The position numbers were made by a program, and so were the translations under genes. This document shows positions 1 to 64,000 of a DNA stretch of 64,000 bases, in pieces (the first letter of the stretch is position 1; every line of letters begins with the position of its first letter). This stretch comes from Vicinamibacteria bacterium (GTDB taxonomy: Bacteria > Acidobacteriota > Vicinamibacteria > Marinacidobacterales > Marinacidobacteraceae), in the NCBI GenBank assembly GCA_963668695.2, contig CAXXLQ010000004.1, positions 3,488,001-3,552,000 of the forward strand. The letters are read 5' to 3'. The notes below the pieces were generated by a model, which was given only the letters and a program-made list of their open reading frames with translations, was not told the DNA's origin and ran no database searches.

Positions 1-1557
<1,557 letters not shown>

Positions 1558-1576
1558 TCCGCTCTCCCTCTCACCC

Positions 1577-1615
1577 TGGGCGCCGGCGCTAACGCGCCGG
1601 CGCCCATCTTTGTTT
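1577..1615 (+). terminator. Rho-independent terminator after groEL
   Basis: 13-bp stem tgggcgccggcgc-taac-gcgccggcgccca followed by tctttgttt. Confidence 0.8.
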
Positions 1616-1651
1616 GAAGCCCTGGTCCCGGGCCGGATGGCGCCGCCGGGA

Positions 1652-1720
1652 AGGGAACGCCGGCCAGTTCTCCCGGTGGGGGCTTCACACCGGCATCGCG
1701 GCCCGCAGGGCCGCGGCACC
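1652..1720. repeat. REP-like hairpin family B copy (GGGAACGCCGG...CACCGGC) carrying a 20-nt cassette at 1664-1683
   Basis: Aligns by eye with 12905-12960, 21650-21800, 30607-30735, 40119-40162 and 52601-52630. Confidence 0.75.
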
Positions 1721-1854
1721 CGCACACCGCCGCCTGCCTCGTCATCGGTGATGGGTTGCGGCCCGGCGGGCGCGGCGCGCCAGCGGGCCAAGGCGGCGGC
1801 GTGTTTGTGGGGCGCCGCCGCGGTGTGGGCCTTACGCCCTGGCACCGGCTTATT

Positions 1855-2223
1855 TCAAACCAGTTTCAGTCCGGCGGTTGCGAAGCGACGAAAGTCGGCG
1901 AGATTCGCTGTCGCGAGGCGCGCCCCATCATGGATTGCTGCAGCCGCGATCAGGCAGTCGGAGAGTGAGCGGCGGCGACGGCCCGAGTCGTTGAAGAGAC
2001 GAGCGGCGATTGCCGCGTGTTCGAAAGTGAGGTCGCGATGGCCGTCCACGACTTGCAGAGCGAGTTCTGTCTCCGCCGGTTCGATCGGGCCGCACAAGAA
2101 TTCGGCCCAAGCGATGCTGCTTACCACCACTGGCTCGTCGGGATCTGCGGCCTCCAGAAATCGAGCCTCAGGCGATCCCTGGTCCATCATGCGGATCAGG
2201 AAACTTGTGTCCAAGTGGATCAT
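1855..2223 (-). CDS. vapC: PIN-domain toxin (VapC family)
   Basis: IHLDTSFLI, AWAEFL, SDCLIAAAA and LATANLADF PIN motifs; overlaps the upstream antitoxin. Confidence 0.92.
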   Translation of the reverse strand: MIHLDTSFLIRMMDQGSPEARFLEAADPDEPVVVSSIAWAEFLCGPIEPAETELALQVVDGHRDLTFEHAAIAARLFNDSGRRRRSLSDCLIAAAAIHDGARLATANLADFRRFATAGLKLV

Positions 2224-2504
2224 CGCGGTTCGTTGGAGAGTCGCCGAAAGGATGCGCTCCGAATCTCGCTCGCTTGGTGTTCCCAGCCGTCCAAATCCAC
2301 GCCTCGGGCGGCGACTGATTTCTGGAGTGCCCGGAGGGCCTGCAACCTCGCATCCGCCCGCGATGGTTGCCGCTCGGCTTCGCTACGGATCGCTCTTCGA
2401 AGCGCCTCGGACTTCGAGACGTTCCAGCGACGCGCCAACCCTTCCAGCGAGCGGACAGTGCCAACGTCGAGAGAATATGTGGACTTGATCGTCATGACGG
2501 CCAT
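2220..2504 (-). CDS. CopG/ribbon-helix-helix antitoxin (VapB-like)
   Basis: MAVMTIKSTYSLD...LARRWNVSKSEALRRAI RHH pattern; ATGA overlap with vapC; start at 2504 or 2495. Confidence 0.85.
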   Translation of the reverse strand: MAVMTIKSTYSLDVGTVRSLEGLARRWNVSKSEALRRAIRSEAERQPSRADARLQALRALQKSVAARGVDLDGWEHQASEIRSASFRRLSNEPR

Positions 2505-2523
2505 ACTCTCATTGTATGGCCGT
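2497..2523. promoter_or_regulatory. Inverted-repeat operator at antitoxin start
   Basis: acggccatac-N7-gtatggccgt perfect 10-bp inverted repeat; TA autoregulation is inferred. Confidence 0.6.
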
Positions 2524-2696
2524 ATCACGCGGCAAGACGAATCGTCGCGGGTCCGCGGCCACGCAGCCCTGTCTGCAGCCGATCCAGTTCGGCGGTGGTG
2601 AGCTCGGCCCGCATCGCGAAATTCGTGCACCCCAACTCTGGGATCTATGCGAGTGGCACTAGGTACTTCATCAACATTCCCTCCATGGGAGGGTTG

Positions 2697-3691
2697 TCAG
2701 AAGTAGTGCTTGAATACCACCGCGACTTCCCGGTATCCGAGGCCGCCGAGGCCGATGTCCACCCCGAACGGGCTCACCCCGTCGGCCTGAACCGGCGCGT
2801 GGCTTCGGACCAGGTCGTACTCCGTGGTGGTGGTCAGCTCCCCGAAGCGGCCCCAGCGAACCTTGACCCCGAGCAAAGCCTCTCCCAGGTACATGTCGAG
2901 TCCGACGATGAACTGGTACCCCAGGACCCAGCCGCTGATCTCTGCGTCCAGTAGGCTGACGGTTCCCGCGGCCGCGCGCTTCGCTTCCTCCGGCCAGTCG
3001 GGAACGAACTCGATAGCCAGGTACTCCTGCTCCGGTTTGCGGACGAAGCTCGCCGCATATTGAGCCTCGACGTTCGCCAACCCGATCCCGGCCCCCGCGT
3101 AGGGCGTCCACCGCGTACGGTTCTCGAAGTCGTAGTAGAGGTTCAGGAAGGCCTCCTCGGCCCGGACATCGGAGAGCGTCTCGACCGGGGCCACCGCCCA
3201 TTCGACCCGGACATCGGAGAGCGTCTCTACCGGGGCCACCGCCCATTCGACTTTCTTGCCAGCCAGGGCTTCATTGCCGTCCGCTACCTTGATGGGCCGG
3301 GTGTCCCGTCCGTGACTCCGCAACCGGAAATCCAGCTCGACGCGAAGTGCGCCGAAGGCGAGGCCGACCGTCGAGCCATAGCCGAATCCGGTACCGATGT
3401 CGAAGGAGTTCGTGAGCGAGGTGGTCGCCTCGCGGGCGTCGCAAGCGGCATCGTTCGGAGGCGTCAGCCCCCCTCCGGATAGAGGAGCGTGTCGCACCGC
3501 GTCGGGCGGTTCAGGAACGTCTGGGAGGACTTTGCCGTCCGGGCGCGGGGACCACCCTCTTCGAATCCGATGTAGAGGCGCTGCGCCACCGCGTCATCGC
3601 CGGCCGCGAGCAGCGCCGCGCCCACCAGGACGCCGACGGCCCAAGGCCAGCCCAAGGGGACCTGGGGCAGCTGATTGATTGTTCGATCCAT
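2697..3691 (-). pseudogene. Outer-membrane beta-barrel (opacity/porin-like) protein, frameshifted at a G6 tract (~3468-3473)
   Basis: Signal-peptide ORF MDRTINQ...YPEGG* continues in another frame as LTPP...NLYYDF..WTPYAGAGIG...VFKHYF (C-terminal Phe). Confidence 0.75.
3162..3251. repeat. 45-bp in-frame tandem duplication (VEWAVAPVETLSDVR x2)
   Basis: Copies at 3162-3206 and 3207-3251, one mismatch. Confidence 0.95.
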
Positions 3692-4418
3692 GTTTCCGTC
3701 TACTCGCAATCGGCGGACCGACGGCGCAGTCGGGTCGGGTTCGGCCGATTCGGTGAAAGTCCGCCCCCACAAAGTGGCGCGTTTCGAAGTTGATCTGTGC
3801 GGTGGTTTAGTCGCCCGGGTGATGATCAATTTTGACGGTCTGCCCTTTCTGGGACAGGCCTTTGAGTTCGTGCTTTACCAGGAGGAGGAGGAGACTTGGG
3901 AAGAAGTTGCCCGAGTGCCGCCAATTGTCCGAATCGACGACCCTCCAGCGCAGCCTGCGCAGGACGCCTTACCCCGTGCCCATCGCCCTGTTTCTGGACA
4001 TTCACGAAGGCCTCGTCCCGCAACGGTCCGCCGCCCTCCGGCATAGGAGGGGTTGGAGCCTTCCCGCAGGGATACGTTGCCGCCGCGAGGCGGCGGCGGG
4101 AGCGACCCCGAAAGCGGCAAAAGGGCCGGCAACAGCAGCCACGATTTATGCCGCATTTGTTACCGAAACAGGGGGGGTCGCTTCCGTCCCAGCCCCGCCG
4201 CCAAAAGTGGCCACGGAACTAGGAGCTACCCGCCACCCTGCTGCGCCGAGCCCCTAATCTGTCGGAGCGGGGGAGTAACAAGGCAATCTGGAGAGAGCCA
4301 GCCCGGCGGCCACTGGGCGCGCAACGACCGGAGATGGGGGAGACTCTCCAGCCAAACCGAGCGTCTTGCCTGTTTCTGTGACTGTGGCGTTCGCGCTCCC
4401 GTAGCGCGGGAGGGTCGT

Positions 4419-6008
4419 ATGAGCACTACAACCCTATGGTGTCGGCATGTGATCACATGCGTTTGGTTGGCCACCTTGCCGCTGTTGGCTACCGCTGCGT
4501 GTGTGCCGGCCGGCGATGACGGCGTGCAGTGGCCGGTTGTTCTGGAGTACCTGGACCAGCAGGCGGCTTGGGAGGCGCAGGCCGGCAACATTGGGGACAC
4601 TCTGCGCGCCGGCGGGGGTCCGCTCGATGAGAAGCTGCAGCGCGCGGAGGAGGCACACGGGAGGTTGCCGGATGCAGCCGCGGCCATCGCCGCTGCTCGG
4701 GAGATCGTCGCAACGGGTGGGCCGCACACGGCCGAAGCGGCAGCGTTCCTCATCGAGCGGTCCGAGAGCCCCCTTGGGATGATGGAGACCCAGCCGAAAC
4801 TGGCGAAGCTGGTCGCCGACGGGATCGATCCCTCCGAGGCCGTGGCGCGACTCAGGGCAACCGAAGACCCGACATGGGAGGCGCTGGTCACCCACGTCGG
4901 TCCCGACTGGACGCTCGTGCAGAAGTATCTCGACGAGTACGACACCTGGTTTGCGCGCCTCCGCGCCGCCGCCCCGGCCGGCGGCGGGGCGCCGCGTGTG
5001 GACATGCATGAGCAACCGAGCGCCATCCGGGCCATCGCCGCCGCGCGAGCGATCCTCGGTGCGGAGGACGCGCAGGAGAAGACGGTAGAGGCAGTGGAGT
5101 TCCTCGTTGACCACGCCCCGCACCGGGACCGGCACCTTGCCGCCGCCGCCAGGGTTTTGGTAGCGCGCGCGCCCGACTACGGGGGTTGGCCGCGTGTGCT
5201 GCGCGCCCTTGACGGGGCGAGGGGCCACGCCGAGATGACCGGGACATTAGTTTCGTCCGTGGGCGAGTTTTTCGCGGAGATGGCGTCCGATGCCGACAAC
5301 CCCGTGCTGCGGGCCGCGGCGCGGTACTACGTGGCGGCCGGTCTGATGCGGGGAGCGAACGCCTGGACTCTGTCGCCGGAGGATCGGGCCGCACGCCGGG
5401 AGCGCGCCTTGGAGACGGCGACCGGCCTGAGTTCCGGCGTGGAGGACGAGACGTTCGACGAACCGAGTCAGAGAGCAGGTGACGGCGCGGCGGCTCCTCG
5501 GACGTTCATGAAGGCCGAGGCTGATCTAATCGCAAGCATCCGGCACGCGACCGTGGGCGGCACGCTGCCGGAGCGGACCGGACGGCGACTCGATGGCATG
5601 GACGAGCCGCTGTCGGCCTACAGGGGCCGCGTACTGCTGATCGACTTCTGGGCGACGTGGTGCCCACCGTGCATCGCCGCGCTTCCGGAGCTTCGCCAAC
5701 TCGTCTCCGACCTGCCCGCGGACAGGTTCGCGCTGCTGGCAGTCAGCGTCGATGCGGATCTCGCAACCGTGACCGAGTTCATAACGAAGGAACCGATGCC
5801 CTGGTACAACTGGCATGTGGGCGTTTCCAGCGACCTCGCACGGATTCTCGACGTTCGCAGCTTCCCCACGTACCTGGTCGTGGACGCAGACGGCACGATC
5901 CTGTTCAACGGCAACGCCCCGTTGTCCCTGTTACGCTGCATGGCCGAACGGGCGGTGGCAGGCGAGGATCCCAACTGCTCCCCAGCCGACTGGCATGGCG
6001 CCCCGTGA
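4419..6008 (+). CDS. TlpA-family thiol-disulfide reductase lipoprotein with long helical N-terminal region
   Basis: Lipobox-like ATAAC; LIDFWATWCPPC thioredoxin motif; FPTY cis-Pro loop. Confidence 0.88.
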   Translation: MSTTTLWCRHVITCVWLATLPLLATAACVPAGDDGVQWPVVLEYLDQQAAWEAQAGNIGDTLRAGGGPLDEKLQRAEEAHGRLPDAAAAIAAAREIVATGGPHTAEAAAFLIERSESPLGMMETQPKLAKLVADGIDPSEAVARLRATEDPTWEALVTHVGPDWTLVQKYLDEYDTWFARLRAAAPAGGGAPRVDMHEQPSAIRAIAAARAILGAEDAQEKTVEAVEFLVDHAPHRDRHLAAAARVLVARAPDYGGWPRVLRALDGARGHAEMTGTLVSSVGEFFAEMASDADNPVLRAAARYYVAAGLMRGANAWTLSPEDRAARRERALETATGLSSGVEDETFDEPSQRAGDGAAAPRTFMKAEADLIASIRHATVGGTLPERTGRRLDGMDEPLSAYRGRVLLIDFWATWCPPCIAALPELRQLVSDLPADRFALLAVSVDADLATVTEFITKEPMPWYNWHVGVSSDLARILDVRSFPTYLVVDADGTILFNGNAPLSLLRCMAERAVAGEDPNCSPADWHGAP

Positions 6009-6338
6009 ACCTTGGGGACCCCCGGTGCCTCCTATCCGCTTGGCGGCAGTGCGGGTGTCGCGGCCGACGCTGATGAGGAAGCTGGCGCCACGGTAGTTTC
6101 ATGAGCGCCGCGGCGCGGTGGCCGCCCGGCGGAGGAGGGATGTGTTGCTGCCGCGAGTGGAGAATTCCACCGGCGGGTTGGTAAGGAGCATCCGCCCCAC
6201 AGCCGGATTGGTTCGGGTTCAGCGCGACACGCGCACTTGCGGGATCCGCAGCTGGCTCATTCAGCCGCGACCCGGGACCAGGGGATTCGTACCGATTCGG
6301 GTGCGGGTCAAGCGGCGGCGCGTCCGGGTGCGCGACCA

Positions 6339-6436
6339 TGCGCCGATGGCTTCTCCGGCCGGGTTGTCTTTCCGGTAGCCCTGCGCGACCGCCCAGCGCA
6401 TCACGTCGAGACCCGCTGCCGCACCCGGCGCGCGGT
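6339..6436 (-). pseudogene. Tyrosine integrase (P4-like) central-domain fragment
   Basis: With one frameshift corrected it reads TARRVRQRVSTVMRWAVAQGYRKDNPAGEAIGA, a segment typical of P4-type integrases. Confidence 0.65.
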
Positions 6437-7255
6437 CAAGCCGCTCCGATACGCCACGATGTTGTGCGCCGGCAGGGTGAGGCGGCTCTCGATGACCCCG
6501 CCCGCACCCTCGATCCGTTCCGCCAACTCGGAAAGCGTCATCAGCTCCCGGTACCCCACGTTCAGCTCGTCGGCGAACGCCCGGTAGAAGAGGCGGACAG
6601 CCAATCGGTCCCGGGGGCAACTGCATATCTGGATCCCGCCGGGCTTCAGAAACCGCCGGAAATGCGCGATGAGTCTCCGTTTTCCGGCGTCGTCGAAGTG
6701 CTCGATCAACCCCCAATCGAGGCCGACATCGAAACGCCCGGACGGGGCGACGTCGAAGAAGTTCTTCCGCAGGTAACTCCAACCCTCGAGATCGCGCTCC
6801 ACGTCGATCCATCGCTCTCCCCATCCCCTCGGCGCCCGGACCCGCACCTCCCGTGGCGCGCACAGAAAACGCTCGTACGCCGCCTCATCCTCGTCGATCA
6901 GGAGGACCTCCCCTCCGGCCCCGAAGAGCGCCTGCAGGATCGCCGCTTCCCATCCCGCTTCGGCGCCGAAGAACACGATGCTGGGGTTGGGTGGGACCGG
7001 CAGCCGCACGAGCGCCCGCGCCTTCCCCACGAAGTCGTGGATCGCATCCCTTCGCTGCTGCGCCTGGGCGAGCACGAGACGCAGGACCCGTATCGACACC
7101 GGCCCGCGATACCCGCGGTTGATCTCCCGCCAGGGGGTGTTGAGAAACTTCTCGAAGTTGGCGTTGAACCGCGCCCAATCCACCGCCCCCGAGCGCTCGG
7201 GGTCCCGGACCTGGTTCGGATCGAAGCCCCGCGCGAGCGGCAGGGTTACCCGCAT
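6401..7255 (-). CDS. Class I SAM-dependent methyltransferase
   Basis: FFGAEAG motif-I-like; FDVGLDWGLIEHF; RFLKPGG. Confidence 0.75.
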   Translation of the reverse strand: MRVTLPLARGFDPNQVRDPERSGAVDWARFNANFEKFLNTPWREINRGYRGPVSIRVLRLVLAQAQQRRDAIHDFVGKARALVRLPVPPNPSIVFFGAEAGWEAAILQALFGAGGEVLLIDEDEAAYERFLCAPREVRVRAPRGWGERWIDVERDLEGWSYLRKNFFDVAPSGRFDVGLDWGLIEHFDDAGKRRLIAHFRRFLKPGGIQICSCPRDRLAVRLFYRAFADELNVGYRELMTLSELAERIEGAGGVIESRLTLPAHNIVAYRSGLTARRVRQRVST

Positions 7256-7276
7256 GACGGTTCAGTCAACCGGAAT

Positions 7277-8308
7277 ATGCTCACCACGTCAATGCTGCCT
7301 CGGCGCCGGAACACACTACCCGCATCCGTCACCCTCGCGGGCGGGCTGGCGTGGGCGGCGGCGTGGTCCATCGGTTGTGACGGCGCCGCCCCGGCCCCCT
7401 CCCCTTCCGATGCCGGTCAGCAAATCGGCGCCGCACTGGAGAGCGTTGGGGCCGCCGACTTCACCGACCTCGGCCTGAGCGTCTGGATTGGCCCCGCGGA
7501 CGGAGACGCCCTCTACGAGAAATCCGCCGGCGTCCCCCGCCCCGCGGCCAGCTCCATCAAGACCGCCTATCTCGTCGAGTTCTTCTCGGACCGCGCCGAG
7601 ACTCTCGACGAACCCGTCCCGGGAGCCGCCGAAGTAGTGGGCGATCCCGAGCACCCCGCGATCACGCACTTCGATCCTGAAACCCAGGCCGAGATCCGGG
7701 AGCACCTGGCAACCACGAACGCGCGAACCGTGGGACACCACATGATCCGGGGGACCGGAGTCTCGAACGCGGTGTACAACGCGGCCGCCAATCTGGTGAC
7801 CGCCTTCCTCGGCGGGCCGCCCGAGTTGACCGGCCGGATCCACGCCCGCCATCCGGACTTCGCCGGCATCCACTCCCGCCGTTACATGCTCGCGGCGCGG
7901 GACGTAACGGGAGACAACGAAGCCACCGCAGCCTCCCTCGCCGCGGTGCTCGCCGCCATCGCGCGCGGCGACGTCCCGGGACTCTCTCCCGAGACGCACG
8001 ACGCGATGCGGGACATCCTCTTCCTGGAGGAAAACGAACTCGGCCGCCACTTCTACAAGGGCGGCTCGCTCAACTCGAACCCAATTACCCGGGTGCTTTC
8101 GGGCTACTGGGAAAGCCCTGGGGAACCCGCGGGGCGCCAGCTCGTTTACGTCTTCATGGCCGAGATTCCGGGTCCCGAGAGCGTCGCGCCGGGCGATCTG
8201 GAAGCGGGCGAGGCCGGACGCCGGCTCCAGGAACACCTCGAAGCGCTCCGGGCAGCCGCGTTGCCGGTGGCGAGGAGCTGGCTCGCCACCGGGGTGGCTC
8301 CCGAGTGA
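7277..8308 (+). CDS. Serine hydrolase / class A beta-lactamase-like lipoprotein
   Basis: PAASSIK (SxxK), YNAAAN and KGG motifs; lipobox-like SIGC. Start reassigned from the 6338 ORF. Confidence 0.75.
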   Translation: MLTTSMLPRRRNTLPASVTLAGGLAWAAAWSIGCDGAAPAPSPSDAGQQIGAALESVGAADFTDLGLSVWIGPADGDALYEKSAGVPRPAASSIKTAYLVEFFSDRAETLDEPVPGAAEVVGDPEHPAITHFDPETQAEIREHLATTNARTVGHHMIRGTGVSNAVYNAAANLVTAFLGGPPELTGRIHARHPDFAGIHSRRYMLAARDVTGDNEATAASLAAVLAAIARGDVPGLSPETHDAMRDILFLEENELGRHFYKGGSLNSNPITRVLSGYWESPGEPAGRQLVYVFMAEIPGPESVAPGDLEAGEAGRRLQEHLEALRAAALPVARSWLATGVAPE

Positions 8309-9552
8309 GATTTCCGGCGCTCGCCGCCGCCCTCTCGCTGATCCCACTCGCCGCCCCCGCCGGCGAGGACTGGCCGCAATGGCGCGGCCCCAACCGGGAC
8401 GGCATCTCCCGGGAGACCGGACTCCTGCAGAGCTGGCCGGAGGGCGGTCCTCGCCTCGTCTTCCGAGCCGACGGCCTCGGGGCCGGGTATTCCACGGTAG
8501 CCATTGCCGACGGGCGCATCCACACCCTGGGCATGCTCTCGGGCCGCGAGTGGGTCATCACCCTCGATGCCAAGACCGGCGCACAGCTGTGGGCGACGCC
8601 CCATGCCGATGCCTACCGGGACGGCCGGGGAGACGGCCCGCGCGGCGTTCCGACGGTGATCGACGGCAAGGTGTACGCGCTCGGGGCAAAGGGACAACTC
8701 AGCGCGCTCGATGCGGCCAGCGGGCAGGTTCTCTGGTCCGTCAACCTTCTCGAGCGCTTCGGAGCGCGCAACATCGGTTGGGGGATCAGCGAATCCCCGC
8801 TCGTCCTCGAGGACCGGGTGCTCGTGTCACCCGGCAGCCGAGGGGTCGGGTTCGCCGCCTTCGACCGCGAATCCGGAGAGCTGCTGTGGGGCACGGAGGG
8901 TGACGAAGCCGGTTACGCCTCCCCCCTGCCGGTCGATCTCGAGGGTGCGCCGCACATCGTGTATTTCAGCGGCGAACGCGCGGCCGGCATCCGGCCCGAA
9001 GATGGCGCGTTGCTCTGGAGTTATCGCCGCGCCTCGAACCGGACCGCGAACATCGCCACTCCGATCCTGGTATCGAACCGCGGGAACGCGGCGGAAGTCT
9101 TCCTGACGTCCGACTACGGGACCGGCGGCGCGCTGCTGGAACTCCGCGCCGACGGCGCTGGTGGCGTGACCGCCGAGGAGAAGTACTTCACCCGGAACAT
9201 GCGCGCCCACCAAGCGACGCCCGTACTGCATGAGGGCGTGCTCTACGGCTTCTCCGGGTCCATCTTCAGCGCGCTCGACATCGAGAGCGGGGCGCTCTTC
9301 TGGCGGGACCGCTCCATTCGCAAGGGCTCGCTGACCTTCGCCGACAACCGCCTCTACGTATTCAGTGAGCGCGGAGACGTTGCCCTCGTGGAGCCGTCGC
9401 GCGTCGGATACGAGGAGCGGGGCCGCTTCGAGTTCCGCCGGAAGGACCGGTCCGGGGAGAACACCTGGACCCATCCGGCGGTCGCGAACGGCCTCCTCTA
9501 CCTGCGCGACCAGGACGTGCTGCTCGCATACGACGTGAAGGCCGGAACGTAG
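8305..9552 (+). CDS. PQQ-binding-like beta-propeller protein (BamB-like)
   Basis: DWPQWRGPNRDG start; repeated LDAxxGxxLW blades; TWTHPAVANGLLYLR. Confidence 0.9.
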   Translation: MRFPALAAALSLIPLAAPAGEDWPQWRGPNRDGISRETGLLQSWPEGGPRLVFRADGLGAGYSTVAIADGRIHTLGMLSGREWVITLDAKTGAQLWATPHADAYRDGRGDGPRGVPTVIDGKVYALGAKGQLSALDAASGQVLWSVNLLERFGARNIGWGISESPLVLEDRVLVSPGSRGVGFAAFDRESGELLWGTEGDEAGYASPLPVDLEGAPHIVYFSGERAAGIRPEDGALLWSYRRASNRTANIATPILVSNRGNAAEVFLTSDYGTGGALLELRADGAGGVTAEEKYFTRNMRAHQATPVLHEGVLYGFSGSIFSALDIESGALFWRDRSIRKGSLTFADNRLYVFSERGDVALVEPSRVGYEERGRFEFRRKDRSGENTWTHPAVANGLLYLRDQDVLLAYDVKAGT

Positions 9553-9679
9553 CCGGCTGCTGCGGCTGGCGTTCGCGCCGCTGGCCGTCTTCGCGTTCGC
9601 GACCGGCCTCCCTGCGCGTTTCTCCCGGCGAGGGCCGGCACCCGGGCCCGTGAGGGTCGCGAAACGCGCTTCGCCCGCG

Positions 9680-9975
9680 TCAGCGATGGCGCTCCCCGTG
9701 CTCGCCTTCCCCAATCTCCACATGCGTCGTCCACGTCTCGAAGCGCTGGCCTGCGGCTGCCAGTTGGACCGAACTCGTTTCCCCGGGGGCCAGGCTGATT
9801 CTGGGCGTCGGACCGAGTTCGACCCCATTCGACAGATGCACCTCGACCCGAACCCGCGAAACGGGCTCGGCCGCCGTGTTGGTCACGGTCCCGATGAAGG
9901 TTTCGGTCGCAGCGTCGAAACGAAGCTCAAGATGGACGCCGCTGCGCGTCTCCTGAGCGGTTTCCGCTACGCCGT
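9680..9975 (-). pseudogene. C-terminal half of a His/Glu-rich lipoprotein split by an insertion
   Basis: GVAETAQETRSGVHLELRFDAATETFIGTVTN...VRVEVHLSNGVELGPTP; rejoins in frame with 11384-11681. Confidence 0.75.
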
Positions 9976-10136
9976 TTCGCTTGGATTTCCTTGTATCTCG
10001 CGGCCCGCTGTGCGGCCCTTTTCGCGTTCAGGTTCGTGAAGAAAAGGCGCTGCTTGTCGCTGTAACGCTCCCATCGGTCCTTGAGGGCATCCCCCATATA
10101 CCAGGGGTATGGAAGTGAGATTCGAGATTGAGTCAT
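9976..10136 (-). pseudogene. Small ORF truncated at the insertion junction ([13 protein letters not shown]...KEIQAK)
   Basis: ATG overlaps the upstream stop (ATGA); the frame runs into host DNA at the junction. Confidence 0.4.
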
Positions 10137-11044
10137 GGGTTCTTCGGGATGCAGGTTTGCGTTGGCCCGTCCCATCTCATCGGAGGGCCTACGTTGATTT
10201 CCGGGTTCTCACAGGCGTTCCTTTTCGACAGGCAATTCGGCTCATGCCACACCTTGCCTTCCGCCGCGCATCGCGCTATGCGTTCGGCTTCTGATTCAAC
10301 GTTGCCTTGGTTACATGGCGGCTTCGAGCACGTCACGTAATATCGTCCAGTATCTGACGTGTTCCAACTCTCGCTGCAAAGCTCGGCCGTCAATCGCCTA
10401 CCTGGCGGCGGGTAGTCGAAGCCTCCGCTGCAGGTCCAGTCAGAAACGGGCGTCGTCTCAGGCTCCGGTTCAGGCTCCGGCTCAGGCTCCGGTTCAGGCT
10501 CTGGTTCAGGCTCCGGCTCTGGTTCAGGCTCCGGCTCTGGTTCCGGTTCGGGCTCCGGTTCCGGTTCAGGCTCTGGTTCGGGCTCCGGCTCAGGGTCCGG
10601 CTCAGGCTCCGGCCCGGGCGCGGGTTCAGGCTCCGGTTCGGGGGCCGGACAGTCTCCCATGGTGCAGGTGTAGACACCGCAGGAGGGGTCTGCAACATCG
10701 CAGTCGCCTCCAATAAATCCGTACTCCCAGACCTGATGCCGGCAAGCCCCCCCATTTGTTGACCACTGTTGCCCTACCTTACTGCTCCTGCCTTGGGGCC
10801 GCCGGCGTCACACATCCAGCCGGGCAAAGATGGCGTGGGACCGTTTCGATTGGTTAACACCGGATCCGCCGCCGCCACCGCCGGTTGCGGGGCTAGTCAG
10901 AGGGTGCTCGGGCGCGGGCGTAGGCGCGGGCTCAGGTGCCGGTACCTGAACCGGCGGGGGAGCCGGCAAGGTGGGCGCCCCGCTCTCGTTGCAGGACAGC
11001 GACAGCCCGAGGGCCGCCAGCAGCAGCAGGAGTATCCGCTTCAT
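10133..11044 (-). CDS. Cys-rich lipoprotein with (PE)n linker, interrupted by one in-frame TGA at 10808-10810
   Basis: [18 protein letters not shown] lipobox ORF and the PE-repeat ORF share a frame; manual translation between them shows no other stop. Confidence 0.55.
10458..10640. repeat. Hexanucleotide Pro-Glu coding repeat
   Basis: tcaggc/tccggt units encoding about 30 PE-type dipeptides. Confidence 0.95.
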
Positions 11045-11062
11045 AAAGTATCCGCTTCATAA
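11031..11062. repeat. 16-bp tandem duplication of the lipoprotein start region
   Basis: agtatccgcttcataa x2. Confidence 0.95.
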
Positions 11063-11206
11063 TTCGTTCCCTTTCGCAAGCCATTCCGTCAGCGCTACCG
11101 TGACGATCTGCCCGAGGGTTAGTCCCTTCGCGACGGCCGCGATGCGGACGCGCAACCAAAGGGCTCCGGGAACGCCCCGGACGAATACGGGCTTCTCCTT
11201 CCTCAC
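11057..11206 (-). CDS. 49-aa ribbon-helix-helix (Arc/ParG-like) DNA-binding protein, not in ORF track
   Basis: Manual translation MRKEKPVFVRGVPGALWLRVRIAAVAKGLTLGQIVTVALTEWLAKGNEL*; stop overlaps the ATG at 11060. Confidence 0.7.
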   Translation of the reverse strand: MRKEKPVFVRGVPGALWLRVRIAAVAKGLTLGQIVTVALTEWLAKGNEL

Positions 11207-11383
11207 GCCAGCAACGCTAACACGAACGTGTGGTCTACGCTGACCCCGATGTGCTGGTCACCGCGGCCGATGCGCCCGAGTACCGCTAAGGCCCAGCGGA
11301 CGCACATCCCCACTCGCGTAACGAGAGCATTTCCCGTCATGGGGACATCGGTGATCCGCCCTAGCGAATCGAAGGCATCTGCC

Positions 11384-11681
11384 ACCGAATGCCGGATTCG
11401 CCCGACTCCTCTCCGTGCTCGCCCTCGGAACCGTGTTCGTCACCCGAGTCGTGTCCTTCCCCCTCGTCGCTCTCGTGCCACGGCGCCGGTTCAGGTTCGA
11501 ACTCGAGACTCGTTAGCTGTTCCGCCTCATGCTCCGCCGACGACTCCCGGTCGCCATGCTCTTCCGAAACCTCGGCGCCACTCCCACATCCGGAAAGACT
11601 CACGAGAGAGAGCGCAGCCAAGACCGCGGCACAGAACAGAACCCTGGATGGAACCCGCCACCCGGAATCACCGGTTCTCAT
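11384..11681 (-). pseudogene. N-terminal half of the split His/Glu-rich lipoprotein
   Basis: Lipobox LSGC followed by HDSGDEHGSEGEHGEESGESGIR. Confidence 0.75.
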
Positions 11682-11803
11682 CAGACAGGTGATGGTAGCC
11701 CCGCTTCGTCGGGCGACCGCGACGGAAGCCGCCGAGAGCACCGGTTGTAGTCTTTCCCCCACTAACGATGACGCGCATCGCACACGCGAAAGGCCGAGCG
11801 GGG

Positions 11804-12895
11804 ATGCGGCGCTGTGCCATCAGTTTCACAGCCGCCGTTCTTCTCGGCTCCGCCGGATGCTGGACCTCCGGCGAGGACCCGAAAGAGTTGACCGCGGTCT
11901 CCTGGGGCGGTTTCTACACGGAGGCCAGCGTGCATGCCTACTACCGGCCCTTCGAGGAGAACACCGGGTTCGCGGTTCGGCAGGTGCGGTACAGCGGCGG
12001 CCTCGAGGAAATCCGGGAACAGGTGGCTTCCGGCGACGTGGAGTGGGATGTCGTGGACCTGGAGATCTTTGACGCAGTGCGCGGCTGCGAGGAAGGCCTC
12101 CTGGAGCCGATCCCATGGGTCATGCTGGCGCCGGCTCCGGACGGCACCCTTGCCGAGGACGACTTCCTGGAGGACACGACAACGGAGTGCGGCATCGGCG
12201 CCTCGGTGTACTCGATGGTCTACGCCTACGACGAGAATCGCTTCCCCGACGCAGAACCCACCACGATCGCGGACTTCTTCGACTATGAGCGTTTCCCGGG
12301 GCCCCGCGGAATGCGGCGTTCTCCGCAGGTCAATCTGGAGTTTGCGCTGATGGCCGACGGCGTGCCGGCGGCGGAGGTCTACGCATCGCTCCGCACGCCA
12401 GCCGGGCGGGAGAGAGCGTTTCGCAAACTGGACAGCCTGCGGGACCACATCCGGTGGTGGGTAGAGCCGCGTGTTGCGGTCGAGATGCTCGCCGATGGCG
12501 ATGTCGCCATGACGACCTCATTCAACGGCCGGATGTTTCATGCCCGGTTCGTGGACGGACACCCGTTCCGGATCGTCTGGCACGGGCAGGTCCTCCAGAT
12601 TGGCCAGTTGGGGATCGTTCGCGGAACGCCGAGGCTCTCGCAGGCGTTCCGCTTCATCCGCCTCGCCTCTTCCACCGAGGCCATTGCGACGCTCGCCCGC
12701 CGTACGGCTTACAGTCCTTCGCGGGAATCCGCATTTCCGTTGGTCACGACCCACGTGGAGTCGGGAGTGGACCTGCGGCCTCACCTGCCAACCGCGCCGG
12801 AACACCTGGAGCACGCCCTCCGCAGCGACTGGCGCTGGTGGAGCGACAACCTCGACGAGATGGACGAGCTCTTCCGCGCCTGGCTCGACAGGTAG
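11804..12895 (+). CDS. ABC transporter substrate-binding lipoprotein (PotD/polyamine-like), orphan
   Basis: Lipobox SAGC; VSWGG, VEWDVVD, DFFDYERFPGPRGMR; no permease or ATPase adjacent. Confidence 0.88.
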   Translation: MRRCAISFTAAVLLGSAGCWTSGEDPKELTAVSWGGFYTEASVHAYYRPFEENTGFAVRQVRYSGGLEEIREQVASGDVEWDVVDLEIFDAVRGCEEGLLEPIPWVMLAPAPDGTLAEDDFLEDTTTECGIGASVYSMVYAYDENRFPDAEPTTIADFFDYERFPGPRGMRRSPQVNLEFALMADGVPAAEVYASLRTPAGRERAFRKLDSLRDHIRWWVEPRVAVEMLADGDVAMTTSFNGRMFHARFVDGHPFRIVWHGQVLQIGQLGIVRGTPRLSQAFRFIRLASSTEAIATLARRTAYSPSRESAFPLVTTHVESGVDLRPHLPTAPEHLEHALRSDWRWWSDNLDEMDELFRAWLDR

Positions 12896-12904
12896 CGAGA
12901 CCCC

Positions 12905-12960
12905 GGGAACGCCGGTGTTCACACCGGCATCGCGGCCGGCAGGGCCGCGAAACGCGCGGG
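12905..12960. repeat. REP-like family B copy (cassette-free)
   Basis: gggaacgccggtgttcacaccggcatcgcggcc...ccgcgaaacgcg. Confidence 0.75.
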
Positions 12961-13002
12961 CCGCCACGCATCCGGATGGCGCGCAGGCGAGGGAACCTCT
13001 GG

Positions 13003-13266
13003 TCGGCACCGTGGCCCGCCGGGGCCGCGAAACGCGCTTCACCCGCGTCAGCGATGGCGCTCCCCGTGCTCGCCCTCACCAATCTCCCCATGCGTCGTCC
13101 AGGTCTCGAAGCGTTGGCCTGCGGCTGCCCAGCCGGACCGAACTCGTTTCCCGGGGGGCCAGGCTAATTCTGGACGTCGGACCGAGTTCGACCCCATTCG
13201 ACAAGTGCACCTCGACACGAACCCGCGAAACGGGCTCGGCCGCCGTGTTGACCACGGTCCCGGTGA
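13003..13266 (-). pseudogene. Second, degenerate copy of the lipoprotein 3' end (direct repeat of ~9630-9897)
   Basis: Aligns with the 9630-9897 segment with scattered substitutions and an indel. Confidence 0.85.
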
Positions 13267-13416
13267 CGGCAGGACTCCGGAGGAGACCTCAACATAGTTG
13301 TCGCCGCCAGCCGAGGGTTTTCCAGACCTTTCCGTCCTCATTTCGTAAGCGCCGGGCACCGCGCCACACGAGCTGCCGTAACTAGAAATTGTTTGCCCCG
13401 CGGGGGAGGCGGGACT

Positions 13417-15087
13417 TCAGTGGTGTTCGCGCAGGTAGTCGAGGATCTCCTGCATCACCCGGCAGTCCACCTCGTTGTATTCCTGAATCTCCTCCATCAA
13501 CTCGGTATCCGCCAGCCGGATCCCCTTCCGCCGGGCCTCCGCATCGCAGCGCCAGGCGCCGACCATCGCCCCCTGCCCGTCCACCTTCGAGTCGCCCCAC
13601 GAGGTCTCGATGAGTCCGCGTGCATGGAGGGCCTTGGCGACCGTTTTGAGTCCCAGGTCGTGCCCGCCGCAGACGAAGACCGGCTGTGCCCTGAAGACCC
13701 TCTTGAGGAGGTCGAACAAGTTCAGATCGCGCCATCCCTCATCCGGATGACGTTTCCGGGCTGATTCATACCAGGCGCGTTCCGCGTCGGCCCAGTGGAA
13801 GATTCTCGGGTGCTCAACACGGAAACGCCGACTCAACTCGTCCATGTGGTCGAGCCAGGCTTCGACGATCCGTGCCTCGCTGGCGGCGTCGAGCCGCTCC
13901 GCGACAAAGCATCGGAACTGCCAAGCGCCGTCCTCGACGTGTCCGCAGCCGATCATAGAGATCATCGCCTGACCGCCCGCCTGCGGGAAGGCGCTGAAGT
14001 CGTCATCGAGGTCGTTGACCGTCTCGAAGTCCACGAAGAACTCGAGCGGCGGCCTCTCGCGCCAGTGTCCCTCTTCGACCGTGACCCTCTCGGGCAGCAC
14101 CGCAGGCCCCGGCGGGTCTGGGTGGATCGCCTCCCGACGCTGGCGGGCGATGGACCTGATGGCATCGCTCCACGGCGCCGACGCATTCCCCGCAGGCTCA
14201 AGTTCCGGCACCGACGGCTCGGGCAGCGGACTCCAGCCCCCTCCCTCGCGGCGAAGCCTGCGGATCCATTCGGCAGCCTCGGTCGTCGTCTTTCGGAGAT
14301 CGTCGTCCATGGGAACCTGACCGAGCCGCTCCATGGCAACGTCACTGCGGATCTCGAACTTCTGCTTCTTGCGGGTGTACGTGTGTTCGTAACCGCGCCC
14401 GATAAGGAAGGCTCCGGGAGGGGTATAGCCCTGGAGGCGACCGAGCGCCGCGTTGTAGACGAAGAGCTGTCCCCTGTAGGCGGGCGTCGAAGTGCCATGG
14501 GTGAGCACGTTCTTACGACCTTTCCCCAGGCGGAGCTTCGTGAACTTGGCATCCAGGACGAGGTAGTGCCAGGGCCGATCCAACTCCGGCGCCGGCCGTT
14601 CGGCCTCCCCCGGCTCCAGATGATCGGGGAAGAGCCGTTCGAACACGTCTGACCGGATCAGGAAATCGGGCGCTCCGTAGGTGCCGTTTGCCGGGTTCCA
14701 GAGGATCGCCTGGTGGACGATCTCGCGCCCGTCCGCCAGCGCTTCGAGCGTTTCCTTCGCCTTGTTGAGGTCCTGGCTGTCGAGCCCGGAAGCTCCGATG
14801 CGGATCAGATCGCTACCGTTGGCAAGGTAGGCGGCCACCGCGTCTTCGAACGCGACGCCCTGGTCTGTGACGAAGCGAAAAAAGTCCAGCCGCTCGTCGT
14901 AGCCCGGGCGGGTGTCGTCCCGCTGGAATCCGTTGGCCTCGCCGTAGAGTTCCAACCAATCGCCCAGGGTGTTCTTCAGCAGATACCCGCGGAGCTTGGT
15001 GGCGGAGACCCACGCGTCCCAGTCCTCGCGGGTCCGGGGCGTCACGTCGTTGCCAGCGTCGTCGTGCGTCAGGTTGCGAAAGTTCAC
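13417..15087 (-). CDS. TM0106-like RecB/PD-(D/E)xK nuclease with C-terminal RNase H-like domain
   Basis: YGAPDFLIR...LVLDAKF...QLFVY; VDFETV...LGLKTVAK...YNEVDC. Confidence 0.8.
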   Translation of the reverse strand: MNFRNLTHDDAGNDVTPRTREDWDAWVSATKLRGYLLKNTLGDWLELYGEANGFQRDDTRPGYDERLDFFRFVTDQGVAFEDAVAAYLANGSDLIRIGASGLDSQDLNKAKETLEALADGREIVHQAILWNPANGTYGAPDFLIRSDVFERLFPDHLEPGEAERPAPELDRPWHYLVLDAKFTKLRLGKGRKNVLTHGTSTPAYRGQLFVYNAALGRLQGYTPPGAFLIGRGYEHTYTRKKQKFEIRSDVAMERLGQVPMDDDLRKTTTEAAEWIRRLRREGGGWSPLPEPSVPELEPAGNASAPWSDAIRSIARQRREAIHPDPPGPAVLPERVTVEEGHWRERPPLEFFVDFETVNDLDDDFSAFPQAGGQAMISMIGCGHVEDGAWQFRCFVAERLDAASEARIVEAWLDHMDELSRRFRVEHPRIFHWADAERAWYESARKRHPDEGWRDLNLFDLLKRVFRAQPVFVCGGHDLGLKTVAKALHARGLIETSWGDSKVDGQGAMVGAWRCDAEARRKGIRLADTELMEEIQEYNEVDCRVMQEILDYLREHH

Positions 15088-15359
15088 TTCGTCACATTAC
15101 AGGAGAAGACACCGCCCGGACGGACCATCACGCTACCCGCGGTTGACCATGGTTCCAGCCCGAAACGACCATGGCTTGGGCCGAACTGACCGGAGCGTCC
15201 GGTGTGTTTTGACCATGGTTCGCCCGGTTTGACCATGGTTCTCCTCGCGGCATCGGAGAGCACCGCATTCCATTGAATGCGATTCAGATATAGATCACCT
15301 GATGATCGGTGCGATAGCGCGTACCCTCGGTCGGAGACCGAATACCGAGAGGTAACGTA

Positions 15360-15617
15360 ATGACAACCGTGCGCAAGACCATCACCCTGACCAGCCAGCA
15401 GGACCAGCGGGTCAAGGCCCAGATTGCTGCCGGCCGTTTCACCAACGACAGCGAGTACATCCGCGACCTGATCCGGCGCGACCGCGAGCGGAACACGTCC
15501 TTCCACGTTCTCCAGACCGCAATTCGGGAGGGGCTGGAAAGCGGCGTGAGCGAACGAACCATCCCGGAGATCGCCGAGGAAGCCGGAGCACGGCTTCGGC
15601 GCGATGGCCGCCGATAG
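15360..15617 (+). CDS. parD: ParD-family antitoxin
   Basis: KTITLT...QIAAGRFTNDSEYIRDLIR...LQTAIREGLESG. Confidence 0.9.
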   Translation: MTTVRKTITLTSQQDQRVKAQIAAGRFTNDSEYIRDLIRRDRERNTSFHVLQTAIREGLESGVSERTIPEIAEEAGARLRRDGRR

Positions 15618-15665
15618 GCTGGCGCCCGCTCGCGACGCGTGATCTCGGTCCGGAGATATCTGCCG
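15604..15665 (+). pseudogene. ParE toxin N-terminal remnant
   Basis: ATG overlapping the parD end; MAADRLAP/LATRDL across a frameshift resembles a ParE N-terminus, then similarity is lost. Confidence 0.4.
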
Positions 15666-16168
15666 GGAGTTACCCGCTGGCATATCTCCCGATCCCGGGG
15701 ATCGCCCAGTCCTGTCTGTCGCCGGGCACCAGTGACGCCGACGAGATGACCATGGCCGGATGCGGATTGACCATGGCTCGATGCGGATTGACCATGGCTC
15801 GGTGCGAAATGACCATGGCTCCCAGCCACTGATCGGGTTTCTGACCGGAGTTCTCGAAAGCCGATGCCGGCTTCTCCTCGATACCGGCTCCGGAATCGAA
15901 ATCCGGGAGAAAACGGCCGGAATTGCCGGATTCAGGCCGGCTACCGCCGGATATTGCCGGTAGGAGCCGGATACAGCCGGGAACCGCGAAAACGTCGAAA
16001 TTCGGAAGAAACAAGGCGGAATTCGGCTATTGACCATGGCTTTTTCGGCAAATCCGCGCTTTGACCATGGCTCCCGACGCGTTTGACCATGGCTCGCCCG
16101 TTTGACCATGGCTCGCCTGGTTTGACCATGGCTCCCGGAAGAACGGGATTGCGCCGAAGGCGATCGAA

Positions 16169-17122
16169 TCAGGCGCCGGCCGCGCTATACGCCTGCTCCG
16201 GGTGGCTCTTGTTCTCGGGATGCCGGAGTCGCAGTTGTCCGGACTTCAGCATCGGGCGGAGGTGGCGCTTTTGCAGATTGCTCTCGTCCATGCCGAGCCA
16301 CTCCGCCAGCTCGCCCACCGTGGTCCACTCCCGGAAGGTGCAGATGTCGAGAATGAGCTGGCGGAGCGGTTTCGAGCGGCGGCGCTTCCCGAGCGCCCGG
16401 ATGCGTTCCCGGAAGACCTCGGGGAGTTCCCCGTTCGGATCTCCCGCCGGAAGCGCCGCTGCTTCGGACGTGGACTCGACGGGCGAGATGGTGGGTCCGC
16501 GGGAGGGGGCAGGGCGCGCGCTTTCCCCGAGTCGGCTACCCGCGGGTTTCGCGGCCCGGCGGGGCCGGCGGCCGGGTCTTTTGCGACTCGGGTGCGGACG
16601 CGGGCGCGGCGTGCTTCTTCCCATCTTCCGCACCGGTGATCGAGACAAGTTCTTCCCCGAGGTCTTCCACGCTCTCGGCGATGTCTTCGGCCTGGGTCCC
16701 GATCCGGGTGGTCCGGCTCCCGAAACGGCGCAGACCCTGGCCCATGCGCCGGAGCCTCGCGCCGCCGGCGTCGCGGCGGTCCCTGCCCCATTCGCCGAGC
16801 TTGCCGCCGATCTCTCCGGCCGCGTGCCCGACTTTCACTGCGCCGCGGGAGACGCGAGCGGCCGTGTTGCCCGCCTTTTCGATACCCCGGGCGATGGGGC
16901 CGGCGTTTTGGTCAAGCCACTTCCAGGCGGCGCGGATGCCGCGGCCAATCAGGCAGAGCCACGCCCAGATGCCCTGGACGATGCCCTGGATCCACGGCTG
17001 GCGGAAGAAGCGGCGGATCGCGCCGAGCCCGGGCGGGTCGGGCGGCCGACGCTCGACGACGTTTTCCCGGCGTCCGGCGGTTCGGCGCCCGAAGCCGGCG
17101 CGATCTGGGTCTCGCGATCCAT
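16169..17122 (-). pseudogene. Amphipathic-helix protein with C-terminal winged-HTH (Fic/RecG-C-like), at least two frameshifts
   Basis: MDRETQ... then GIWAWLCLIGRG...GEIGGKLGEW... then WTTVGELAEWLG...HLRPML...HPEQAY in three successive frames. Confidence 0.55.
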
Positions 17123-17124
17123 GT

Positions 17125-19949
17125 TCAGGGGCGGCGGACGCGCGGAGCCCGCCGGCGTCTGGTCTTCTTCTTGCCGCTGGCGACCAGCGGGGCGCGCACC
17201 CGCTCGTAGAGCATGAAGAGGTGCTCGACCCGCTCCCGCTCGGAGGAGAACTTGCGGGGCCGGTAGAGGCGGTCCACCGCGCGGTCGAGCGCCTGATGCG
17301 CGCGGCGGAGGTTCACCGGCATGAGGTCCGGGTCGTAGAGGTCCGCGAGCGTTGCGTCGGGGTGGGCGGCGCGGGCGTCGAGGACGGCCTGGGCGAGCGG
17401 GTCGAGCGGCGACAGGTCCGCCTCCTTCGGAGGAAGGGGGAAGGTGTTGTAGACCAAGCCGATTGAATATCGGTAGCGACTCTCCAGCCGCCCGCCGATA
17501 TGCCGCAACCACGCCATGTGCATGGCCGAGGTCAGCACGGCGAAATCTGCGAGGGTTGCATTCTCGAGAAAAGCACCAGATTGCTCGGGATGACGGGAGG
17601 CTCCAGCCAACCAATCGGCGCATAGTCGCGACGCTCCGAACTACCTTCGGGAACGACCAGGAAGGGCGCCGATGGCAGAACATTCACGTGGTAACGCGTC
17701 GGGTGTCGCAGCGAGATCGCGTGTTGGTTTGCTCCGGCTCGCCGCTCGCACCGCCTTGACCGCAGAGACCCGTCGGCGGACCTCCGGTAACAGCCGCAGC
17801 GTCTGGGGAGGCGCATCGTGAAGCGCCAGAATCCAGCGATCTCCTCCCTGCAGGAACTCCCGACTCCCAACGTAGGGCCGCAGAAACTGTGCAGCAGCAG
17901 GTTCCCTTGCGAGCAGATCGGCCCGCTCGTCGGCATCGAAGATGTAGTGGCCACCGTCTATCGGCTTGGACCCGATGATCAGCTTCGGCATCCCGTTGAT
18001 CGGCCGGCTCTCCCCCCGCACTACCGAGTGCGGATCGGCCAGCCCCCCGGCGTCGAACAGGTACGGCGACAGCACCGCATGCGGGCTCTCGTGCGGATCC
18101 CCTTTCACGTCCTCGTAGGAAAACAGCCGCCGCACCCCTGGCACCCCCTCCCGGTCATCAAGCCCGATGATGACGACGTGCACGTGCGCCATGCCCCGCG
18201 CGTCGGAGCCCCAGGCGAACGTCCGGTGCGCGTAGGCGATCTCGAGCCCACACCGGCCGAACAGAATCGGCCAGAGCTGCGCCACCTGCTCGCCCTGCGT
18301 GATCGAGTTGGTCGCGACGAAGCCGATCCGCGCGCGTTCCCCCGGCGGACCGCTCTTCCCTGGCTGTACTCGCCCGCCGTGATGAACCAGGCGGTCACGT
18401 AGTCGAGCGTCCCGCCGCTCCCGCCGAGCGCCGCAATCCGTCGCACCTGCGCCCGCTGTTCGGTTGACTGGAACTTGGCGCCCCCGAACGGAGGGTTCCC
18501 GAACACGAAGGAGCAGTCCTCTGCCGGCAGCAGGTCCTCCCAATCCATCTCCAGCGCGTCGGCGCAGCGGATGTGCGGCGACTGCTTGAGCGGGATCCGC
18601 GCGTAGGACTGGCCGAACTCCAGGCTGAGCTCGTTGTTCATCAGGTGGTCCATCATCCAGAGGGCCACCTCGGCGATCCGCGCCGGGAATTCACCGATCT
18701 CGATCCCGTAGAACTGGTTCACATCGAGTCGGGACAGCGACCCCACGTCCAGCCGGCTGGCGACGGCGCCGGTCTCATCGCGCTCGTGTTCCCGGATCAC
18801 CTGGAGTTCCAACCGGCGCAGCTCGCGGTAGGCGATCACCAGGAAGTTCCCGCAGCCGCAGGCCGGATCGAAGAACGTCAGTGTCCCGAGCCGCTCCTGG
18901 AACTCACGGAGCCGGGCTTTCCGCCCCCGCCGGAGCGCCTTGATTCGGGTGAACTCCTCCCACAAGTCGTCGAGGAAGAGCGGCTCGATGACCTTGAGGA
19001 TGTTCTGCTCGGTGGTGTAGTGCGCCCCCTGCGCCCGCCGTTCCGCCGGGGCCATCACCGATTGGAAGAGCGACCCGAAGATCGCCGGCGAGATGCTCGA
19101 CCAGTTGAAACGGCAGGCGGTCAGCAACTGCTCCCGCATTTCCGCATTGAAGTCGGGAATCCAGATCATGTCGGCGAACAGATCGCCGTTCACGTAGGGG
19201 AAGGCGGCGAGGTCCTCGTCGAGGGTGGCAGCACGCTGCCCTTCCGGGGTGTTCAGCACCTGGAAGATGCGCGCGAGCAGCGGCCCGAGGTCGGTCCCGT
19301 CCTCGCGGGTTCTCTCTTCCAGGAAGTCGAGCAGGATGTCCCGCGGCTCGAACACTCCGGTGTCGTCCGCGAAGAGGCAGAACACGATCCGGACCAGAAA
19401 GCGCTCGAGGTCGTGGCGGGGATAGCCGGCGTCCCGGAGCGAGTCGTGGAGCTTCCCGACCAGCTCCGCCGCCTCGATGTTCGCGGGGTCCTGATCGCGG
19501 AACGTCCGGCTCGCGACCCCGAGGATGAAGCCGAACTTCTCGACGTGCTCCGGCAACTGGTCGAGCCGGAAGGCGATCACGTCCCGCTGCAGCAGGTCGT
19601 GGAGTTCGAAGTGCTGGAAGTCGCTGGTCAGGATGTAGCGGGGCTTGTCGTGCTCCGGGAGCGCATCGAAGTAGCCCCCGGCCTGCTCGTAGGCCTTTGC
19701 CAGATCGCGGCCGGCGCTCTTCTGCTCGACGATCAGGACCCCGGGCCAGAAGAGGTCAATGAAGCCGCTCGTGTCATCGAGCTTCTTTACGCGCTCCTCG
19801 TAGCGGGCGACGGACTCCCGGCGCTTCCCGAAGATGCGGAAGAAGTCGTTGTAGAAGCTCTGGGTCTCGCCCTTCTCGTAACCGGCGTCCGCCCACTTCC
19901 TGGCGAAGGACGCGGCGCGGACGCGGATCTCGTTCCAGGAGAGGCGCAT
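17125..19949 (-). pseudogene. MmeI-like (type IIL/IIG) restriction-modification enzyme, three frameshifts (~18360, ~17702, ~17572)
   Basis: FIDLFWPGVLIVEQK nuclease motif; GAHYT; DPACGCGNF; GNPPF; ATNSITQGEQ; HMAWLRHIGGRLESRYRYS and LYDPDLMP C-terminus across four ORFs. Confidence 0.9.
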
Positions 19950-19980
19950 GCGGCGGCGTATTGTTTCAGGCGGCGCGGGT

Positions 19981-20348
19981 TAACAGCCTGTGGTGGAACC
20001 CGGGTGAGCGCCGAGGCCGGCGAGGCGCCCGGCTGACAAGGCGCGTGAGGGAGGAATACCTGGTGTATTTCGACCGAAACGCAACGATGAGCGGCGCGAA
20101 GCGACGCGGTGAACAGCCGGTGGTGGAACCCACGTGAGCGCCGAGGCCGGGGAGGCGCCCGGCTGACAAGGCGCGTGAGGGAGGAATACCGCGTGTATTC
20201 CGACCGAAACGCAACGATGAGCGGCGCGAAGCGACGCGGTTCAGCCGGGATGGATCGCCGGCCGAACGCCGCGTGGGTTTCATCACCGGTTGTTTGGCCG
20301 GGATGGATCGCCGGCCGAACGCCGCCTGGGTTTCACCACAGGCTGTTA
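19981..20348. mobile_element. MITE family A, composite copy without cassette
   Basis: TA-ACAGCCTGTGG...CCACAGGCTGT-TA termini with internal partial duplications. Confidence 0.85.
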
Positions 20349-20534
20349 TCGCTGGGGACGCTCCCCGCTGGCAGGAATGTGCCTCGCGCCGTGCGGACGA
20401 GCGACCCCTCCCTGCGCCACCGCGGGCTGAGGCCGACGGCCAGCAAATCCCGCCGCCCGGCTGGCCGAACGGCCTTGACTTACCGGGGTAATGAGAGTCA
20501 CAATGACGCCGAGCGCAACGTCGCAGTCCGGCAC

Positions 20535-20795
20535 ATGGAGAACAGTCGATCCAGGATCACCTCTCAGGGTCAGGTATCCATCCCGGTGCGAATCCGCCGC
20601 AAGCTGGGCCTGACGCCGGGCTCGACGGTCGAGTGGTGCGAGCGGGGACCCGAAGTAGTCGTACGCCGGGCGACAAGATTCTCGTCGCTGGACATTCACC
20701 GAGCAGTCTTCCCGTCACCGCCAGAGCCGAGAACCGTCGAAGAGATGGACGCGGGGATTCGGACCCGTCTGCGACGCCGGCATGCGCGCGCTTGA
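20535..20795 (+). CDS. AbrB/MazE/SpoVT-family antitoxin
   Basis: SRITSQGQVSIPVRIRRKLGLTPGSTVEW. Confidence 0.9.
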   Translation: MENSRSRITSQGQVSIPVRIRRKLGLTPGSTVEWCERGPEVVVRRATRFSSLDIHRAVFPSPPEPRTVEEMDAGIRTRLRRRHARA

Positions 20796-21162
20796 CACGA
20801 ACGTCCTGGTCCGGCTGATCGTGCGGGATGACCCAGATCAGGTGGCCCGCGCCGAGGCGTTCGTGGAGTCCGGGGCCTGGGTTTCCCTGATCGTGCTGGC
20901 TGAGGCCGTATGGGTGCTGCAGTCCGCGTATGAGCTGGACCGCGAGCGCGTCGCCACCGTCGTGAGCATGCTTCTGGACCACGACCGGCTCACGCTCCAG
21001 GACGAAGATGTGGTCCGCCGAGCCCACGAGACCTTCGGGGGCGAGCGCTCGGCCGGATTCTCCGACTGCCTCATTGTCGAAACCGCCCGCAAGGCAGGGC
21101 ACCGTCCCGTCGGGACGTTCGACCGGCGGCTGGCACGGGTGGAGGGAACCGAGCGGCTGTAA
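20782..21162 (+). CDS. vapC: VapC PIN toxin
   Basis: ALDTNVLVR, LAEAVWVL, FSDCLI, TFDR. Confidence 0.92.
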   Translation: MRALDTNVLVRLIVRDDPDQVARAEAFVESGAWVSLIVLAEAVWVLQSAYELDRERVATVVSMLLDHDRLTLQDEDVVRRAHETFGGERSAGFSDCLIVETARKAGHRPVGTFDRRLARVEGTERL

Positions 21163-21253
21163 CCCGCTTCGGATCGCTCCCGCGACCCAGCTTCCCCGAT
21201 CGGGCGATGGTCAGCATTGCGCCCATGGGCTGTCGCGCGCGAGGCCGATGCGC

Positions 21254-21535
21254 CTACCGGGACCAATCTCTCATCCCGAACCTCCGCTCGTGCCATCGCT
21301 GGTACTGGCGCTCGTTCTTCCATTTGATCGTGAGCTTCACGTCTTCCCCCCGGATCTTGCGGTCGAACCAACACGTCACCAGGTCACGCGCCATGAACTC
21401 CGCATCTTGCTTGGTGTTTTGGCCGTCGCCAGTGCAGGTGACGTGTGTGTGGCCGTCGGGTGCATTGAGGAACTCGATCTCCCATCCCTCGTAATCCTCC
21501 CTGGTCCAGGTTGCTACTGCGCGATATCGCTTCAT
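21254..21535 (-). CDS. Hypothetical protein, HicB-N-like fold possible
   Basis: YRAVATWTRED..WEIEF...AEFMARDLV pattern; aaggag RBS upstream; no HicA seen. Confidence 0.5.
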   Translation of the reverse strand: MKRYRAVATWTREDYEGWEIEFLNAPDGHTHVTCTGDGQNTKQDAEFMARDLVTCWFDRKIRGEDVKLTIKWKNERQYQRWHERRFGMRDWSR

Positions 21536-21649
21536 GGCCCTGCTCCTTTCTTCCAATCCTGTGCAAGAGGCGGAGGATAGGGAGGTAATGGGACATTTCC
21601 TGTCATGCGTGGTTCCGTCCTTGAAGGAGGGCGGCGATGCGTCGCCCGC

Positions 21650-21800
21650 GGCGCTGCGCGCCGCGATGCCGGCCGGAGGTCGCGTTCCCTGGCCTGTGCA
21701 TCGCGCGAGGCCCAGCAGCGACACGCGTTTCGCGGCCCTGGGGGCCGCGGTGCCGGTCTGAAGGCCCCCACCGGGAGAACTGGCCGGCGTTCCCTGCCCT
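21650..21800. repeat. REP-like family B cluster with cassette at 21764-21783
   Basis: Empty version at 52601-52630 (gccggtctgaag-a-ccggcgttccc). Confidence 0.75.
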
Positions 21801-21850
21801 ACGCGCCATGGTGCCGGCCGGCGGCCGGCGGTCCCGGCCCAGCCGGGCCG

Positions 21851-22570
21851 TCAGTCCGTGGGGAGTTCGTCCTTCAGGGCGGCGTTCGCGATGCGGGTGA
21901 CACGGCGGATCAGGTAGAAGGTGGCGAGGAGTCCGAGGATGGTGAGCGCCGCGGACCAGGAAAAGCTCTCCGTAGCGAGGGTTGCGCCGGCCCTGGCCGC
22001 GGCCCCCAAATGGGCAAAGAAGCAGGCTCCCACCGGGGCCGCGAGGAAGGAACCAAGCGCGTAGTTCCGGAAGCGCACCGGGGTCGTCGCCCAGCCGAAG
22101 TTCTGGAACGCGAAGGGGAAAAGCGGCGAGAGCCGGGTGAGGCACACCGTGCGGACACCGGCGTCGCCGAGCGCGGCAAGGATCCGGCTCACCGACCGGA
22201 ACCGTCCGAGCCATGGCGCAAGCCACCGCCGGAGAAACAGCCTCCCGACCGCGAAGGCGGCGAGCGAACCGAGGAACGTCCCCAGGGTGGCATAGACCAT
22301 CCCCGGCCCCAGGCCGAACAAGAATCCGGCGGCGAGACAAAAGACCGTGTTCGGCAGCGCGAACGCGACCAGGAGCACGTGCACGAGAACCAGCGCCACC
22401 GGACTCGTCGGGATCCACTCCGGCGGCAGGAACGGCTCGTCTCCTGCCCCGCCGAAGAGCAGCGGCAGCAGCAGGACGTTCAGAACGAACAGGATCCAGA
22501 GCGCCGGCTGCCAGAAGCGCCGAACCAGCCCTCGGACCCCCTTCTCCCCGGAATCGGGGTCAGAGGTCAA
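21851..22570 (-). CDS. TVP38/TMEM64 (VTT/DedA-like) membrane protein
   Basis: AAGFLFG...GSLAAFAVGR; RLSPLFPF; TTG start overlapping the mmsA stop. Confidence 0.85.
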   Translation of the reverse strand: MTSDPDSGEKGVRGLVRRFWQPALWILFVLNVLLLPLLFGGAGDEPFLPPEWIPTSPVALVLVHVLLVAFALPNTVFCLAAGFLFGLGPGMVYATLGTFLGSLAAFAVGRLFLRRWLAPWLGRFRSVSRILAALGDAGVRTVCLTRLSPLFPFAFQNFGWATTPVRFRNYALGSFLAAPVGACFFAHLGAAARAGATLATESFSWSAALTILGLLATFYLIRRVTRIANAALKDELPTD

Positions 22571-24048
22571 AAGCGCTTCGAGGCGTCCCGGGGCCAGCGC
22601 TCCACGACGACTTTCGTCTGAGTGTAGAACTCGATCGCGTGCGCGCCCTGCGCGTGCAGGTCTCCGAAGAAGCTGCCGCGCCAGCCGCTGAAGGGGAAAT
22701 ATGCCATCGGGGCGGCCACTCCGACGTTGATCCCCACGTTCCCGGTGAGAACCTCGTGGCGGAAGCGGCGGGCGGCGCGGCCGTCGTTCGTGAAGAGGCA
22801 CGCCATGTTGCCGAACTCGCCGCCGTTCACGAAGGCGACCGCGTCCTCGATGGAGTCCACCCGGATGATGCCGAGCACCGGCCCGAAGATCTCGGTGCGG
22901 GCGATCTCTCCCTCGGCCGGTAGTCCGTCCAGCACCGTCGGACGCACGAAGAAGCCGTCCTCGAGACCCGGGACCCGGGCTCCCCGGCCGTCCACCACCG
23001 CCCGGGCGTCCTCCCGATCCACGGCCTGACCGATCAGCCCTTCGATGCGCTCGCGGCTCTCCTCCCGGATCACCGGACCCATGTCCACCGCCTCGTCGAG
23101 CCCGGAACCCACCACCCGGCTCTCGGCGGCGGCGCTCACCAGGTCCCGGAAGGGTTCATGGGCGCCGCCCACGGTGATCGCCAAAGACGCGGCCAGACAC
23201 CGCTGACCCGCGCACCCGAAGGCGCTCTCGGCGACCGTCCCGACCGCCGCCTCGATGTCGGCGTCTTCGAGCACCACCACCGGGTTCTTGGCCCCGCCCT
23301 GGCATTGGACGCGTTTCCCGTTGCCGGCAGCCTGCGCGTAGACGGCCCGGGCCACCGGAGAAGAGCCGACGAAACTCACCGCGGCGACGTCCGGATGCTC
23401 CAGCAGCGCGGAGACCGCCTCCCGCCCGCCGTGGATGACCTGCACCACCCCAGGGGGGAATCCCGCCTCCGTGAGGAGCTGCGTCACCCACTGCATCGTG
23501 AGCGGCGTCTTCTCGGAAGGCTTCATGACCACCGTGTTGCCGCAGGCGAGCGCGTAGGGCAGAAACCAGAACGGGATCATCGCGGGGAAGTTGAAGGGCG
23601 CGATCACCGCCACCACCCCGACCGGCTGGCGGATCATGAACTCGTCGATCCCGCGGGCGATGTCCTCCAGCACCCGGCCCTGCATCAGCGAGGGGATCCC
23701 GCAGGCCACCTCCACGTTTTCAATGGCCCGCCGCAACTCGCCGCGGGACTCGGCCAGCGTCTTGCCGCACTCGGTGGTCACGACTCTCGAGATTTCCTCG
23801 AAATCGCGCTCGAGGAGGGCCTTCAATCGGAAAAGCGGCTGCACCCGGTCGCCGGGCGGCGTCTCCCGCCACTCGCGAAGCGCGTCCCGGGCGCTCGCCA
23901 CCGCGCGGCCCACATCCTTGGGTCCGGACAGCGGAATCCGGAACAGGATCTCCCCGGTCGCGGGGTTGAGAACCGGCAGGGTCTCGGAGGCCGACGGCGC
24001 GAGATAGCTACCGCCGATAAAGTTGGGCAGGGTCGCGGTTTCGGCCAT
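22567..24048 (-). CDS. mmsA: CoA-acylating methylmalonate-semialdehyde dehydrogenase
   Basis: APFNFPAMIP, SFVGSSP, QGGAKN, AFGCAGQRC, EIFGPV, FPFSGW. Confidence 0.93.
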   Translation of the reverse strand: MAETATLPNFIGGSYLAPSASETLPVLNPATGEILFRIPLSGPKDVGRAVASARDALREWRETPPGDRVQPLFRLKALLERDFEEISRVVTTECGKTLAESRGELRRAIENVEVACGIPSLMQGRVLEDIARGIDEFMIRQPVGVVAVIAPFNFPAMIPFWFLPYALACGNTVVMKPSEKTPLTMQWVTQLLTEAGFPPGVVQVIHGGREAVSALLEHPDVAAVSFVGSSPVARAVYAQAAGNGKRVQCQGGAKNPVVVLEDADIEAAVGTVAESAFGCAGQRCLAASLAITVGGAHEPFRDLVSAAAESRVVGSGLDEAVDMGPVIREESRERIEGLIGQAVDREDARAVVDGRGARVPGLEDGFFVRPTVLDGLPAEGEIARTEIFGPVLGIIRVDSIEDAVAFVNGGEFGNMACLFTNDGRAARRFRHEVLTGNVGINVGVAAPMAYFPFSGWRGSFFGDLHAQGAHAIEFYTQTKVVVERWPRDASKRF

Positions 24049-24078
24049 GTTCGTTCGCGCGTAGGATACGCGCGCGAC

Positions 24079-26421
24079 ATGCTGTGTTTCCCTGTGAATT
24101 CCGGGGGCTTCAGGCGTTTTCGTCTGGCGCTCCTGCCCGGCTGCCTGCTCCTCGCGCCCTTGGCTGCGGGAACCCCCACCCCGCCGAATGAAGGAGCGGT
24201 CCAGGCGCTCGCCGAGGGCATGGAAGGCCCCGTGGTGGACGGGCTGGTGACCGACGAACAGTGGTCTTCGGTCGAACCGTTTACCGACTTCATCCAGCAG
24301 GAACCGGACAACGGGGCCCCGGCCACCGAGCGGACGGAAGTCCGCCTGCTCCTCTCCGAGACCACGCTCTACGTGGGAATCGTCGCCTTCGACAGCGAGC
24401 CCGAACGGGTGCTCGTCTCGGAGAGCCGCCGGGACGGCGACCTCAACGAATCCGACTCCGTCCAGATCGTCCTCGACACCTTCAACGACAGCCAGAACGC
24501 CTTCCTCTTCGGCACGAATCCGGAGGGGATCGAGTACGACGGCCAGATCGCCGGCGAGGGGGCAATCGGCGGTTACAACCCCACCCCCGGCCGGCGGGGC
24601 TCGCAGCGCGGCGGCATCACCGGATTCAACGCCAACTGGGACGGCGACTGGACGGTGCGCTCGCAGCGGAGCGACCGCGGCTGGGAGAGCGAGTTCGCGA
24701 TTCCGCTCCGGACGCTCCGCTACCAGCCCGGGCGGAACCAGACCTGGGGCCTGAACGTGATGCGGAACATCCGCCGCAAGAACGAGCAAGCGTTCCTCGC
24801 CCCCATTCCCCGCGGCTACAACATCTACCGGGTCTCACTGGCGCAGAAGGTCACCGGGCTCAACCTGCCGTCACGGCGGGACATCAAGGTCACCCCGTTC
24901 GCGCTCGGCGAAGCGAGCCGGAACCCGCTCGCGGTCCGCTCCGAGAACCGCGAAACCGAAGGCCTCGACATCGGGCTCGACGTGAAGTGGGGCGTCACCC
25001 CGAACCTCACCGTGGATCTGACCGCGAACACCGACTTCGCCCAGGTGGAGGCGGACGACCAGCAGGTCAACCTGACCCGCTTCCCGCTCTTCTTCCCCGA
25101 AAAGCGGCCCTTCTTCCTCGAAAACGCCTCCACCTTCCAGTTCGGGGCGCCCCAGGAGGTGGACCTCTTCTTCAGCCGCCGGATCGGCCTGAACGCCGGA
25201 CAGCCGGTGGGGATCGTCGGCGGCGCCCGGCTCTCCGGGAAGGTGGGTTCGACGAACATCGGCCTCATGAACATGCAGACCGACGCGGCCTTCAATCGCG
25301 AGACCGGCGCCCTGGCGCTCGCGGCCAACAACGTCATGGTGGCGCGGGTCCAGCGCGAGTTCGGACGGTCCAACATCGGCGGCATCCTGGTCAACCGGCA
25401 GGCCACCGGCGAGTGGGCGGAGCAGGGCGACCACAACCGTGCCTTCGGCGCCGACGCGGCGATCCAGATCGGGGAGCGCGCCCGGTTCTTCACCTTCCTG
25501 GCCAAGACCGCTTCCGCGAACGGGGAGACGGACGGCAGCGCCGGCCGAACGATGGCGGGCAGGGTCTTCCTCAACTATGCCCATCGGGTCCATCAGGGCC
25601 ACATCGGCTTCACCCAGGTGGGAGAGGATTTCAATCCCGAGGTCGGTTTCGTTCCGCGCCGCGGTTTCCGCAAGTACCAGGCGCGCTACTTCTTCGACTG
25701 GCAGCCCACCCAGATCTCCGCCCTTTCCTGGGTTCGCCGCTTTTCGCCGCACGTGACCTGGAACGCCTACTACGGTTTCGACGGCGAGGTCGAGTCGGGA
25801 CGCGGCCACTGGCATCCAATCGAGTTCCAGCCGAATGTGGGGGGCCGCTTCGGGCTGTTCATCGATCGCCACCGGGACCGGCCGCTTCGCGATTTCACCG
25901 TGTACTCCGGGGTGGACGGGAACCGGGTGATGATCCCGCCGGGGCTCTACAACTGGACGCAGGTGAGCGTGAACTGGATCGGGAATGCCAGCGCCCGGCT
26001 CTACCCGACGATCTACTGCCGCACCGGGAGCTTCTACGACGGCACCCGCCGGGGCTGCAACGGCAGCATCAATGGGCGCATCGGGGCCACCTTCCAGGCG
26101 AGCGTCGGTTTTAATCGGGACGTCGTGGAACTGCCGGGAGGCAACTTCACGAGTGACCTGATCCCGATCCGGGTGAACTACTCGTTCACCCCGCTGCGCC
26201 GGCTGGAAGCGCTGATCCAGTACAACAGCCAGACCGCCTCGGTCTCCTCAAACATCCGGCTGGTCATGCTCAACCGGAGCGGAACCGGACTCTTCCTCGT
26301 CTACAACGACCTGCGCAACACCGCCAACTTCGACCGCTTCGACGACGAGACCGGGTTCCTGGTGCCCAACGTGCTGGGCCGGTCGCTCATCATCAAGTAC
26401 ACGCGCCTCTTCGACTTCTAG
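24079..26421 (+). CDS. DUF5916 / CBM9-like outer-membrane protein
   Basis: WESEFAIPLRTLRY; NTDFAQVEADDQQVNLTRFPLFFPEKRPFFLEN; C-terminal Phe. Confidence 0.9.
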   Translation: MLCFPVNSGGFRRFRLALLPGCLLLAPLAAGTPTPPNEGAVQALAEGMEGPVVDGLVTDEQWSSVEPFTDFIQQEPDNGAPATERTEVRLLLSETTLYVGIVAFDSEPERVLVSESRRDGDLNESDSVQIVLDTFNDSQNAFLFGTNPEGIEYDGQIAGEGAIGGYNPTPGRRGSQRGGITGFNANWDGDWTVRSQRSDRGWESEFAIPLRTLRYQPGRNQTWGLNVMRNIRRKNEQAFLAPIPRGYNIYRVSLAQKVTGLNLPSRRDIKVTPFALGEASRNPLAVRSENRETEGLDIGLDVKWGVTPNLTVDLTANTDFAQVEADDQQVNLTRFPLFFPEKRPFFLENASTFQFGAPQEVDLFFSRRIGLNAGQPVGIVGGARLSGKVGSTNIGLMNMQTDAAFNRETGALALAANNVMVARVQREFGRSNIGGILVNRQATGEWAEQGDHNRAFGADAAIQIGERARFFTFLAKTASANGETDGSAGRTMAGRVFLNYAHRVHQGHIGFTQVGEDFNPEVGFVPRRGFRKYQARYFFDWQPTQISALSWVRRFSPHVTWNAYYGFDGEVESGRGHWHPIEFQPNVGGRFGLFIDRHRDRPLRDFTVYSGVDGNRVMIPPGLYNWTQVSVNWIGNASARLYPTIYCRTGSFYDGTRRGCNGSINGRIGATFQASVGFNRDVVELPGGNFTSDLIPIRVNYSFTPLRRLEALIQYNSQTASVSSNIRLVMLNRSGTGLFLVYNDLRNTANFDRFDDETGFLVPNVLGRSLIIKYTRLFDF

Positions 26422-26658
26422 GCGCCTGTGGTGGAACCCGGGTGAGCGCCGAGAGCGGCCAGTTCTCCCGGTGGGGGCGAGGCGCCTGCCTGACAAGGCG
26501 CGTGAGGAAGGAATACCGAGTGTATTCCGACCGAAACGCAACGCGGAGCGCCGCAAAGCGCCAGTTCTCCCGGTGGGGGGGCGGTTCAGGCGGGATGGAT
26601 CGCCGCTCGAGCCCCCACCGGGAGAACTGGGCCGCTTGGGTTTCACCACCGGCTGCTA
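26419..26658. mobile_element. MITE family A copy with three 20-nt cassettes, at the DUF5916 stop codon
   Basis: Same internal sequence as the 19981 copy; cassettes at 26459, 26561 and 26611. Confidence 0.85.
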
Positions 26659-26672
26659 GGCGCCGCGGGTCT

Positions 26673-27659
26673 TCACCGCGGCACACCGGGCCACAGCACT
26701 TCGGTCCGGTGGATCGCCTCCCCTACATCGGTCTCCACCAGAATGGTGTGTTGCCCCGGCTCAAAACCCGGCGGTGGGCGGAAGCGCAAGGATAGGCGTG
26801 CGGCGATCGCGCTCCCAAGCGCCGCGATCTCCCGCTGGATGGCTTCGGGGTCGCCGTTCGTCGAGATGACTCCCCCGCCGGTCGCGTTTCCGAGATCGAC
26901 AAGGCCCTGGAAGGGGTTCACACTCCGCATGCCCCCAAGGTCGAGTTCTTCGACCTGCACGAAGCGCCCCTCGTAGTGCCAACGGAGCGCGAAACCGTCG
27001 TCATTGACGAGGTCGTATGCGCCGCGCAGTCGGCCTCCCCCCCGTGCCGCCGCCGGAGCGGTAACGGCGAGCACCATCGGAGCGATGCCGCGGGTCGCGA
27101 TCAGTGGCCACACCTCGTCAGTCCAGCTTGCCCCGTCCTGCCCGTCGGTAAACAGGACAAGAACGGGACGGCCCGCAGCATCCGCCAACAGACCGAGAGC
27201 CACCATCAAAGCGTTGTTCAGGGCTGCCGGACCACCGCTGACCAGTTTGGAGACTGCCTCCGCCGCCTCGGTGCAGGTGCCGTCCCATCCCGCATGCTGG
27301 ATGACGGTTCTCGTGAAGGCGATCACCGCGCAGCGGTCCTTGTCACCGAGCCCCGAAAGGAACTCTTGGAACCCGGTGATGACAGCCTCCAGCCGGTCGC
27401 CCGAGACGGAACTGCTGAGATCCAGCACCGCCGCAACCGCGAGCGGCTCGTCGGGGGACCACTCGAAGGACGCCGACTCGCCGTCCACCAGGAGTCGGAG
27501 CGGCCGCGGATCGTGAAGCGACATGACCTCGCCGTCCCGATGTGCGTAGACCTCGATCCTCACTTCGTCCCCGGCCCCGAACACCTCCTGCGCTCCGACC
27601 GCTATCGGGAACGCCAGGAGTACGGCACCGAGCGCGATCGAGCGTCCGGAGCGCCTCAA
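26673..27659 (-). CDS. VWA-domain protein (acidobacterial VWFA-related)
   Basis: LDLSSSV MIDAS; LFTDGQD; ATGG; signal peptide. Confidence 0.85.
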   Translation of the reverse strand: MRRSGRSIALGAVLLAFPIAVGAQEVFGAGDEVRIEVYAHRDGEVMSLHDPRPLRLLVDGESASFEWSPDEPLAVAAVLDLSSSVSGDRLEAVITGFQEFLSGLGDKDRCAVIAFTRTVIQHAGWDGTCTEAAEAVSKLVSGGPAALNNALMVALGLLADAAGRPVLVLFTDGQDGASWTDEVWPLIATRGIAPMVLAVTAPAAARGGGRLRGAYDLVNDDGFALRWHYEGRFVQVEELDLGGMRSVNPFQGLVDLGNATGGGVISTNGDPEAIQREIAALGSAIAARLSLRFRPPPGFEPGQHTILVETDVGEAIHRTEVLWPGVPR

Positions 27660-28693
27660 GGTGGCTCCCCTTCAGTCGACTGTCCCTGAGCTTCCGCCCT
27701 GAGGGATTCGAAGGCCTCGTCCAAATCGCGCGCCGGACCGAGCCAGAACTGCCACTCGGGCTCCCAGCCCACCGCGCGGCGGTCGAGAAGGGTTTTCGCG
27801 GCCTCCGCAGCACCGACATGGTCGCGAAGCGCCATGCGCGCGGCAATGAGGCCGGAGGCCGCCGCCGGCGAGGTGCGGGCGCGCCGCAGCGCGCCGACGA
27901 ACTCGTGTTCGGCGGCCACAAAGTCGCCGTTGTTCAGGGCAGTTTCGCCACGCACCAGATGCACCACGGCGCGAAGCAGCGGCCGCATGCGCGCCCCCTC
28001 CAGCCGCGCGAGCTCGGCCGCCGCTTCCTCCTCTCGACCGAGCCGCACGAGAATACTCGCCAGCCGAACCCGAAGTTCCGCGTCGTCTGGCGTCTCGCGC
28101 AGGACATCGCGAAGCACATCCCCGGCGCGCGCGGTCAGGCGTTCCTCCCCTCGCAGCCGCCCTCCCATATGGAGCACCCGGGCGAGAGCCACCTGCAGAT
28201 CACGATCACCCGGCAGTAGTCCGAGAGCTGAGTCCAGGAACCTTTCCGCGGCCAGCGGGTTGATCGCGTGATGGTAGGAGTAGGCAACGGCCAGCGACCA
28301 GCGGCGCAGCCAGCTCTCGCGGGAAGCTGGATCGGGGATCGCGAGGTTCAGTTTCGTCGCAAGCGCCAGATGCGCCTCCCCGCCGCTGCCGAGTCCGAGA
28401 GCCGCCTCGGTGTGGAGAAGCGCGGCGCGCTTGATTGCAGCGGCCGGCGGGGGTTCCCGGAGAAAATCCGCGACCACGAGTCCCAAAGACTCCGGGCGAT
28501 ACCGGGCGAGTTCCCGCCCCAGGGCCCCGAGCGGTCCACGCTGCGCCTCCTCGATCAACCCACGGTATTCCTCGAGGGTCAGATACCGCTGCGCGAAGGC
28601 GGGTACCGAGAGGAGGAAGCCGGCGCCGCAAAGAAGGAGACACCATCGCGTCCACTTGGTCCTGGCCATCCCGCACGCCTCCCGCACCGGCAA
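27656..28693 (-). CDS. Secreted tetratricopeptide-repeat protein
   Basis: Signal peptide; Ala/Leu-rich TPR-like helices (PDDAELRVRLA...LGREEEA). Confidence 0.7.
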   Translation of the reverse strand: MPVREACGMARTKWTRWCLLLCGAGFLLSVPAFAQRYLTLEEYRGLIEEAQRGPLGALGRELARYRPESLGLVVADFLREPPPAAAIKRAALLHTEAALGLGSGGEAHLALATKLNLAIPDPASRESWLRRWSLAVAYSYHHAINPLAAERFLDSALGLLPGDRDLQVALARVLHMGGRLRGEERLTARAGDVLRDVLRETPDDAELRVRLASILVRLGREEEAAAELARLEGARMRPLLRAVVHLVRGETALNNGDFVAAEHEFVGALRRARTSPAAASGLIAARMALRDHVGAAEAAKTLLDRRAVGWEPEWQFWLGPARDLDEAFESLRAEAQGQSTEGEPP

Positions 28694-28824
28694 CTAGATC
28701 CTAGCCATCCGGTTCCTGGCGGGCGTGCCCTAGCCGGCGCGCAGTTGGAGGAGCAGACGCGCGCCGCGACCCCGCGCCCGAACGTATCCCCGCAGAGTCA
28801 GCCGGACCGCGTCAGTTCGCGGGG

Positions 28825-29046
28825 TCAGTTCGCGGGGATCTTGTCGAGAATCTCGGCGTTCTCGGGAAAGCGGCCGGTGTCGTACTTGGAGTAGATCAGT
28901 TCGCTGTCCACCTTCACGTCGAAGATGCCCTTGCCGCCTTCGATGAGTTCGGGCTCGATGCCCCGAGCCTCCCGGATTGCCGCCGCCAGACTGGAGGCGC
29001 TAGGGAGGTAATTTCAAACGACGCAGTAGGTGATCGAGATCTTCAT
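28825..29046 (-). CDS. SelT/SelW/SelH (Rdx) family selenoprotein, Sec at TGA 29014-29016
   Basis: 73 aa MKISITYCVVUNYLP...GGKGIFDVKVD..LIYSK...GRFP; CxxU motif; hairpin just 3' of the UGA. Confidence 0.9.
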
Positions 29047-29115
29047 GAGAGGCTCACAACTCCGCGGGAAAGGCGCCGGAACGCAACATCCGACAGGGTG
29101 GGGGGGAAGCGATGA

Positions 29116-29193
29116 TGGCGGGGCCGACGGGACTCGAACCCGCGACCTCCGGCGTGACAGGCCGGCGTTCTGGACCAACTGAACTACGACCCC
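29116..29193 (-). tRNA. tRNA-Asp(GTC)
   Basis: GGGGTCGTAGTTCAGTTGG...CTGTCAC...GTTCGAGTCCC...CCCCGCCA cloverleaf. Confidence 0.97.
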
Positions 29194-29249
29194 ATCTCTC
29201 GCAAGAGCGCGGATATTAGCAGCCCGTAGACAGGGTGAGCCGGCATTAG

Positions 29250-29882
29250 ACCGCGGATCCACTCCGGCTGACCGTTCCACTGGGCGTTGCGATCCGGTCG
29301 GAATACGCTCGGGATACCTCCCGAATCGCGCCTTGTCAGCCGGGCCCCCACCGGGAGAACTGGCCCCACCGGGAGAACTGGGCCTCCCCACTCTCGATGC
29401 TCGCCTCACTCTGCCCACGGGCCGTTAGCAGCCTGTGGTGAAACCCAGCCGGCCCAGTTCTCCCGGTGGGGGCTCGGCCGGCGATCCATCCCGGCCTGAA
29501 AAGTTCTCCCGGTGGGGGCTCGGCCGGCGATCCATCCCGGCTGAACCGCCGGTATCGTTGCGTTTCGGTCGAAACACCCGGGCCAGTTCTCCCGGTGGGG
29601 GCTCCTCCCTCACGCGCCTTGTCAGCCGGGCGTCTCGCCCCCACCGGGAGAACTGGCCGGCCTCGGCGCTCACCCGGGTTCCACCACAGGCTGTTCACCG
29701 CGTCGCTTCGCGCCGCTCATCGTTGCGTTTCGGTCGAAATACACCCGGGCCAGTTCTCCCGGTGGGGGCTCCTCCCTCACACGCCTTGTCAGCCGGACCC
29801 CCACCGGGAGAACTGGGCCTCGCCCCCACCGGGAGAACTGGCCAACCTCGGCGCTCGCTCGGGTTCCACCACGGGCCGTTAG
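29250..29882. mobile_element. Cluster of about three MITE family A copies/fragments with 9 cassettes
   Basis: Repeated cgccttgtcagcc and cgtttcggtcg cores; GCAGCCTGTGG end at ~29428. Confidence 0.8.
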
Positions 29883-29977
29883 CAGTCTCCCGCCCGCCCG
29901 GAACAGACCGCTTCCGCCTCCGGGGATCCCGTTCGCTCCGGGGCCAGGCTCTATGGTATTCTTACGGGTCGCGCGCC

Positions 29978-30256
29978 ATGCGGTTGACCAAGAGCCAGGT
30001 CCAATTCCTGGGCTACCGGATTACCGACGACCTGCAGGTCGCCGGCTATATCGATCCGGAAGATCCGAACGCCCTGATGGATACGATCGTGGAACTCATT
30101 ACCGAAGATCTGCACCACGAAGACGATCTCAACGAAGAGGTTCGCAAACTTCTCGACGGTTACGGCGAGGAGATCCGCACCGGCGGCGTCGAGTACCGAG
30201 AAATGTTCAAGCTGGTCAAGAAACGGCTCGCCCGCGAGCAGGGGATGATCCTCTAG
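29978..30256 (+). CDS. DUF507 family protein
   Basis: EDDLNEEVRKLL...MFKLVKKRLAREQGMIL. Confidence 0.85.
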   Translation: MRLTKSQVQFLGYRITDDLQVAGYIDPEDPNALMDTIVELITEDLHHEDDLNEEVRKLLDGYGEEIRTGGVEYREMFKLVKKRLAREQGMIL

Positions 30257-30296
30257 GGATGCCGCGGACGCCCGCTGCCTTGCCGAAGACCCAGCC

Positions 30297-30602
30297 ATGC
30301 GCCTGACCAACGGAAAAATCAATCACCTCGCGAACCAGATCATGGATCTGCTCCGCGGCGATGAGTCGGTCGAGTTTTTTGCCGCGGACAACGAGATCCG
30401 CCGCATGATCATGCGGATCATCAACGCCGAACTCGAAGACGACGAGCGCATCGACCAGATCGTGCGCCGCAAGATCGATAGCCAGAGCCGGACCGTGCAG
30501 CAGGGCACCGAGACCTGGGACATCCTCTATCGCCGTTACTACGACGAGGAGATGATCAAGACCCGGCGGGTGATCCCCGGCCAGGAACGCGCTACGGAAT
30601 AA
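30297..30602 (+). CDS. DUF507 family protein (second paralogue)
   Basis: MRLTNGKINHLA...VRRKIDSQSR..QGTETWDILYRRYYDEE. Confidence 0.85.
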   Translation: MRLTNGKINHLANQIMDLLRGDESVEFFAADNEIRRMIMRIINAELEDDERIDQIVRRKIDSQSRTVQQGTETWDILYRRYYDEEMIKTRRVIPGQERATE

Positions 30603-30606
30603 CGCT

Positions 30607-30735
30607 GGGAACGCCGGCCTTCAGGCCCCCACCGGGAGAACCGGCCGGCAGCGCGGCCCGCCGGCAGCGCGGCCCGCCGGCAAGGAACGCCGGTGTTCAC
30701 ACCGGCATCGCGGCCGCAGGCCGCGAAACGCGCAC
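30607..30735. repeat. REP-like family B pair, cassette at 30625-30644
   Basis: gggaacgccgg...ccggca and ggaacgccggtgttcacaccggcatcg units. Confidence 0.75.
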
Positions 30736-30841
30736 CGCCAGGCCCTTCCGTCGCCCGTCAACGGGAGAGCTTCCGACGCTGACCGCAGCTCGCCACGGAG
30801 CAATATCCGGCGATTGACACAAATACGCTGACCAGTAGATA

Positions 30842-30870
30842 TTGCCATTTATCCGTATGTCGGCTATTAT
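30842..30870 (+). promoter_or_regulatory. Sigma70-like promoter of the AbiEi module
   Basis: TTGCCA-N17-TATTAT. Confidence 0.6.
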
Positions 30871-30903
30871 CGCATTATCCGCTGCGCAGCGAATAATGAC
30901 TTC

Positions 30904-31998
30904 ATGCCGATCACACCCACCACCTCAAAACCGGAACTGATAGACCAATTCCTGACGGCCCTCCACGCCGTACCGGGGGTGCACGCCAAGTGCCAAACGG
31001 ACGTACTCATCGCGCCAGGGCGACGATGTGACGCGTGGATCGATCTGTCGGCGGCGGACAAGGCGGCCAGCCTCATCGTTGAAGCAAAGAGGAACTTCTA
31101 CCCGCGCGACATCCGCCAGGTTCTCTGGCAACTCAGAGAGCTCGTCCACAGAGCGGGATCGAAGCTGAAGGCTCCGGAACCGGTACCGGTTGTGGTCGCC
31201 GAAGCGATTTCTCCGGGCGCAAAGGAGCTCTTGAGAAAGGAGCGCGTGGGCTACTACGACAGCGGAGGGAGCCTTTTCCTCCCGGCCCCGAACATCTACG
31301 TGTATGTGGACAAACCACCACCCAGAACGTTCGCGAGATCCATACGATCCCTGTTTTCTGGTCGGCGCGCTCAGGTGCTGCACGCGCTCCTCTTGCGGCA
31401 CGAGCACTGGTTCGGAGTCGGCGCGCTAGCCGAACTAGCCAGCGCATCACCAGCCACCGTTTCCGAGGTACTGATCGAACTGGAGCGATTCGACTGGATG
31501 GAGGCACGAGGTCGAGGTCCGAAGAAGGAACGCCGGTTAGCCAAACCCGATGTGCTGCTCGATGAATGGGCAAGGCATCTCGCCGTGACCCGGCGTCCGG
31601 CAATTCGGCGCTACTACGTTCCCCGGGTCGATGCTGCCGAACTCGTGGGAATGGCCGCCGCCGCCTTGGGCGCGCACGGCGTCGAGTACGCGATCACCGG
31701 CGAGGCCGCGGGTCAGCACTATGCGCCTTTCTTGTCGCACCTATCCCGGGTGCACTGCAGGGTCCCGATGGGTCCCGCTGTTGAAGATACCCTCGGCAAG
31801 TTGGGGGCGCGTGATGTGGACGAAGGAACCAACCTGGTCGTCATCGAATCCCGCTTGCCAGGCGAGTTGTCGTTCCGCGAGCTCGCGAACGGGATCTGGT
31901 TCGCCAGCCCGGTTCAGGTCTATCTCGACCTGTTGCGCACGGAAGGACGCGCCAAGGAACTGGCGCAGCACCTGCGCGCGGAAAGGATCGGTTTCTGA
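30904..31998 (+). CDS. AbiEi-like type IV TA antitoxin / HTH regulator with N-terminal PD-(D/E)xK-like domain
   Basis: CDAWID...IVEAK; HTH (VGALAELASASPATVSEVL); LLDEW; ASPVQVYLDL...GRAKE. Confidence 0.75.
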   Translation: MPITPTTSKPELIDQFLTALHAVPGVHAKCQTDVLIAPGRRCDAWIDLSAADKAASLIVEAKRNFYPRDIRQVLWQLRELVHRAGSKLKAPEPVPVVVAEAISPGAKELLRKERVGYYDSGGSLFLPAPNIYVYVDKPPPRTFARSIRSLFSGRRAQVLHALLLRHEHWFGVGALAELASASPATVSEVLIELERFDWMEARGRGPKKERRLAKPDVLLDEWARHLAVTRRPAIRRYYVPRVDAAELVGMAAAALGAHGVEYAITGEAAGQHYAPFLSHLSRVHCRVPMGPAVEDTLGKLGARDVDEGTNLVVIESRLPGELSFRELANGIWFASPVQVYLDLLRTEGRAKELAQHLRAERIGF

Positions 31999-32879
31999 TG
32001 GAGAAACCTCAGACTCGCGCCGGCTATACCCTCAGGCAAACGCTGACGTGCGAACGCGCCCTCGTGACGCTACTCCGCGGACTGGGTCCGTGGAGGGATT
32101 CCATCTACCTGGTCGGCGGTCTCGCCGCTCGGTACTTGACACCCGCAGGACCGTCGCATGCGGGGACGCTCGATGTCGATGTCGTTGTTGACGTCCAACT
32201 ACTGGTGGGAATCGACGCATACCGGTCATTCGAGGACAACCTTCGAAGGTCGGGGTTTGCACCCGTCGGGAAGGACGGGAACCCCGCGCCGTCTTCCTGG
32301 CGGTGGCAATACCGAAAGGAAGGCGGCGACACTATCGTGCTGGGACTGCTGACCGACGACCCCGAGAAGACTGGCGGCCAGGTTCAGGTCATACCAGGCG
32401 AGGGCGCCATCCAAGTTCTAAACATCCCACGCTCATCCATAGTCTTCGATCACTACCAAGTTCGCGAGATTAGGGCTGAACTTCTCGATGGCAACGGCAT
32501 CGTCAGCGAGAGAGTGCGACACACTGACTTGTTGGGATTCACCTGTCTCAAGGCATTGGCCGTCGATCAGCGATTCGAACGGAAGGACGCCTATGACCTG
32601 ATCTACTGCATTGAGCATGCGAACGGAGGGCTGAACGCGCTGTCCGAGCCGATTCGGAAGGCTCGTGAGGGCAAGCACGGCACGGCAGTCGAGGCAGCGC
32701 TACAAATCCTCCGCAAACACTTTGTGTCAGACGGAGAGACCGAGGGATATAAGAAGGATGGTCCGGTGGCCGTCTCCAAGTTCGAAAGAGGCGAAGGAGT
32801 CGACCAGCATGAAGCTCGAATCCGGCGTCAGCGCGGAGTGGCCGATCTGGTCGAAGACCTTCTAGCCAAAGTCGGTTAA
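31998..32879 (+). CDS. Nucleotidyltransferase-fold protein (AbiEii-like toxin)
   Basis: YLVGGLA...HAGTLDVD; LKA...R..RKDAYDL; coupled to the upstream gene. Confidence 0.75.
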   Translation: MEKPQTRAGYTLRQTLTCERALVTLLRGLGPWRDSIYLVGGLAARYLTPAGPSHAGTLDVDVVVDVQLLVGIDAYRSFEDNLRRSGFAPVGKDGNPAPSSWRWQYRKEGGDTIVLGLLTDDPEKTGGQVQVIPGEGAIQVLNIPRSSIVFDHYQVREIRAELLDGNGIVSERVRHTDLLGFTCLKALAVDQRFERKDAYDLIYCIEHANGGLNALSEPIRKAREGKHGTAVEAALQILRKHFVSDGETEGYKKDGPVAVSKFERGEGVDQHEARIRRQRGVADLVEDLLAKVG

Positions 32880-32973
32880 TCCGCCTTCGACCCACCTCAG
32901 TTTGGCGGGTTCCGGGTAGCCCGTACGCGGGTTGAGGGGCCGGCTTGCGCCGGCCCCTCGGGTGCGCGTCCCC

Positions 32974-33477
32974 TCAGTTGACGCTGACCTCGATCTGGCG
33001 CGGCTGCGCCGTCTCGAGCTTCGGCAGGACGACCCGCAAGACCCCGTCCTTGGTCTCCGCCCGGATGTTGGAGCTGTCCACGATCTCCGGCAGGTCGAAG
33101 GAGCGGTGGAATCTGCCGACCACCCGCTCGCGGCGGAGCCAGGCCCCCGCGCCGTTCGCGTCACCGGCCTCGGGGCCGGTGCCGGTCTCGCGGACTTCCT
33201 CCCGCTTGCCCTCGAGGATCAGCCGGCCGTCGTGATAGCGAACCGAGATGTCCTCACGGGCGATGCCGGGAAGCTCTGCCTCGACCACGACCTCCGTATC
33301 GGATTCGCGGACGTCGACCGGCGGACTCCAGAGCGTCGCCCCGTTCGTTCTTCCGCTGGCAGGCTCCCCAAACCGGGCCTCGCCAAACTGGGCCTGGGCA
33401 AACCGAGCCGGAAGATCGGAGAACGGATCGGCGAAGAGACGCTGAAACGAAGGGTTGAAGAGGGTCAGATGGGTCAT
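32974..33477 (-). CDS. Hsp20/alpha-crystallin small heat-shock protein
   Basis: WSPPVDVRE, AELPG, RERVVGRFHRSFDLP, DGVLRVVLPK. Confidence 0.95.
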   Translation of the reverse strand: MTHLTLFNPSFQRLFADPFSDLPARFAQAQFGEARFGEPASGRTNGATLWSPPVDVRESDTEVVVEAELPGIAREDISVRYHDGRLILEGKREEVRETGTGPEAGDANGAGAWLRRERVVGRFHRSFDLPEIVDSSNIRAETKDGVLRVVLPKLETAQPRQIEVSVN

Positions 33478-33564
33478 GCTGTTTTTTCCAGTATTTGTCT
33501 GGCTGGGAGCCGGATCAGGCCGCTCCCTACGCCCGCCAGACGAGTTTTCTCGGCTGACGGGAGG

Positions 33565-34789
<1,225 letters not shown>

Positions 34790-34837
34790 GCAGAACTGAC
34801 CGGGAGACCGGGACGAGCCATTGGCCCACGACACCAG

Positions 34838-35700
34838 TCAATGGAACGCCGGTATCGCAATCGCGACCATACCGGCCGCAAAAACGATGATCCCATTGCG
34901 GATGGCGGCAAAGCTCACTGCAAGTGCGTTGGTCATGATCAGGGCGATTCGCTGATTCTGCTCTAGCAGCCTGTGGATAAAGTGGCGTGAGTGCCGAGGC
35001 TGGCCAGTTCTCCCGGTGGGGGCGAGGCGCCCGGCTGACAAGGCGCGCGAGGGAGGAATACCGGGTGTATTTCGACCGAAGCGCAACGATGAGGGCCGCG
35101 AAGCGGCACGTTTCAGCCGGGATGCATCGCCCGCCGAACGCCGCGTGACTTTGTCCACAGGCTGCTAGGTAGAAGAGTCTTGTCGCGCGCAGTCCGACAT
35201 CGTCAAGATGCAGATGATCCGGGGGCGCCGGCGCCCAGACCTTGCGAACATCGAGGACTTCGAAGGCGAAGAAGCCGCCTGAGATGAAATAGATCCACCC
35301 AAGGAGAATTGCGGCATATCCGATTTGGCCCGACAATGCCGACGCTGGCCTCGCGACATGAGACGCCGGTTCCGAAAGGAGGCCAAACAGCGCGGTGGCG
35401 ATGGCCGCGGCCAGCGAAATCGCCACCAAATTCGTCCGCGCCTTGGCTTCTATGGAGTTCCTACGCTCCCGCTCTCGATCCTCGAACTGCTCCAGAACCG
35501 GATCCGTGAGGCGCGAAGCAAGCTCGTGCCGGGTGGCAACAAGGGCGTGCATGTCGTCGTCACGAACCTGCGTTTCCTCCCTGATTTCCCGCCGTAGCGA
35601 GTAGTGGAGGAGGATGGCTTGGGCCGTTACGGTGTGGAAGGTCCGGGCAAACCAGCGCCCGAGGCTTCGAAGCCGTTTCGCGATTCCTCCTCGCTCAGCC
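34838..35700 (-). pseudogene. Three-TM hypothetical membrane protein interrupted by a MITE (start uncertain)
   Basis: Removing 34966-35165 and one TA restores ...RLFYLEQNQRIALIMTN... Confidence 0.7.
34964..35167. mobile_element. MITE family A, clean 200-bp copy with TA duplication
   Basis: TA-GCAGCCTGTGGA...TCCACAGGCTGC-TA; cassette at 35004. Confidence 0.92.
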
Positions 35701-36300
35701 AAGCCGCGATTGCATGCGCAACATCCCATCCGAGGGACTCAGCGAGCCACGCCCACTCGCCCACCGGATTAACTTCCAGATAGACGTAGTCCTCACCAAC
35801 CTGCGCCAGATCAATTGCCGCGAAGGATAGGTGGAGGCGTCGCGCCAAGCCGACGCATTGTTCTCTGACCTCGTCTGGGAGAGCGTGCTCGGTGTAAACG
35901 ACGTGATCGTGCAGAATTCTCCAGTCGCCGTCGATCGGACCATCCCGATCCGTGATTGCGGCCGCCCACACACGATCTCCGACGATCGTCACTCTCACAT
36001 CCGTCTTCGGGCGAATCTGCTCTTGGACGATGGTCGGCAGTTGGGACAAATCCGAGGTTTGTAGTGCTCCGGCGTCAAGTAGTTGAGTGAAGCAGAAGTA
36101 CTGATGGTCCTCTTGGCGCCAAAGAACGGTGTCAAGGCCCTTTAGAGCAAATCCTGCTCCTTCGGGCAGATACCGAAGCGCCGCTCGGGCCGAGTTGGTT
36201 ACTACTGTGGACGGAATCCGAAAACCGATGTCCACCGCGGTGCGGAGTTGCACCATCTTGTTTTCGGCGAGGAAGTCCGTCCGGGAATGGCACCCGGTTC
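35627..36300 (-). pseudogene. MvdC/MvdD-like ATP-grasp ligase, N-terminally truncated
   Basis: AENKMVQL..A...GFRIPST; QEQI.PKTDVRVT; DWR; FAAIDL; LEVNPVGEWAWL. Confidence 0.8.
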
Positions 36301-36392
36301 TCTCTTCGTCCGGCCAGACGGCGAGCCGCCCGACCGAAAACCTGAAGCCGCGTGTGGGGCCGGGCACCATACCACCGGGCCCGGCGAAGGGG

Positions 36393-36742
36393 AACAGCCC
36401 GTGGTGGAACCCACGTGAGCGCCGAGGCCGGGAAGGCGCCCGGCTGACAAGGCGCGTGAGGGAGGAGCCCCCACCGGGAGAACTGGCCCGGGTGTATGCC
36501 GACCGAAACGCAACGATGAGCGGCGCGCAGCGACGCGGTGAACAGCCGGTGGTGGAACCCACGTGAGCACCGAGGCCGGGAAGGCGCCCGGCTGACAAGG
36601 CGCGTGAGGGAGGAGCCCCCACCGGGAGAACTGGCCCGGGTGTATGCCGACCGAAACGCAACGATGAGCGGCGCGACGCGACGCGGTTCAGCCGGGATGG
36701 ATCGCCGGCCGAACGCCGCGTGGGTTTCATCACCGGCTGTTA
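36393..36742. mobile_element. MITE family A tandem copy upstream of pgk, two cassettes
   Basis: Two units; cassettes at 36467 and 36615; ends ...GGCTGT-TA. Confidence 0.85.
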
Positions 36743-36757
36743 CGGTTTTGCCCCGCC

Positions 36758-37948
36758 GTGCTTCTGAAAGCCCGAAAGCTGACCCTTCGAGACCTCGACC
36801 TGCGCGGCCGCCGGCTCCTGCTGCGCGCCGATCTGAACGTACCTCTCGGAGACGGACGAGTGGCCGACGACAGTCGCCTCCGGGCCGCCCTCCCCGCCAT
36901 CCGCACGGCTCGCGAGCAGGGCGCCGCGGTGGTCGTCACCTCTCATCTGGGCCGGCCCCGCGGCGAGCCCGATCTCGCGCTCAGCCTGCGGCCGGTCGCG
37001 GAGCGGCTTCAGGAACTCCTCGGCGAGACCGTCCGCTTTCGGCCCGGCGTGGTCGGCCGTGAGGACGGCGAGACGCCGAGGCTCCGTGCCGGCGACGTCG
37101 TCGTTCTCGAGAACCTGCGCTTTCATCCGGGCGAAACCGGAAACTCCCCCGAGTTCGCCGCTCGCCTCGCGGCTTACGGAGACGAGTACGTGAACGACGC
37201 CTTCGGCGCCGCCCACCGGGCCCACGCTTCGGTAGAGGCCTGCGCGCGGCGCTTTCCACGAGCGGCAGCCGGCCCCCTGATGGAAGCCGAACTCGCAGCG
37301 CTCGGCATGGCGCTCGCAAATCCCCCCCGCCCCTTCGTGGCCATCCTCGGCGGCGCCAAGGTCTCCGGCAAACTCCCGGCCATCCGGTCGCTGCTCAGCC
37401 GCGCCGATCGTCTCCTGATCGGCGGAGCGATGGCATACACCTTCGCCGCGGCTCAGGGGCTGCCGACCGGCCGGTCGCTCGTCGAACCAAACCGGATCGC
37501 GGAGGCCGCGGCGCTGCTCGACGCCCACGCTGACCGGCTGGTGCTCCCCGTGGACCACTGCACCGCACCCTCTACGGACGGAAATTCCATCCGGGAACTT
37601 CCGATCGGCGAGATTTCGGCCAACTGGATGGGGCTCGACATCGGCCCGGCGTCGCGCGCCGCTTTCGCTTCCCACATCCGCGAGGCGGCAACGATCGTCT
37701 GGAACGGACCGCTGGGGCTCTTCGAGAACCCGCGCTTCGCCGAAGGCACGACCGCCGTGGCGCTCGCGGTGGCCGAGGCGACCGATCGGGGAGCGACGAG
37801 CGTCGTCGGCGGCGGGGACCTGCTCGCCGCGGTGCGGCGCGCCGGGGTGTCCGGCCGCATCAGCCACCTCTCTACCGGCGGCGGGGCGTCCCTCGCCTTC
37901 CTCGCGGGAAGACCGCTCCCGGGGGTGGAGGCCCTCGCCGATGCCTGA
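36758..37948 (+). CDS. pgk: Phosphoglycerate kinase
   Basis: RADLNVP, SHLGRP, LENLRF, NDAFG, WNGPLG, HLSTGGGASL. Confidence 0.98.
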   Translation: MLLKARKLTLRDLDLRGRRLLLRADLNVPLGDGRVADDSRLRAALPAIRTAREQGAAVVVTSHLGRPRGEPDLALSLRPVAERLQELLGETVRFRPGVVGREDGETPRLRAGDVVVLENLRFHPGETGNSPEFAARLAAYGDEYVNDAFGAAHRAHASVEACARRFPRAAAGPLMEAELAALGMALANPPRPFVAILGGAKVSGKLPAIRSLLSRADRLLIGGAMAYTFAAAQGLPTGRSLVEPNRIAEAAALLDAHADRLVLPVDHCTAPSTDGNSIRELPIGEISANWMGLDIGPASRAAFASHIREAATIVWNGPLGLFENPRFAEGTTAVALAVAEATDRGATSVVGGGDLLAAVRRAGVSGRISHLSTGGGASLAFLAGRPLPGVEALADA

Positions 37949-38723
37949 TCAAACTCCGACCCGCCGCCCCCTCGTCATCGGGAATTGGAAGATGCACCTG
38001 AGCGGCGCCGCCGGGGCCGCCCTCGCCAGCGAAATCGCCGCCGGGCTCCCGTCCGGCCTCGATCCGAAACGGGCGGAGGTCGCGGTTGCGCCGCCGTTCA
38101 TCGCTCTCGCCCCGGTGGCCGAAGCGATCCGGGGCAGCGCCGTGGGACTCGCCGCCCAGGACGTCTTCTACGAGCGGGAGGGCGCTTTCACGGGGGCGGT
38201 GTCGGCTCCCATGCTCGCGGCCGCCGGATGCTCCATCGTGCTGGTCGGTCACTCGGAGCGGCGTCACGTCTTCGGGGACAACGACGCGGACGTCCGCAGA
38301 AAGACGCTCGCGGTACTCGAAGCGGGGATGCGCCCCGTAGTCTGCGTCGGGGAGACTGCAGAACAAAAGGATGCCGGACAGGCCGAAAACGTGGTCCGGG
38401 GGCAACTCCAGGCGGCAATCGCCGGCCTGTCGGACACCCAACTCACTTCGCTCGCCGTCGCCTATGAGCCGGTCTGGGCCATTGGAACGGGTCGGACCGC
38501 CACCCCGGAAACCGCGGAAGCGATGCACCGGGCCATCCGCACCGGATTGGAGGCTATCGCGGGGCCTCGGGCCGCCGGAGGGGCGCCGCTACTTTACGGA
38601 GGGTCGGTGAAGGGCGATAATGCCAGCGCCATCCTGGCCGGGGCCAACGTGGATGGCCTGCTGGTGGGCGGAGCCAGCCTCCGCGCCGACTCGTTCCTGA
38701 ACATCTGCCACGCCGCCGGCTGA
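37941..38723 (+). CDS. tpiA: Triosephosphate isomerase
   Basis: GNWKM, GHSERR, AYEPVWAIGTG, YGGSV, LVGGASL. Confidence 0.98.
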   Translation: MPDQTPTRRPLVIGNWKMHLSGAAGAALASEIAAGLPSGLDPKRAEVAVAPPFIALAPVAEAIRGSAVGLAAQDVFYEREGAFTGAVSAPMLAAAGCSIVLVGHSERRHVFGDNDADVRRKTLAVLEAGMRPVVCVGETAEQKDAGQAENVVRGQLQAAIAGLSDTQLTSLAVAYEPVWAIGTGRTATPETAEAMHRAIRTGLEAIAGPRAAGGAPLLYGGSVKGDNASAILAGANVDGLLVGGASLRADSFLNICHAAG

Positions 38724-38796
38724 GCGGCGAACCAGGCGTCAGGCCGCCGCGCCGTATCGGAACGAGAGCCGCCCCTGAACCGGAATATCAACGCCA

Positions 38797-39153
38797 ATGA
38801 CCATCCTGCTCACCATCATCCACATCCTCGTCTGTTTGTTCCTCGTCCTCGTCGTGCTCACCCAGCAGGGCAAAGGTCAGGATCTCGCGAGCGCCTTCGG
38901 CGGCGCCGGCAGCCAGGCGGCGTTCGGGGCTCGGGGCACCGCCTCCCTCCTGACCAAAGTGACCGCGTTTGTCGCGGGCCTCTTCATGGTCACTTCGCTA
39001 CTGCTCGGGTATGTACAGGGTGATCCGGAATCCGAGAGCGTGGTGAACGCGCCGGGAGTCATGATTCCGGTTCCGGCAGCCGCGATTCCCGCAGCGACGG
39101 AGGAGGCGGAACCCGCCGGCTCCGAAGCGGGTGAAGAACCCGAGAATCCGTAG
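38797..39153 (+). CDS. secG: Preprotein translocase subunit SecG
   Basis: VLTQQGKGQDLASAFGGAGSQAAFGARG; two TM helices; usual position after tpiA. Confidence 0.95.
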   Translation: MTILLTIIHILVCLFLVLVVLTQQGKGQDLASAFGGAGSQAAFGARGTASLLTKVTAFVAGLFMVTSLLLGYVQGDPESESVVNAPGVMIPVPAAAIPAATEEAEPAGSEAGEEPENP

Positions 39154-39291
39154 GCGCCCGAATCCGGCGAAGAAGGCGGCGGGCGCGGTCTCGGGGCACC
39201 CTCGGGCTTCTGATTCCGTCCCGGCGGGGCTTCGGCCCCGCCCCTATAATTCCGCGTCCGGCAGTCGAAAGTTCTGCCGGTCCTCACCGCT

Positions 39292-39377
39292 GCCGAAGTG
39301 GTGGAATGGTAGACACGTGCGCTTGAGGGGCGTATGGGAGTGATCCCGTGGGGGTTCGAGTCCCCCCTTCGGCACCA
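39292..39377 (+). tRNA. tRNA-Leu(GAG)
   Basis: GCCGAAGTGGTGGAATGGTAGACAC...TTGAGGG...long variable arm...GTTCGAGTCC...GGCACCA. Confidence 0.96.
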
Positions 39378-39382
39378 GGTCG

Positions 39383-40162
39383 GGCGGCCCAGAAACGGGG
39401 TGCGCAATGAACGCGCGGATGGTGGAACAGCAACGAGGTTTGTAGACGCACCCCGTTTCTGGGCCGCTCGGCGCTGCGCGCCGAAAATCGGAAGTGCGGC
39501 GAGAGCCGCACGGAGACCCCGGAGCAGGAGGGGTTGGGGTCGGGGAACCCGACTCCCAGTCGCTCCTGGCTCGGGAATCGGAACTTCCTCGCGCGCCTGG
39601 GGCGCGCTACGGCAAGTTCCGATTCCTGGTTTCTTTTTGTGAAAGGGGGGCGAGCCCCCCTTCCACACTTTCCCCCCGGTCACGCGGGCAGCGAACAAAG
39701 TTCGCTGCCATTGGTTTTCTCGTTCGGCGATAGCCAACCCGCTGGAAGGACGGCAGGCTAGGGAACGCCGGACCCTTCGGTGCCTCTCACACCGGAGGGC
39801 CCAGAAAACGAAGTCCGAAGGGTATAGACCTCCGGTCGGCACAGCGGCGCGCAGCGCCGCGGGCGGTTCATCGCTGATCCCTACAGAGCGCGCGGGAACG
39901 CCAGCCAGTTCTTCCGGGGTATCTCCCTGTCACGCTTTCCCCCCAGTCAGGCGGGCAGCGAACCAGAGGTTCGCCGCCATTGTTTTTCTGGCGCGCTCAG
40001 CTAAGCCCCACGCTCTCACGGCACGCAGGCTAGGGAACGCCGACCTCCAGGTCGGCACAGCGGCGCACAGCGCCGCGGGCGGTTCATCGCTGATCCCCAC
40101 AGAGGGCGCCGTAGGCACGGGAACGCCGGCCAGTCCTCCCGGTGGAGGCCTTCAGACCGGTA
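39383..40162. repeat. Hairpin-dense non-coding region with two degenerate tandem units
   Basis: Long IR ~39383-39467; 13-bp IR 39574/39614; hairpin 39641-39663; units ~39660-39915 and ~39925-40160 share blocks. Confidence 0.7.
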
Positions 40163-40227
40163 CCGCCTCTCGGAGACGGGCGAAACCGCAGAATTCAACT
40201 CACCCGGATCGCCGCCCGGCGAGACAC

Positions 40228-41433
40228 CTACAACAACAGCGACAGGAAGGTCCGGGCGGGAACGATCAGCGGCCGTCCCGGACGGGCGAAGGGATCCCGA
40301 TCCACGTACTCGGGGTCAAACTCAACCTGGAAAGCAAACGGGGCGGCGATCTGATCCTGAAAATGTTGCAGTGACGGGCTGAGCGGGGCCTCCCCCGACT
40401 CCACCTCCACGAGGAACCAGGGTTCCCCGTCCCGGACGACCACGAAGTCCACTTCGCGCTTCTCCTTGTCCCGCAGATAGCCGAGCTCGAAATCCCCGAG
40501 GCCCAGATCGGTCCAACCCTCGATGGCCTTCAGCAGGTGGCAGGCGACAAGAGTCTCGGCCCGCGCGCCCGGATCGCCCAGGGACGACCAATCACGCAGA
40601 TACCACTTCGGTTCCTTCCTGAGCGACCGAGTGACATTCCGGTACCAAGGCCTGACCAGGAAACCGAGATGCAGGTCGCAAAACGTTGCGGTCCAGCGCC
40701 GCACGGTGTCCTCCGAGACCCGAATCTGCCGGGCGAGGTTTCCGAAGACGAGCTGCTGTCCGGATCGGTCTGCCAGTAGCCGCGCCATCAACTCAAGCTG
40801 ATCGAGCTGCTGAACTCGGGTGAGGTCCCGAACCTCTTCTCGAACGAGCTGGCGGTGGCGGAGCGCCTGCCAGCGCCGGGCAAAGCGTGGATCGCGCTTC
40901 AGGAAAGGCTCCGGGTAACCGCCGTAGCGCCAGAGGGAACTCCAGGCGGACGCTTGGAGACGCCGGGGCCGTCGGACGATCCGGCCGGCTTCGGGAAGTT
41001 TCTGGGTCAGCGCCTCGGCGACGGAGAACGGATGCATTCGGTAGAAGAAATACCGGCCCATAAGGCTGTCGCCGCCCCGGCGGTAGATATCGAGGCGGCT
41101 GCTTTCCGTGACCACGATCCGCACTTCATCGCCGTACGCATCGAAGAGTCCCTTCAGGAACTGCCGCCAGAGCGGGAATTTGTGGAGTTCGTCCAGCAGG
41201 ACGGTCGGCCGGGCGGCGCGCAGCCGACCCAGACCGAGCCGCTCGGCGAGCGCGCCGGGACCGGCCAGGATGAGTTCCCGGTCATCGAGGTTGTCCCAGT
41301 TGACGTAGGCGTCCGAATGAACGCGGCCGGTGGTCGTCTTTCCCACCTGGCGCGGACCGCCGAGGAAAGCCATCTGCCGGTTGCTCTTCAGGTGCTCCGC
41401 GAGCAGGGCGTCGTAGATTCGAGGGACCGGCAC
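40228..41433 (-). CDS. AAA_14 ATPase with DUF4143 domain
   Basis: GPRQVGKTT Walker A; LLDELH; GGYPE; KEPKWYLRD; EVDFVV...LVEV. Confidence 0.92.
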   Translation of the reverse strand: MPVPRIYDALLAEHLKSNRQMAFLGGPRQVGKTTTGRVHSDAYVNWDNLDDRELILAGPGALAERLGLGRLRAARPTVLLDELHKFPLWRQFLKGLFDAYGDEVRIVVTESSRLDIYRRGGDSLMGRYFFYRMHPFSVAEALTQKLPEAGRIVRRPRRLQASAWSSLWRYGGYPEPFLKRDPRFARRWQALRHRQLVREEVRDLTRVQQLDQLELMARLLADRSGQQLVFGNLARQIRVSEDTVRRWTATFCDLHLGFLVRPWYRNVTRSLRKEPKWYLRDWSSLGDPGARAETLVACHLLKAIEGWTDLGLGDFELGYLRDKEKREVDFVVVRDGEPWFLVEVESGEAPLSPSLQHFQDQIAAPFAFQVEFDPEYVDRDPFARPGRPLIVPARTFLSLLL

Positions 41434-41452
41434 GGCTGACCATTATCGTTAG

Positions 41453-41484
41453 TATCGTGGAATAGTCAAGACTATTCCACGATA
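41453..41484. promoter_or_regulatory. Perfect 15-bp inverted repeat upstream of the AAA ATPase
   Basis: tatcgtggaatagtc-aa-gactattccacgata. Confidence 0.7.
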
Positions 41485-41525
41485 TACCGCGGTTTGGTCA
41501 GACTGCCGGACGACCCCGGCGGCGC

Positions 41526-42176
41526 TCAGGAACCGAGCACCGCCCGGAGCAGATGGTGCGGCGTGCCGTCCGCGTCCTCGACTCGCTCGAGCGTCAACTC
41601 GCCGAACCCGAGCGCCGTGAGCCATTCCCGGACCTCCGGATTCCCGGCGTCAACCGGCGCCACCTCATGCGCCTCCCGGTGGAATCGCGTGTGCTGGTGG
41701 TCCTCCGGAAAGTCCTCGTCCACGAGCACCAGCCGGCCTCCCGTACCGAGCACCCGGCGCACCTCGCCGAGCCCCCGCCGCGGATCCTCCCAATGGTGGA
41801 AAGCGTTGATGGAGAAGACCAGCGTGGCCCACCCGTCCAGGACCGGCAGCCGCTCCGCGGCGGCGCGCCGCACCCGCACGGAGCGGCCCAACCAGAGCGT
41901 GCGCACCGCCGTCGCGACGCAGGCGGGCCAGGCCGGATCGAGCGCGATCACGCGCACGTCCGGCGCGCTCGCGGCGGCGAGTGCCGCCGCTTCGCCGGGA
42001 CCGCAGCCGATCTCCACCAAACGGTCACCGGCGCGGATCCCGGCGCGTTCGACGACCATCCGGTTCCGCGGCTCGCTGTAGTGCCGGATGGCGTACCCGA
42101 TCGCAGCCGTCGTCCGGAAGCGCTTCCACCACGGTTGTTTGCCCCCGTCATGGTGGTGGCCCCGGTGGTGCGGCAC
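41526..42176 (-). CDS. Class I SAM-dependent methyltransferase
   Basis: VEIGCGPG; AERLP; AFHHW; RVLGTGGRL. Confidence 0.9.
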   Translation of the reverse strand: MPHHRGHHHDGGKQPWWKRFRTTAAIGYAIRHYSEPRNRMVVERAGIRAGDRLVEIGCGPGEAAALAAASAPDVRVIALDPAWPACVATAVRTLWLGRSVRVRRAAAERLPVLDGWATLVFSINAFHHWEDPRRGLGEVRRVLGTGGRLVLVDEDFPEDHQHTRFHREAHEVAPVDAGNPEVREWLTALGFGELTLERVEDADGTPHHLLRAVLGS

Positions 42177-42241
42177 GGCTTGGAAACGGTACCAGCGGGC
42201 GACCCGTGAGCGGCCCCGAGGGCTCGGGTATCTTTGCCCCC

Positions 42242-43153
42242 ATGACCCAGTCCCGCTCCTCCGCCACCGGGCTCGTCTACCGCGAGTCCTTCCTCCGCCA
42301 CAACATCCGCCGCGGCCACCCCGAATCGCCGACCCGGCTGGTGAAGATCCGCGAGGCGCTCACCGCCGCCGGACTCCTTCCGGTGCTGGTTCCGGTCGAG
42401 AACTGGCCGGATCCCCTGCCCTCGATCATGGGCCACCACACCCCGGAACACGTGGACCGCATCCGGCGCATCCCGACCACCGGCGAGATCGCCGAACTCG
42501 CCGTCGCCGGAGCGCTCGCCGCAGTGCGGGAAGTTTCCGCGGGACGGCTCAAGAACGCCTTCTGCGCGATCCGGCCGCCGGGACACCACGCGAACAACAC
42601 CGGCGCGGAGGAGGGCTTTTGTTTCTTCTCGAACGCCGCGGTCGCCGCCCGCTACACACAGAATGAGTGCGGACACCGGAAGGTGCTGATCGTGGACTGG
42701 GACTATCACCACGGCAACGCCACCCAGAACGCCTTCTACGAGGATCCTTCCGTCCTCTTCTTCTCGACGCACAACTGGTACGACTACCCGGGCACCGGAG
42801 ACCCCGCCCTCGGCGGCGCGCACAACGGCAGCGGGACGAACCTGAACGTCCACCTCGGGCCGGGCTCCACCGATCGGGACATGCTGGCCGCCTGGGACCG
42901 GACACTTCTTCCCGCGGTCGAGCAGTTCCAGCCCGACTTCGTGATCATCTCCGCCGGATTCGACAGCCGGAAAGAAGATCTGCTCGGCTCCTTCGAGGTC
43001 ACGGACGACGCGTTTGCCCGGATGACGCGCACCCTCATGGACGTCGCCGACCACTATTGCGGCGGCCGGCTCGTCTCCCTGCTCGAGGGCGGCTACAACG
43101 TGGACGGACAGGCCCGCGCCGCCGCCGCCCACGTGGCCACCCTCACCGACTGA
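42242..43153 (+). CDS. Histone deacetylase family protein
   Basis: HPESPTR, RPPGHHA, GFC, DWDYHHGN, SAGFD, LEGGY. Confidence 0.95.
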   Translation: MTQSRSSATGLVYRESFLRHNIRRGHPESPTRLVKIREALTAAGLLPVLVPVENWPDPLPSIMGHHTPEHVDRIRRIPTTGEIAELAVAGALAAVREVSAGRLKNAFCAIRPPGHHANNTGAEEGFCFFSNAAVAARYTQNECGHRKVLIVDWDYHHGNATQNAFYEDPSVLFFSTHNWYDYPGTGDPALGGAHNGSGTNLNVHLGPGSTDRDMLAAWDRTLLPAVEQFQPDFVIISAGFDSRKEDLLGSFEVTDDAFARMTRTLMDVADHYCGGRLVSLLEGGYNVDGQARAAAAHVATLTD

Positions 43154-43163
43154 GAACTCCGCC

Positions 43164-46100
43164 ATGAAGCGCAGCGCGTTCCCCCTCGCCGTCCTCGCCG
43201 CCGGATTGGTGCTCGCCCCCGCGGCCAGCACCCAGGAAGAAGCGGCCATCACCGAAGACCTCCTTTCGGGTCTCAAGCTCCGGGGGATCGGCCCCGCCGC
43301 CCGCTCCGGCCGGGTCGCGGACGTGACGTTCGATCCGAACGACCGGGCGACCTGGTACGTCGCGGTGGCCTCCGGAAACGCCTTCAAGACCACGAACCGG
43401 GGCACCACCTGGGAGCCCATCTTCGAGAACTACCCGGTCTATTCCACCTCGACGATCGTGGTGGATCCGGCGAATTCCAACGTCTTGTGGCTCGGAACCG
43501 GCGAGAACAACGGGCAACGCTCGGCGGGCTACGGGAACGGTGTCTGGCGGAGCCGGGACGCCGGGGCTTCGTTCGAACATACCGGGCTCGACGAATCGGA
43601 ACACATCGGAAAGATCGTCCTCGACCCCCGCGACAGCCAGACGGTCTGGGTCGCGGCGCAGGGACCGCTCTGGCGATCCGGCGGGGATCGGGGCCTCTAC
43701 CAGACCACCGACGGGGGCGCCACCTGGGAGCGGGTCCTCCACATCTCGGAGGACACCGGGATCAGCGACGTGGTCCTCGACCCGCGGAACCCGGACATCG
43801 TGTACGCCTCGTCGTGGCAGCGGCGCCGCCACACCGGTCTGCTGGTGGCCGGCGGTCCCGAAGGAGGGATCCACAAATCGGAAGACGGCGGCGCGACCTG
43901 GCGGAAGCTCTCCCGCGGCCTCCCCTCGGGGGACCGCCACGACATCGGCCGCATCGGGCTCGCCCTCGCGCCCCAGAACCCGGACATCGTCTATGCGCTG
44001 ATCGCGGCCTCGGACGACGCGAGCGGTTTCTATCGCTCCACCGACCGCGGCGAGAGCTGGGAAAAACGCAGCGACTACATCTGTGTGGACCCGCAGTACT
44101 ACATGGAGATCTTCCCGGATCCCCACCGGCCGGGCCGGATCTACTCGATGGACGTGTGGGTGCAGATCACGGACGACGACGGGAAGACCTGGCGCGACCT
44201 CAATAGCCGCTGGAAGCACGTGGACAACCACGACCTGGAGTTCGATCCCGACGACCCGGACTACCTGATGGTGAGCTCCGACGGCGGCATCTACGAGAGC
44301 TGGGATCTCGGCGAGCGCTGGAAGTTCCACGCCAACCAGTCCCTCATGCAGTTCTACCGGGTCGGGATCGATAACGACTTCCCGTTCTACAACGTCTATG
44401 GCGGCACCCAGGACAACGCCACCATGGGCGGTCCCTCCCGCACCATCAACGTGCACGGCATCCGGAACAGCGACTGGCTGAACGTCATCGGCGGCGACGG
44501 TTTCCAGGCGCGGGTGGATCCCGAGGACCCGAACATCATCTACGCGCAGTTCCAGTACGCGGGGATCGCGCGTTTCGACAGGCGCACCGGCGAGCGGGTG
44601 GACATCCAGCCGCAACCGGAACCCGACGACCCGCCGCTCAAGTGGAACTGGGACGCGCCGCTCATCATCTCTCCCCATAACGGCCAGCGCCTCTACTTCG
44701 GCGCGAACCGCCTCTACCGGAGCGACGACCGCGCGAACACCTGGACCCCGATCAGCGAGGACCTGACCCGCGGCATCAACCGCGCCGAACGACCAGTGAT
44801 GGGGCGGACCTGGAGCACGGACGCGGTGTGGCGCAACGTCTTCACCTCGACCTACGGGAACATGGTGGCGCTCGACGAATCACCCCTCGTCGAAGGGCTG
44901 CTCTACACCGGGATGGACGACGGCCGCATCCAGATCAGCGATGACGGGGGGATCGAGTGGCGGGCGGTGGATGCCGTTCCGGGCGTTCCGCCCCTCACCT
45001 ACGTGGCGGATCTCCATGCCTCCCGGCACCGGGAGAACACGGTGTACGCGGTCTTCAACAACCACAAGCAGGGCGATTTCGCGCCCTACGTGATGCGCAG
45101 CGACGACCGCGGCGTCACCTGGGATGACATCACCGGCGACCTTCCCGACGACCAGCTCGCCTGGACGGTGGTCGAGGATCCGGGGCAGGAAGGACTGCTC
45201 TTCCTGGGCACCGAGTTCGGACTCTTCTCAACCATCGACGGCGGCACGCACTGGGTTCGGTTGAAGGGAGGGCTCCCGACCATCGCGATCCGGGATCTGG
45301 AGATCCAGGCGCGCGAGAACGACCTGGTCGCGGCCTCGTTCGGGCGGGGCTTCTTCATCCTCGACGACTACACGCCCTTGCGCCATCTCTCGCCCGAGGC
45401 GCTCGCCGGCGACGGCACGGTGTTCCCGGTGAAGGACCCATGGATGTACGTGGAGGCGAACCCGCTCGGCGGCGGCGAAAAAGCGCAGCGGGGCGACGCC
45501 TTCTTCACCGCACCCAACCCGCCCTTCGGGGCGGTGGTCACCTACCACCTGAAGGAAGACGTCCTGAGCCTGCGCGACCGGCGGCGGAAGCGGGAGCGAG
45601 CCCAGGCAGCCGCCGGCGAACCGCTTCCCTACCCCACCTGGGACGAACTGCGGGCCGAGGACCGCGCCGAGGATCCGGCGGTGTTCGTAGTCATTCGAGA
45701 CTCGGAAGGGAACGTCGTGCGCCGTATTTCCGCGCCGACGAAGGCGGGGATCCACCGGGTGGCGTGGGACCTCCGGTATCCGGACCCCGAGCGGGGACCA
45801 GTGGGACCGTGGTCGCGGCGCGCCGGGCCGCTGGCGATGCCGCAAACCTACACGGCGGAACTCGTAGCGCGCGACGGTGATGGCGCGATGCGTCTCGGCG
45901 AGCCGCAGTCCTTCACCCCGAAGGTCCTGGCGGCGGCCGGCGTGCCGCCCGCCGACGTGGAGGCCCGCCACGCGTTCCAGCGGGAGGTCGCCACGCTCCA
46001 GCGCCAGGTCTTCGGCGCCGTTTCCGCGCTCGGAGCCTCCGTCGAACGGGTGGAAGCCCTCGCGGAAGCGATCGACGAATCGGGAGCGGAAGGCGATCTC

Positions 46101-46415
46101 CGTGCCCAGGCGTCGGCGATCCGGGCCGGGCTCCTCGAGCTGCGCGTCCGCTTCCTCGGCGACGACACCGTCCGCTCCAGGAGCGAAGCCGTGCTGCCGG
46201 GCATCCGCCAGCGCATCCAGCGGGTGGTCGGGGCCTTCTGGTCCACCGCCGATCCCACCACGACCCACCGCCGGCAGGCGGAGATCGTCCAAGAGCAGTT
46301 CGGCCCGGCAAACGCGGAGCTCGTCAACCTCGTCGAGACGCAGCTCGCGGGTCTCGAGGCCCAGGCGGACGCCGCGGGGGTGCCCTGGACCCCGGGCCGG
46401 CGGATCCCGCGGTAG
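43164..46415 (+). CDS. VPS10/sortilin-like BNR-repeat glycosyl hydrolase, copy 1
   Basis: Signal peptide; many S/TxDxGxTW Asp-boxes; GGTQDN; ASFGRGF. Confidence 0.9.
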   Translation: MKRSAFPLAVLAAGLVLAPAASTQEEAAITEDLLSGLKLRGIGPAARSGRVADVTFDPNDRATWYVAVASGNAFKTTNRGTTWEPIFENYPVYSTSTIVVDPANSNVLWLGTGENNGQRSAGYGNGVWRSRDAGASFEHTGLDESEHIGKIVLDPRDSQTVWVAAQGPLWRSGGDRGLYQTTDGGATWERVLHISEDTGISDVVLDPRNPDIVYASSWQRRRHTGLLVAGGPEGGIHKSEDGGATWRKLSRGLPSGDRHDIGRIGLALAPQNPDIVYALIAASDDASGFYRSTDRGESWEKRSDYICVDPQYYMEIFPDPHRPGRIYSMDVWVQITDDDGKTWRDLNSRWKHVDNHDLEFDPDDPDYLMVSSDGGIYESWDLGERWKFHANQSLMQFYRVGIDNDFPFYNVYGGTQDNATMGGPSRTINVHGIRNSDWLNVIGGDGFQARVDPEDPNIIYAQFQYAGIARFDRRTGERVDIQPQPEPDDPPLKWNWDAPLIISPHNGQRLYFGANRLYRSDDRANTWTPISEDLTRGINRAERPVMGRTWSTDAVWRNVFTSTYGNMVALDESPLVEGLLYTGMDDGRIQISDDGGIEWRAVDAVPGVPPLTYVADLHASRHRENTVYAVFNNHKQGDFAPYVMRSDDRGVTWDDITGDLPDDQLAWTVVEDPGQEGLLFLGTEFGLFSTIDGGTHWVRLKGGLPTIAIRDLEIQARENDLVAASFGRGFFILDDYTPLRHLSPEALAGDGTVFPVKDPWMYVEANPLGGGEKAQRGDAFFTAPNPPFGAVVTYHLKEDVLSLRDRRRKRERAQAAAGEPLPYPTWDELRAEDRAEDPAVFVVIRDSEGNVVRRISAPTKAGIHRVAWDLRYPDPERGPVGPWSRRAGPLAMPQTYTAELVARDGDGAMRLGEPQSFTPKVLAAAGVPPADVEARHAFQREVATLQRQVFGAVSALGASVERVEALAEAIDESGAEGDLRAQASAIRAGLLELRVRFLGDDTVRSRSEAVLPGIRQRIQRVVGAFWSTADPTTTHRRQAEIVQEQFGPANAELVNLVETQLAGLEAQADAAGVPWTPGRRIPR

Positions 46416-46426
46416 GCCCGAGCAGC

Positions 46427-47665
46427 GTGGCAGCCACGGGTGAGTCCCGCTACGGCCGGACGATCTATCTCCCTCCGGAGAAAGGCGCCCGCGCCGTTCC
46501 GCTGCGGCGTCGGCGACTGACCGCAGGGTCCCCGGCGAGCGGATATGACGAGGACTGGCTCCAGCGACTGCTGTTCGAGTCGCCGGAAATCCTACCGATC
46601 GGAGAGATTGACGAGGCGTTCGGACCCGTCATCCCGCTCTGCCGCGAACTGCCCACGGCCGCCGGCCCCATGGATCTCGCCTACGTGAACGAAACGGGCC
46701 GGCTCACTCTGGTCGAATGCAAGCTCTGGAGGAACCCCGAGGCGCGGCGCGAAGTGGTGGCCCAGATTCTGGACTACGCGAAGGAGATCCATCGTTGGTC
46801 CTATGAGGAACTCGACAAGGCGGTGCGCCGCGCGCGGCGTGCGGAAGGGGACAGTCGCGGACTGTTCGATCTGGTGCGGGACCAAAACGAAGATATCGAC
46901 GAAGCCGCCTTCGTGGACGACGTGACCCGCAACCTGGCGGATGGGCGCTTCCTGCTGCTCGTGGTTGGCGACGGCATCCGGGAGGGAGTGGAGCGGATCG
47001 CCGAACACCTGCGACGGTTCGCGGGCATCCAGTTCACCTTCGGTCTTGTCGAGCTGGCCATGTTCGAACTGCCGGCGGAAGGCGCGCCGGGCGGCCTCAT
47101 CGTGGAGCCGCGGGTTCTCGCCCGGACGGTCGAGATCGAACGCGCCATCGTGCGACGAGCGGACGTCGGCGTGACAGTGGAGGAAGCTCCGGCACTGTTG
47201 ACGGGCAGGCGCGCGAAGCGGCGCCTCACCGAGGACGAGTTCTACCAAGAAGTCGGGAAACTCGACGCAGCGCTTCCCGGCCGACTGCGGGACTTCTTCA
47301 AGCGCGTGGAGGATATTGGACTCGTCGTCCTCCCCGAGACTGCATCCATCGTCCTTCGCTGGGACAGACAGGACGGCAACACAGTCTTCTTCGGTGTCCT
47401 GTATGCCGACGGAAGATTGGACGCCGGCTCTATCGCGCAGCGGGCGGAGCAATTCGGTGACGAGCAGGTCGGAGTGGCCTATCTTCAGTCACTGGCGGGC
47501 CTCATTCCGCACTCCCAGGTGAAACCCACCGGCGGCACCCAAAAGTGGCGGCTGGCGGTGGGCGACCGCCTACCCAAGTTCGCGGCGCCGCTCGAACGCG
47601 CCGACGAGTGGCTGGACGCCATCCAGCGGACGATGGACGCCTTCAATCGTCTCGCCAGCGGCTAG
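46427..47665 (+). CDS. NucS-like PD-(D/E)xK endonuclease-domain protein
   Basis: EDWLQ...RE...GPMDLAYV...LVECKLWRNPEARREVVAQILDYA. Confidence 0.7.
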   Translation: MAATGESRYGRTIYLPPEKGARAVPLRRRRLTAGSPASGYDEDWLQRLLFESPEILPIGEIDEAFGPVIPLCRELPTAAGPMDLAYVNETGRLTLVECKLWRNPEARREVVAQILDYAKEIHRWSYEELDKAVRRARRAEGDSRGLFDLVRDQNEDIDEAAFVDDVTRNLADGRFLLLVVGDGIREGVERIAEHLRRFAGIQFTFGLVELAMFELPAEGAPGGLIVEPRVLARTVEIERAIVRRADVGVTVEEAPALLTGRRAKRRLTEDEFYQEVGKLDAALPGRLRDFFKRVEDIGLVVLPETASIVLRWDRQDGNTVFFGVLYADGRLDAGSIAQRAEQFGDEQVGVAYLQSLAGLIPHSQVKPTGGTQKWRLAVGDRLPKFAAPLERADEWLDAIQRTMDAFNRLASG

Positions 47666-47701
47666 TTGCCCATCTCCCATGCCGACACGCTGAGGACCAT
47701 C

Positions 47702-50700
47702 ATGAACCGACCCCCCTGGACAACCCTCGTTCTCGCGGCCGCCGTCCTGTTTCCGGCATTTGCTCTTCCCCAGGAAGGCGAGGCCCCGGCCATCACCGAG
47801 GACCTCCTGTCCGGCCTGGAGCTCCGCGCCATCGGGCCCGCGTCGCGTTCCGGGCGGATCGCCGACGTGGCCATCGATCCGAACGACACGTCCACCTGGT
47901 ACGTCGCGGTCGCCTCCGGGAACGCCTTCAAGACCACGAATCGCGGCACCACCTGGGAACCCATCTTCGAGAACTACCCGGTGTATTCCACCTCGACGGT
48001 GGTGGTGGATCCGTCCAACTCGAACGTCGTGTGGCTCGGCACGGGCGAGAACAACGGCCAGCGGTCGGTCCCCTACGGGAACGGCGTCTGGCGGAGCCGC
48101 GACGCCGGGGCTTCGTTCGAGCACATGGGGCTCGACGAGTCGGAGCACATCGGGAAGATCGTGCTCGACCCGCGCGACAGCCAGACCGTCTGGGTCGCGG
48201 CGCAGGGACCGCTGTGGCGGGCCGGCGGCGACCGGGGCCTCTACAAGACGACGGATGGCGGCGCCACCTGGGAGCACGTCCTCCGCATTTCGGACGACAC
48301 CGGGGTCAGCGACGTGGTACTCGACCCGCGGAACCCGGACATCGTGTACGCCAGCGCCTGGCAGCGGCGGCGGCACACCGGGCTCCAGATCGCGGGCGGC
48401 CCCGAAGGGGGTATCCACAAGTCCGAAGACGGCGGCACCACCTGGCGGCGGCTCAGCCGCGGGCTCCCCTCCCCGGACCGGCAGGACATCGGCCGCATCG
48501 GGCTCGCGATCTCGCCGCACGATCCCGACGTCGTCTACGCCCAGATCGCGGCCTCCGACGACGGCTACGGGTTCTACGCCTCCACCGACCGCGGCGAGAG
48601 CTGGGAGAAACGGAGCGACTACTTCGTCACCGATCCGCAGTACTACATGGAGATCTTTGCCGATCCGCACCGGCCGGGCCGGCTCTACTCCATGGACACC
48701 TACACCCGCGTCTCCGATGACGACGGCAGGACCTGGCGGCGGCTGAACACCCAGTGGAAGCACGTGGACCACCACGACCTGGAATTCGACCCCGATGACC
48801 CGAACTACCTGATGATGAGCACCGACGGCGGTCTCTACGAGAGCTGGGACCTCGGCGAGCACTGGAAATACCACGCCAACCAGGCGCTCACCCAGTTCTA
48901 CCGGGTCGGGATCGACAACGACTTCCCGTTCTACCGGGTCTATGGCGGCACCCAGGACAACGCCACCATGGCCGGCCCCTCGCGCACCATCAACGTGCAC
49001 GGCATCCTCAACAGCGACTGGGTGGACGTGCGGGGCGGCGACGGATTCCAGGCGCGGGTGGATCCCGAAGACCCAAACATCGTCTACGCCCAGTCCCAGT
49101 ACGCCGGGATCGTCCGCTTCGATCACCGCACCGGGGAACGGGTGGACATCCAGCCGCAGCCGGAACCCGACGACCCGCCGCTGAAGTGGAACTGGGACTC
49201 CCCGCTGATCATTTCCCCGCACAACTCCAAGCGGCTCTACTTCGGCGCCAACCGCCTCTACCGGAGCGACGACGGGGCGAACACCTGGACTCCGCTTGGC
49301 GAGGACCTCACCCGCGGCATCAACCGGGCCGAGCGGCTCGTGATGGGCAGGACCTGGAGCGTGGACGCGGTCTGGCGGAATCGCGCCACCTCGACCTACG
49401 GGAACATGGTGGCGCTCGACGAGTCGCCGCTCGTCGAAGGGTTGCTCTACACCGGGATGGACGACGGGCGCATCCAGATTTCCGGTGACGGGGGGCTCGA
49501 ATGGCGGGCGGTGGACACCGTCCCCGGCGTGCCGCCACTCACCTACGTGGCGGACCTCCACGCCTCGCGCCACCGGGAGAACACGGTCTACGCGGTCTTC
49601 AACAACCACAAGCAGGGCGACTTCGCCCCTTACGTAGTGCGGAGCGACGATCGCGGCGTCACCTGGGAAGACATCACCGGCGACCTGCCGGACGACCAGC
49701 TCGCCTGGACGGTCGTCGAGGATCCGGTGCAGCAAGGCCTGCTGTTCCTCGGCACCGAGTTCGGGCTCTTCGTGACGCTCGACGACGGTGGGCACTGGGT
49801 GCGGCTGAAGGGCGGCCTGCCGACCATCGCGATCCGGGACCTCGAGATCCAGACGCGGGAAAACGACCTGGTCGCGGCGTCCTTCGGCCGCAGCTTCTTC
49901 ATCCTCGACGACTACACGCCGCTGCGGCACCTCTCGGCGGAGACCCTGGCGGCCGGCGGCACCGTGTTCCCGGTCAAGGACCCCTGGATGTACATCGAGG
50001 CGAACCCGCTGGGCGGCGGCGAGAAGTCACAGCGCGGCGACGCCTTCTACACGGCGCCCAACCCGCCGTTCGGGGCGGTGGTGACGTACCACCTGAAGGA
50101 GGACGTGCTTTCGCTGAGAGAGCAGCGGCGGAAGCGGGAGCGGGCCCAGGCGGAAGCGGGGGAACCGCTGCCGTATCCCACCTGGGAGGAGCTCCGGGCC
50201 GAGGACCGGGCGGAAGATCCGGCGCTCTTCCTGGTCATCCGGGATTCGGAGGGGGCAGTCGTCCGCCGCATCGCGCCGCCGAAGACCTCCGGGATCCACC
50301 GCGCGGCCTGGGATCTGAGGTATCCCGACGCGGCGGGCGGCGAGCGTGGCGGACCGCTCGCGATGCCGGGCGCCTATACCGCCGAACTTATCCGGCGCGA
50401 CGGTGACGGCGTGACCCGCCTCGGCGAGCCGCAGTCCTTCACCCCAAAGGTGCTGGCGCGGGCCGGCGTGCCGGACGTGGATGTCGAAGCGCGACACGCG
50501 TTCCAGATGGAGGTCGCGGCGCTCCAGCGACAGGTGTTCGGGGCGGTAGCCGCGCTTGAGGCGTCCATCGAACGGGTGGAGTCGCTCGCGAAGGCGATCG
50601 ACGAATCGGGGGCGGAAGGCGATCTCCGCGCTCAGGCGTCCACGATCCGCGCGGGGCTCGTCGAGCTGCGCGTCCGCTTCCTCGGCGACGACACCGTCCG

Positions 50701-50941
50701 CTCCCGCAGTGAAGCCGTGCTGCCGGGCATCCGCCAGCGCATCCAGCGGGTGGTCGGCGCCTTCTGGTCCACGTCGGATCCGACGACGACGCATCGCCGG
50801 CAGGCGGAGATCGTGAGGGAGCAATTCGGCCCGGCGAACACGGAACTCGTCAACCTGGTGGAGGTTCAGCTCGCCGGCCTCGAGGCCCAGGCCGACGCCG
50901 CCGGCGTACCCTGGACCCCGGGGAGGCGGATTCCGCGCTGA
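47702..50941 (+). CDS. VPS10/sortilin-like BNR-repeat glycosyl hydrolase, copy 2
   Basis: Near-colinear paralogue of 43164-46415 with a different signal peptide. Confidence 0.9.
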   Translation: MNRPPWTTLVLAAAVLFPAFALPQEGEAPAITEDLLSGLELRAIGPASRSGRIADVAIDPNDTSTWYVAVASGNAFKTTNRGTTWEPIFENYPVYSTSTVVVDPSNSNVVWLGTGENNGQRSVPYGNGVWRSRDAGASFEHMGLDESEHIGKIVLDPRDSQTVWVAAQGPLWRAGGDRGLYKTTDGGATWEHVLRISDDTGVSDVVLDPRNPDIVYASAWQRRRHTGLQIAGGPEGGIHKSEDGGTTWRRLSRGLPSPDRQDIGRIGLAISPHDPDVVYAQIAASDDGYGFYASTDRGESWEKRSDYFVTDPQYYMEIFADPHRPGRLYSMDTYTRVSDDDGRTWRRLNTQWKHVDHHDLEFDPDDPNYLMMSTDGGLYESWDLGEHWKYHANQALTQFYRVGIDNDFPFYRVYGGTQDNATMAGPSRTINVHGILNSDWVDVRGGDGFQARVDPEDPNIVYAQSQYAGIVRFDHRTGERVDIQPQPEPDDPPLKWNWDSPLIISPHNSKRLYFGANRLYRSDDGANTWTPLGEDLTRGINRAERLVMGRTWSVDAVWRNRATSTYGNMVALDESPLVEGLLYTGMDDGRIQISGDGGLEWRAVDTVPGVPPLTYVADLHASRHRENTVYAVFNNHKQGDFAPYVVRSDDRGVTWEDITGDLPDDQLAWTVVEDPVQQGLLFLGTEFGLFVTLDDGGHWVRLKGGLPTIAIRDLEIQTRENDLVAASFGRSFFILDDYTPLRHLSAETLAAGGTVFPVKDPWMYIEANPLGGGEKSQRGDAFYTAPNPPFGAVVTYHLKEDVLSLREQRRKRERAQAEAGEPLPYPTWEELRAEDRAEDPALFLVIRDSEGAVVRRIAPPKTSGIHRAAWDLRYPDAAGGERGGPLAMPGAYTAELIRRDGDGVTRLGEPQSFTPKVLARAGVPDVDVEARHAFQMEVAALQRQVFGAVAALEASIERVESLAKAIDESGAEGDLRAQASTIRAGLVELRVRFLGDDTVRSRSEAVLPGIRQRIQRVVGAFWSTSDPTTTHRRQAEIVREQFGPANTELVNLVEVQLAGLEAQADAAGVPWTPGRRIPR

Positions 50942-50992
50942 CCCTCGGTCCACCGACGCCGCGGAACCGCCTCGAACCACAATGGGAGTCGG

Positions 50993-51814
50993 ATGGTGAG
51001 TGAAACCGGACGCGTCGCAATGGACGAGATCGATCGACAGGCACTGCACGAAGCGAAGGCGATCCTCGAGAATCCCGGGCTGGCTGCGCGCCTCGTCAAC
51101 CTCTTGGGAACACCCATCGAAAGGGGACTCAAGCTCCTGCCGGATCGAGTCCAAAACGAAATCTCGGAACTCACCAGCAGGGCGCTGCTCGGTTCCCTGA
51201 GGGTGGCGCTCTCCACTGTCAGGAACCGTCCCGGCTGGCAGTCCTCCAACCTCGCGAACAAGATCGGCGCCATGGCAGCGGGCGGGGCGGGCGGTTTCTT
51301 CGGCATCGCTGGGCTCGCCGTTGAGTTGCCCGTTTCGACGACCATCATGATGCGGGCGATCGCGACCATCGCCCGCGAACACGGAGAAGACACTTCGACA
51401 CCCGAAGCACGCATTGCGTGTCTCGAGGTCTTTGCTCTCGGGGGCCCCAGCAAGTCGGATGACGCTACGGAGACCGGCTACTACCTGGTCCGCGGCGCGA
51501 TGGCGCAAGCCGTTGCGGAGGCGGTCAGTTATCTCGGCAAAGGGGGCGCGGCCATTGCTGGCAAGGAGGCCCCCGCACTTGTGAAATTGATCGTGCGGGT
51601 AGCGGAGAGATTCTCGATTCAGGTCACGGAGAAAGCTGCGGCGCAGGCCCTGCCCATTGTCGGCGCGGCCAGCGCCGCGTTGATCAACCTGCTCTTCATC
51701 GACCATTTCCAGGACATGGCGGGCGGCCATTTCACGGTCAGAAGACTGGAGAGGAAATACGACCCGGCAACGGTGAAGGCGATCTACGACTCGCTGCCGT
51801 CACGATTGAACTGA
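50993..51814 (+). CDS. EcsC family protein
   Basis: ELPVSTTIMMRAIA; ACLEVFALGG; FIDHFQ..A.GHFTVRRLERKY. Confidence 0.88.
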   Translation: MVSETGRVAMDEIDRQALHEAKAILENPGLAARLVNLLGTPIERGLKLLPDRVQNEISELTSRALLGSLRVALSTVRNRPGWQSSNLANKIGAMAAGGAGGFFGIAGLAVELPVSTTIMMRAIATIAREHGEDTSTPEARIACLEVFALGGPSKSDDATETGYYLVRGAMAQAVAEAVSYLGKGGAAIAGKEAPALVKLIVRVAERFSIQVTEKAAAQALPIVGAASAALINLLFIDHFQDMAGGHFTVRRLERKYDPATVKAIYDSLPSRLN

Positions 51815-51929
51815 ACCGTTTGGCCTGCTGGCGGGGCCGATTGGTGGCTTCGCCGCAGAATGCGCGCCCTGCTAGCAGGTGGGCGGCGAGCCATGCCGGA
51901 GGCCGGTGGTCCGATCACCAAACAGCTCG

Positions 51930-52307
51930 TTAAGGTCCAGCTTGGGATTCAGCCTCAGAATCCTCCGGCATGTACAGGCTGAGTTCTGGGACACGATCGA
52001 AGTCCTTCCGATTGCGCGTTGCAAGCATCAGCGAGCGGGTCATCGCGGTGGCGGCGATCAGCGCGTCCGGGAGGCGGATTCCGGTGTCCCGGCGAATTCG
52101 TCCGGCCCGCTCGGCAATGGCGCGATCCACGGGAATCTCGCGGAGCGGAGCCAGCAGCACCGCGGCTGCCTCAACTCCCCGGGTTCCCGAGAAAAGCTCG
52201 GCGCGGGTGATCACGGAGTAGTGCAACCGGTGGCCGTCGCTGCGGAGAGCCCGGGCTCCGCGCAGGTGATCGATGAACACATCGGTGTCCACCAGAATGT
52301 CAGCCGT
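51930..52307 (-). CDS. vapC: VapC PIN toxin with ACG at the expected start
   Basis: ILVDTDVFIDHLRG; ITRAEL; LPDALIAATA; TRNRKDF. Confidence 0.85.
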   Translation of the reverse strand, partial: TADILVDTDVFIDHLRGARALRSDGHRLHYSVITRAELFSGTRGVEAAAVLLAPLREIPVDRAIAERAGRIRRDTGIRLPDALIAATAMTRSLMLATRNRKDFDRVPELSLYMPEDSEAESQAGP

Positions 52308-52518
52308 CCCACTCGTCCCGGCTGGGCGCCGACGCATCCTGCACCGCTCCGAAGGTCACAGAGAGCGCTGCTTCCACATCCGACGTCTGCCTCCTGAAAT
52401 AGTCGTCGAGCGCGCGCCGGACGACCTCCGCGAGCGTGACTCCTTCGGCGCGTCGCACTGTGTCAATTCGGCGGCGCTGTTCCTCGGTCAGGTACACCTG
52501 AGTTCTGGTACTGGGCAT
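52300..52518 (-). CDS. CopG/RHH antitoxin
   Basis: RTQVYLTEEQ...GVTLAEVVRRALD; atacagca direct repeats at the start. Confidence 0.88.
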   Translation of the reverse strand: MPSTRTQVYLTEEQRRRIDTVRRAEGVTLAEVVRRALDDYFRRQTSDVEAALSVTFGAVQDASAPSRDEWDG

Positions 52519-52629
52519 ACAGCACAATATACAGCATGACCGCACGCCGCACCATCCGACCGAGCGGCGCACCGCACCCCTCGCTGGCCTTCGGCCAGCG
52601 GTGCCGGTCTGAAGACCGGCGTTCCCTGC

Positions 52630-53499
52630 CTAAGCCGGCCGCGCGCCGGAGACGAAGTGGTAGGTGAAGAGGCCTTCCCGCAGCCCCTCGTCGTAGGCGA
52701 CGGTCGCTTCCGTGAACTCCTGGGACGCCTGGCTCACCATTCCGGCGGGGTCCACCAGGAAAGTGAACAGCAGCCACCGGTCGCGGAGTTTCTTGGTGGC
52801 GGGCGCCGCCTCCGAGGAAAGGTCCCGCTCCCTGATCCCTTCGAATCCCGCTTCGCCGAGGGTCGCGACCACGTCGCGCCACGGCTCCAGCGGCGGCATG
52901 CGCCAACCCCACTGCGTCCGGGCGTGAATCGGTTCCTGAGCTTCGGAAATCGGCGCGCCGGTCCGCAGTCCTTCGAGGGCCTGCCAGCGCCCTCCCGGCT
53001 TCAGCACGCGATAAACGCCCCGGAGGTAGGCGAGCTTGTCCGGGGCGTAGCAGAAGGACTCGTGGTTCAGAATCGCGTCGAAGCTCATGTCGGGGAACGA
53101 CAGATCCATGAAGTCCCCGTAACGGAAGTCCACGAGGTGGCCGACTCCGCGCCGCTCGGCGTGTTCCGTCGCCACCGCGATGTGGGGTTCGCAGATCGTC
53201 AGCCCGGTGACGTGGACCCCATACGCCTCCGCCAACGTGATCGCCGTCCCGCCCACCCCGCACCCCGCATCCAGCACCCGGCGCCCCGGGCCGAGGTCGC
53301 ATCCCTCCACCAGAGTCTGGTTGGCGCGCAGCAGCGCTTCCCGGTCGTTCGTCGTTTCCGGTCCCCACAGGCCGAAGTGAGTGGCCAGCAGGTCCCCGCC
53401 GAAGTTCAGCATCTGGTCCGTCAGCGCGGCGTAGTGCTCGGGAACCGAGGTCTCCCACTCGGGCGCCGCGCCTGGCGCGTTCCGGCCGCGATCCGCCAT
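52630..53499 (-). CDS. SAM-dependent methyltransferase (tocopherol/sterol-MT-like)
   Basis: HFGLW; VLDAGCGVGG; HESFCYAPDK; RVLKPGGR. Confidence 0.9.
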   Translation of the reverse strand: MADRGRNAPGAAPEWETSVPEHYAALTDQMLNFGGDLLATHFGLWGPETTNDREALLRANQTLVEGCDLGPGRRVLDAGCGVGGTAITLAEAYGVHVTGLTICEPHIAVATEHAERRGVGHLVDFRYGDFMDLSFPDMSFDAILNHESFCYAPDKLAYLRGVYRVLKPGGRWQALEGLRTGAPISEAQEPIHARTQWGWRMPPLEPWRDVVATLGEAGFEGIRERDLSSEAAPATKKLRDRWLLFTFLVDPAGMVSQASQEFTEATVAYDEGLREGLFTYHFVSGARPA

Positions 53500-53513
53500 G
53501 AAGGACTCTGCCT

Positions 53514-55037
53514 CTACGTCCGTGAAAGCCGCGGGTCTTCTCCGAAGGGCATGCCCCCTCCCCGGAACACCTGCTTCGGATCGAACTCCCGCTTCCACCG
53601 GATGCCCGTCTCCAGCGCCTCTCCGTAGTGTTCCTCCCATTCCCTGGGCCCCTAGCAGCCTGTGGACAAAGTCACGCGGCGTTCGAGCGGCGATGCATCC
53701 CGCCTGAACCGCGCCGCTTCGCTTCGCTCATCGTTGCGCTTCGGTCGAAATACACTCGGGCCAGTTCTCCCGGTGGGGGCTCCTCCCTCGCGCGCCTTGT
53801 CAGCCGGGCGCCTCGCCGCTCTCGGCGCTCACGCCACTTTATCCACAGGCTGCTAACCGACGCTGCCTGACAGATAGCTCTTTCCTCCGAGTTCCACGAG
53901 CGTTCTGTCGACTTCCTTCAGCCGGCGCGCCAGGTCTCTTGCCCGCTCGAATCGGCTCAGCACCGCAAGGATCGAATACGAAATCATGCGTTCGCCGCTT
54001 GGATGCATGAAGAGCGGGGCGTCGATCGCCCCCGCCCGGATCGGGTAGAAGCCGATCCAACTGAAGGGTGCGCGCGGCATCCCGCCCGGGTCCAGCCAAG
54101 GCTGGACGGTCAATGCTCGGAGGGTATCCCAGGGCAGGAACCAGTCCCGCCACGGGTGATGGTTCCGCCGCAGGAATCCCCATTTCGGCCACATTGCGGC
54201 GCGTCCGACTTCGGCCGTGTCGTGCACGGCTGCGATCTCGTCGTATCCCAACCCTTCGAGGGCCCTTTCTTCGTCGTGGACCTCGTCGTACTCGGCGCCG
54301 CCGCTCAAGATGATCTCCTGTTCGTGGATCCGGGTCTGGGCCCGCAGATGATCGAAGCGGCCTTCCTCGACGAGCCCTTCGAAATCACTGGCGAACCGGT
54401 CGAGATCCCGGTAGCGGAGTTCGTACAACCGGATCCGGGCGCCGGCCTTCCGCAGCCGGATCCACGCGTCGGTGATGATGCCGAAGTGCCCCTGGCCACC
54501 CCTCACGGCGTCAAATAGCTCCGCGTTCCGGGTGCGCGAACACCGGTACCGCTCACCGGTTCCGGTCACCACCTCGAGCTGCTCGACCTGGGCAATCTGC
54601 ACCCCGTACCGGTGCGAGGTGGTTCCGAGTCCCCCGGCAGACAGCGTTCCACCAACGGTCGCCTCGGCGACGTCCACGAGCACCCGGGGCAGCCGGCCGG
54701 TGCCCTCCAGCAGATCCACTATCCCGCCCCAGGGCGCTCCGCCCTGAGCGCGGATCAGGTCGCGTCCCACCGGTTCGATTCGCTTGAGCCGCATCATGTC
54801 GATGACCAGGCCACCGTCCGAGAGGCTTTGTCCACCCTGGGAGTGGCCTCCTCCGCGAACCGTCACCGGGACCTGGTCGCCGGCCGCCCGGCGGACGATG
54901 TTCGATACCTCCTCGACGCGCCCGGGAGTCGCCACCGCTCGGGGCATCCTCCGGATCATTCCTCCGAAGTCGAACGACCGTGCTTCCCGGTCTTCCGGGT
55001 TCGTGCTGACCCCGGGGAACTGACCCAGTCCGATCAT
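53514..55037 (-). pseudogene. Cytokinin-dehydrogenase-like FAD oxidoreductase, C-terminus cut off by a MITE
   Basis: RGGGHSQGGQ, TVGGTLSAGG, GGQGHFGIIT, HPW; the tail EWEEHYG...KREFDPK resumes beyond the MITE. Confidence 0.8.
53653..53855. mobile_element. MITE family A, 199-bp copy with TA duplication
   Basis: TA-GCAGCCTGTGGA...TCCACAGGCTGC-TA; cassette at 53761. Confidence 0.92.
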
Positions 55038-55093
55038 CCCAGTCCGATCATCCCAGTCCGATCATCCCAGTCCGGTCATCCCAGTCCGATCAT
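55024..55093. repeat. 14-bp tandem repeat x5 spanning the oxidoreductase start codon
   Basis: cccagtccgatcat x5, one copy with a substitution. Confidence 0.95.
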
Positions 55094-55132
55094 CCAGCCC
55101 ACGCCTCCCGGCCGGCGGTGCGGCGCTGCCCA

Positions 55133-56548
55133 CTATTCGCCGGCGGCGCGACGGGCGGCGATGGCTTCGAGGGCCTCGGCGATGTCGGCGGCGCTCAGGT
55201 AGCGGCCCCCCGCTACGACTCCCGCGATCTCGCGGGTGGCTCCGATGTCTTCGAGGGGATTCGACTCCAGGAGGAGCAGGTCCGCCCGGTTTCCGGGCGC
55301 GATGACCCCGAAATCGGCGGCGATTCGTCCACCGCGGGCAACGTGCTCGGCGACGATCCGGGTTCCGGATTCCAACACCTCATAAGGAGTCATGCCCGCC
55401 TCGACGTAGGACGCCGCCTCCCGGTGGATCGAAAATCCGGGGACGCTGAAGATCTGCGGCGAATCCGTGCCGAGGAGGATGCGCGCGCCGGCCTCATCCA
55501 ACGCGCCGAGGATTTCCCGCCGGAGAGCCGCGATCCGCCGGGTGTTCTCGGCCCCGTAACGCTCGAGCCCGGAGTCCACCGCCTCCGTCCAATTGGCGAC
55601 CGTCTCGACGGGCATGTACCGGATCTCCGGCCTTTCCGCCTTGAGATCATCGGACGGCCGCGTCGGCAGGATCCCCGACTCCCAGAGGACGATCGTGGGC
55701 ACGACCCCCGACCCGCTGGCTTGGAGCGCCTCGATCACCGCGGGCAGCCGGTCCCGGTCCACGAGTTCCGAGAGCCCCGCTATTCCCCTCAGCGCCTCCA
55801 TCCCGCCGCGGGATTCCTCCGGAATCAGCGCCTCGACGAAGTTGTCGAGGTGGTCCACGGTGTCCTGGCCGGCTGCGAGCGCGGCAAGGAGACCAACCTC
55901 ATCCGAGACGTGCCCGGCGAACGGAATCCCGACCTCCCTCGCGGTCTCCGCGAGCGCGGCGTAGGTCTCGGGAGAGAGCCCTTCGTGGACCTTGAGGAGA
56001 TCGAAGCCCGCATCGTGGTACGCCCGAACCAATCGGACCGCCTCGTCCGGCGTTTCGATGCGGCCGCTCATGGAGGGACTGCCAACGATCAGCCGGGGCC
56101 CGATGAGTTGGCCTGCCTCGATCCCGTCGCGGAGTTCGAGCTGGCTCTCGTGCCCCTGCATCCCGCGGACGGTGGTCACCCCATTGGCCACGTAGAGCAT
56201 CAGCACGTCTTCGGTGAGCGCCGGAGGGCTGTTCGCTCCGGGAAGGTGGCCGTGCATCTCGACGAGTCCGGGAATCAGGAAGCGGCCTGCTCCGGACACT
56301 ACGGCGGTATCGGCCCCGAGCGTGACCTCCGCGGCCGGCAGCACCGCCGCGATGCGGCCGTTCTCCACCAACACCGTGTGGTCTGCCAACACCCGTTCGC
56401 TGTCCATCGGGAGGACCGTCGCCGAAACGATCGCGAGATCCGCGCCGGGCACGGTCGGCTCCGGCGCGCAGCCAAGGTTCGCGAGCAGCAGCGAGAGCGG
56501 CAGGACGGGGAGGCTCCGGGACCTCGCGTCACGTTTCGTTCGGATCAT
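55133..56548 (-). CDS. Amidohydrolase family lipoprotein
   Basis: IPGLVEMHGH; NGVTTVR; LGTDS; ADLLLL..NPL; lipobox NLGC. Confidence 0.92.
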   Translation of the reverse strand: MIRTKRDARSRSLPVLPLSLLLANLGCAPEPTVPGADLAIVSATVLPMDSERVLADHTVLVENGRIAAVLPAAEVTLGADTAVVSGAGRFLIPGLVEMHGHLPGANSPPALTEDVLMLYVANGVTTVRGMQGHESQLELRDGIEAGQLIGPRLIVGSPSMSGRIETPDEAVRLVRAYHDAGFDLLKVHEGLSPETYAALAETAREVGIPFAGHVSDEVGLLAALAAGQDTVDHLDNFVEALIPEESRGGMEALRGIAGLSELVDRDRLPAVIEALQASGSGVVPTIVLWESGILPTRPSDDLKAERPEIRYMPVETVANWTEAVDSGLERYGAENTRRIAALRREILGALDEAGARILLGTDSPQIFSVPGFSIHREAASYVEAGMTPYEVLESGTRIVAEHVARGGRIAADFGVIAPGNRADLLLLESNPLEDIGATREIAGVVAGGRYLSAADIAEALEAIAARRAAGE

Positions 56549-56651
56549 CGGCGCCTCCCCGGACAAATCCGGTGCGGACGCGGATTATCCAACGGCGGCA
56601 CCGGGCCCCGATGGCGGAGTGGGAAACTAACCGCCGGAGGACGAAGTTGTA

Positions 56652-57722
56652 GTGACGCTGCGGATCGAGATCTGGGGGCCGCCGCTCGGGCCCGTGACCG
56701 GCGGGAACATCTACGACCGGATGCTCGCCCAGGGACTTCGGGCGCGGGGCCACGACGTGACGATTCGCGAGTTCGGCGGCGGGAGCGGGAACGCCCGGAG
56801 CGGGAACGCCCAAGATCCGTCCCGACCGCCCGACGTGGTGCTGCAGGACGAACTGCTGCACCCGACGTTCCTCCGCAAGAACCTGTCCTGGAAGAGGCCC
56901 CGGCCGCGCATCGTCGCGCTTGTCCACCACCTGCAGAGTTCCGAACCCGAGCGGGGCGAAGCGGAACTTGGGCGGCTCCGGCAGGAGGAGCGCGCGTACC
57001 TGGAGACCGTAGACGGCGTCCTTTCCCCGAGCCGGGCCAGCGTGGAAGCGGCCCGCCAGCTCTCCGGAAGACCGCTTCCGGCCGCGGTTGCAGCTCCGGG
57101 ACGGGACCGGTTCGCGGGAGCGGCGCTGCCTCCGCTCCCCGGCCCGAGCGAGATCTCGGCCCGCGCCTCCGGGCCGCTCACGGCGGCCTTCGTCGCGAAC
57201 CTCATCCCCCGGAAACGGCTGCTCGAAGTGCTGGAAGCAGTGGCCACCGTTCCGGAGTGGTCGCTCTCGGTCGCCGGACGTGAAGATGTCGACCCGGGCT
57301 ATGCCGACCGGGCGCGCCGGCGAGCCGCCGCTTCCGACCTCCGCGGGCGGGTGACCTTCGAGGGAGTGCTCGGACCCGAGGCGTTGGCCGCGCTCCTCCG
57401 GAAGAGTTGCCTGCTGGTAGTCCCCTCGACCCACGAGGGGTTCGGGATCGTCTATCTGGAGGGGTTCGCGTTCGGCCTCCCGGCACTCGCCGCAGCCTCC
57501 GGCGGCGCCCCGGAAGTCGTGAGCGAAGGCGAAACCGGCTGGCTGATTCGCTCCCCGGACGGCAAGGGCGCCTCGGAGCGCGTCGCCGAATGTCTACGTC
57601 TGCTCGCCGCAGATCGCGGCCGCCTGGCCACCATGGGGCTCCGCGCCGCCGCACGACACCGTAGGCATCCCACCTGGGGGCAGAGTTCGGCCACGGCGGA
57701 AGGGGTCCTCGCGCCTCGATAG
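56652..57722 (+). CDS. Glycosyltransferase family 4
   Basis: TGGNIYD; LVHH; NLIPRK; PSTHEGFGIVYLEG. Confidence 0.9.
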   Translation: MTLRIEIWGPPLGPVTGGNIYDRMLAQGLRARGHDVTIREFGGGSGNARSGNAQDPSRPPDVVLQDELLHPTFLRKNLSWKRPRPRIVALVHHLQSSEPERGEAELGRLRQEERAYLETVDGVLSPSRASVEAARQLSGRPLPAAVAAPGRDRFAGAALPPLPGPSEISARASGPLTAAFVANLIPRKRLLEVLEAVATVPEWSLSVAGREDVDPGYADRARRRAAASDLRGRVTFEGVLGPEALAALLRKSCLLVVPSTHEGFGIVYLEGFAFGLPALAAASGGAPEVVSEGETGWLIRSPDGKGASERVAECLRLLAADRGRLATMGLRAAARHRRHPTWGQSSATAEGVLAPR

Positions 57723-57759
57723 GCCGGTCTCGGCGCAGGACCGGAACCGAAATCCCGCC

Positions 57760-58316
57760 CCAAGCTGGGCGACGGCCGCTCCCGCCGACAAGTAGTCTCC
57801 GGGAGACGACCGGAGGGTCATGATCTCGCCGGCGAGCTGGCTGACGATCAGTTCTCGGGCGGAACGTCGGGCCTCGATCTCAAGGAGCGCGGCAAGGGCC
57901 GTATCGAGCACCGAGCGAAGTCCGCCGCCGCCGCCAGCCTGCCGGATTTCGGTTTCGAGCAACTCCACCCGTTCGCGCAGGGCCTCCGTCTCGCGTTCGA
58001 GGCCCGGCGCCGTCTGCCGGGCGATGGCATCCCCGGCCTCGGCGCGGTCCCCAGGAACGACCAGGACTTCCACGAGGTGCCCGGGCTCGGCTGCCATCAC
58101 CTCGTAGCGATCGCCGGGCTCGATCAGAACCCCTTCCAGCCTGAGGCCGAGGGTGATGCTGCCGAAGAAGGCCCAAACCGCCAAGGCCAGCAGGAGCACG
58201 CCGATTCCCGCCAGCAGGAGGCGCTCGTGCGGCGCCGTTACCCGGAGCAGGTGGTCGAGCTGCTGGCGCTGATCCTTGCTGGCCAGAGCCTTTTCAAGGA
58301 ACTCTTTCCTGAACAC
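57760..58316 (-). pseudogene. NHLP/HlyD-type bacteriocin secretion protein, C-terminally truncated
   Basis: MFRKE..A....QLDHLLRVT, one TM and a lipoyl-like hairpin; the ORF then runs into the GT4 gene antisense. Confidence 0.65.
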
Positions 58317-58370
58317 GGGGTGGTAATGCTCGGACCCGCCGGGGCGGGCCGGCAGAATACCAAACCGGAA

Positions 58371-59255
58371 TTACAGTTCGTGACGTAGTAGCAGCGGGAC
58401 ACCGCTCGTCTTCCCGCAACAAATCAGCCAGCCGAAGAAAACGGCCGCGAGCCCCCACCATCCGGTGGGGAAACCGGCCAGCCCGAGGATGCCCAGGGCG
58501 GCGGCAAGGAGAACGGCCGGCCGGCTGACAAAACGACGAAGTCCCTGCAGACGGGCAACCATGCGACGCGAACCGGCGCCCTGCGGATCCAGCCGGCCGC
58601 TCGCCAGCAGGTAGTCGCGAGCAAAGCCGGCCAGGAACGGGATTCCGAGCGCGAGCGTCGAAGGGAGCGCCCACTCGGGTTCGATACCCGGCACCAGGCA
58701 CACGGCGAGCAGGCCCATCTGGAATCCGGCGAGGCGGCGCCGGAACGAGCTCGGGGGTAGGTCGGCCAGTTGGCCGCCGAGCCGCCGCTCGACGAAGAGC
58801 GCCGCGCCGAAGAGATACCGGCCGAAGCCGGCGGCCAAATACCAGAGCGGCAACACTCCCGCGATGAGAACGGCGATCCCGCTCGCCGCCGCCAGACCGA
58901 GGGCGTCGGTTTCTGCGTCGAGCCGGGCGCCGAAAGCGCTCTCCGTACCCATGCGCCGGGCGACGACCCCGTCGAGCCCATCGGCGAGCGCGGCCAGACC
59001 GTACGCCAGCGCCGGAGCCCAGCCGAGCGCGTCACCGGCCTCCCGGACGAAAGCGAGCGACACCGCCATAAAGCCGCCGAGTCCGGCGAATACGACCAGC
59101 CGGGCGAGGGTGATCGCGTTCGCGGCCCCCAGCCGGCCCGGCGCCGGAGCGCCGTCCCGCCCGAACCGGACGGCGCGCACTACCAGAACGAACAGCGCCA
59201 GACCGATCAGGCCGGCGCTGGCGGCCAGCCCGCCCGGAAGGTCGGCCAGGGTCAA
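58371..59255 (-). CDS. CDP-alcohol phosphatidyltransferase family protein
   Basis: ANAITLAR; DGLDGVVAR...FGARLDAETD. Confidence 0.92.
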   Translation of the reverse strand: MTLADLPGGLAASAGLIGLALFVLVVRAVRFGRDGAPAPGRLGAANAITLARLVVFAGLGGFMAVSLAFVREAGDALGWAPALAYGLAALADGLDGVVARRMGTESAFGARLDAETDALGLAAASGIAVLIAGVLPLWYLAAGFGRYLFGAALFVERRLGGQLADLPPSSFRRRLAGFQMGLLAVCLVPGIEPEWALPSTLALGIPFLAGFARDYLLASGRLDPQGAGSRRMVARLQGLRRFVSRPAVLLAAALGILGLAGFPTGWWGLAAVFFGWLICCGKTSGVPLLLRHEL

Positions 59256-59737
59256 AACCGGTACCCGAGGCTCAGCTTGAAGCGGCGCTGTTTGGGACTA
59301 TGGGTCAGGGAGTCGTACGCCAGCTCGTAGTTCACGAGCGGCGGCGCGCTGCCGGCGAGGTTGAGCGCCGAGCCGGTCACGGTGAACAGCCTGTGGTGAA
59401 ACCCGCGTGAGCGCCGAGGCCGGTGAGGCCCAGTTCTCCCGGTGGGGCCAGTTCTCCCGGTGGGGGCCCGGCTGACAAGGCGCGTGAGGGAGGAGCCCCC
59501 ACCGGGAGAACTGGCCCGGGTGTATTTCGACCGAAACGCAACGCAGAACGCAGCGAAGCGGAGTGGTTCAGCCGGGATGGATCGCCGGTCGAACGCCGCG
59601 TGGGTTTTGCCACAGGCTGTTAACCCACTATCGGGCCAGCGGTACTGCTGGCCGGCCGCGGCCAAAGGCGCCGCCACCAACGCGAACAGAGCCACCTTGG
59701 CCCAGAACACCAACCGATTCGTACATCCTGACAGCAT
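59252..59737 (-). pseudogene. TonB-dependent-receptor-like remnant (signal peptide + last ~50 aa) with in-frame MITE
   Basis: Signal peptide; NL...PPLVN..LAYDSLTHSP..RRFKLSLGYRF barrel-type C-terminus. Confidence 0.55.
59384..59622. mobile_element. MITE family A copy with three cassettes
   Basis: ACAGCCTGTGG...CCACAGGCTGT-TA; cassettes at 59430, 59448 and 59495. Confidence 0.9.
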
Positions 59738-59863
59738 CGCAACACCCCCTTGGCCGTTACGAAAGCCGTGTCGAATTTACCCGACGCCCGTGCGGGCGTG
59801 CGTTCGCTGACACGGAGCGCGGCGGCTGGCCGGCGCCGATCAGCGCCTTTCGAGGATCGCCGG

Positions 59864-60883
59864 CTAACAGCCGGTGGTGGATCGGGTGGTCGAAGTTGTC
59901 AGCACCGCCAGCTCGACCGGGGGTTGAATCCCCGGCGTGCACTTGAGGGCGTGGAAGGTCGGGGTGCGGTTCAGCGCATCGTCTTCGATGGCGTCGGCCC
60001 GCAGTTTCAGGTGGGCGAATGTCTCACGGGTTGGAGCGAGGTGTCCGCCTCGAAGGCCCGCGGGCAGCATTTTCAAACTGACCGTCCCCCGCACGTTGCC
60101 GCCGATGGCCAGAATGCGTTCGCGATCCGGCTCCACCTTGACGACGATGTCGCAATGCATGCGGGCGCCGACGCCGAGATGACGGCGCCGCTGGGCGATG
60201 GACGTGTAGCTCGCCCGCCGGCTGCTGCACAGCAGATCGCCCGGCTCGACGGCGGTGTCGCCGGCGTCGTAGGCGGTGAACGCAGCCGGTGAAGACCCGG
60301 CATCGCGGGCGCGGATGGCTTGATCGACGTAGACGTGGTGGGCGATCGAGCGTCGGAACTGAGTCGAGCCGCCGAGTCCGGCCTCGCACATCACCCAGGA
60401 GACGAATGCCGCGGACCAGGGATCGCGCCAGCGCGAGGCCAGGCCATCCGGACCGTTCCACCTCCCGTTCTGACGATCGACCATCCAGGATCCCCGCGGC
60501 GTCGCCGCCCAATAACCGGCGATGGTCGATGCTACGCGGGCCCCCTCGATGGGGTCGACGCGCCGCCTCCACCATCGATACCGGCTTCGAGAGCTGGGAC
60601 GCTCCTCGATGGTCTGGTCCACCATCGAAAACCCGAAGAAGCCCCATTCCTGTACCGCGACGTCCACGATGCGCCGCCGCGTTTCTCCGGTTGGCAGGTT
60701 CCGGCAAGCGCTGGACTGGACGCTCATTTGTCCCGGCGGACCGTCCACCCCTGCCGAAGGCGGCGTGGCGTCGAACCGCTCGGGAGGAAGTCGTTCGAAG
60801 GGTTGGGGTTGCGCAAGCCCGTTGGCCGTTAGCGCCAGGATCGCCACGGCGCCCGCGAGTGTCAGAGAGATCGTCTTCATCAA
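59864..60883 (-). CDS. DUF2272-domain secreted protein (CHAP-like)
   Basis: PWSAAFVSWVM; GDLLC; HCDIVV; IGGNV. Confidence 0.8.
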   Translation of the reverse strand: MMKTISLTLAGAVAILALTANGLAQPQPFERLPPERFDATPPSAGVDGPPGQMSVQSSACRNLPTGETRRRIVDVAVQEWGFFGFSMVDQTIEERPSSRSRYRWWRRRVDPIEGARVASTIAGYWAATPRGSWMVDRQNGRWNGPDGLASRWRDPWSAAFVSWVMCEAGLGGSTQFRRSIAHHVYVDQAIRARDAGSSPAAFTAYDAGDTAVEPGDLLCSSRRASYTSIAQRRRHLGVGARMHCDIVVKVEPDRERILAIGGNVRGTVSLKMLPAGLRGGHLAPTRETFAHLKLRADAIEDDALNRTPTFHALKCTPGIQPPVELAVLTTSTTRSTTGC

Positions 60884-60896
60884 CGGTCACAACATA

Positions 60897-62489
60897 TCAA
60901 CGCGCCACGCCCTTGGCAGGCGCCCGGTCGGGAAAGAGCGCCGAGAGGTCGTGGGGAAAATCGCTCATTCGCCACGAGGTACCCGCATCGGGAACGAGCG
61001 TGCGGGTGAAGCCGAGTGCTTCCCAGGGACCAAGGAGTTCCGGGTCCCGGGAAAAGAGATGGATGGGAGTCGCCCAGGTGTCGCTGTCGTGCAGCGAGAG
61101 CTTCGGCGGCTGGTGGTCCCCGATCACGGCCACCAGCGCCCGGCGCGGCGCGAACTCGCGGAGGAAGCCGCCGAGGATCCGGAACTGGTACTCGAGGGCG
61201 GTGACGTAACGCTCGGAGAGTTCGGCGAGATCCCGGTAGTCGTCGTGAGCCACCGAGCGGAGCGGCCCCTCGTAGGCGGTTCCCGCGTCGAACCGGCTCC
61301 ACGGGGTGACATACGGCGGTATCGGCCAGTAGGGGATGTGGCTCATGATGAGCGAGACCTTGGCGAACAGCGGCTGGGTAGCGGTTCGGATCTCCCTCTC
61401 GTGGAGCGCATAGAGCGTGAACTGGTCCGGAACCTCCCACCAGCCCATCGCCGGCCCGCGGTAGCCGATTCCCGCGCGGTCGTAGATGTGATCGAAGCCG
61501 TACCAATCGCCCTCGGGCCACGCCCCCTGGATTCCCGGCTCGAACGCCACCGTCCGGTAACCGGCTTGCGCGAAGAGCCGTGCCAGGCTGACCCGGTCCG
61601 AGCGGACGAGCGCTTCGTAGCGCGCCTCCCGATCCACCCAGAGCCCGGAGAGGAGGGAAGCGTGGGCCCGCCAGGATCCGCCCCCGAAGGTGGGGCTCTG
61701 GATCTGGGCGGACCGGAAATCGAACCCCGCGGCCTCCGCGTCGGCGGCCCAGCGAGCCGCCGCTTCCCGGAGGCGCGATCCCCGCTCGGCGTCCTCGAAA
61801 GCCGCCACCCCGTAGGACTCCACGAAGATCACGTAGAGGTCGGCCCCTCCGAGGTCGGGCGCCCCGGGAAGCGGAGGCTCGGTCAGGGTGACTGCCCGGT
61901 CGATGACCGGAGCGGAGACGATCCGGAGGGCTGACCAGGCGGCCGATCCCCCGGGCGGCGACAGGTTTGGAAGGAGCAGCAAGACGCCGGCGGCCAGCGC
62001 GACCCCCACGCGGGAGCGACGGGTCAGGCGCCCGACCCGCGCGGCCAGAATGGCCATCGCCCACCAGTTGATCGCCACCACCACCGCGAGCAGCAGCGCG
62101 GCCAGTGGAACCGCGAGCCCGAGGGTCCAGGGAGACACCACCGTGCCGAGCATTTCGGCCACGTTGCCGAGGTGCGGCAGATCCCCGGCCGGGTCGAGCG
62201 GGCGGCCGAGCAGCTCGCGGGCGATCAGGTCCCCGATCCGCGCGGCGGCGGCAACGAGTACCGCGGACACCAGCACTCCCCGGAACCACCGCGGAAGGGT
62301 CGGCAAGCTGCGGGGGAGGAGGACGCCCAGAATCAGGAGGACGAGGACATCCGGCGAAACGGCGGCGACCGCACGCACCCAGGGCGGTTCGGGAGAAGCG
62401 GAGAGGGTGAGCAGCAGGTTCAGCCAGACAAGTGCGAGCAGTGCCAGCGGCCAGCCGCCCCGGCCCGCTTCGGCAGGCGTCCGGTTCAC
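60897..62489 (-). CDS. Membrane-anchored sulfatase/alkaline-phosphatase-superfamily protein
   Basis: N-terminal TMs; FVESYG; SPTFGGGSW; SHIPY; GDHQP. Confidence 0.85.
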   Translation of the reverse strand: MNRTPAEAGRGGWPLALLALVWLNLLLTLSASPEPPWVRAVAAVSPDVLVLLILGVLLPRSLPTLPRWFRGVLVSAVLVAAAARIGDLIARELLGRPLDPAGDLPHLGNVAEMLGTVVSPWTLGLAVPLAALLLAVVVAINWWAMAILAARVGRLTRRSRVGVALAAGVLLLLPNLSPPGGSAAWSALRIVSAPVIDRAVTLTEPPLPGAPDLGGADLYVIFVESYGVAAFEDAERGSRLREAAARWAADAEAAGFDFRSAQIQSPTFGGGSWRAHASLLSGLWVDREARYEALVRSDRVSLARLFAQAGYRTVAFEPGIQGAWPEGDWYGFDHIYDRAGIGYRGPAMGWWEVPDQFTLYALHEREIRTATQPLFAKVSLIMSHIPYWPIPPYVTPWSRFDAGTAYEGPLRSVAHDDYRDLAELSERYVTALEYQFRILGGFLREFAPRRALVAVIGDHQPPKLSLHDSDTWATPIHLFSRDPELLGPWEALGFTRTLVPDAGTSWRMSDFPHDLSALFPDRAPAKGVAR

Positions 62490-63616
62490 GGCGATCCCGT
62501 GGGCGGCCGCTCGGGCCGGTAGTAGCGGTCGAGCGCCTCCAGACCGAGAAGGAGGTGGGCGCCGACGTAGAGGAAGGCATCGTCCGGAATCCGGTCATTC
62601 GCGGCGTTCGAGACCAGGAACGGGGCGAACGCCCGGATTCCGGTTTGGTCCCGCCGCCGCACGCTCATCTCGGTCAACGTGCCCCATATCTCGATGCCGG
62701 GGCGCTTCTGCCGCGCGGGTTCCCCGGTGCGGCCGTAGTAGGCGAGTCTGAGCCCGGGCATCCGCTCGCGGCAGAAACCGAGTACCCGCGACGCCACCTC
62801 GGGCGCTCCTTCGAGGGCCGTCGCGGCGATCGCCGCGGCGTTCGAGGTCTGGACGATGTCGTTCGGAGAAAACAGCAGCGTCCGGCGATCGTCGAAGAGG
62901 GTGGCCATCTCCGGCTGGAACACGTCGTAGAGAAGCCCGGCGGGGGTGCGGGCGGCCCGGATCACCTCGTAGCTTCTTGCCGCCAGGTCCGCGAGGTCCT
63001 GCCGGCCGGTGTCCCGGGCAACCCGCGCCAGGTAGTCGGGGGCATAGTCCACCAGGAAGGAGTTCGTCGCGAAGTCCCGGCTGCCGAAGTTGAAGTAGTT
63101 GCGGATGAGCAGCAGGCCGGCGGCGGCGCTCGCGTGCCGCTGGTAGCCGTCGAGGATCATCAGCGCCAGTTCGCGGTCTTCGCCGGCGCCGAAGGCGTGA
63201 GCGCCCTCCCAGAGCCCCTCGGAGATCCGCAGGGCCTCGGTGGTCCCGGAGGCGTCCGGGGCGTCCTCGGAATCGACCGGGACCGGCGACCGGCGCCAGA
63301 GCACGAAACCCCGGGTGTAGGGATCGTCCGGCTCGTCCACGATCAGCCGGCGCAGCGCGAACTCGCGAAGCGCGGCATACATCTCCCGGTCTTCCAGCCG
63401 CGCCGCCACCCGGAGCAATTCCCCGACGTCCACCGCGTACGCGAAACCGTCGGCCCGGGCGAACTCGCCGGCCAGCACCCTGCCCCGCACCTCGCCGTGG
63501 AGAGCGATCAGCGCCTCCCGCGTCGCCTCCGGCCCCGGCCAGGGAGAGCCGCGACAGGAGGAACCCGCGAGGATCGCGACGAGTCCCAGTGCCACCCGGA
63601 TCCGCTTCCGCCGCAT
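62486..63616 (-). CDS. Hypothetical lipoprotein
   Basis: MRRKRIRVALGLVAILAGSSC lipobox; overlaps the downstream gene start; the upstream ORF extension is repeat-derived. Confidence 0.7.
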   Translation of the reverse strand: MRRKRIRVALGLVAILAGSSCRGSPWPGPEATREALIALHGEVRGRVLAGEFARADGFAYAVDVGELLRVAARLEDREMYAALREFALRRLIVDEPDDPYTRGFVLWRRSPVPVDSEDAPDASGTTEALRISEGLWEGAHAFGAGEDRELALMILDGYQRHASAAAGLLLIRNYFNFGSRDFATNSFLVDYAPDYLARVARDTGRQDLADLAARSYEVIRAARTPAGLLYDVFQPEMATLFDDRRTLLFSPNDIVQTSNAAAIAATALEGAPEVASRVLGFCRERMPGLRLAYYGRTGEPARQKRPGIEIWGTLTEMSVRRRDQTGIRAFAPFLVSNAANDRIPDDAFLYVGAHLLLGLEALDRYYRPERPPTGSP

Positions 63617-63651
63617 CGCCCCGAGGATAGCGGGACCGCAGACGTCCAGCA

Positions 63652-64000
63652 TCCGAACCGGAAATTGACGCATGCCTCGGCCGAATCCATGCTCCGACCT
63701 TCCGAACCCGATATAGACGCATGCCCCGGCCATCCGAACCCGAAATAGACGCATGCTCCGGCCATCCGAACCCGATATAGACGCATGCCCCGGCCATCCG
63801 AACCCGATATAGACGCATGCTCCGGCCATCCGATCCCGATATAGACGCATGCTCCGGCCGTCCGATCCCGATATAGACGCATGCCCCGGCCATCCGAACC
63901 CGATATAGACGCATGCCCCGGCCGTCCGAACCCGATATAGACGCATGCCCCGGCCGTCCGATCCCGATATAGACGCATGCCCCGGTCTTCCGATCCCGAT
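63652..64000. repeat. 32-bp tandem array (9 full units from 63701 plus partial and degenerate units), runs off window
   Basis: Unit tccga(a/t)cccgatatagacgcatgc(c/t)ccggcc(a/g); no spacers. Confidence 0.97.

Follow-up and report, generated by a model that had tools for sequence, protein, structure and literature searches.

An 18-nucleotide nano-repeat that inserts recurrently into other repeats of an acidobacterial genome

Results

A short cassette in two kinds of host repeat

The cassette described here is a real, lineage-specific and very small dispersed repeat, a "nano-repeat" that inserts recurrently. In the window, by which we mean the whole 64,000-nucleotide stretch analysed, it has 23 matches as a 20-mer with at most 3 mismatches; 16 are exact, 5 carry 1 mismatch and 2 carry 2 mismatches. 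In 100 shuffles of the window 0.01 matches were expected and none of the 100 reached 23. An earlier note, made from the letters alone, had counted about 23 copies, most of them exact, and this was borne out, with two starts corrected to 29362 and 29500 from 29363 and 29502. It had also confined the cassette to two kinds of repeat, and 19 of the 23 copies indeed lie in MITE-A and 4 (1664, 21764, 30625 and 40130) in REP-like hairpins.

Two of the REP-like copies may be compared with empty sisters. The cassette at 1664..1683 (plus strand) replaces the TG of gccgg-TG-ttcac in the sister copy at 12905 (12895..12930, plus), and that at 21764..21783 (minus) replaces the A/T of gaag-A-ccggcg in the sister at 52601 (52590..52625, minus). 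The copy at 30625..30644 (minus) is a variant (CCGG...) common to a related genome, G001, and the one at 40130..40149 (plus) is diverged, with 2 mismatches. The earlier note had paired both sisters with their filled counterparts, and had matched two MITE-A copies in the same way, gga-ATA-ccggg (~35055) with 36467 and gagagcggC-gaggcg (~53815, minus strand) with 26459; all four pairs are correct.

Among the MITE-A hosts, all of whose ends are approximate, the full-length reference copy (34963..35170, plus) is a long hairpin with terminal inverted repeats TAGCAGCCTGTGG.../...CCACAGGCTGCTA and holds a cassette at site 41 (35004..35023, plus). A second copy (26420..26658, plus) carries three, at site 41 (26459..26478, plus), site 125 (26561..26580, plus, ending GG) and site 159 (26611..26630, minus). 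Behind a tRNA gene, three to four MITE-A-type copies form a cluster (29216..29886, no strand assigned) that contains a tandem double of 2 x 18 nt plus GC at a MITE-A-like site 48 (29344..29381, minus), together with cassettes at site 159 (29454..29473, plus), site 79 (29583..29602 and 29750..29769, both plus) and site 41 (29637..29656 and 29822..29841, both minus). Two further members of this cluster differ in the strain haplotig C3: the 5'-truncated cassette at 29500..29519 (plus) is there a full copy with 25 further bases, and the GT-ending allele at site 48 (29797..29816, minus) is there the empty GC allele. Two tandem, partly overlapping MITE-A copies (36392..36745, plus) each hold a cassette at site 79 (36467..36486 and, in the adjoining element, 36615..36634, both minus), and C3 has ATA at both. 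The remaining copies are at site 79 of an element whose site 41 is empty (53761..53780, plus), a tandem double at site 48 (59430..59467, plus) and a cassette at site 79 (59495..59514, minus).

The repeating unit is 18 nucleotides long

Genome-wide, the 20-mer occurs 1,601 times in 4.1 Mb, the search covering a near-complete assembly of 4 contigs (91.7% by marker genes). The host is a sponge-type acidobacterium with 67% GC. The true unit is 18 nt, CCAGTTCTCCCGGTGGGG, and since GC usually comes next it has the appearance of a 20-mer. With 1,288 exact occurrences this is the most frequent 18-mer of the genome; the runner-up, a word of the MITE backbone, has 444. Tandem cassettes, of which 140 are doubles, 2 are triples and one each has four and five units, have a period of 18, so that the head-to-tail doubles reported earlier (29344/29362 and 59430/59448) are real but repeat at 18 nt, not 20.

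Information content falls to background immediately beyond positions -2 and +20. On the cassette strand, 1,476 of 1,600 copies have G at position -2, and 1,594 of 1,600 have G or C at -1; the abutment of the ACTGG end on host CC, first seen in the window, thus holds throughout the genome. The earlier note had allowed that the 20-mer might be the footprint of a larger element. Neither half-site counts nor a scan of pair distances revealed such a parent: the left half falls within a cassette in 1,346 of its 1,365 occurrences, the right half in 1,348 of 1,429, and the distances show no peak above ~370 bp. Terminal inverted repeats and target duplication are absent, and no hairpin is predicted for the cassette (fold z-scores +1.08 and +0.47 as RNA, -0.19 to +0.82 as DNA). 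An Rfam search gave no match, and similarity to tRNA does not extend beyond 7 nt. A unique master locus within a longer structured RNA, which the earlier note had envisaged, was not found; the copies with unique flanks are ordinary REP-like or intergenic sites.

Junctions record copying into G-rich ends

Grouping of the 1,480 cassette sites by junction gives 146 classes; 90 contain a single site, and the four largest hold 959. The contexts entered comprise five MITE-A sites, several REP-like families, ~130 further junction types and, in relatives, a single-copy gene, which supports the discrete unit entering unrelated sequences that the earlier note had proposed. For 68 of the 146 classes an empty counterpart was found. 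Comparison of filled with empty sites gives a net change of +18 for 31 classes, +19 for 17 and +17 for 9; the overwritten letters are most often T (15 classes), GT (12), GC (6) and TC (5), and the left flank ends most often in CCGG (40), CGGC (22) or CTGG (11). These junctions show that a new copy is a copy-in placed immediately downstream of a G-rich end (...CCGG, ...CGGC, ...AGGC), overwriting 0-3 target bases (more in a few classes), mostly 1-2 and usually with T among them, for a net gain of 18-19 nt, and that in some cases two to five units are set down in register. The 0-3 replaced bases, the short flank nearly always preceding the cassette and the repeated laying-down had all been read correctly from the window.

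About three quarters of the genome's cassette sites are five fixed positions of MITE-A, an element of ~190 bp with ~650 copies, and most of the others lie in REP-like hairpins; most copies travel passively with the MITE, as the earlier note had supposed of some. Combinations of filled and empty alleles are almost unrestricted, with 38 patterns among 343 full-length MITE-A copies, and even sites 41 and 48, only 7 nt apart, show no correlation in occupancy (r = -0.03). The backbone haplotype is linked over the whole element (r2 0.5-0.9), whereas occupancy has an r2 of ~0 with the backbone. At each site a single canonical filled allele is matched by a single canonical empty one, overwritten letters included, and identical-backbone pairs had the same occupancy in 14 of 14 cases. 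Such near-free combination could arise either from swapping of whole alleles or from repeated hitting of the same site, and much of the pattern may come from whole-allele exchange between MITE copies. In the 343 copies there are just 13 further insertions of at least 6 nt, at least 5 of which are decayed cassettes, and backbone words, present in up to 444 copies, are never copied elsewhere as 20-nt pieces.

Relatives and co-existing strains

The exact word is present in 21 of 41 related genomes, fragmented short-read MAGs among them; copy number among relatives ranges from 0 to 1,288. Five genera of the family, whose lhr DNA is just 72-76% identical to that of the present genome (G000), have the 18-mer in identical form. 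In one relative a cassette is nested in a cassette, in a different genus other hot sites are used, and one genome has a single copy, which sits in a MITE.

The single-copy lhr helicase gene carries an in-frame cassette in G001, G004 and G008. The statement that cassettes never enter native coding sequence thus holds good in the window and, so far as could be judged, in this genome, but fails in relatives. The lhr position is empty in 23 other family genomes, G000 included, and in all outgroups, and the insertion has no second cassette within 1.7 kb. In the locus tree G000 falls inside the filled clade (support 100/100), which requires at least two events, hit or reversion, at one lhr nucleotide. 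Its empty allele is ancestral letter for letter and cannot be derived from the filled allele by simple deletion. The history is either three identical independent gains or one exact reversal. Coding DNA as a target, the 18-nt unit and the possible exchange of whole alleles between MITEs had escaped the earlier note.

Strain differences are known from assembled contigs, the short-read contigs ending at the repeats. The haplotigs C1 and C3 align with the main contig C4 over 147 kb at 0.57% mismatches (99.4% identical), and in these assembled contigs 63 cassette units are shared and 8 of 71 differ. G000 and G001, at 5.5% mismatches, share 13 cassettes and differ in 11; the MITE orthologous to that with the double at 29344..29381 is filled in both genomes and empty in G004. 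Gain or loss of cassettes between co-existing strains thus continues. All strain-level differences are swaps of canonical alleles (ATA for cassette, GC for GT-ending cassette), and two adjoining tandem MITEs switched together, so that plain gene conversion between MITE copies suffices to explain them without new insertion.

Candidate enzymes

In the 4-contig genome, reverse transcriptase (RVT_1, PF00078) gave 0 matches, with control genomes positive, and no Y1-HUH/RAYT gene (PF01797), serine recombinase (Resolvase) or Prim-Pol was found. Three candidates were rejected: the single Cas1 is that of an ordinary CRISPR locus, TnpB gave a sub-threshold match only, and the single IS110-type transposase is an ordinary insertion in a REP-like unit. 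The genome does have Ku, and with it end-joining repair.

Discussion

The best explanation, which we advance tentatively, is DNA-templated copying from existing cassettes followed by spread through their hosts and by allele swapping or re-hitting. Where a repeat is stalled or broken, a 3' end that finishes in GG or GC would pair with the 2-4 nt that precede nearly every cassette; one unit, or several after slipping back, would be copied from one of the many existing DNA copies, with no need of a reverse transcriptase, and synthesis would then return to the target. MITE-A and REP-like elements transpose with the cassette aboard, as the junction classes show, and whole alleles, filled or empty, are either exchanged between MITEs or produced anew by a further hit at the site. 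Several points count against this explanation. It names no enzyme, and plain gene conversion accounts for the strain-level swaps. Neither identical gains at lhr nor an exact reversal is expected from sloppy repair synthesis. Constant ends, where template switching usually leaves ragged ones, suggest that something recognises the cassette. Finally, copy number alone has no power to explain the specificity, since abundant backbone words are not copied.

A rival explanation is a dedicated trans-acting protein. A nuclease-ligase, recombinase or domesticated transposase of unknown family, recognising the cassette ends, would move or copy this "nano-transposon" into G-rich motifs and also remove it exactly. 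The boundaries, constant over 146 junction classes, the near absence of other insertions in 343 MITE copies, the events at one lhr nucleotide with an exactly ancestral empty allele, the word kept across divergent genera, and copy numbers from 0 to 1,288, as expected if activity were kept or lost by lineage, are all consistent with it. We nevertheless consider it unlikely: the families searched for are absent or, like TnpB and the IS110-type transposase, implausible, the cassette has no inverted repeats, hairpin or target duplication to suit known protein modes, and the number of overwritten bases varies.

It is improbable that the cassette has no mobility and consists of a few ancient indel alleles spread by host transposition and shuffled by recombination. 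The dominance of four junction classes, the canonical alleles, the strain-level swaps, with the joint change in adjoining MITEs, and the shared occupancy of identical backbones speak for this account. It leaves unexplained the unrelated hosts and 90 singleton junctions, the nesting and other hot sites in relatives, and the strong backbone linkage across sites where occupancy is unlinked. The in-frame copy in lhr, with no cassette nearby, refutes it as a full explanation, and it survives only as the second step of the best explanation.

The earlier note had favoured a fixed template, an RNA or a retron-like ssDNA, from which reverse transcription would fill breaks at hairpin DNA, in some cases two times over, in the manner of telomerase. 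A constant word conserved over genera, a 3' end defined whatever comes next, in-register tandems, a primer-like G-rich flank and many targets in hairpin-forming repeats agree with this. We regard it as very improbable, given the lack of RVT_1 and Prim-Pol matches, the ordinary character of the unique-flank copies, a genome whose only copy is in a MITE, and the empty Rfam and tRNA comparisons. An artefact of adapter, assembly or contamination, for which we found no evidence, is excluded by the word's presence in relatives filed under other record titles, by contigs with the region and its repeats from four public runs of four studies, and by a reversed-word control with 0 matches at up to 2 mismatches.

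Among known systems, the closest kind is the small dispersed repeats (SDRs) of cyanobacteria. Elhai et al. (2008, Genome Res 18:1484) reportedly described SDRs as constant words of 21-27 nt, in hundreds of copies, precisely inserted in other repeats or mini-transposons; SDR1 and SDR4 are said to self-nest, and SDR4-6 to share a hairpin. No enzyme is known for them. The cassette likewise is a constant word of ~20 nt, dispersed in many copies, precisely inserted into other repeats, self-nesting in a relative, limited to one coherent lineage and lacking a known enzyme. It differs in belonging to the GC-rich Acidobacteriota, in its slightly shorter unit, in having no predicted hairpin, in overwriting bases and in its documented in-frame coding insertion and strain-level polymorphism. 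SDR1-8 are small dispersed repeats of Nostocaceae (PMC2884548, PMC4390886, PMC5861425, PMC3116915), sometimes tandem with varying copy number, as is the cassette (PMC2884548); SDR5 is inserted precisely at a fixed place in HIP1, as the cassette is in its host motifs (PMC4390886), and SDRs are reported absent outside Nostocaceae (PMC5861425).

Other systems resemble the cassette less completely. REP/REPIN elements, which RAYT (Y1-HUH) transposases mobilise, are also short, extragenic, highly repeated and lineage-specific, often in clusters and inverted pairs; the cassette is non-palindromic, its genome has no PF01797 gene, and REP-like hairpins are its hosts. MITEs share its non-autonomous nature, high copy number and nesting in other repeats, but are 50-500 nt long, with terminal inverted repeats, a parent IS and a target-site duplication where the cassette replaces bases. 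Templated insertions from microhomology repair or template switching show the same 2-4 nt of junction microhomology, loss of few target bases, a source elsewhere and an occasional double copy, and need no element-encoded enzyme, with Ku at hand here. In known examples the copied sequence is an arbitrary one from nearby and its ends vary, whereas here a single fixed-end word has served well over a hundred times, to the exclusion of all others.

With ~1,600 copies, gain and loss at the level of strains and in-frame lhr copies in relatives, this cassette of 18-20 nt is one of the smallest repeats with the behaviour of a mobile element.

The word, its unit and its boundaries

The 20-mer CCAGTTCTCCCGGTGGGGGC matches the window at 23 places with three or fewer mismatches (16 exact, five with one mismatch and two with two), against a shuffle expectation of 0.01. 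The earlier note had quoted pairs of filled and empty repeat copies, together with two head-to-tail doubles, and all of these were borne out when the flanks were read in the window. The host of 19 of the 23 copies is MITE-A, a repeat of about 190 bp, and the other four copies lie in REP-like hairpins. The whole genome (G000; 4.1 Mb, 67% GC, four contigs, 91.7% complete by markers) contains 1,601 copies with at most two mismatches, 962 of them exact. A position-by-position count over G000 shows that cassette positions 1-18 are fully conserved and that positions 19-20 (GC) are weaker. Of 1,600 copies, 1,476 have G at base -2 and 1,594 have G or C at base -1; beyond these positions the conservation signal is at background level. 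The 18-mer CCAGTTCTCCCGGTGGGG occurs 1,288 times exactly and 1,631 times at two or fewer mismatches, and is the most frequent 18-mer in G000; the runner-up among independent words belongs to the MITE backbone and occurs 444 times. Reversed, the 18-mer has no copy in G000 at two or fewer mismatches. Copies spaced by exactly 18 nt form 140 doubles, two triples, one 4-mer and one 5-mer. The cassette can therefore be laid down repeatedly in register, and since these tandems have a period of 18, the unit is 18 nt and the GC is part of the junction. About 29 kb of G000 is cassette sequence.

Host repeats and insertion junctions

To count MITE-A, the cassettes were stripped and one cassette-less copy was aligned to the cleaned genome. 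Coverage of 620-660 over most of the 192-nt reference (810 blast pieces) corresponds to about 650 copies. The element has inverted ends, and its 185-nt consensus is predicted to fold as one long hairpin (-124 kcal/mol). In all, 1,133 of 1,480 cassette sites map into MITE-A, at reference positions 41(+), 48(+), 79(-), 125(+) and 159(-) and at a few minor ones. The 347 sites that did not map include 155 in three REP-like hairpin families and many in truncated MITE-A pieces, beyond which about 130 junction types remain. Grouped by junction, the 1,480 sites make up 146 classes; 90 of these have a single member, and the four biggest hold 307, 291, 185 and 176 sites. These large classes indicate that most of the copy number is owed to amplification of the hosts, in agreement with the passive spread that the earlier note had proposed.

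Each MITE-A site has one canonical empty and one canonical filled allele. At site 41 a single variable base (T, C or G) is exchanged for the 20-mer. At site 48 the empty GC corresponds to the 18-mer followed by GT, or to two 18-mers followed by GC. Site 79 reads ATA when empty and GC, the reverse 18-mer and C when filled; at site 125 GC, AC and other letters correspond to the 18-mer plus GG, and at site 159 AC corresponds to GC plus the reverse 18-mer. For 68 of the 146 junction classes an empty counterpart was found elsewhere in G000, with a net change of +18 in 31 classes, +19 in 17, +17 in 9 and another value in 11. One or two bases are overwritten in 48 of these 68 classes, the most frequent overwritten letters being T (15 classes), GT (12), GC (6), TC (5) and TG (3). 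By class, the 3' letters of the left flank are CCGG (40), CGGC (22) or CTGG (11), and are thus G-rich over 2-4 nt. The cassette flanks carry no target-site duplication, bases being replaced instead, and the word has no inverted termini. A fixed 18-nt unit therefore enters many unrelated sequences after a G-rich end, overwriting 0-3 bases. Among 343 full-length MITE-A copies there are just 13 other insertions of 6 nt or more, at least five of which are decayed cassettes, so that the insertion process is essentially restricted to this one word.

The MITE-A backbone itself shows co-variation between polymorphic positions 36/37 and 151/152 and between positions 14-21 and 166-172 (r2 0.4-0.9). The members of each pair face one another in the predicted hairpin, and the pairs are mutually independent as modules, which suggests selection for single-strand pairing of the MITE.

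Turnover of occupancy between copies, strains and species

The 343 full-length copies display 38 occupancy patterns, and 101 of them are empty. Sites 41 and 48, only 7 nt apart, are unlinked (r = -0.03), and the strongest association is that of site 79 with site 159 (r = 0.39). The backbone forms a haplotype, with r2 of 0.5-0.9 among positions 14-21, 66, 99 and 166-167, and this linkage spans the entire element, cassette sites included. The occupancy of sites 41, 48 and 125 nevertheless has r2 near 0 with every backbone position. Pairs of MITEs with identical backbones have the same occupancy in 14 of 14 cases, and pairs with four or fewer differences in 33 of 49. Taken together, the unlinked occupancy and the pair data imply that occupancy turns over recurrently, within the time in which a MITE collects a few substitutions. 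Either insertion recurs at one position or alleles are exchanged over very short patches. An argument that the cassettes are younger than their host fails, since the cassettes have diverged by about 1.4% per position, a value comparable to the 2.6% of the median MITE column.

Two contigs of G000, C1 (144,504 bp) and C3 (31,195 bp, equivalent to window positions ~17,100-50,100), are alternative strain versions of parts of C4, the contig that holds the window, with collinear-block identities of 98.1-99.9% and 97.6-99.7%, respectively. Their haplotig status accounts for the 9.3% "contamination" figure of G000 and offers a built-in population comparison. The aligned 147 kb, in which mismatches amount to 0.57%, contain 63 cassette units common to both versions and 8 units found in one version only. 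Some of the differences are clear: at window positions 36467 and 36615 C4 has a cassette and C3 has ATA; at 29797 C4 has the GT-allele cassette and C3 is empty (GC). C1 has a cassette in one site-48 copy where C4 has none, and in another copy it has a single unit (GT) where C4 has a double (GC). The cassette is therefore polymorphic between co-existing strains. Every strain-level difference is a swap between canonical alleles, and gene conversion between MITE copies would explain these swaps as well as new insertion would.

A comparison of G000 with the closest species genome, G001, covered 193 kb with 5.5% mismatches and gave 13 shared and 11 unshared units. Two relatives (G008 and G010) lack the MITE that follows the tRNA gene at window 29119-29193; site 48 of this MITE is empty in a third, G004, and holds a double cassette in G000 and G001. 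At this spot (window 29194-29260; orthologous loci L135-L139) the MITE-free relatives read TAGCAGCC(C), which equals the first 8-9 bases of the MITE end, and G009 carries a different MITE-A copy there. MITE-A may target sequence that resembles its own terminus.

Short-read contigs of four public sequencing runs (X9, X11, X1 and X5) stop at or near cassette/MITE clusters in window 21001-41000, where word depth exceeds that of the flanks 200- to 350-fold. Such repeats break up short-read assemblies in this lineage. The four runs were available as Logan contigs terminating at the repeats, by which filled and empty variants are neither shown nor excluded.

A cassette gained in the single-copy lhr gene

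The comparison of G000 with G001 also revealed an indel in unique DNA, at C4:3405332. The ORF affected is the C-terminal part of an Lhr helicase (domains DEAD_assoc, WH3_Lhr and WH4_Lhr), and the site lies just before WH4. In an alignment of lhr orthologues from 26 genomes of the family, the locus is filled in G001, G004 and G008, where it reads ...GGCGG-CCAGT(T/C)CTCCCGGTGGGG-GCCC(T/C)GCT..., and the cassette is absent from G000 and 22 other genomes. G000 and most other members of the genus read ...GGCGGCGCCCGCT or a close variant. The frame is kept, and the protein gains SSPGGG (SPPGGG in G008). No other cassette lies within 1.7 kb of the insert in the three filled genomes. In G000 itself, open frames running across cassettes with unique flanks translate to Arg/Pro/Gly-rich nonsense, and are probably spurious products of high GC content rather than genes.

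When the cassettes are removed, the 3.4-kb locus yields a maximum-likelihood tree with the topology (G009,(G004,(G008,(G000,G001)))) and 100/100 support at all these nodes. On this tree the filled state is derived, which refutes the possibility, raised in the earlier note, that the cassette is ancestral everywhere and has been lost by deletion. A cassette has been gained in a single-copy gene, and at least two events have occurred at the same nucleotide. One option is a single gain followed by a loss in G000 that restored the exact ancestral letters, which no simple deletion from the filled allele yields. Alternatively, the cassette may have been gained independently two or three times. The three alleles with the insert are not alike in cassette variant or in the base that follows GCCC, a pattern that separate gains explain about as well as one gain does. 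At lhr the target sequence (GGC/GCCC-GCTGAC, with the slash at the junction) resembles MITE-A site 48 (GGC/GCCCGGCTGAC). This likeness may mean that the target motif extends beyond the flank of 2-4 nt or that a filled MITE guided the copy through short homology.

Distribution

The exact 18-mer was found in 21 of the 41 genomes searched. It is present in every one of the 16 genomes from the genus, counting G000, and in 5 of 9 from the family's remaining genera; the order's two further families, represented by 16 genomes, lack it. The cassette is thus confined to one bacterial family. Counts in positive genomes range from 1 to 1,288, although fragmented metagenome-assembled genomes (MAGs) probably under-count, and the four cassette-rich genomes (525-1,288 copies; G000, G001, G004 and G008) form a clade in the tree of lhr. 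Genomes with few cassettes have the word mostly in REP-like hairpins. Loci of one related Vicinamibacteria bacterium have it at other positions of related repeats and include several cassettes nested within cassettes, an arrangement with no instance in G000. The identical word is present in genera whose lhr DNA is merely 72-76% identical to that of G000. Neutral descent would not preserve it over such divergence, and this points to continual copying or selection.

Public contigs with the word are titled as marine Acidobacteriota MAGs ("Candidatus Marinacidobacterium sp.", "Vicinamibacteria bacterium", "Acidobacteria bacterium"), and the window stretch is present in runs labelled sponge metagenome. 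A contig of a "Gammaproteobacteria" MAG (locus L044) was rejected as a true non-acidobacterial carrier. At its start, 669 bases match G000 with 96% identity; next come acidobacterial repeats, the cassette included. The remaining ~5 kb has no match, and the contig is probably a chimeric or misbinned short-read product joined at a repeat. Three other non-acidobacterial single matches are within the chance range that we estimate for an 18-mer in 596 Gb. Viral contigs contain no exact 20-mer, and a phage origin was rejected.

Search for an enzyme, a template or a parent element

The earlier note had pictured a constant template copied in the manner of a retron or telomerase. The geometry of the insertions matches this picture, but neither an enzyme nor a template locus for it was found in G000. 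Reverse transcriptase (PF00078), serine recombinase (PF00239) and Prim-Pol (PF09250) families have no match in G000 and give hits in the 14 control genomes; Y1-HUH/RAYT (PF01797) likewise has none, 6 of the 14 controls being positive. The TnpB zinc-ribbon family gives one sub-threshold match. A Ku homologue (C4:290988-291521, 151.6 bits) makes it likely that G000 has a bacterial end-joining pathway.

A link to Cas1 was rejected; the gene (C4:3284095-3284739, with a weak Pfam score of 26 bits) adjoins a normal CRISPR array with an unrelated 28-nt repeat, GGTCCATCCCCGCGCGTGCGGGGGAAGC (C4:3280876-3283455; L194:8876-11455), and the cassette is constant and dispersed. The same locus contains a long imperfect tandem array of period ~53 nt, built on CTACAGCGTGGAGTTCC (C4:3276749-3278100; L194:4749-6100). 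The array lies within open frames that overlap one another and exceed 500 aa, and may encode a repeat protein or be non-coding. The sole IS110-type transposase gene (C4:482375-483622; L197:1477-2724) appears to be no more than an insertion into a REP-like unit (...ccggaggtc, element, cggcgttccc...), as is the usual habit of this family, and was likewise set aside. Two cassettes lie in neighbouring REP-like units 360-480 nt upstream of it.

The cassette is not the footprint or solo end of a larger insertion sequence: halves of the word are almost never found alone in G000, the spectrum of pair distances up to 6 kb has no IS-sized peak, and longer elements with MITE-A ends have no recurrent length. 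Rfam at the gathering threshold reports just two tRNAs in the window, and a permissive scan of 29200-30800 one meaningless miRNA match (E = 0.63); with no Rfam match to the cassette, a structured RNA was rejected. On either strand, as RNA or DNA, the cassette folds no better than shuffles, which rules out an internal hairpin. A tRNA origin, or an analogy with a primer-binding site, was dismissed because the longest word in common with any of 57 tRNAs is 7 nt. Among copies with unique flanks there is no master template locus.

Discussion

The cassette fails the defining tests of several known systems. It differs from REP/REPIN-RAYT elements in not being an imperfect palindrome or hairpin and in the lack of a PF01797 gene in G000, from MITEs in having neither terminal inverted repeats nor a target-site duplication, and from retron- or telomerase-like insertion in that G000 has no PF00078 match, template RNA locus or Rfam match. 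CRISPR adaptation places variable inserts at the leader-repeat junction, whereas this cassette is constant and dispersed. With microhomology-mediated templated insertion the cassette has in common a G-rich flank of 2-4 nt and the loss of one or two bases, but such insertion would employ variable donors and ends and not one donor word with fixed ends.

In the account of Elhai (2008), small dispersed repeats (SDRs) are said to be about 20-27 nt long; SDR1 and SDR4 reportedly nest within their own copies, and SDR4-6 are said to have a common predicted secondary structure with compensatory changes. Like SDRs, the cassette is a constant word of about 20 nt with many dispersed copies, at precise positions in other repeats (the five MITE-A sites and the REP-like hairpins), with empty sister copies. 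Four papers describe the SDRs of Nostocaceae as repeats of ~20 nt that are precisely inserted in other repeats, occur in tandem in variable numbers and are possibly mobile, and on these descriptions they are the closest kind (PMC2884548, PMC4390886, PMC5861425, PMC3116915). The cassette differs in belonging to Acidobacteriota, another phylum than the cyanobacteria, in having no hairpin and in overwriting target bases, and there is direct evidence here of turnover and of insertion into coding sequence. We found no description of the word in the literature on acidobacterial or sponge MITEs and small dispersed repeats, and we rate the cassette as a variant of a known but rare, unexplained kind of repeat.

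The absence of a reverse transcriptase match leads us to favour DNA-templated copying. Existing cassettes would serve as template during repair or restart at hairpin-prone repeats, and the new copy would afterwards spread with its host repeats and by exchange between MITE copies. The main rival to such copying is a dedicated protein that writes the cassette, and the constant ends, the exclusive word and the repeated hit at one lhr nucleotide would be better accounted for by such a protein. A bolder proposal, built around such a protein and in our view rather improbable, is a "DNA stamp" in this family of sponge-associated Acidobacteriota: a putative sequence-specific activity, independent of reverse transcription, that would write a fixed word of 18-20 nt into defined G-rich motifs, could erase it exactly, and would act recurrently at the same nucleotide (lhr and the five MITE hot sites). 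The word would then be identical across genera because the machinery, and not descent, defines it.

To our knowledge, mobile-behaving repeats so small have been described only once, as the cyanobacterial SDRs, and as far as we know their mechanism has stood unexplained since 2008; the cassette would be a second, unrelated case. The material is favourable, with complete long-read genomes of several species, with anything between 0 and about 1,300 copies, strain haplotigs in which gains and losses are caught as they happen, and in lhr a clean single-copy test locus with a resolved tree. Together these make the spread of a 20-nt word testable by comparative genomics and by read-level population analysis. 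For annotation of these genomes, the cassette breaks short-read assemblies at every copy, occupies about 29 kb and can alter a protein, as in Lhr, to which it can add the six residues SSPGGG.
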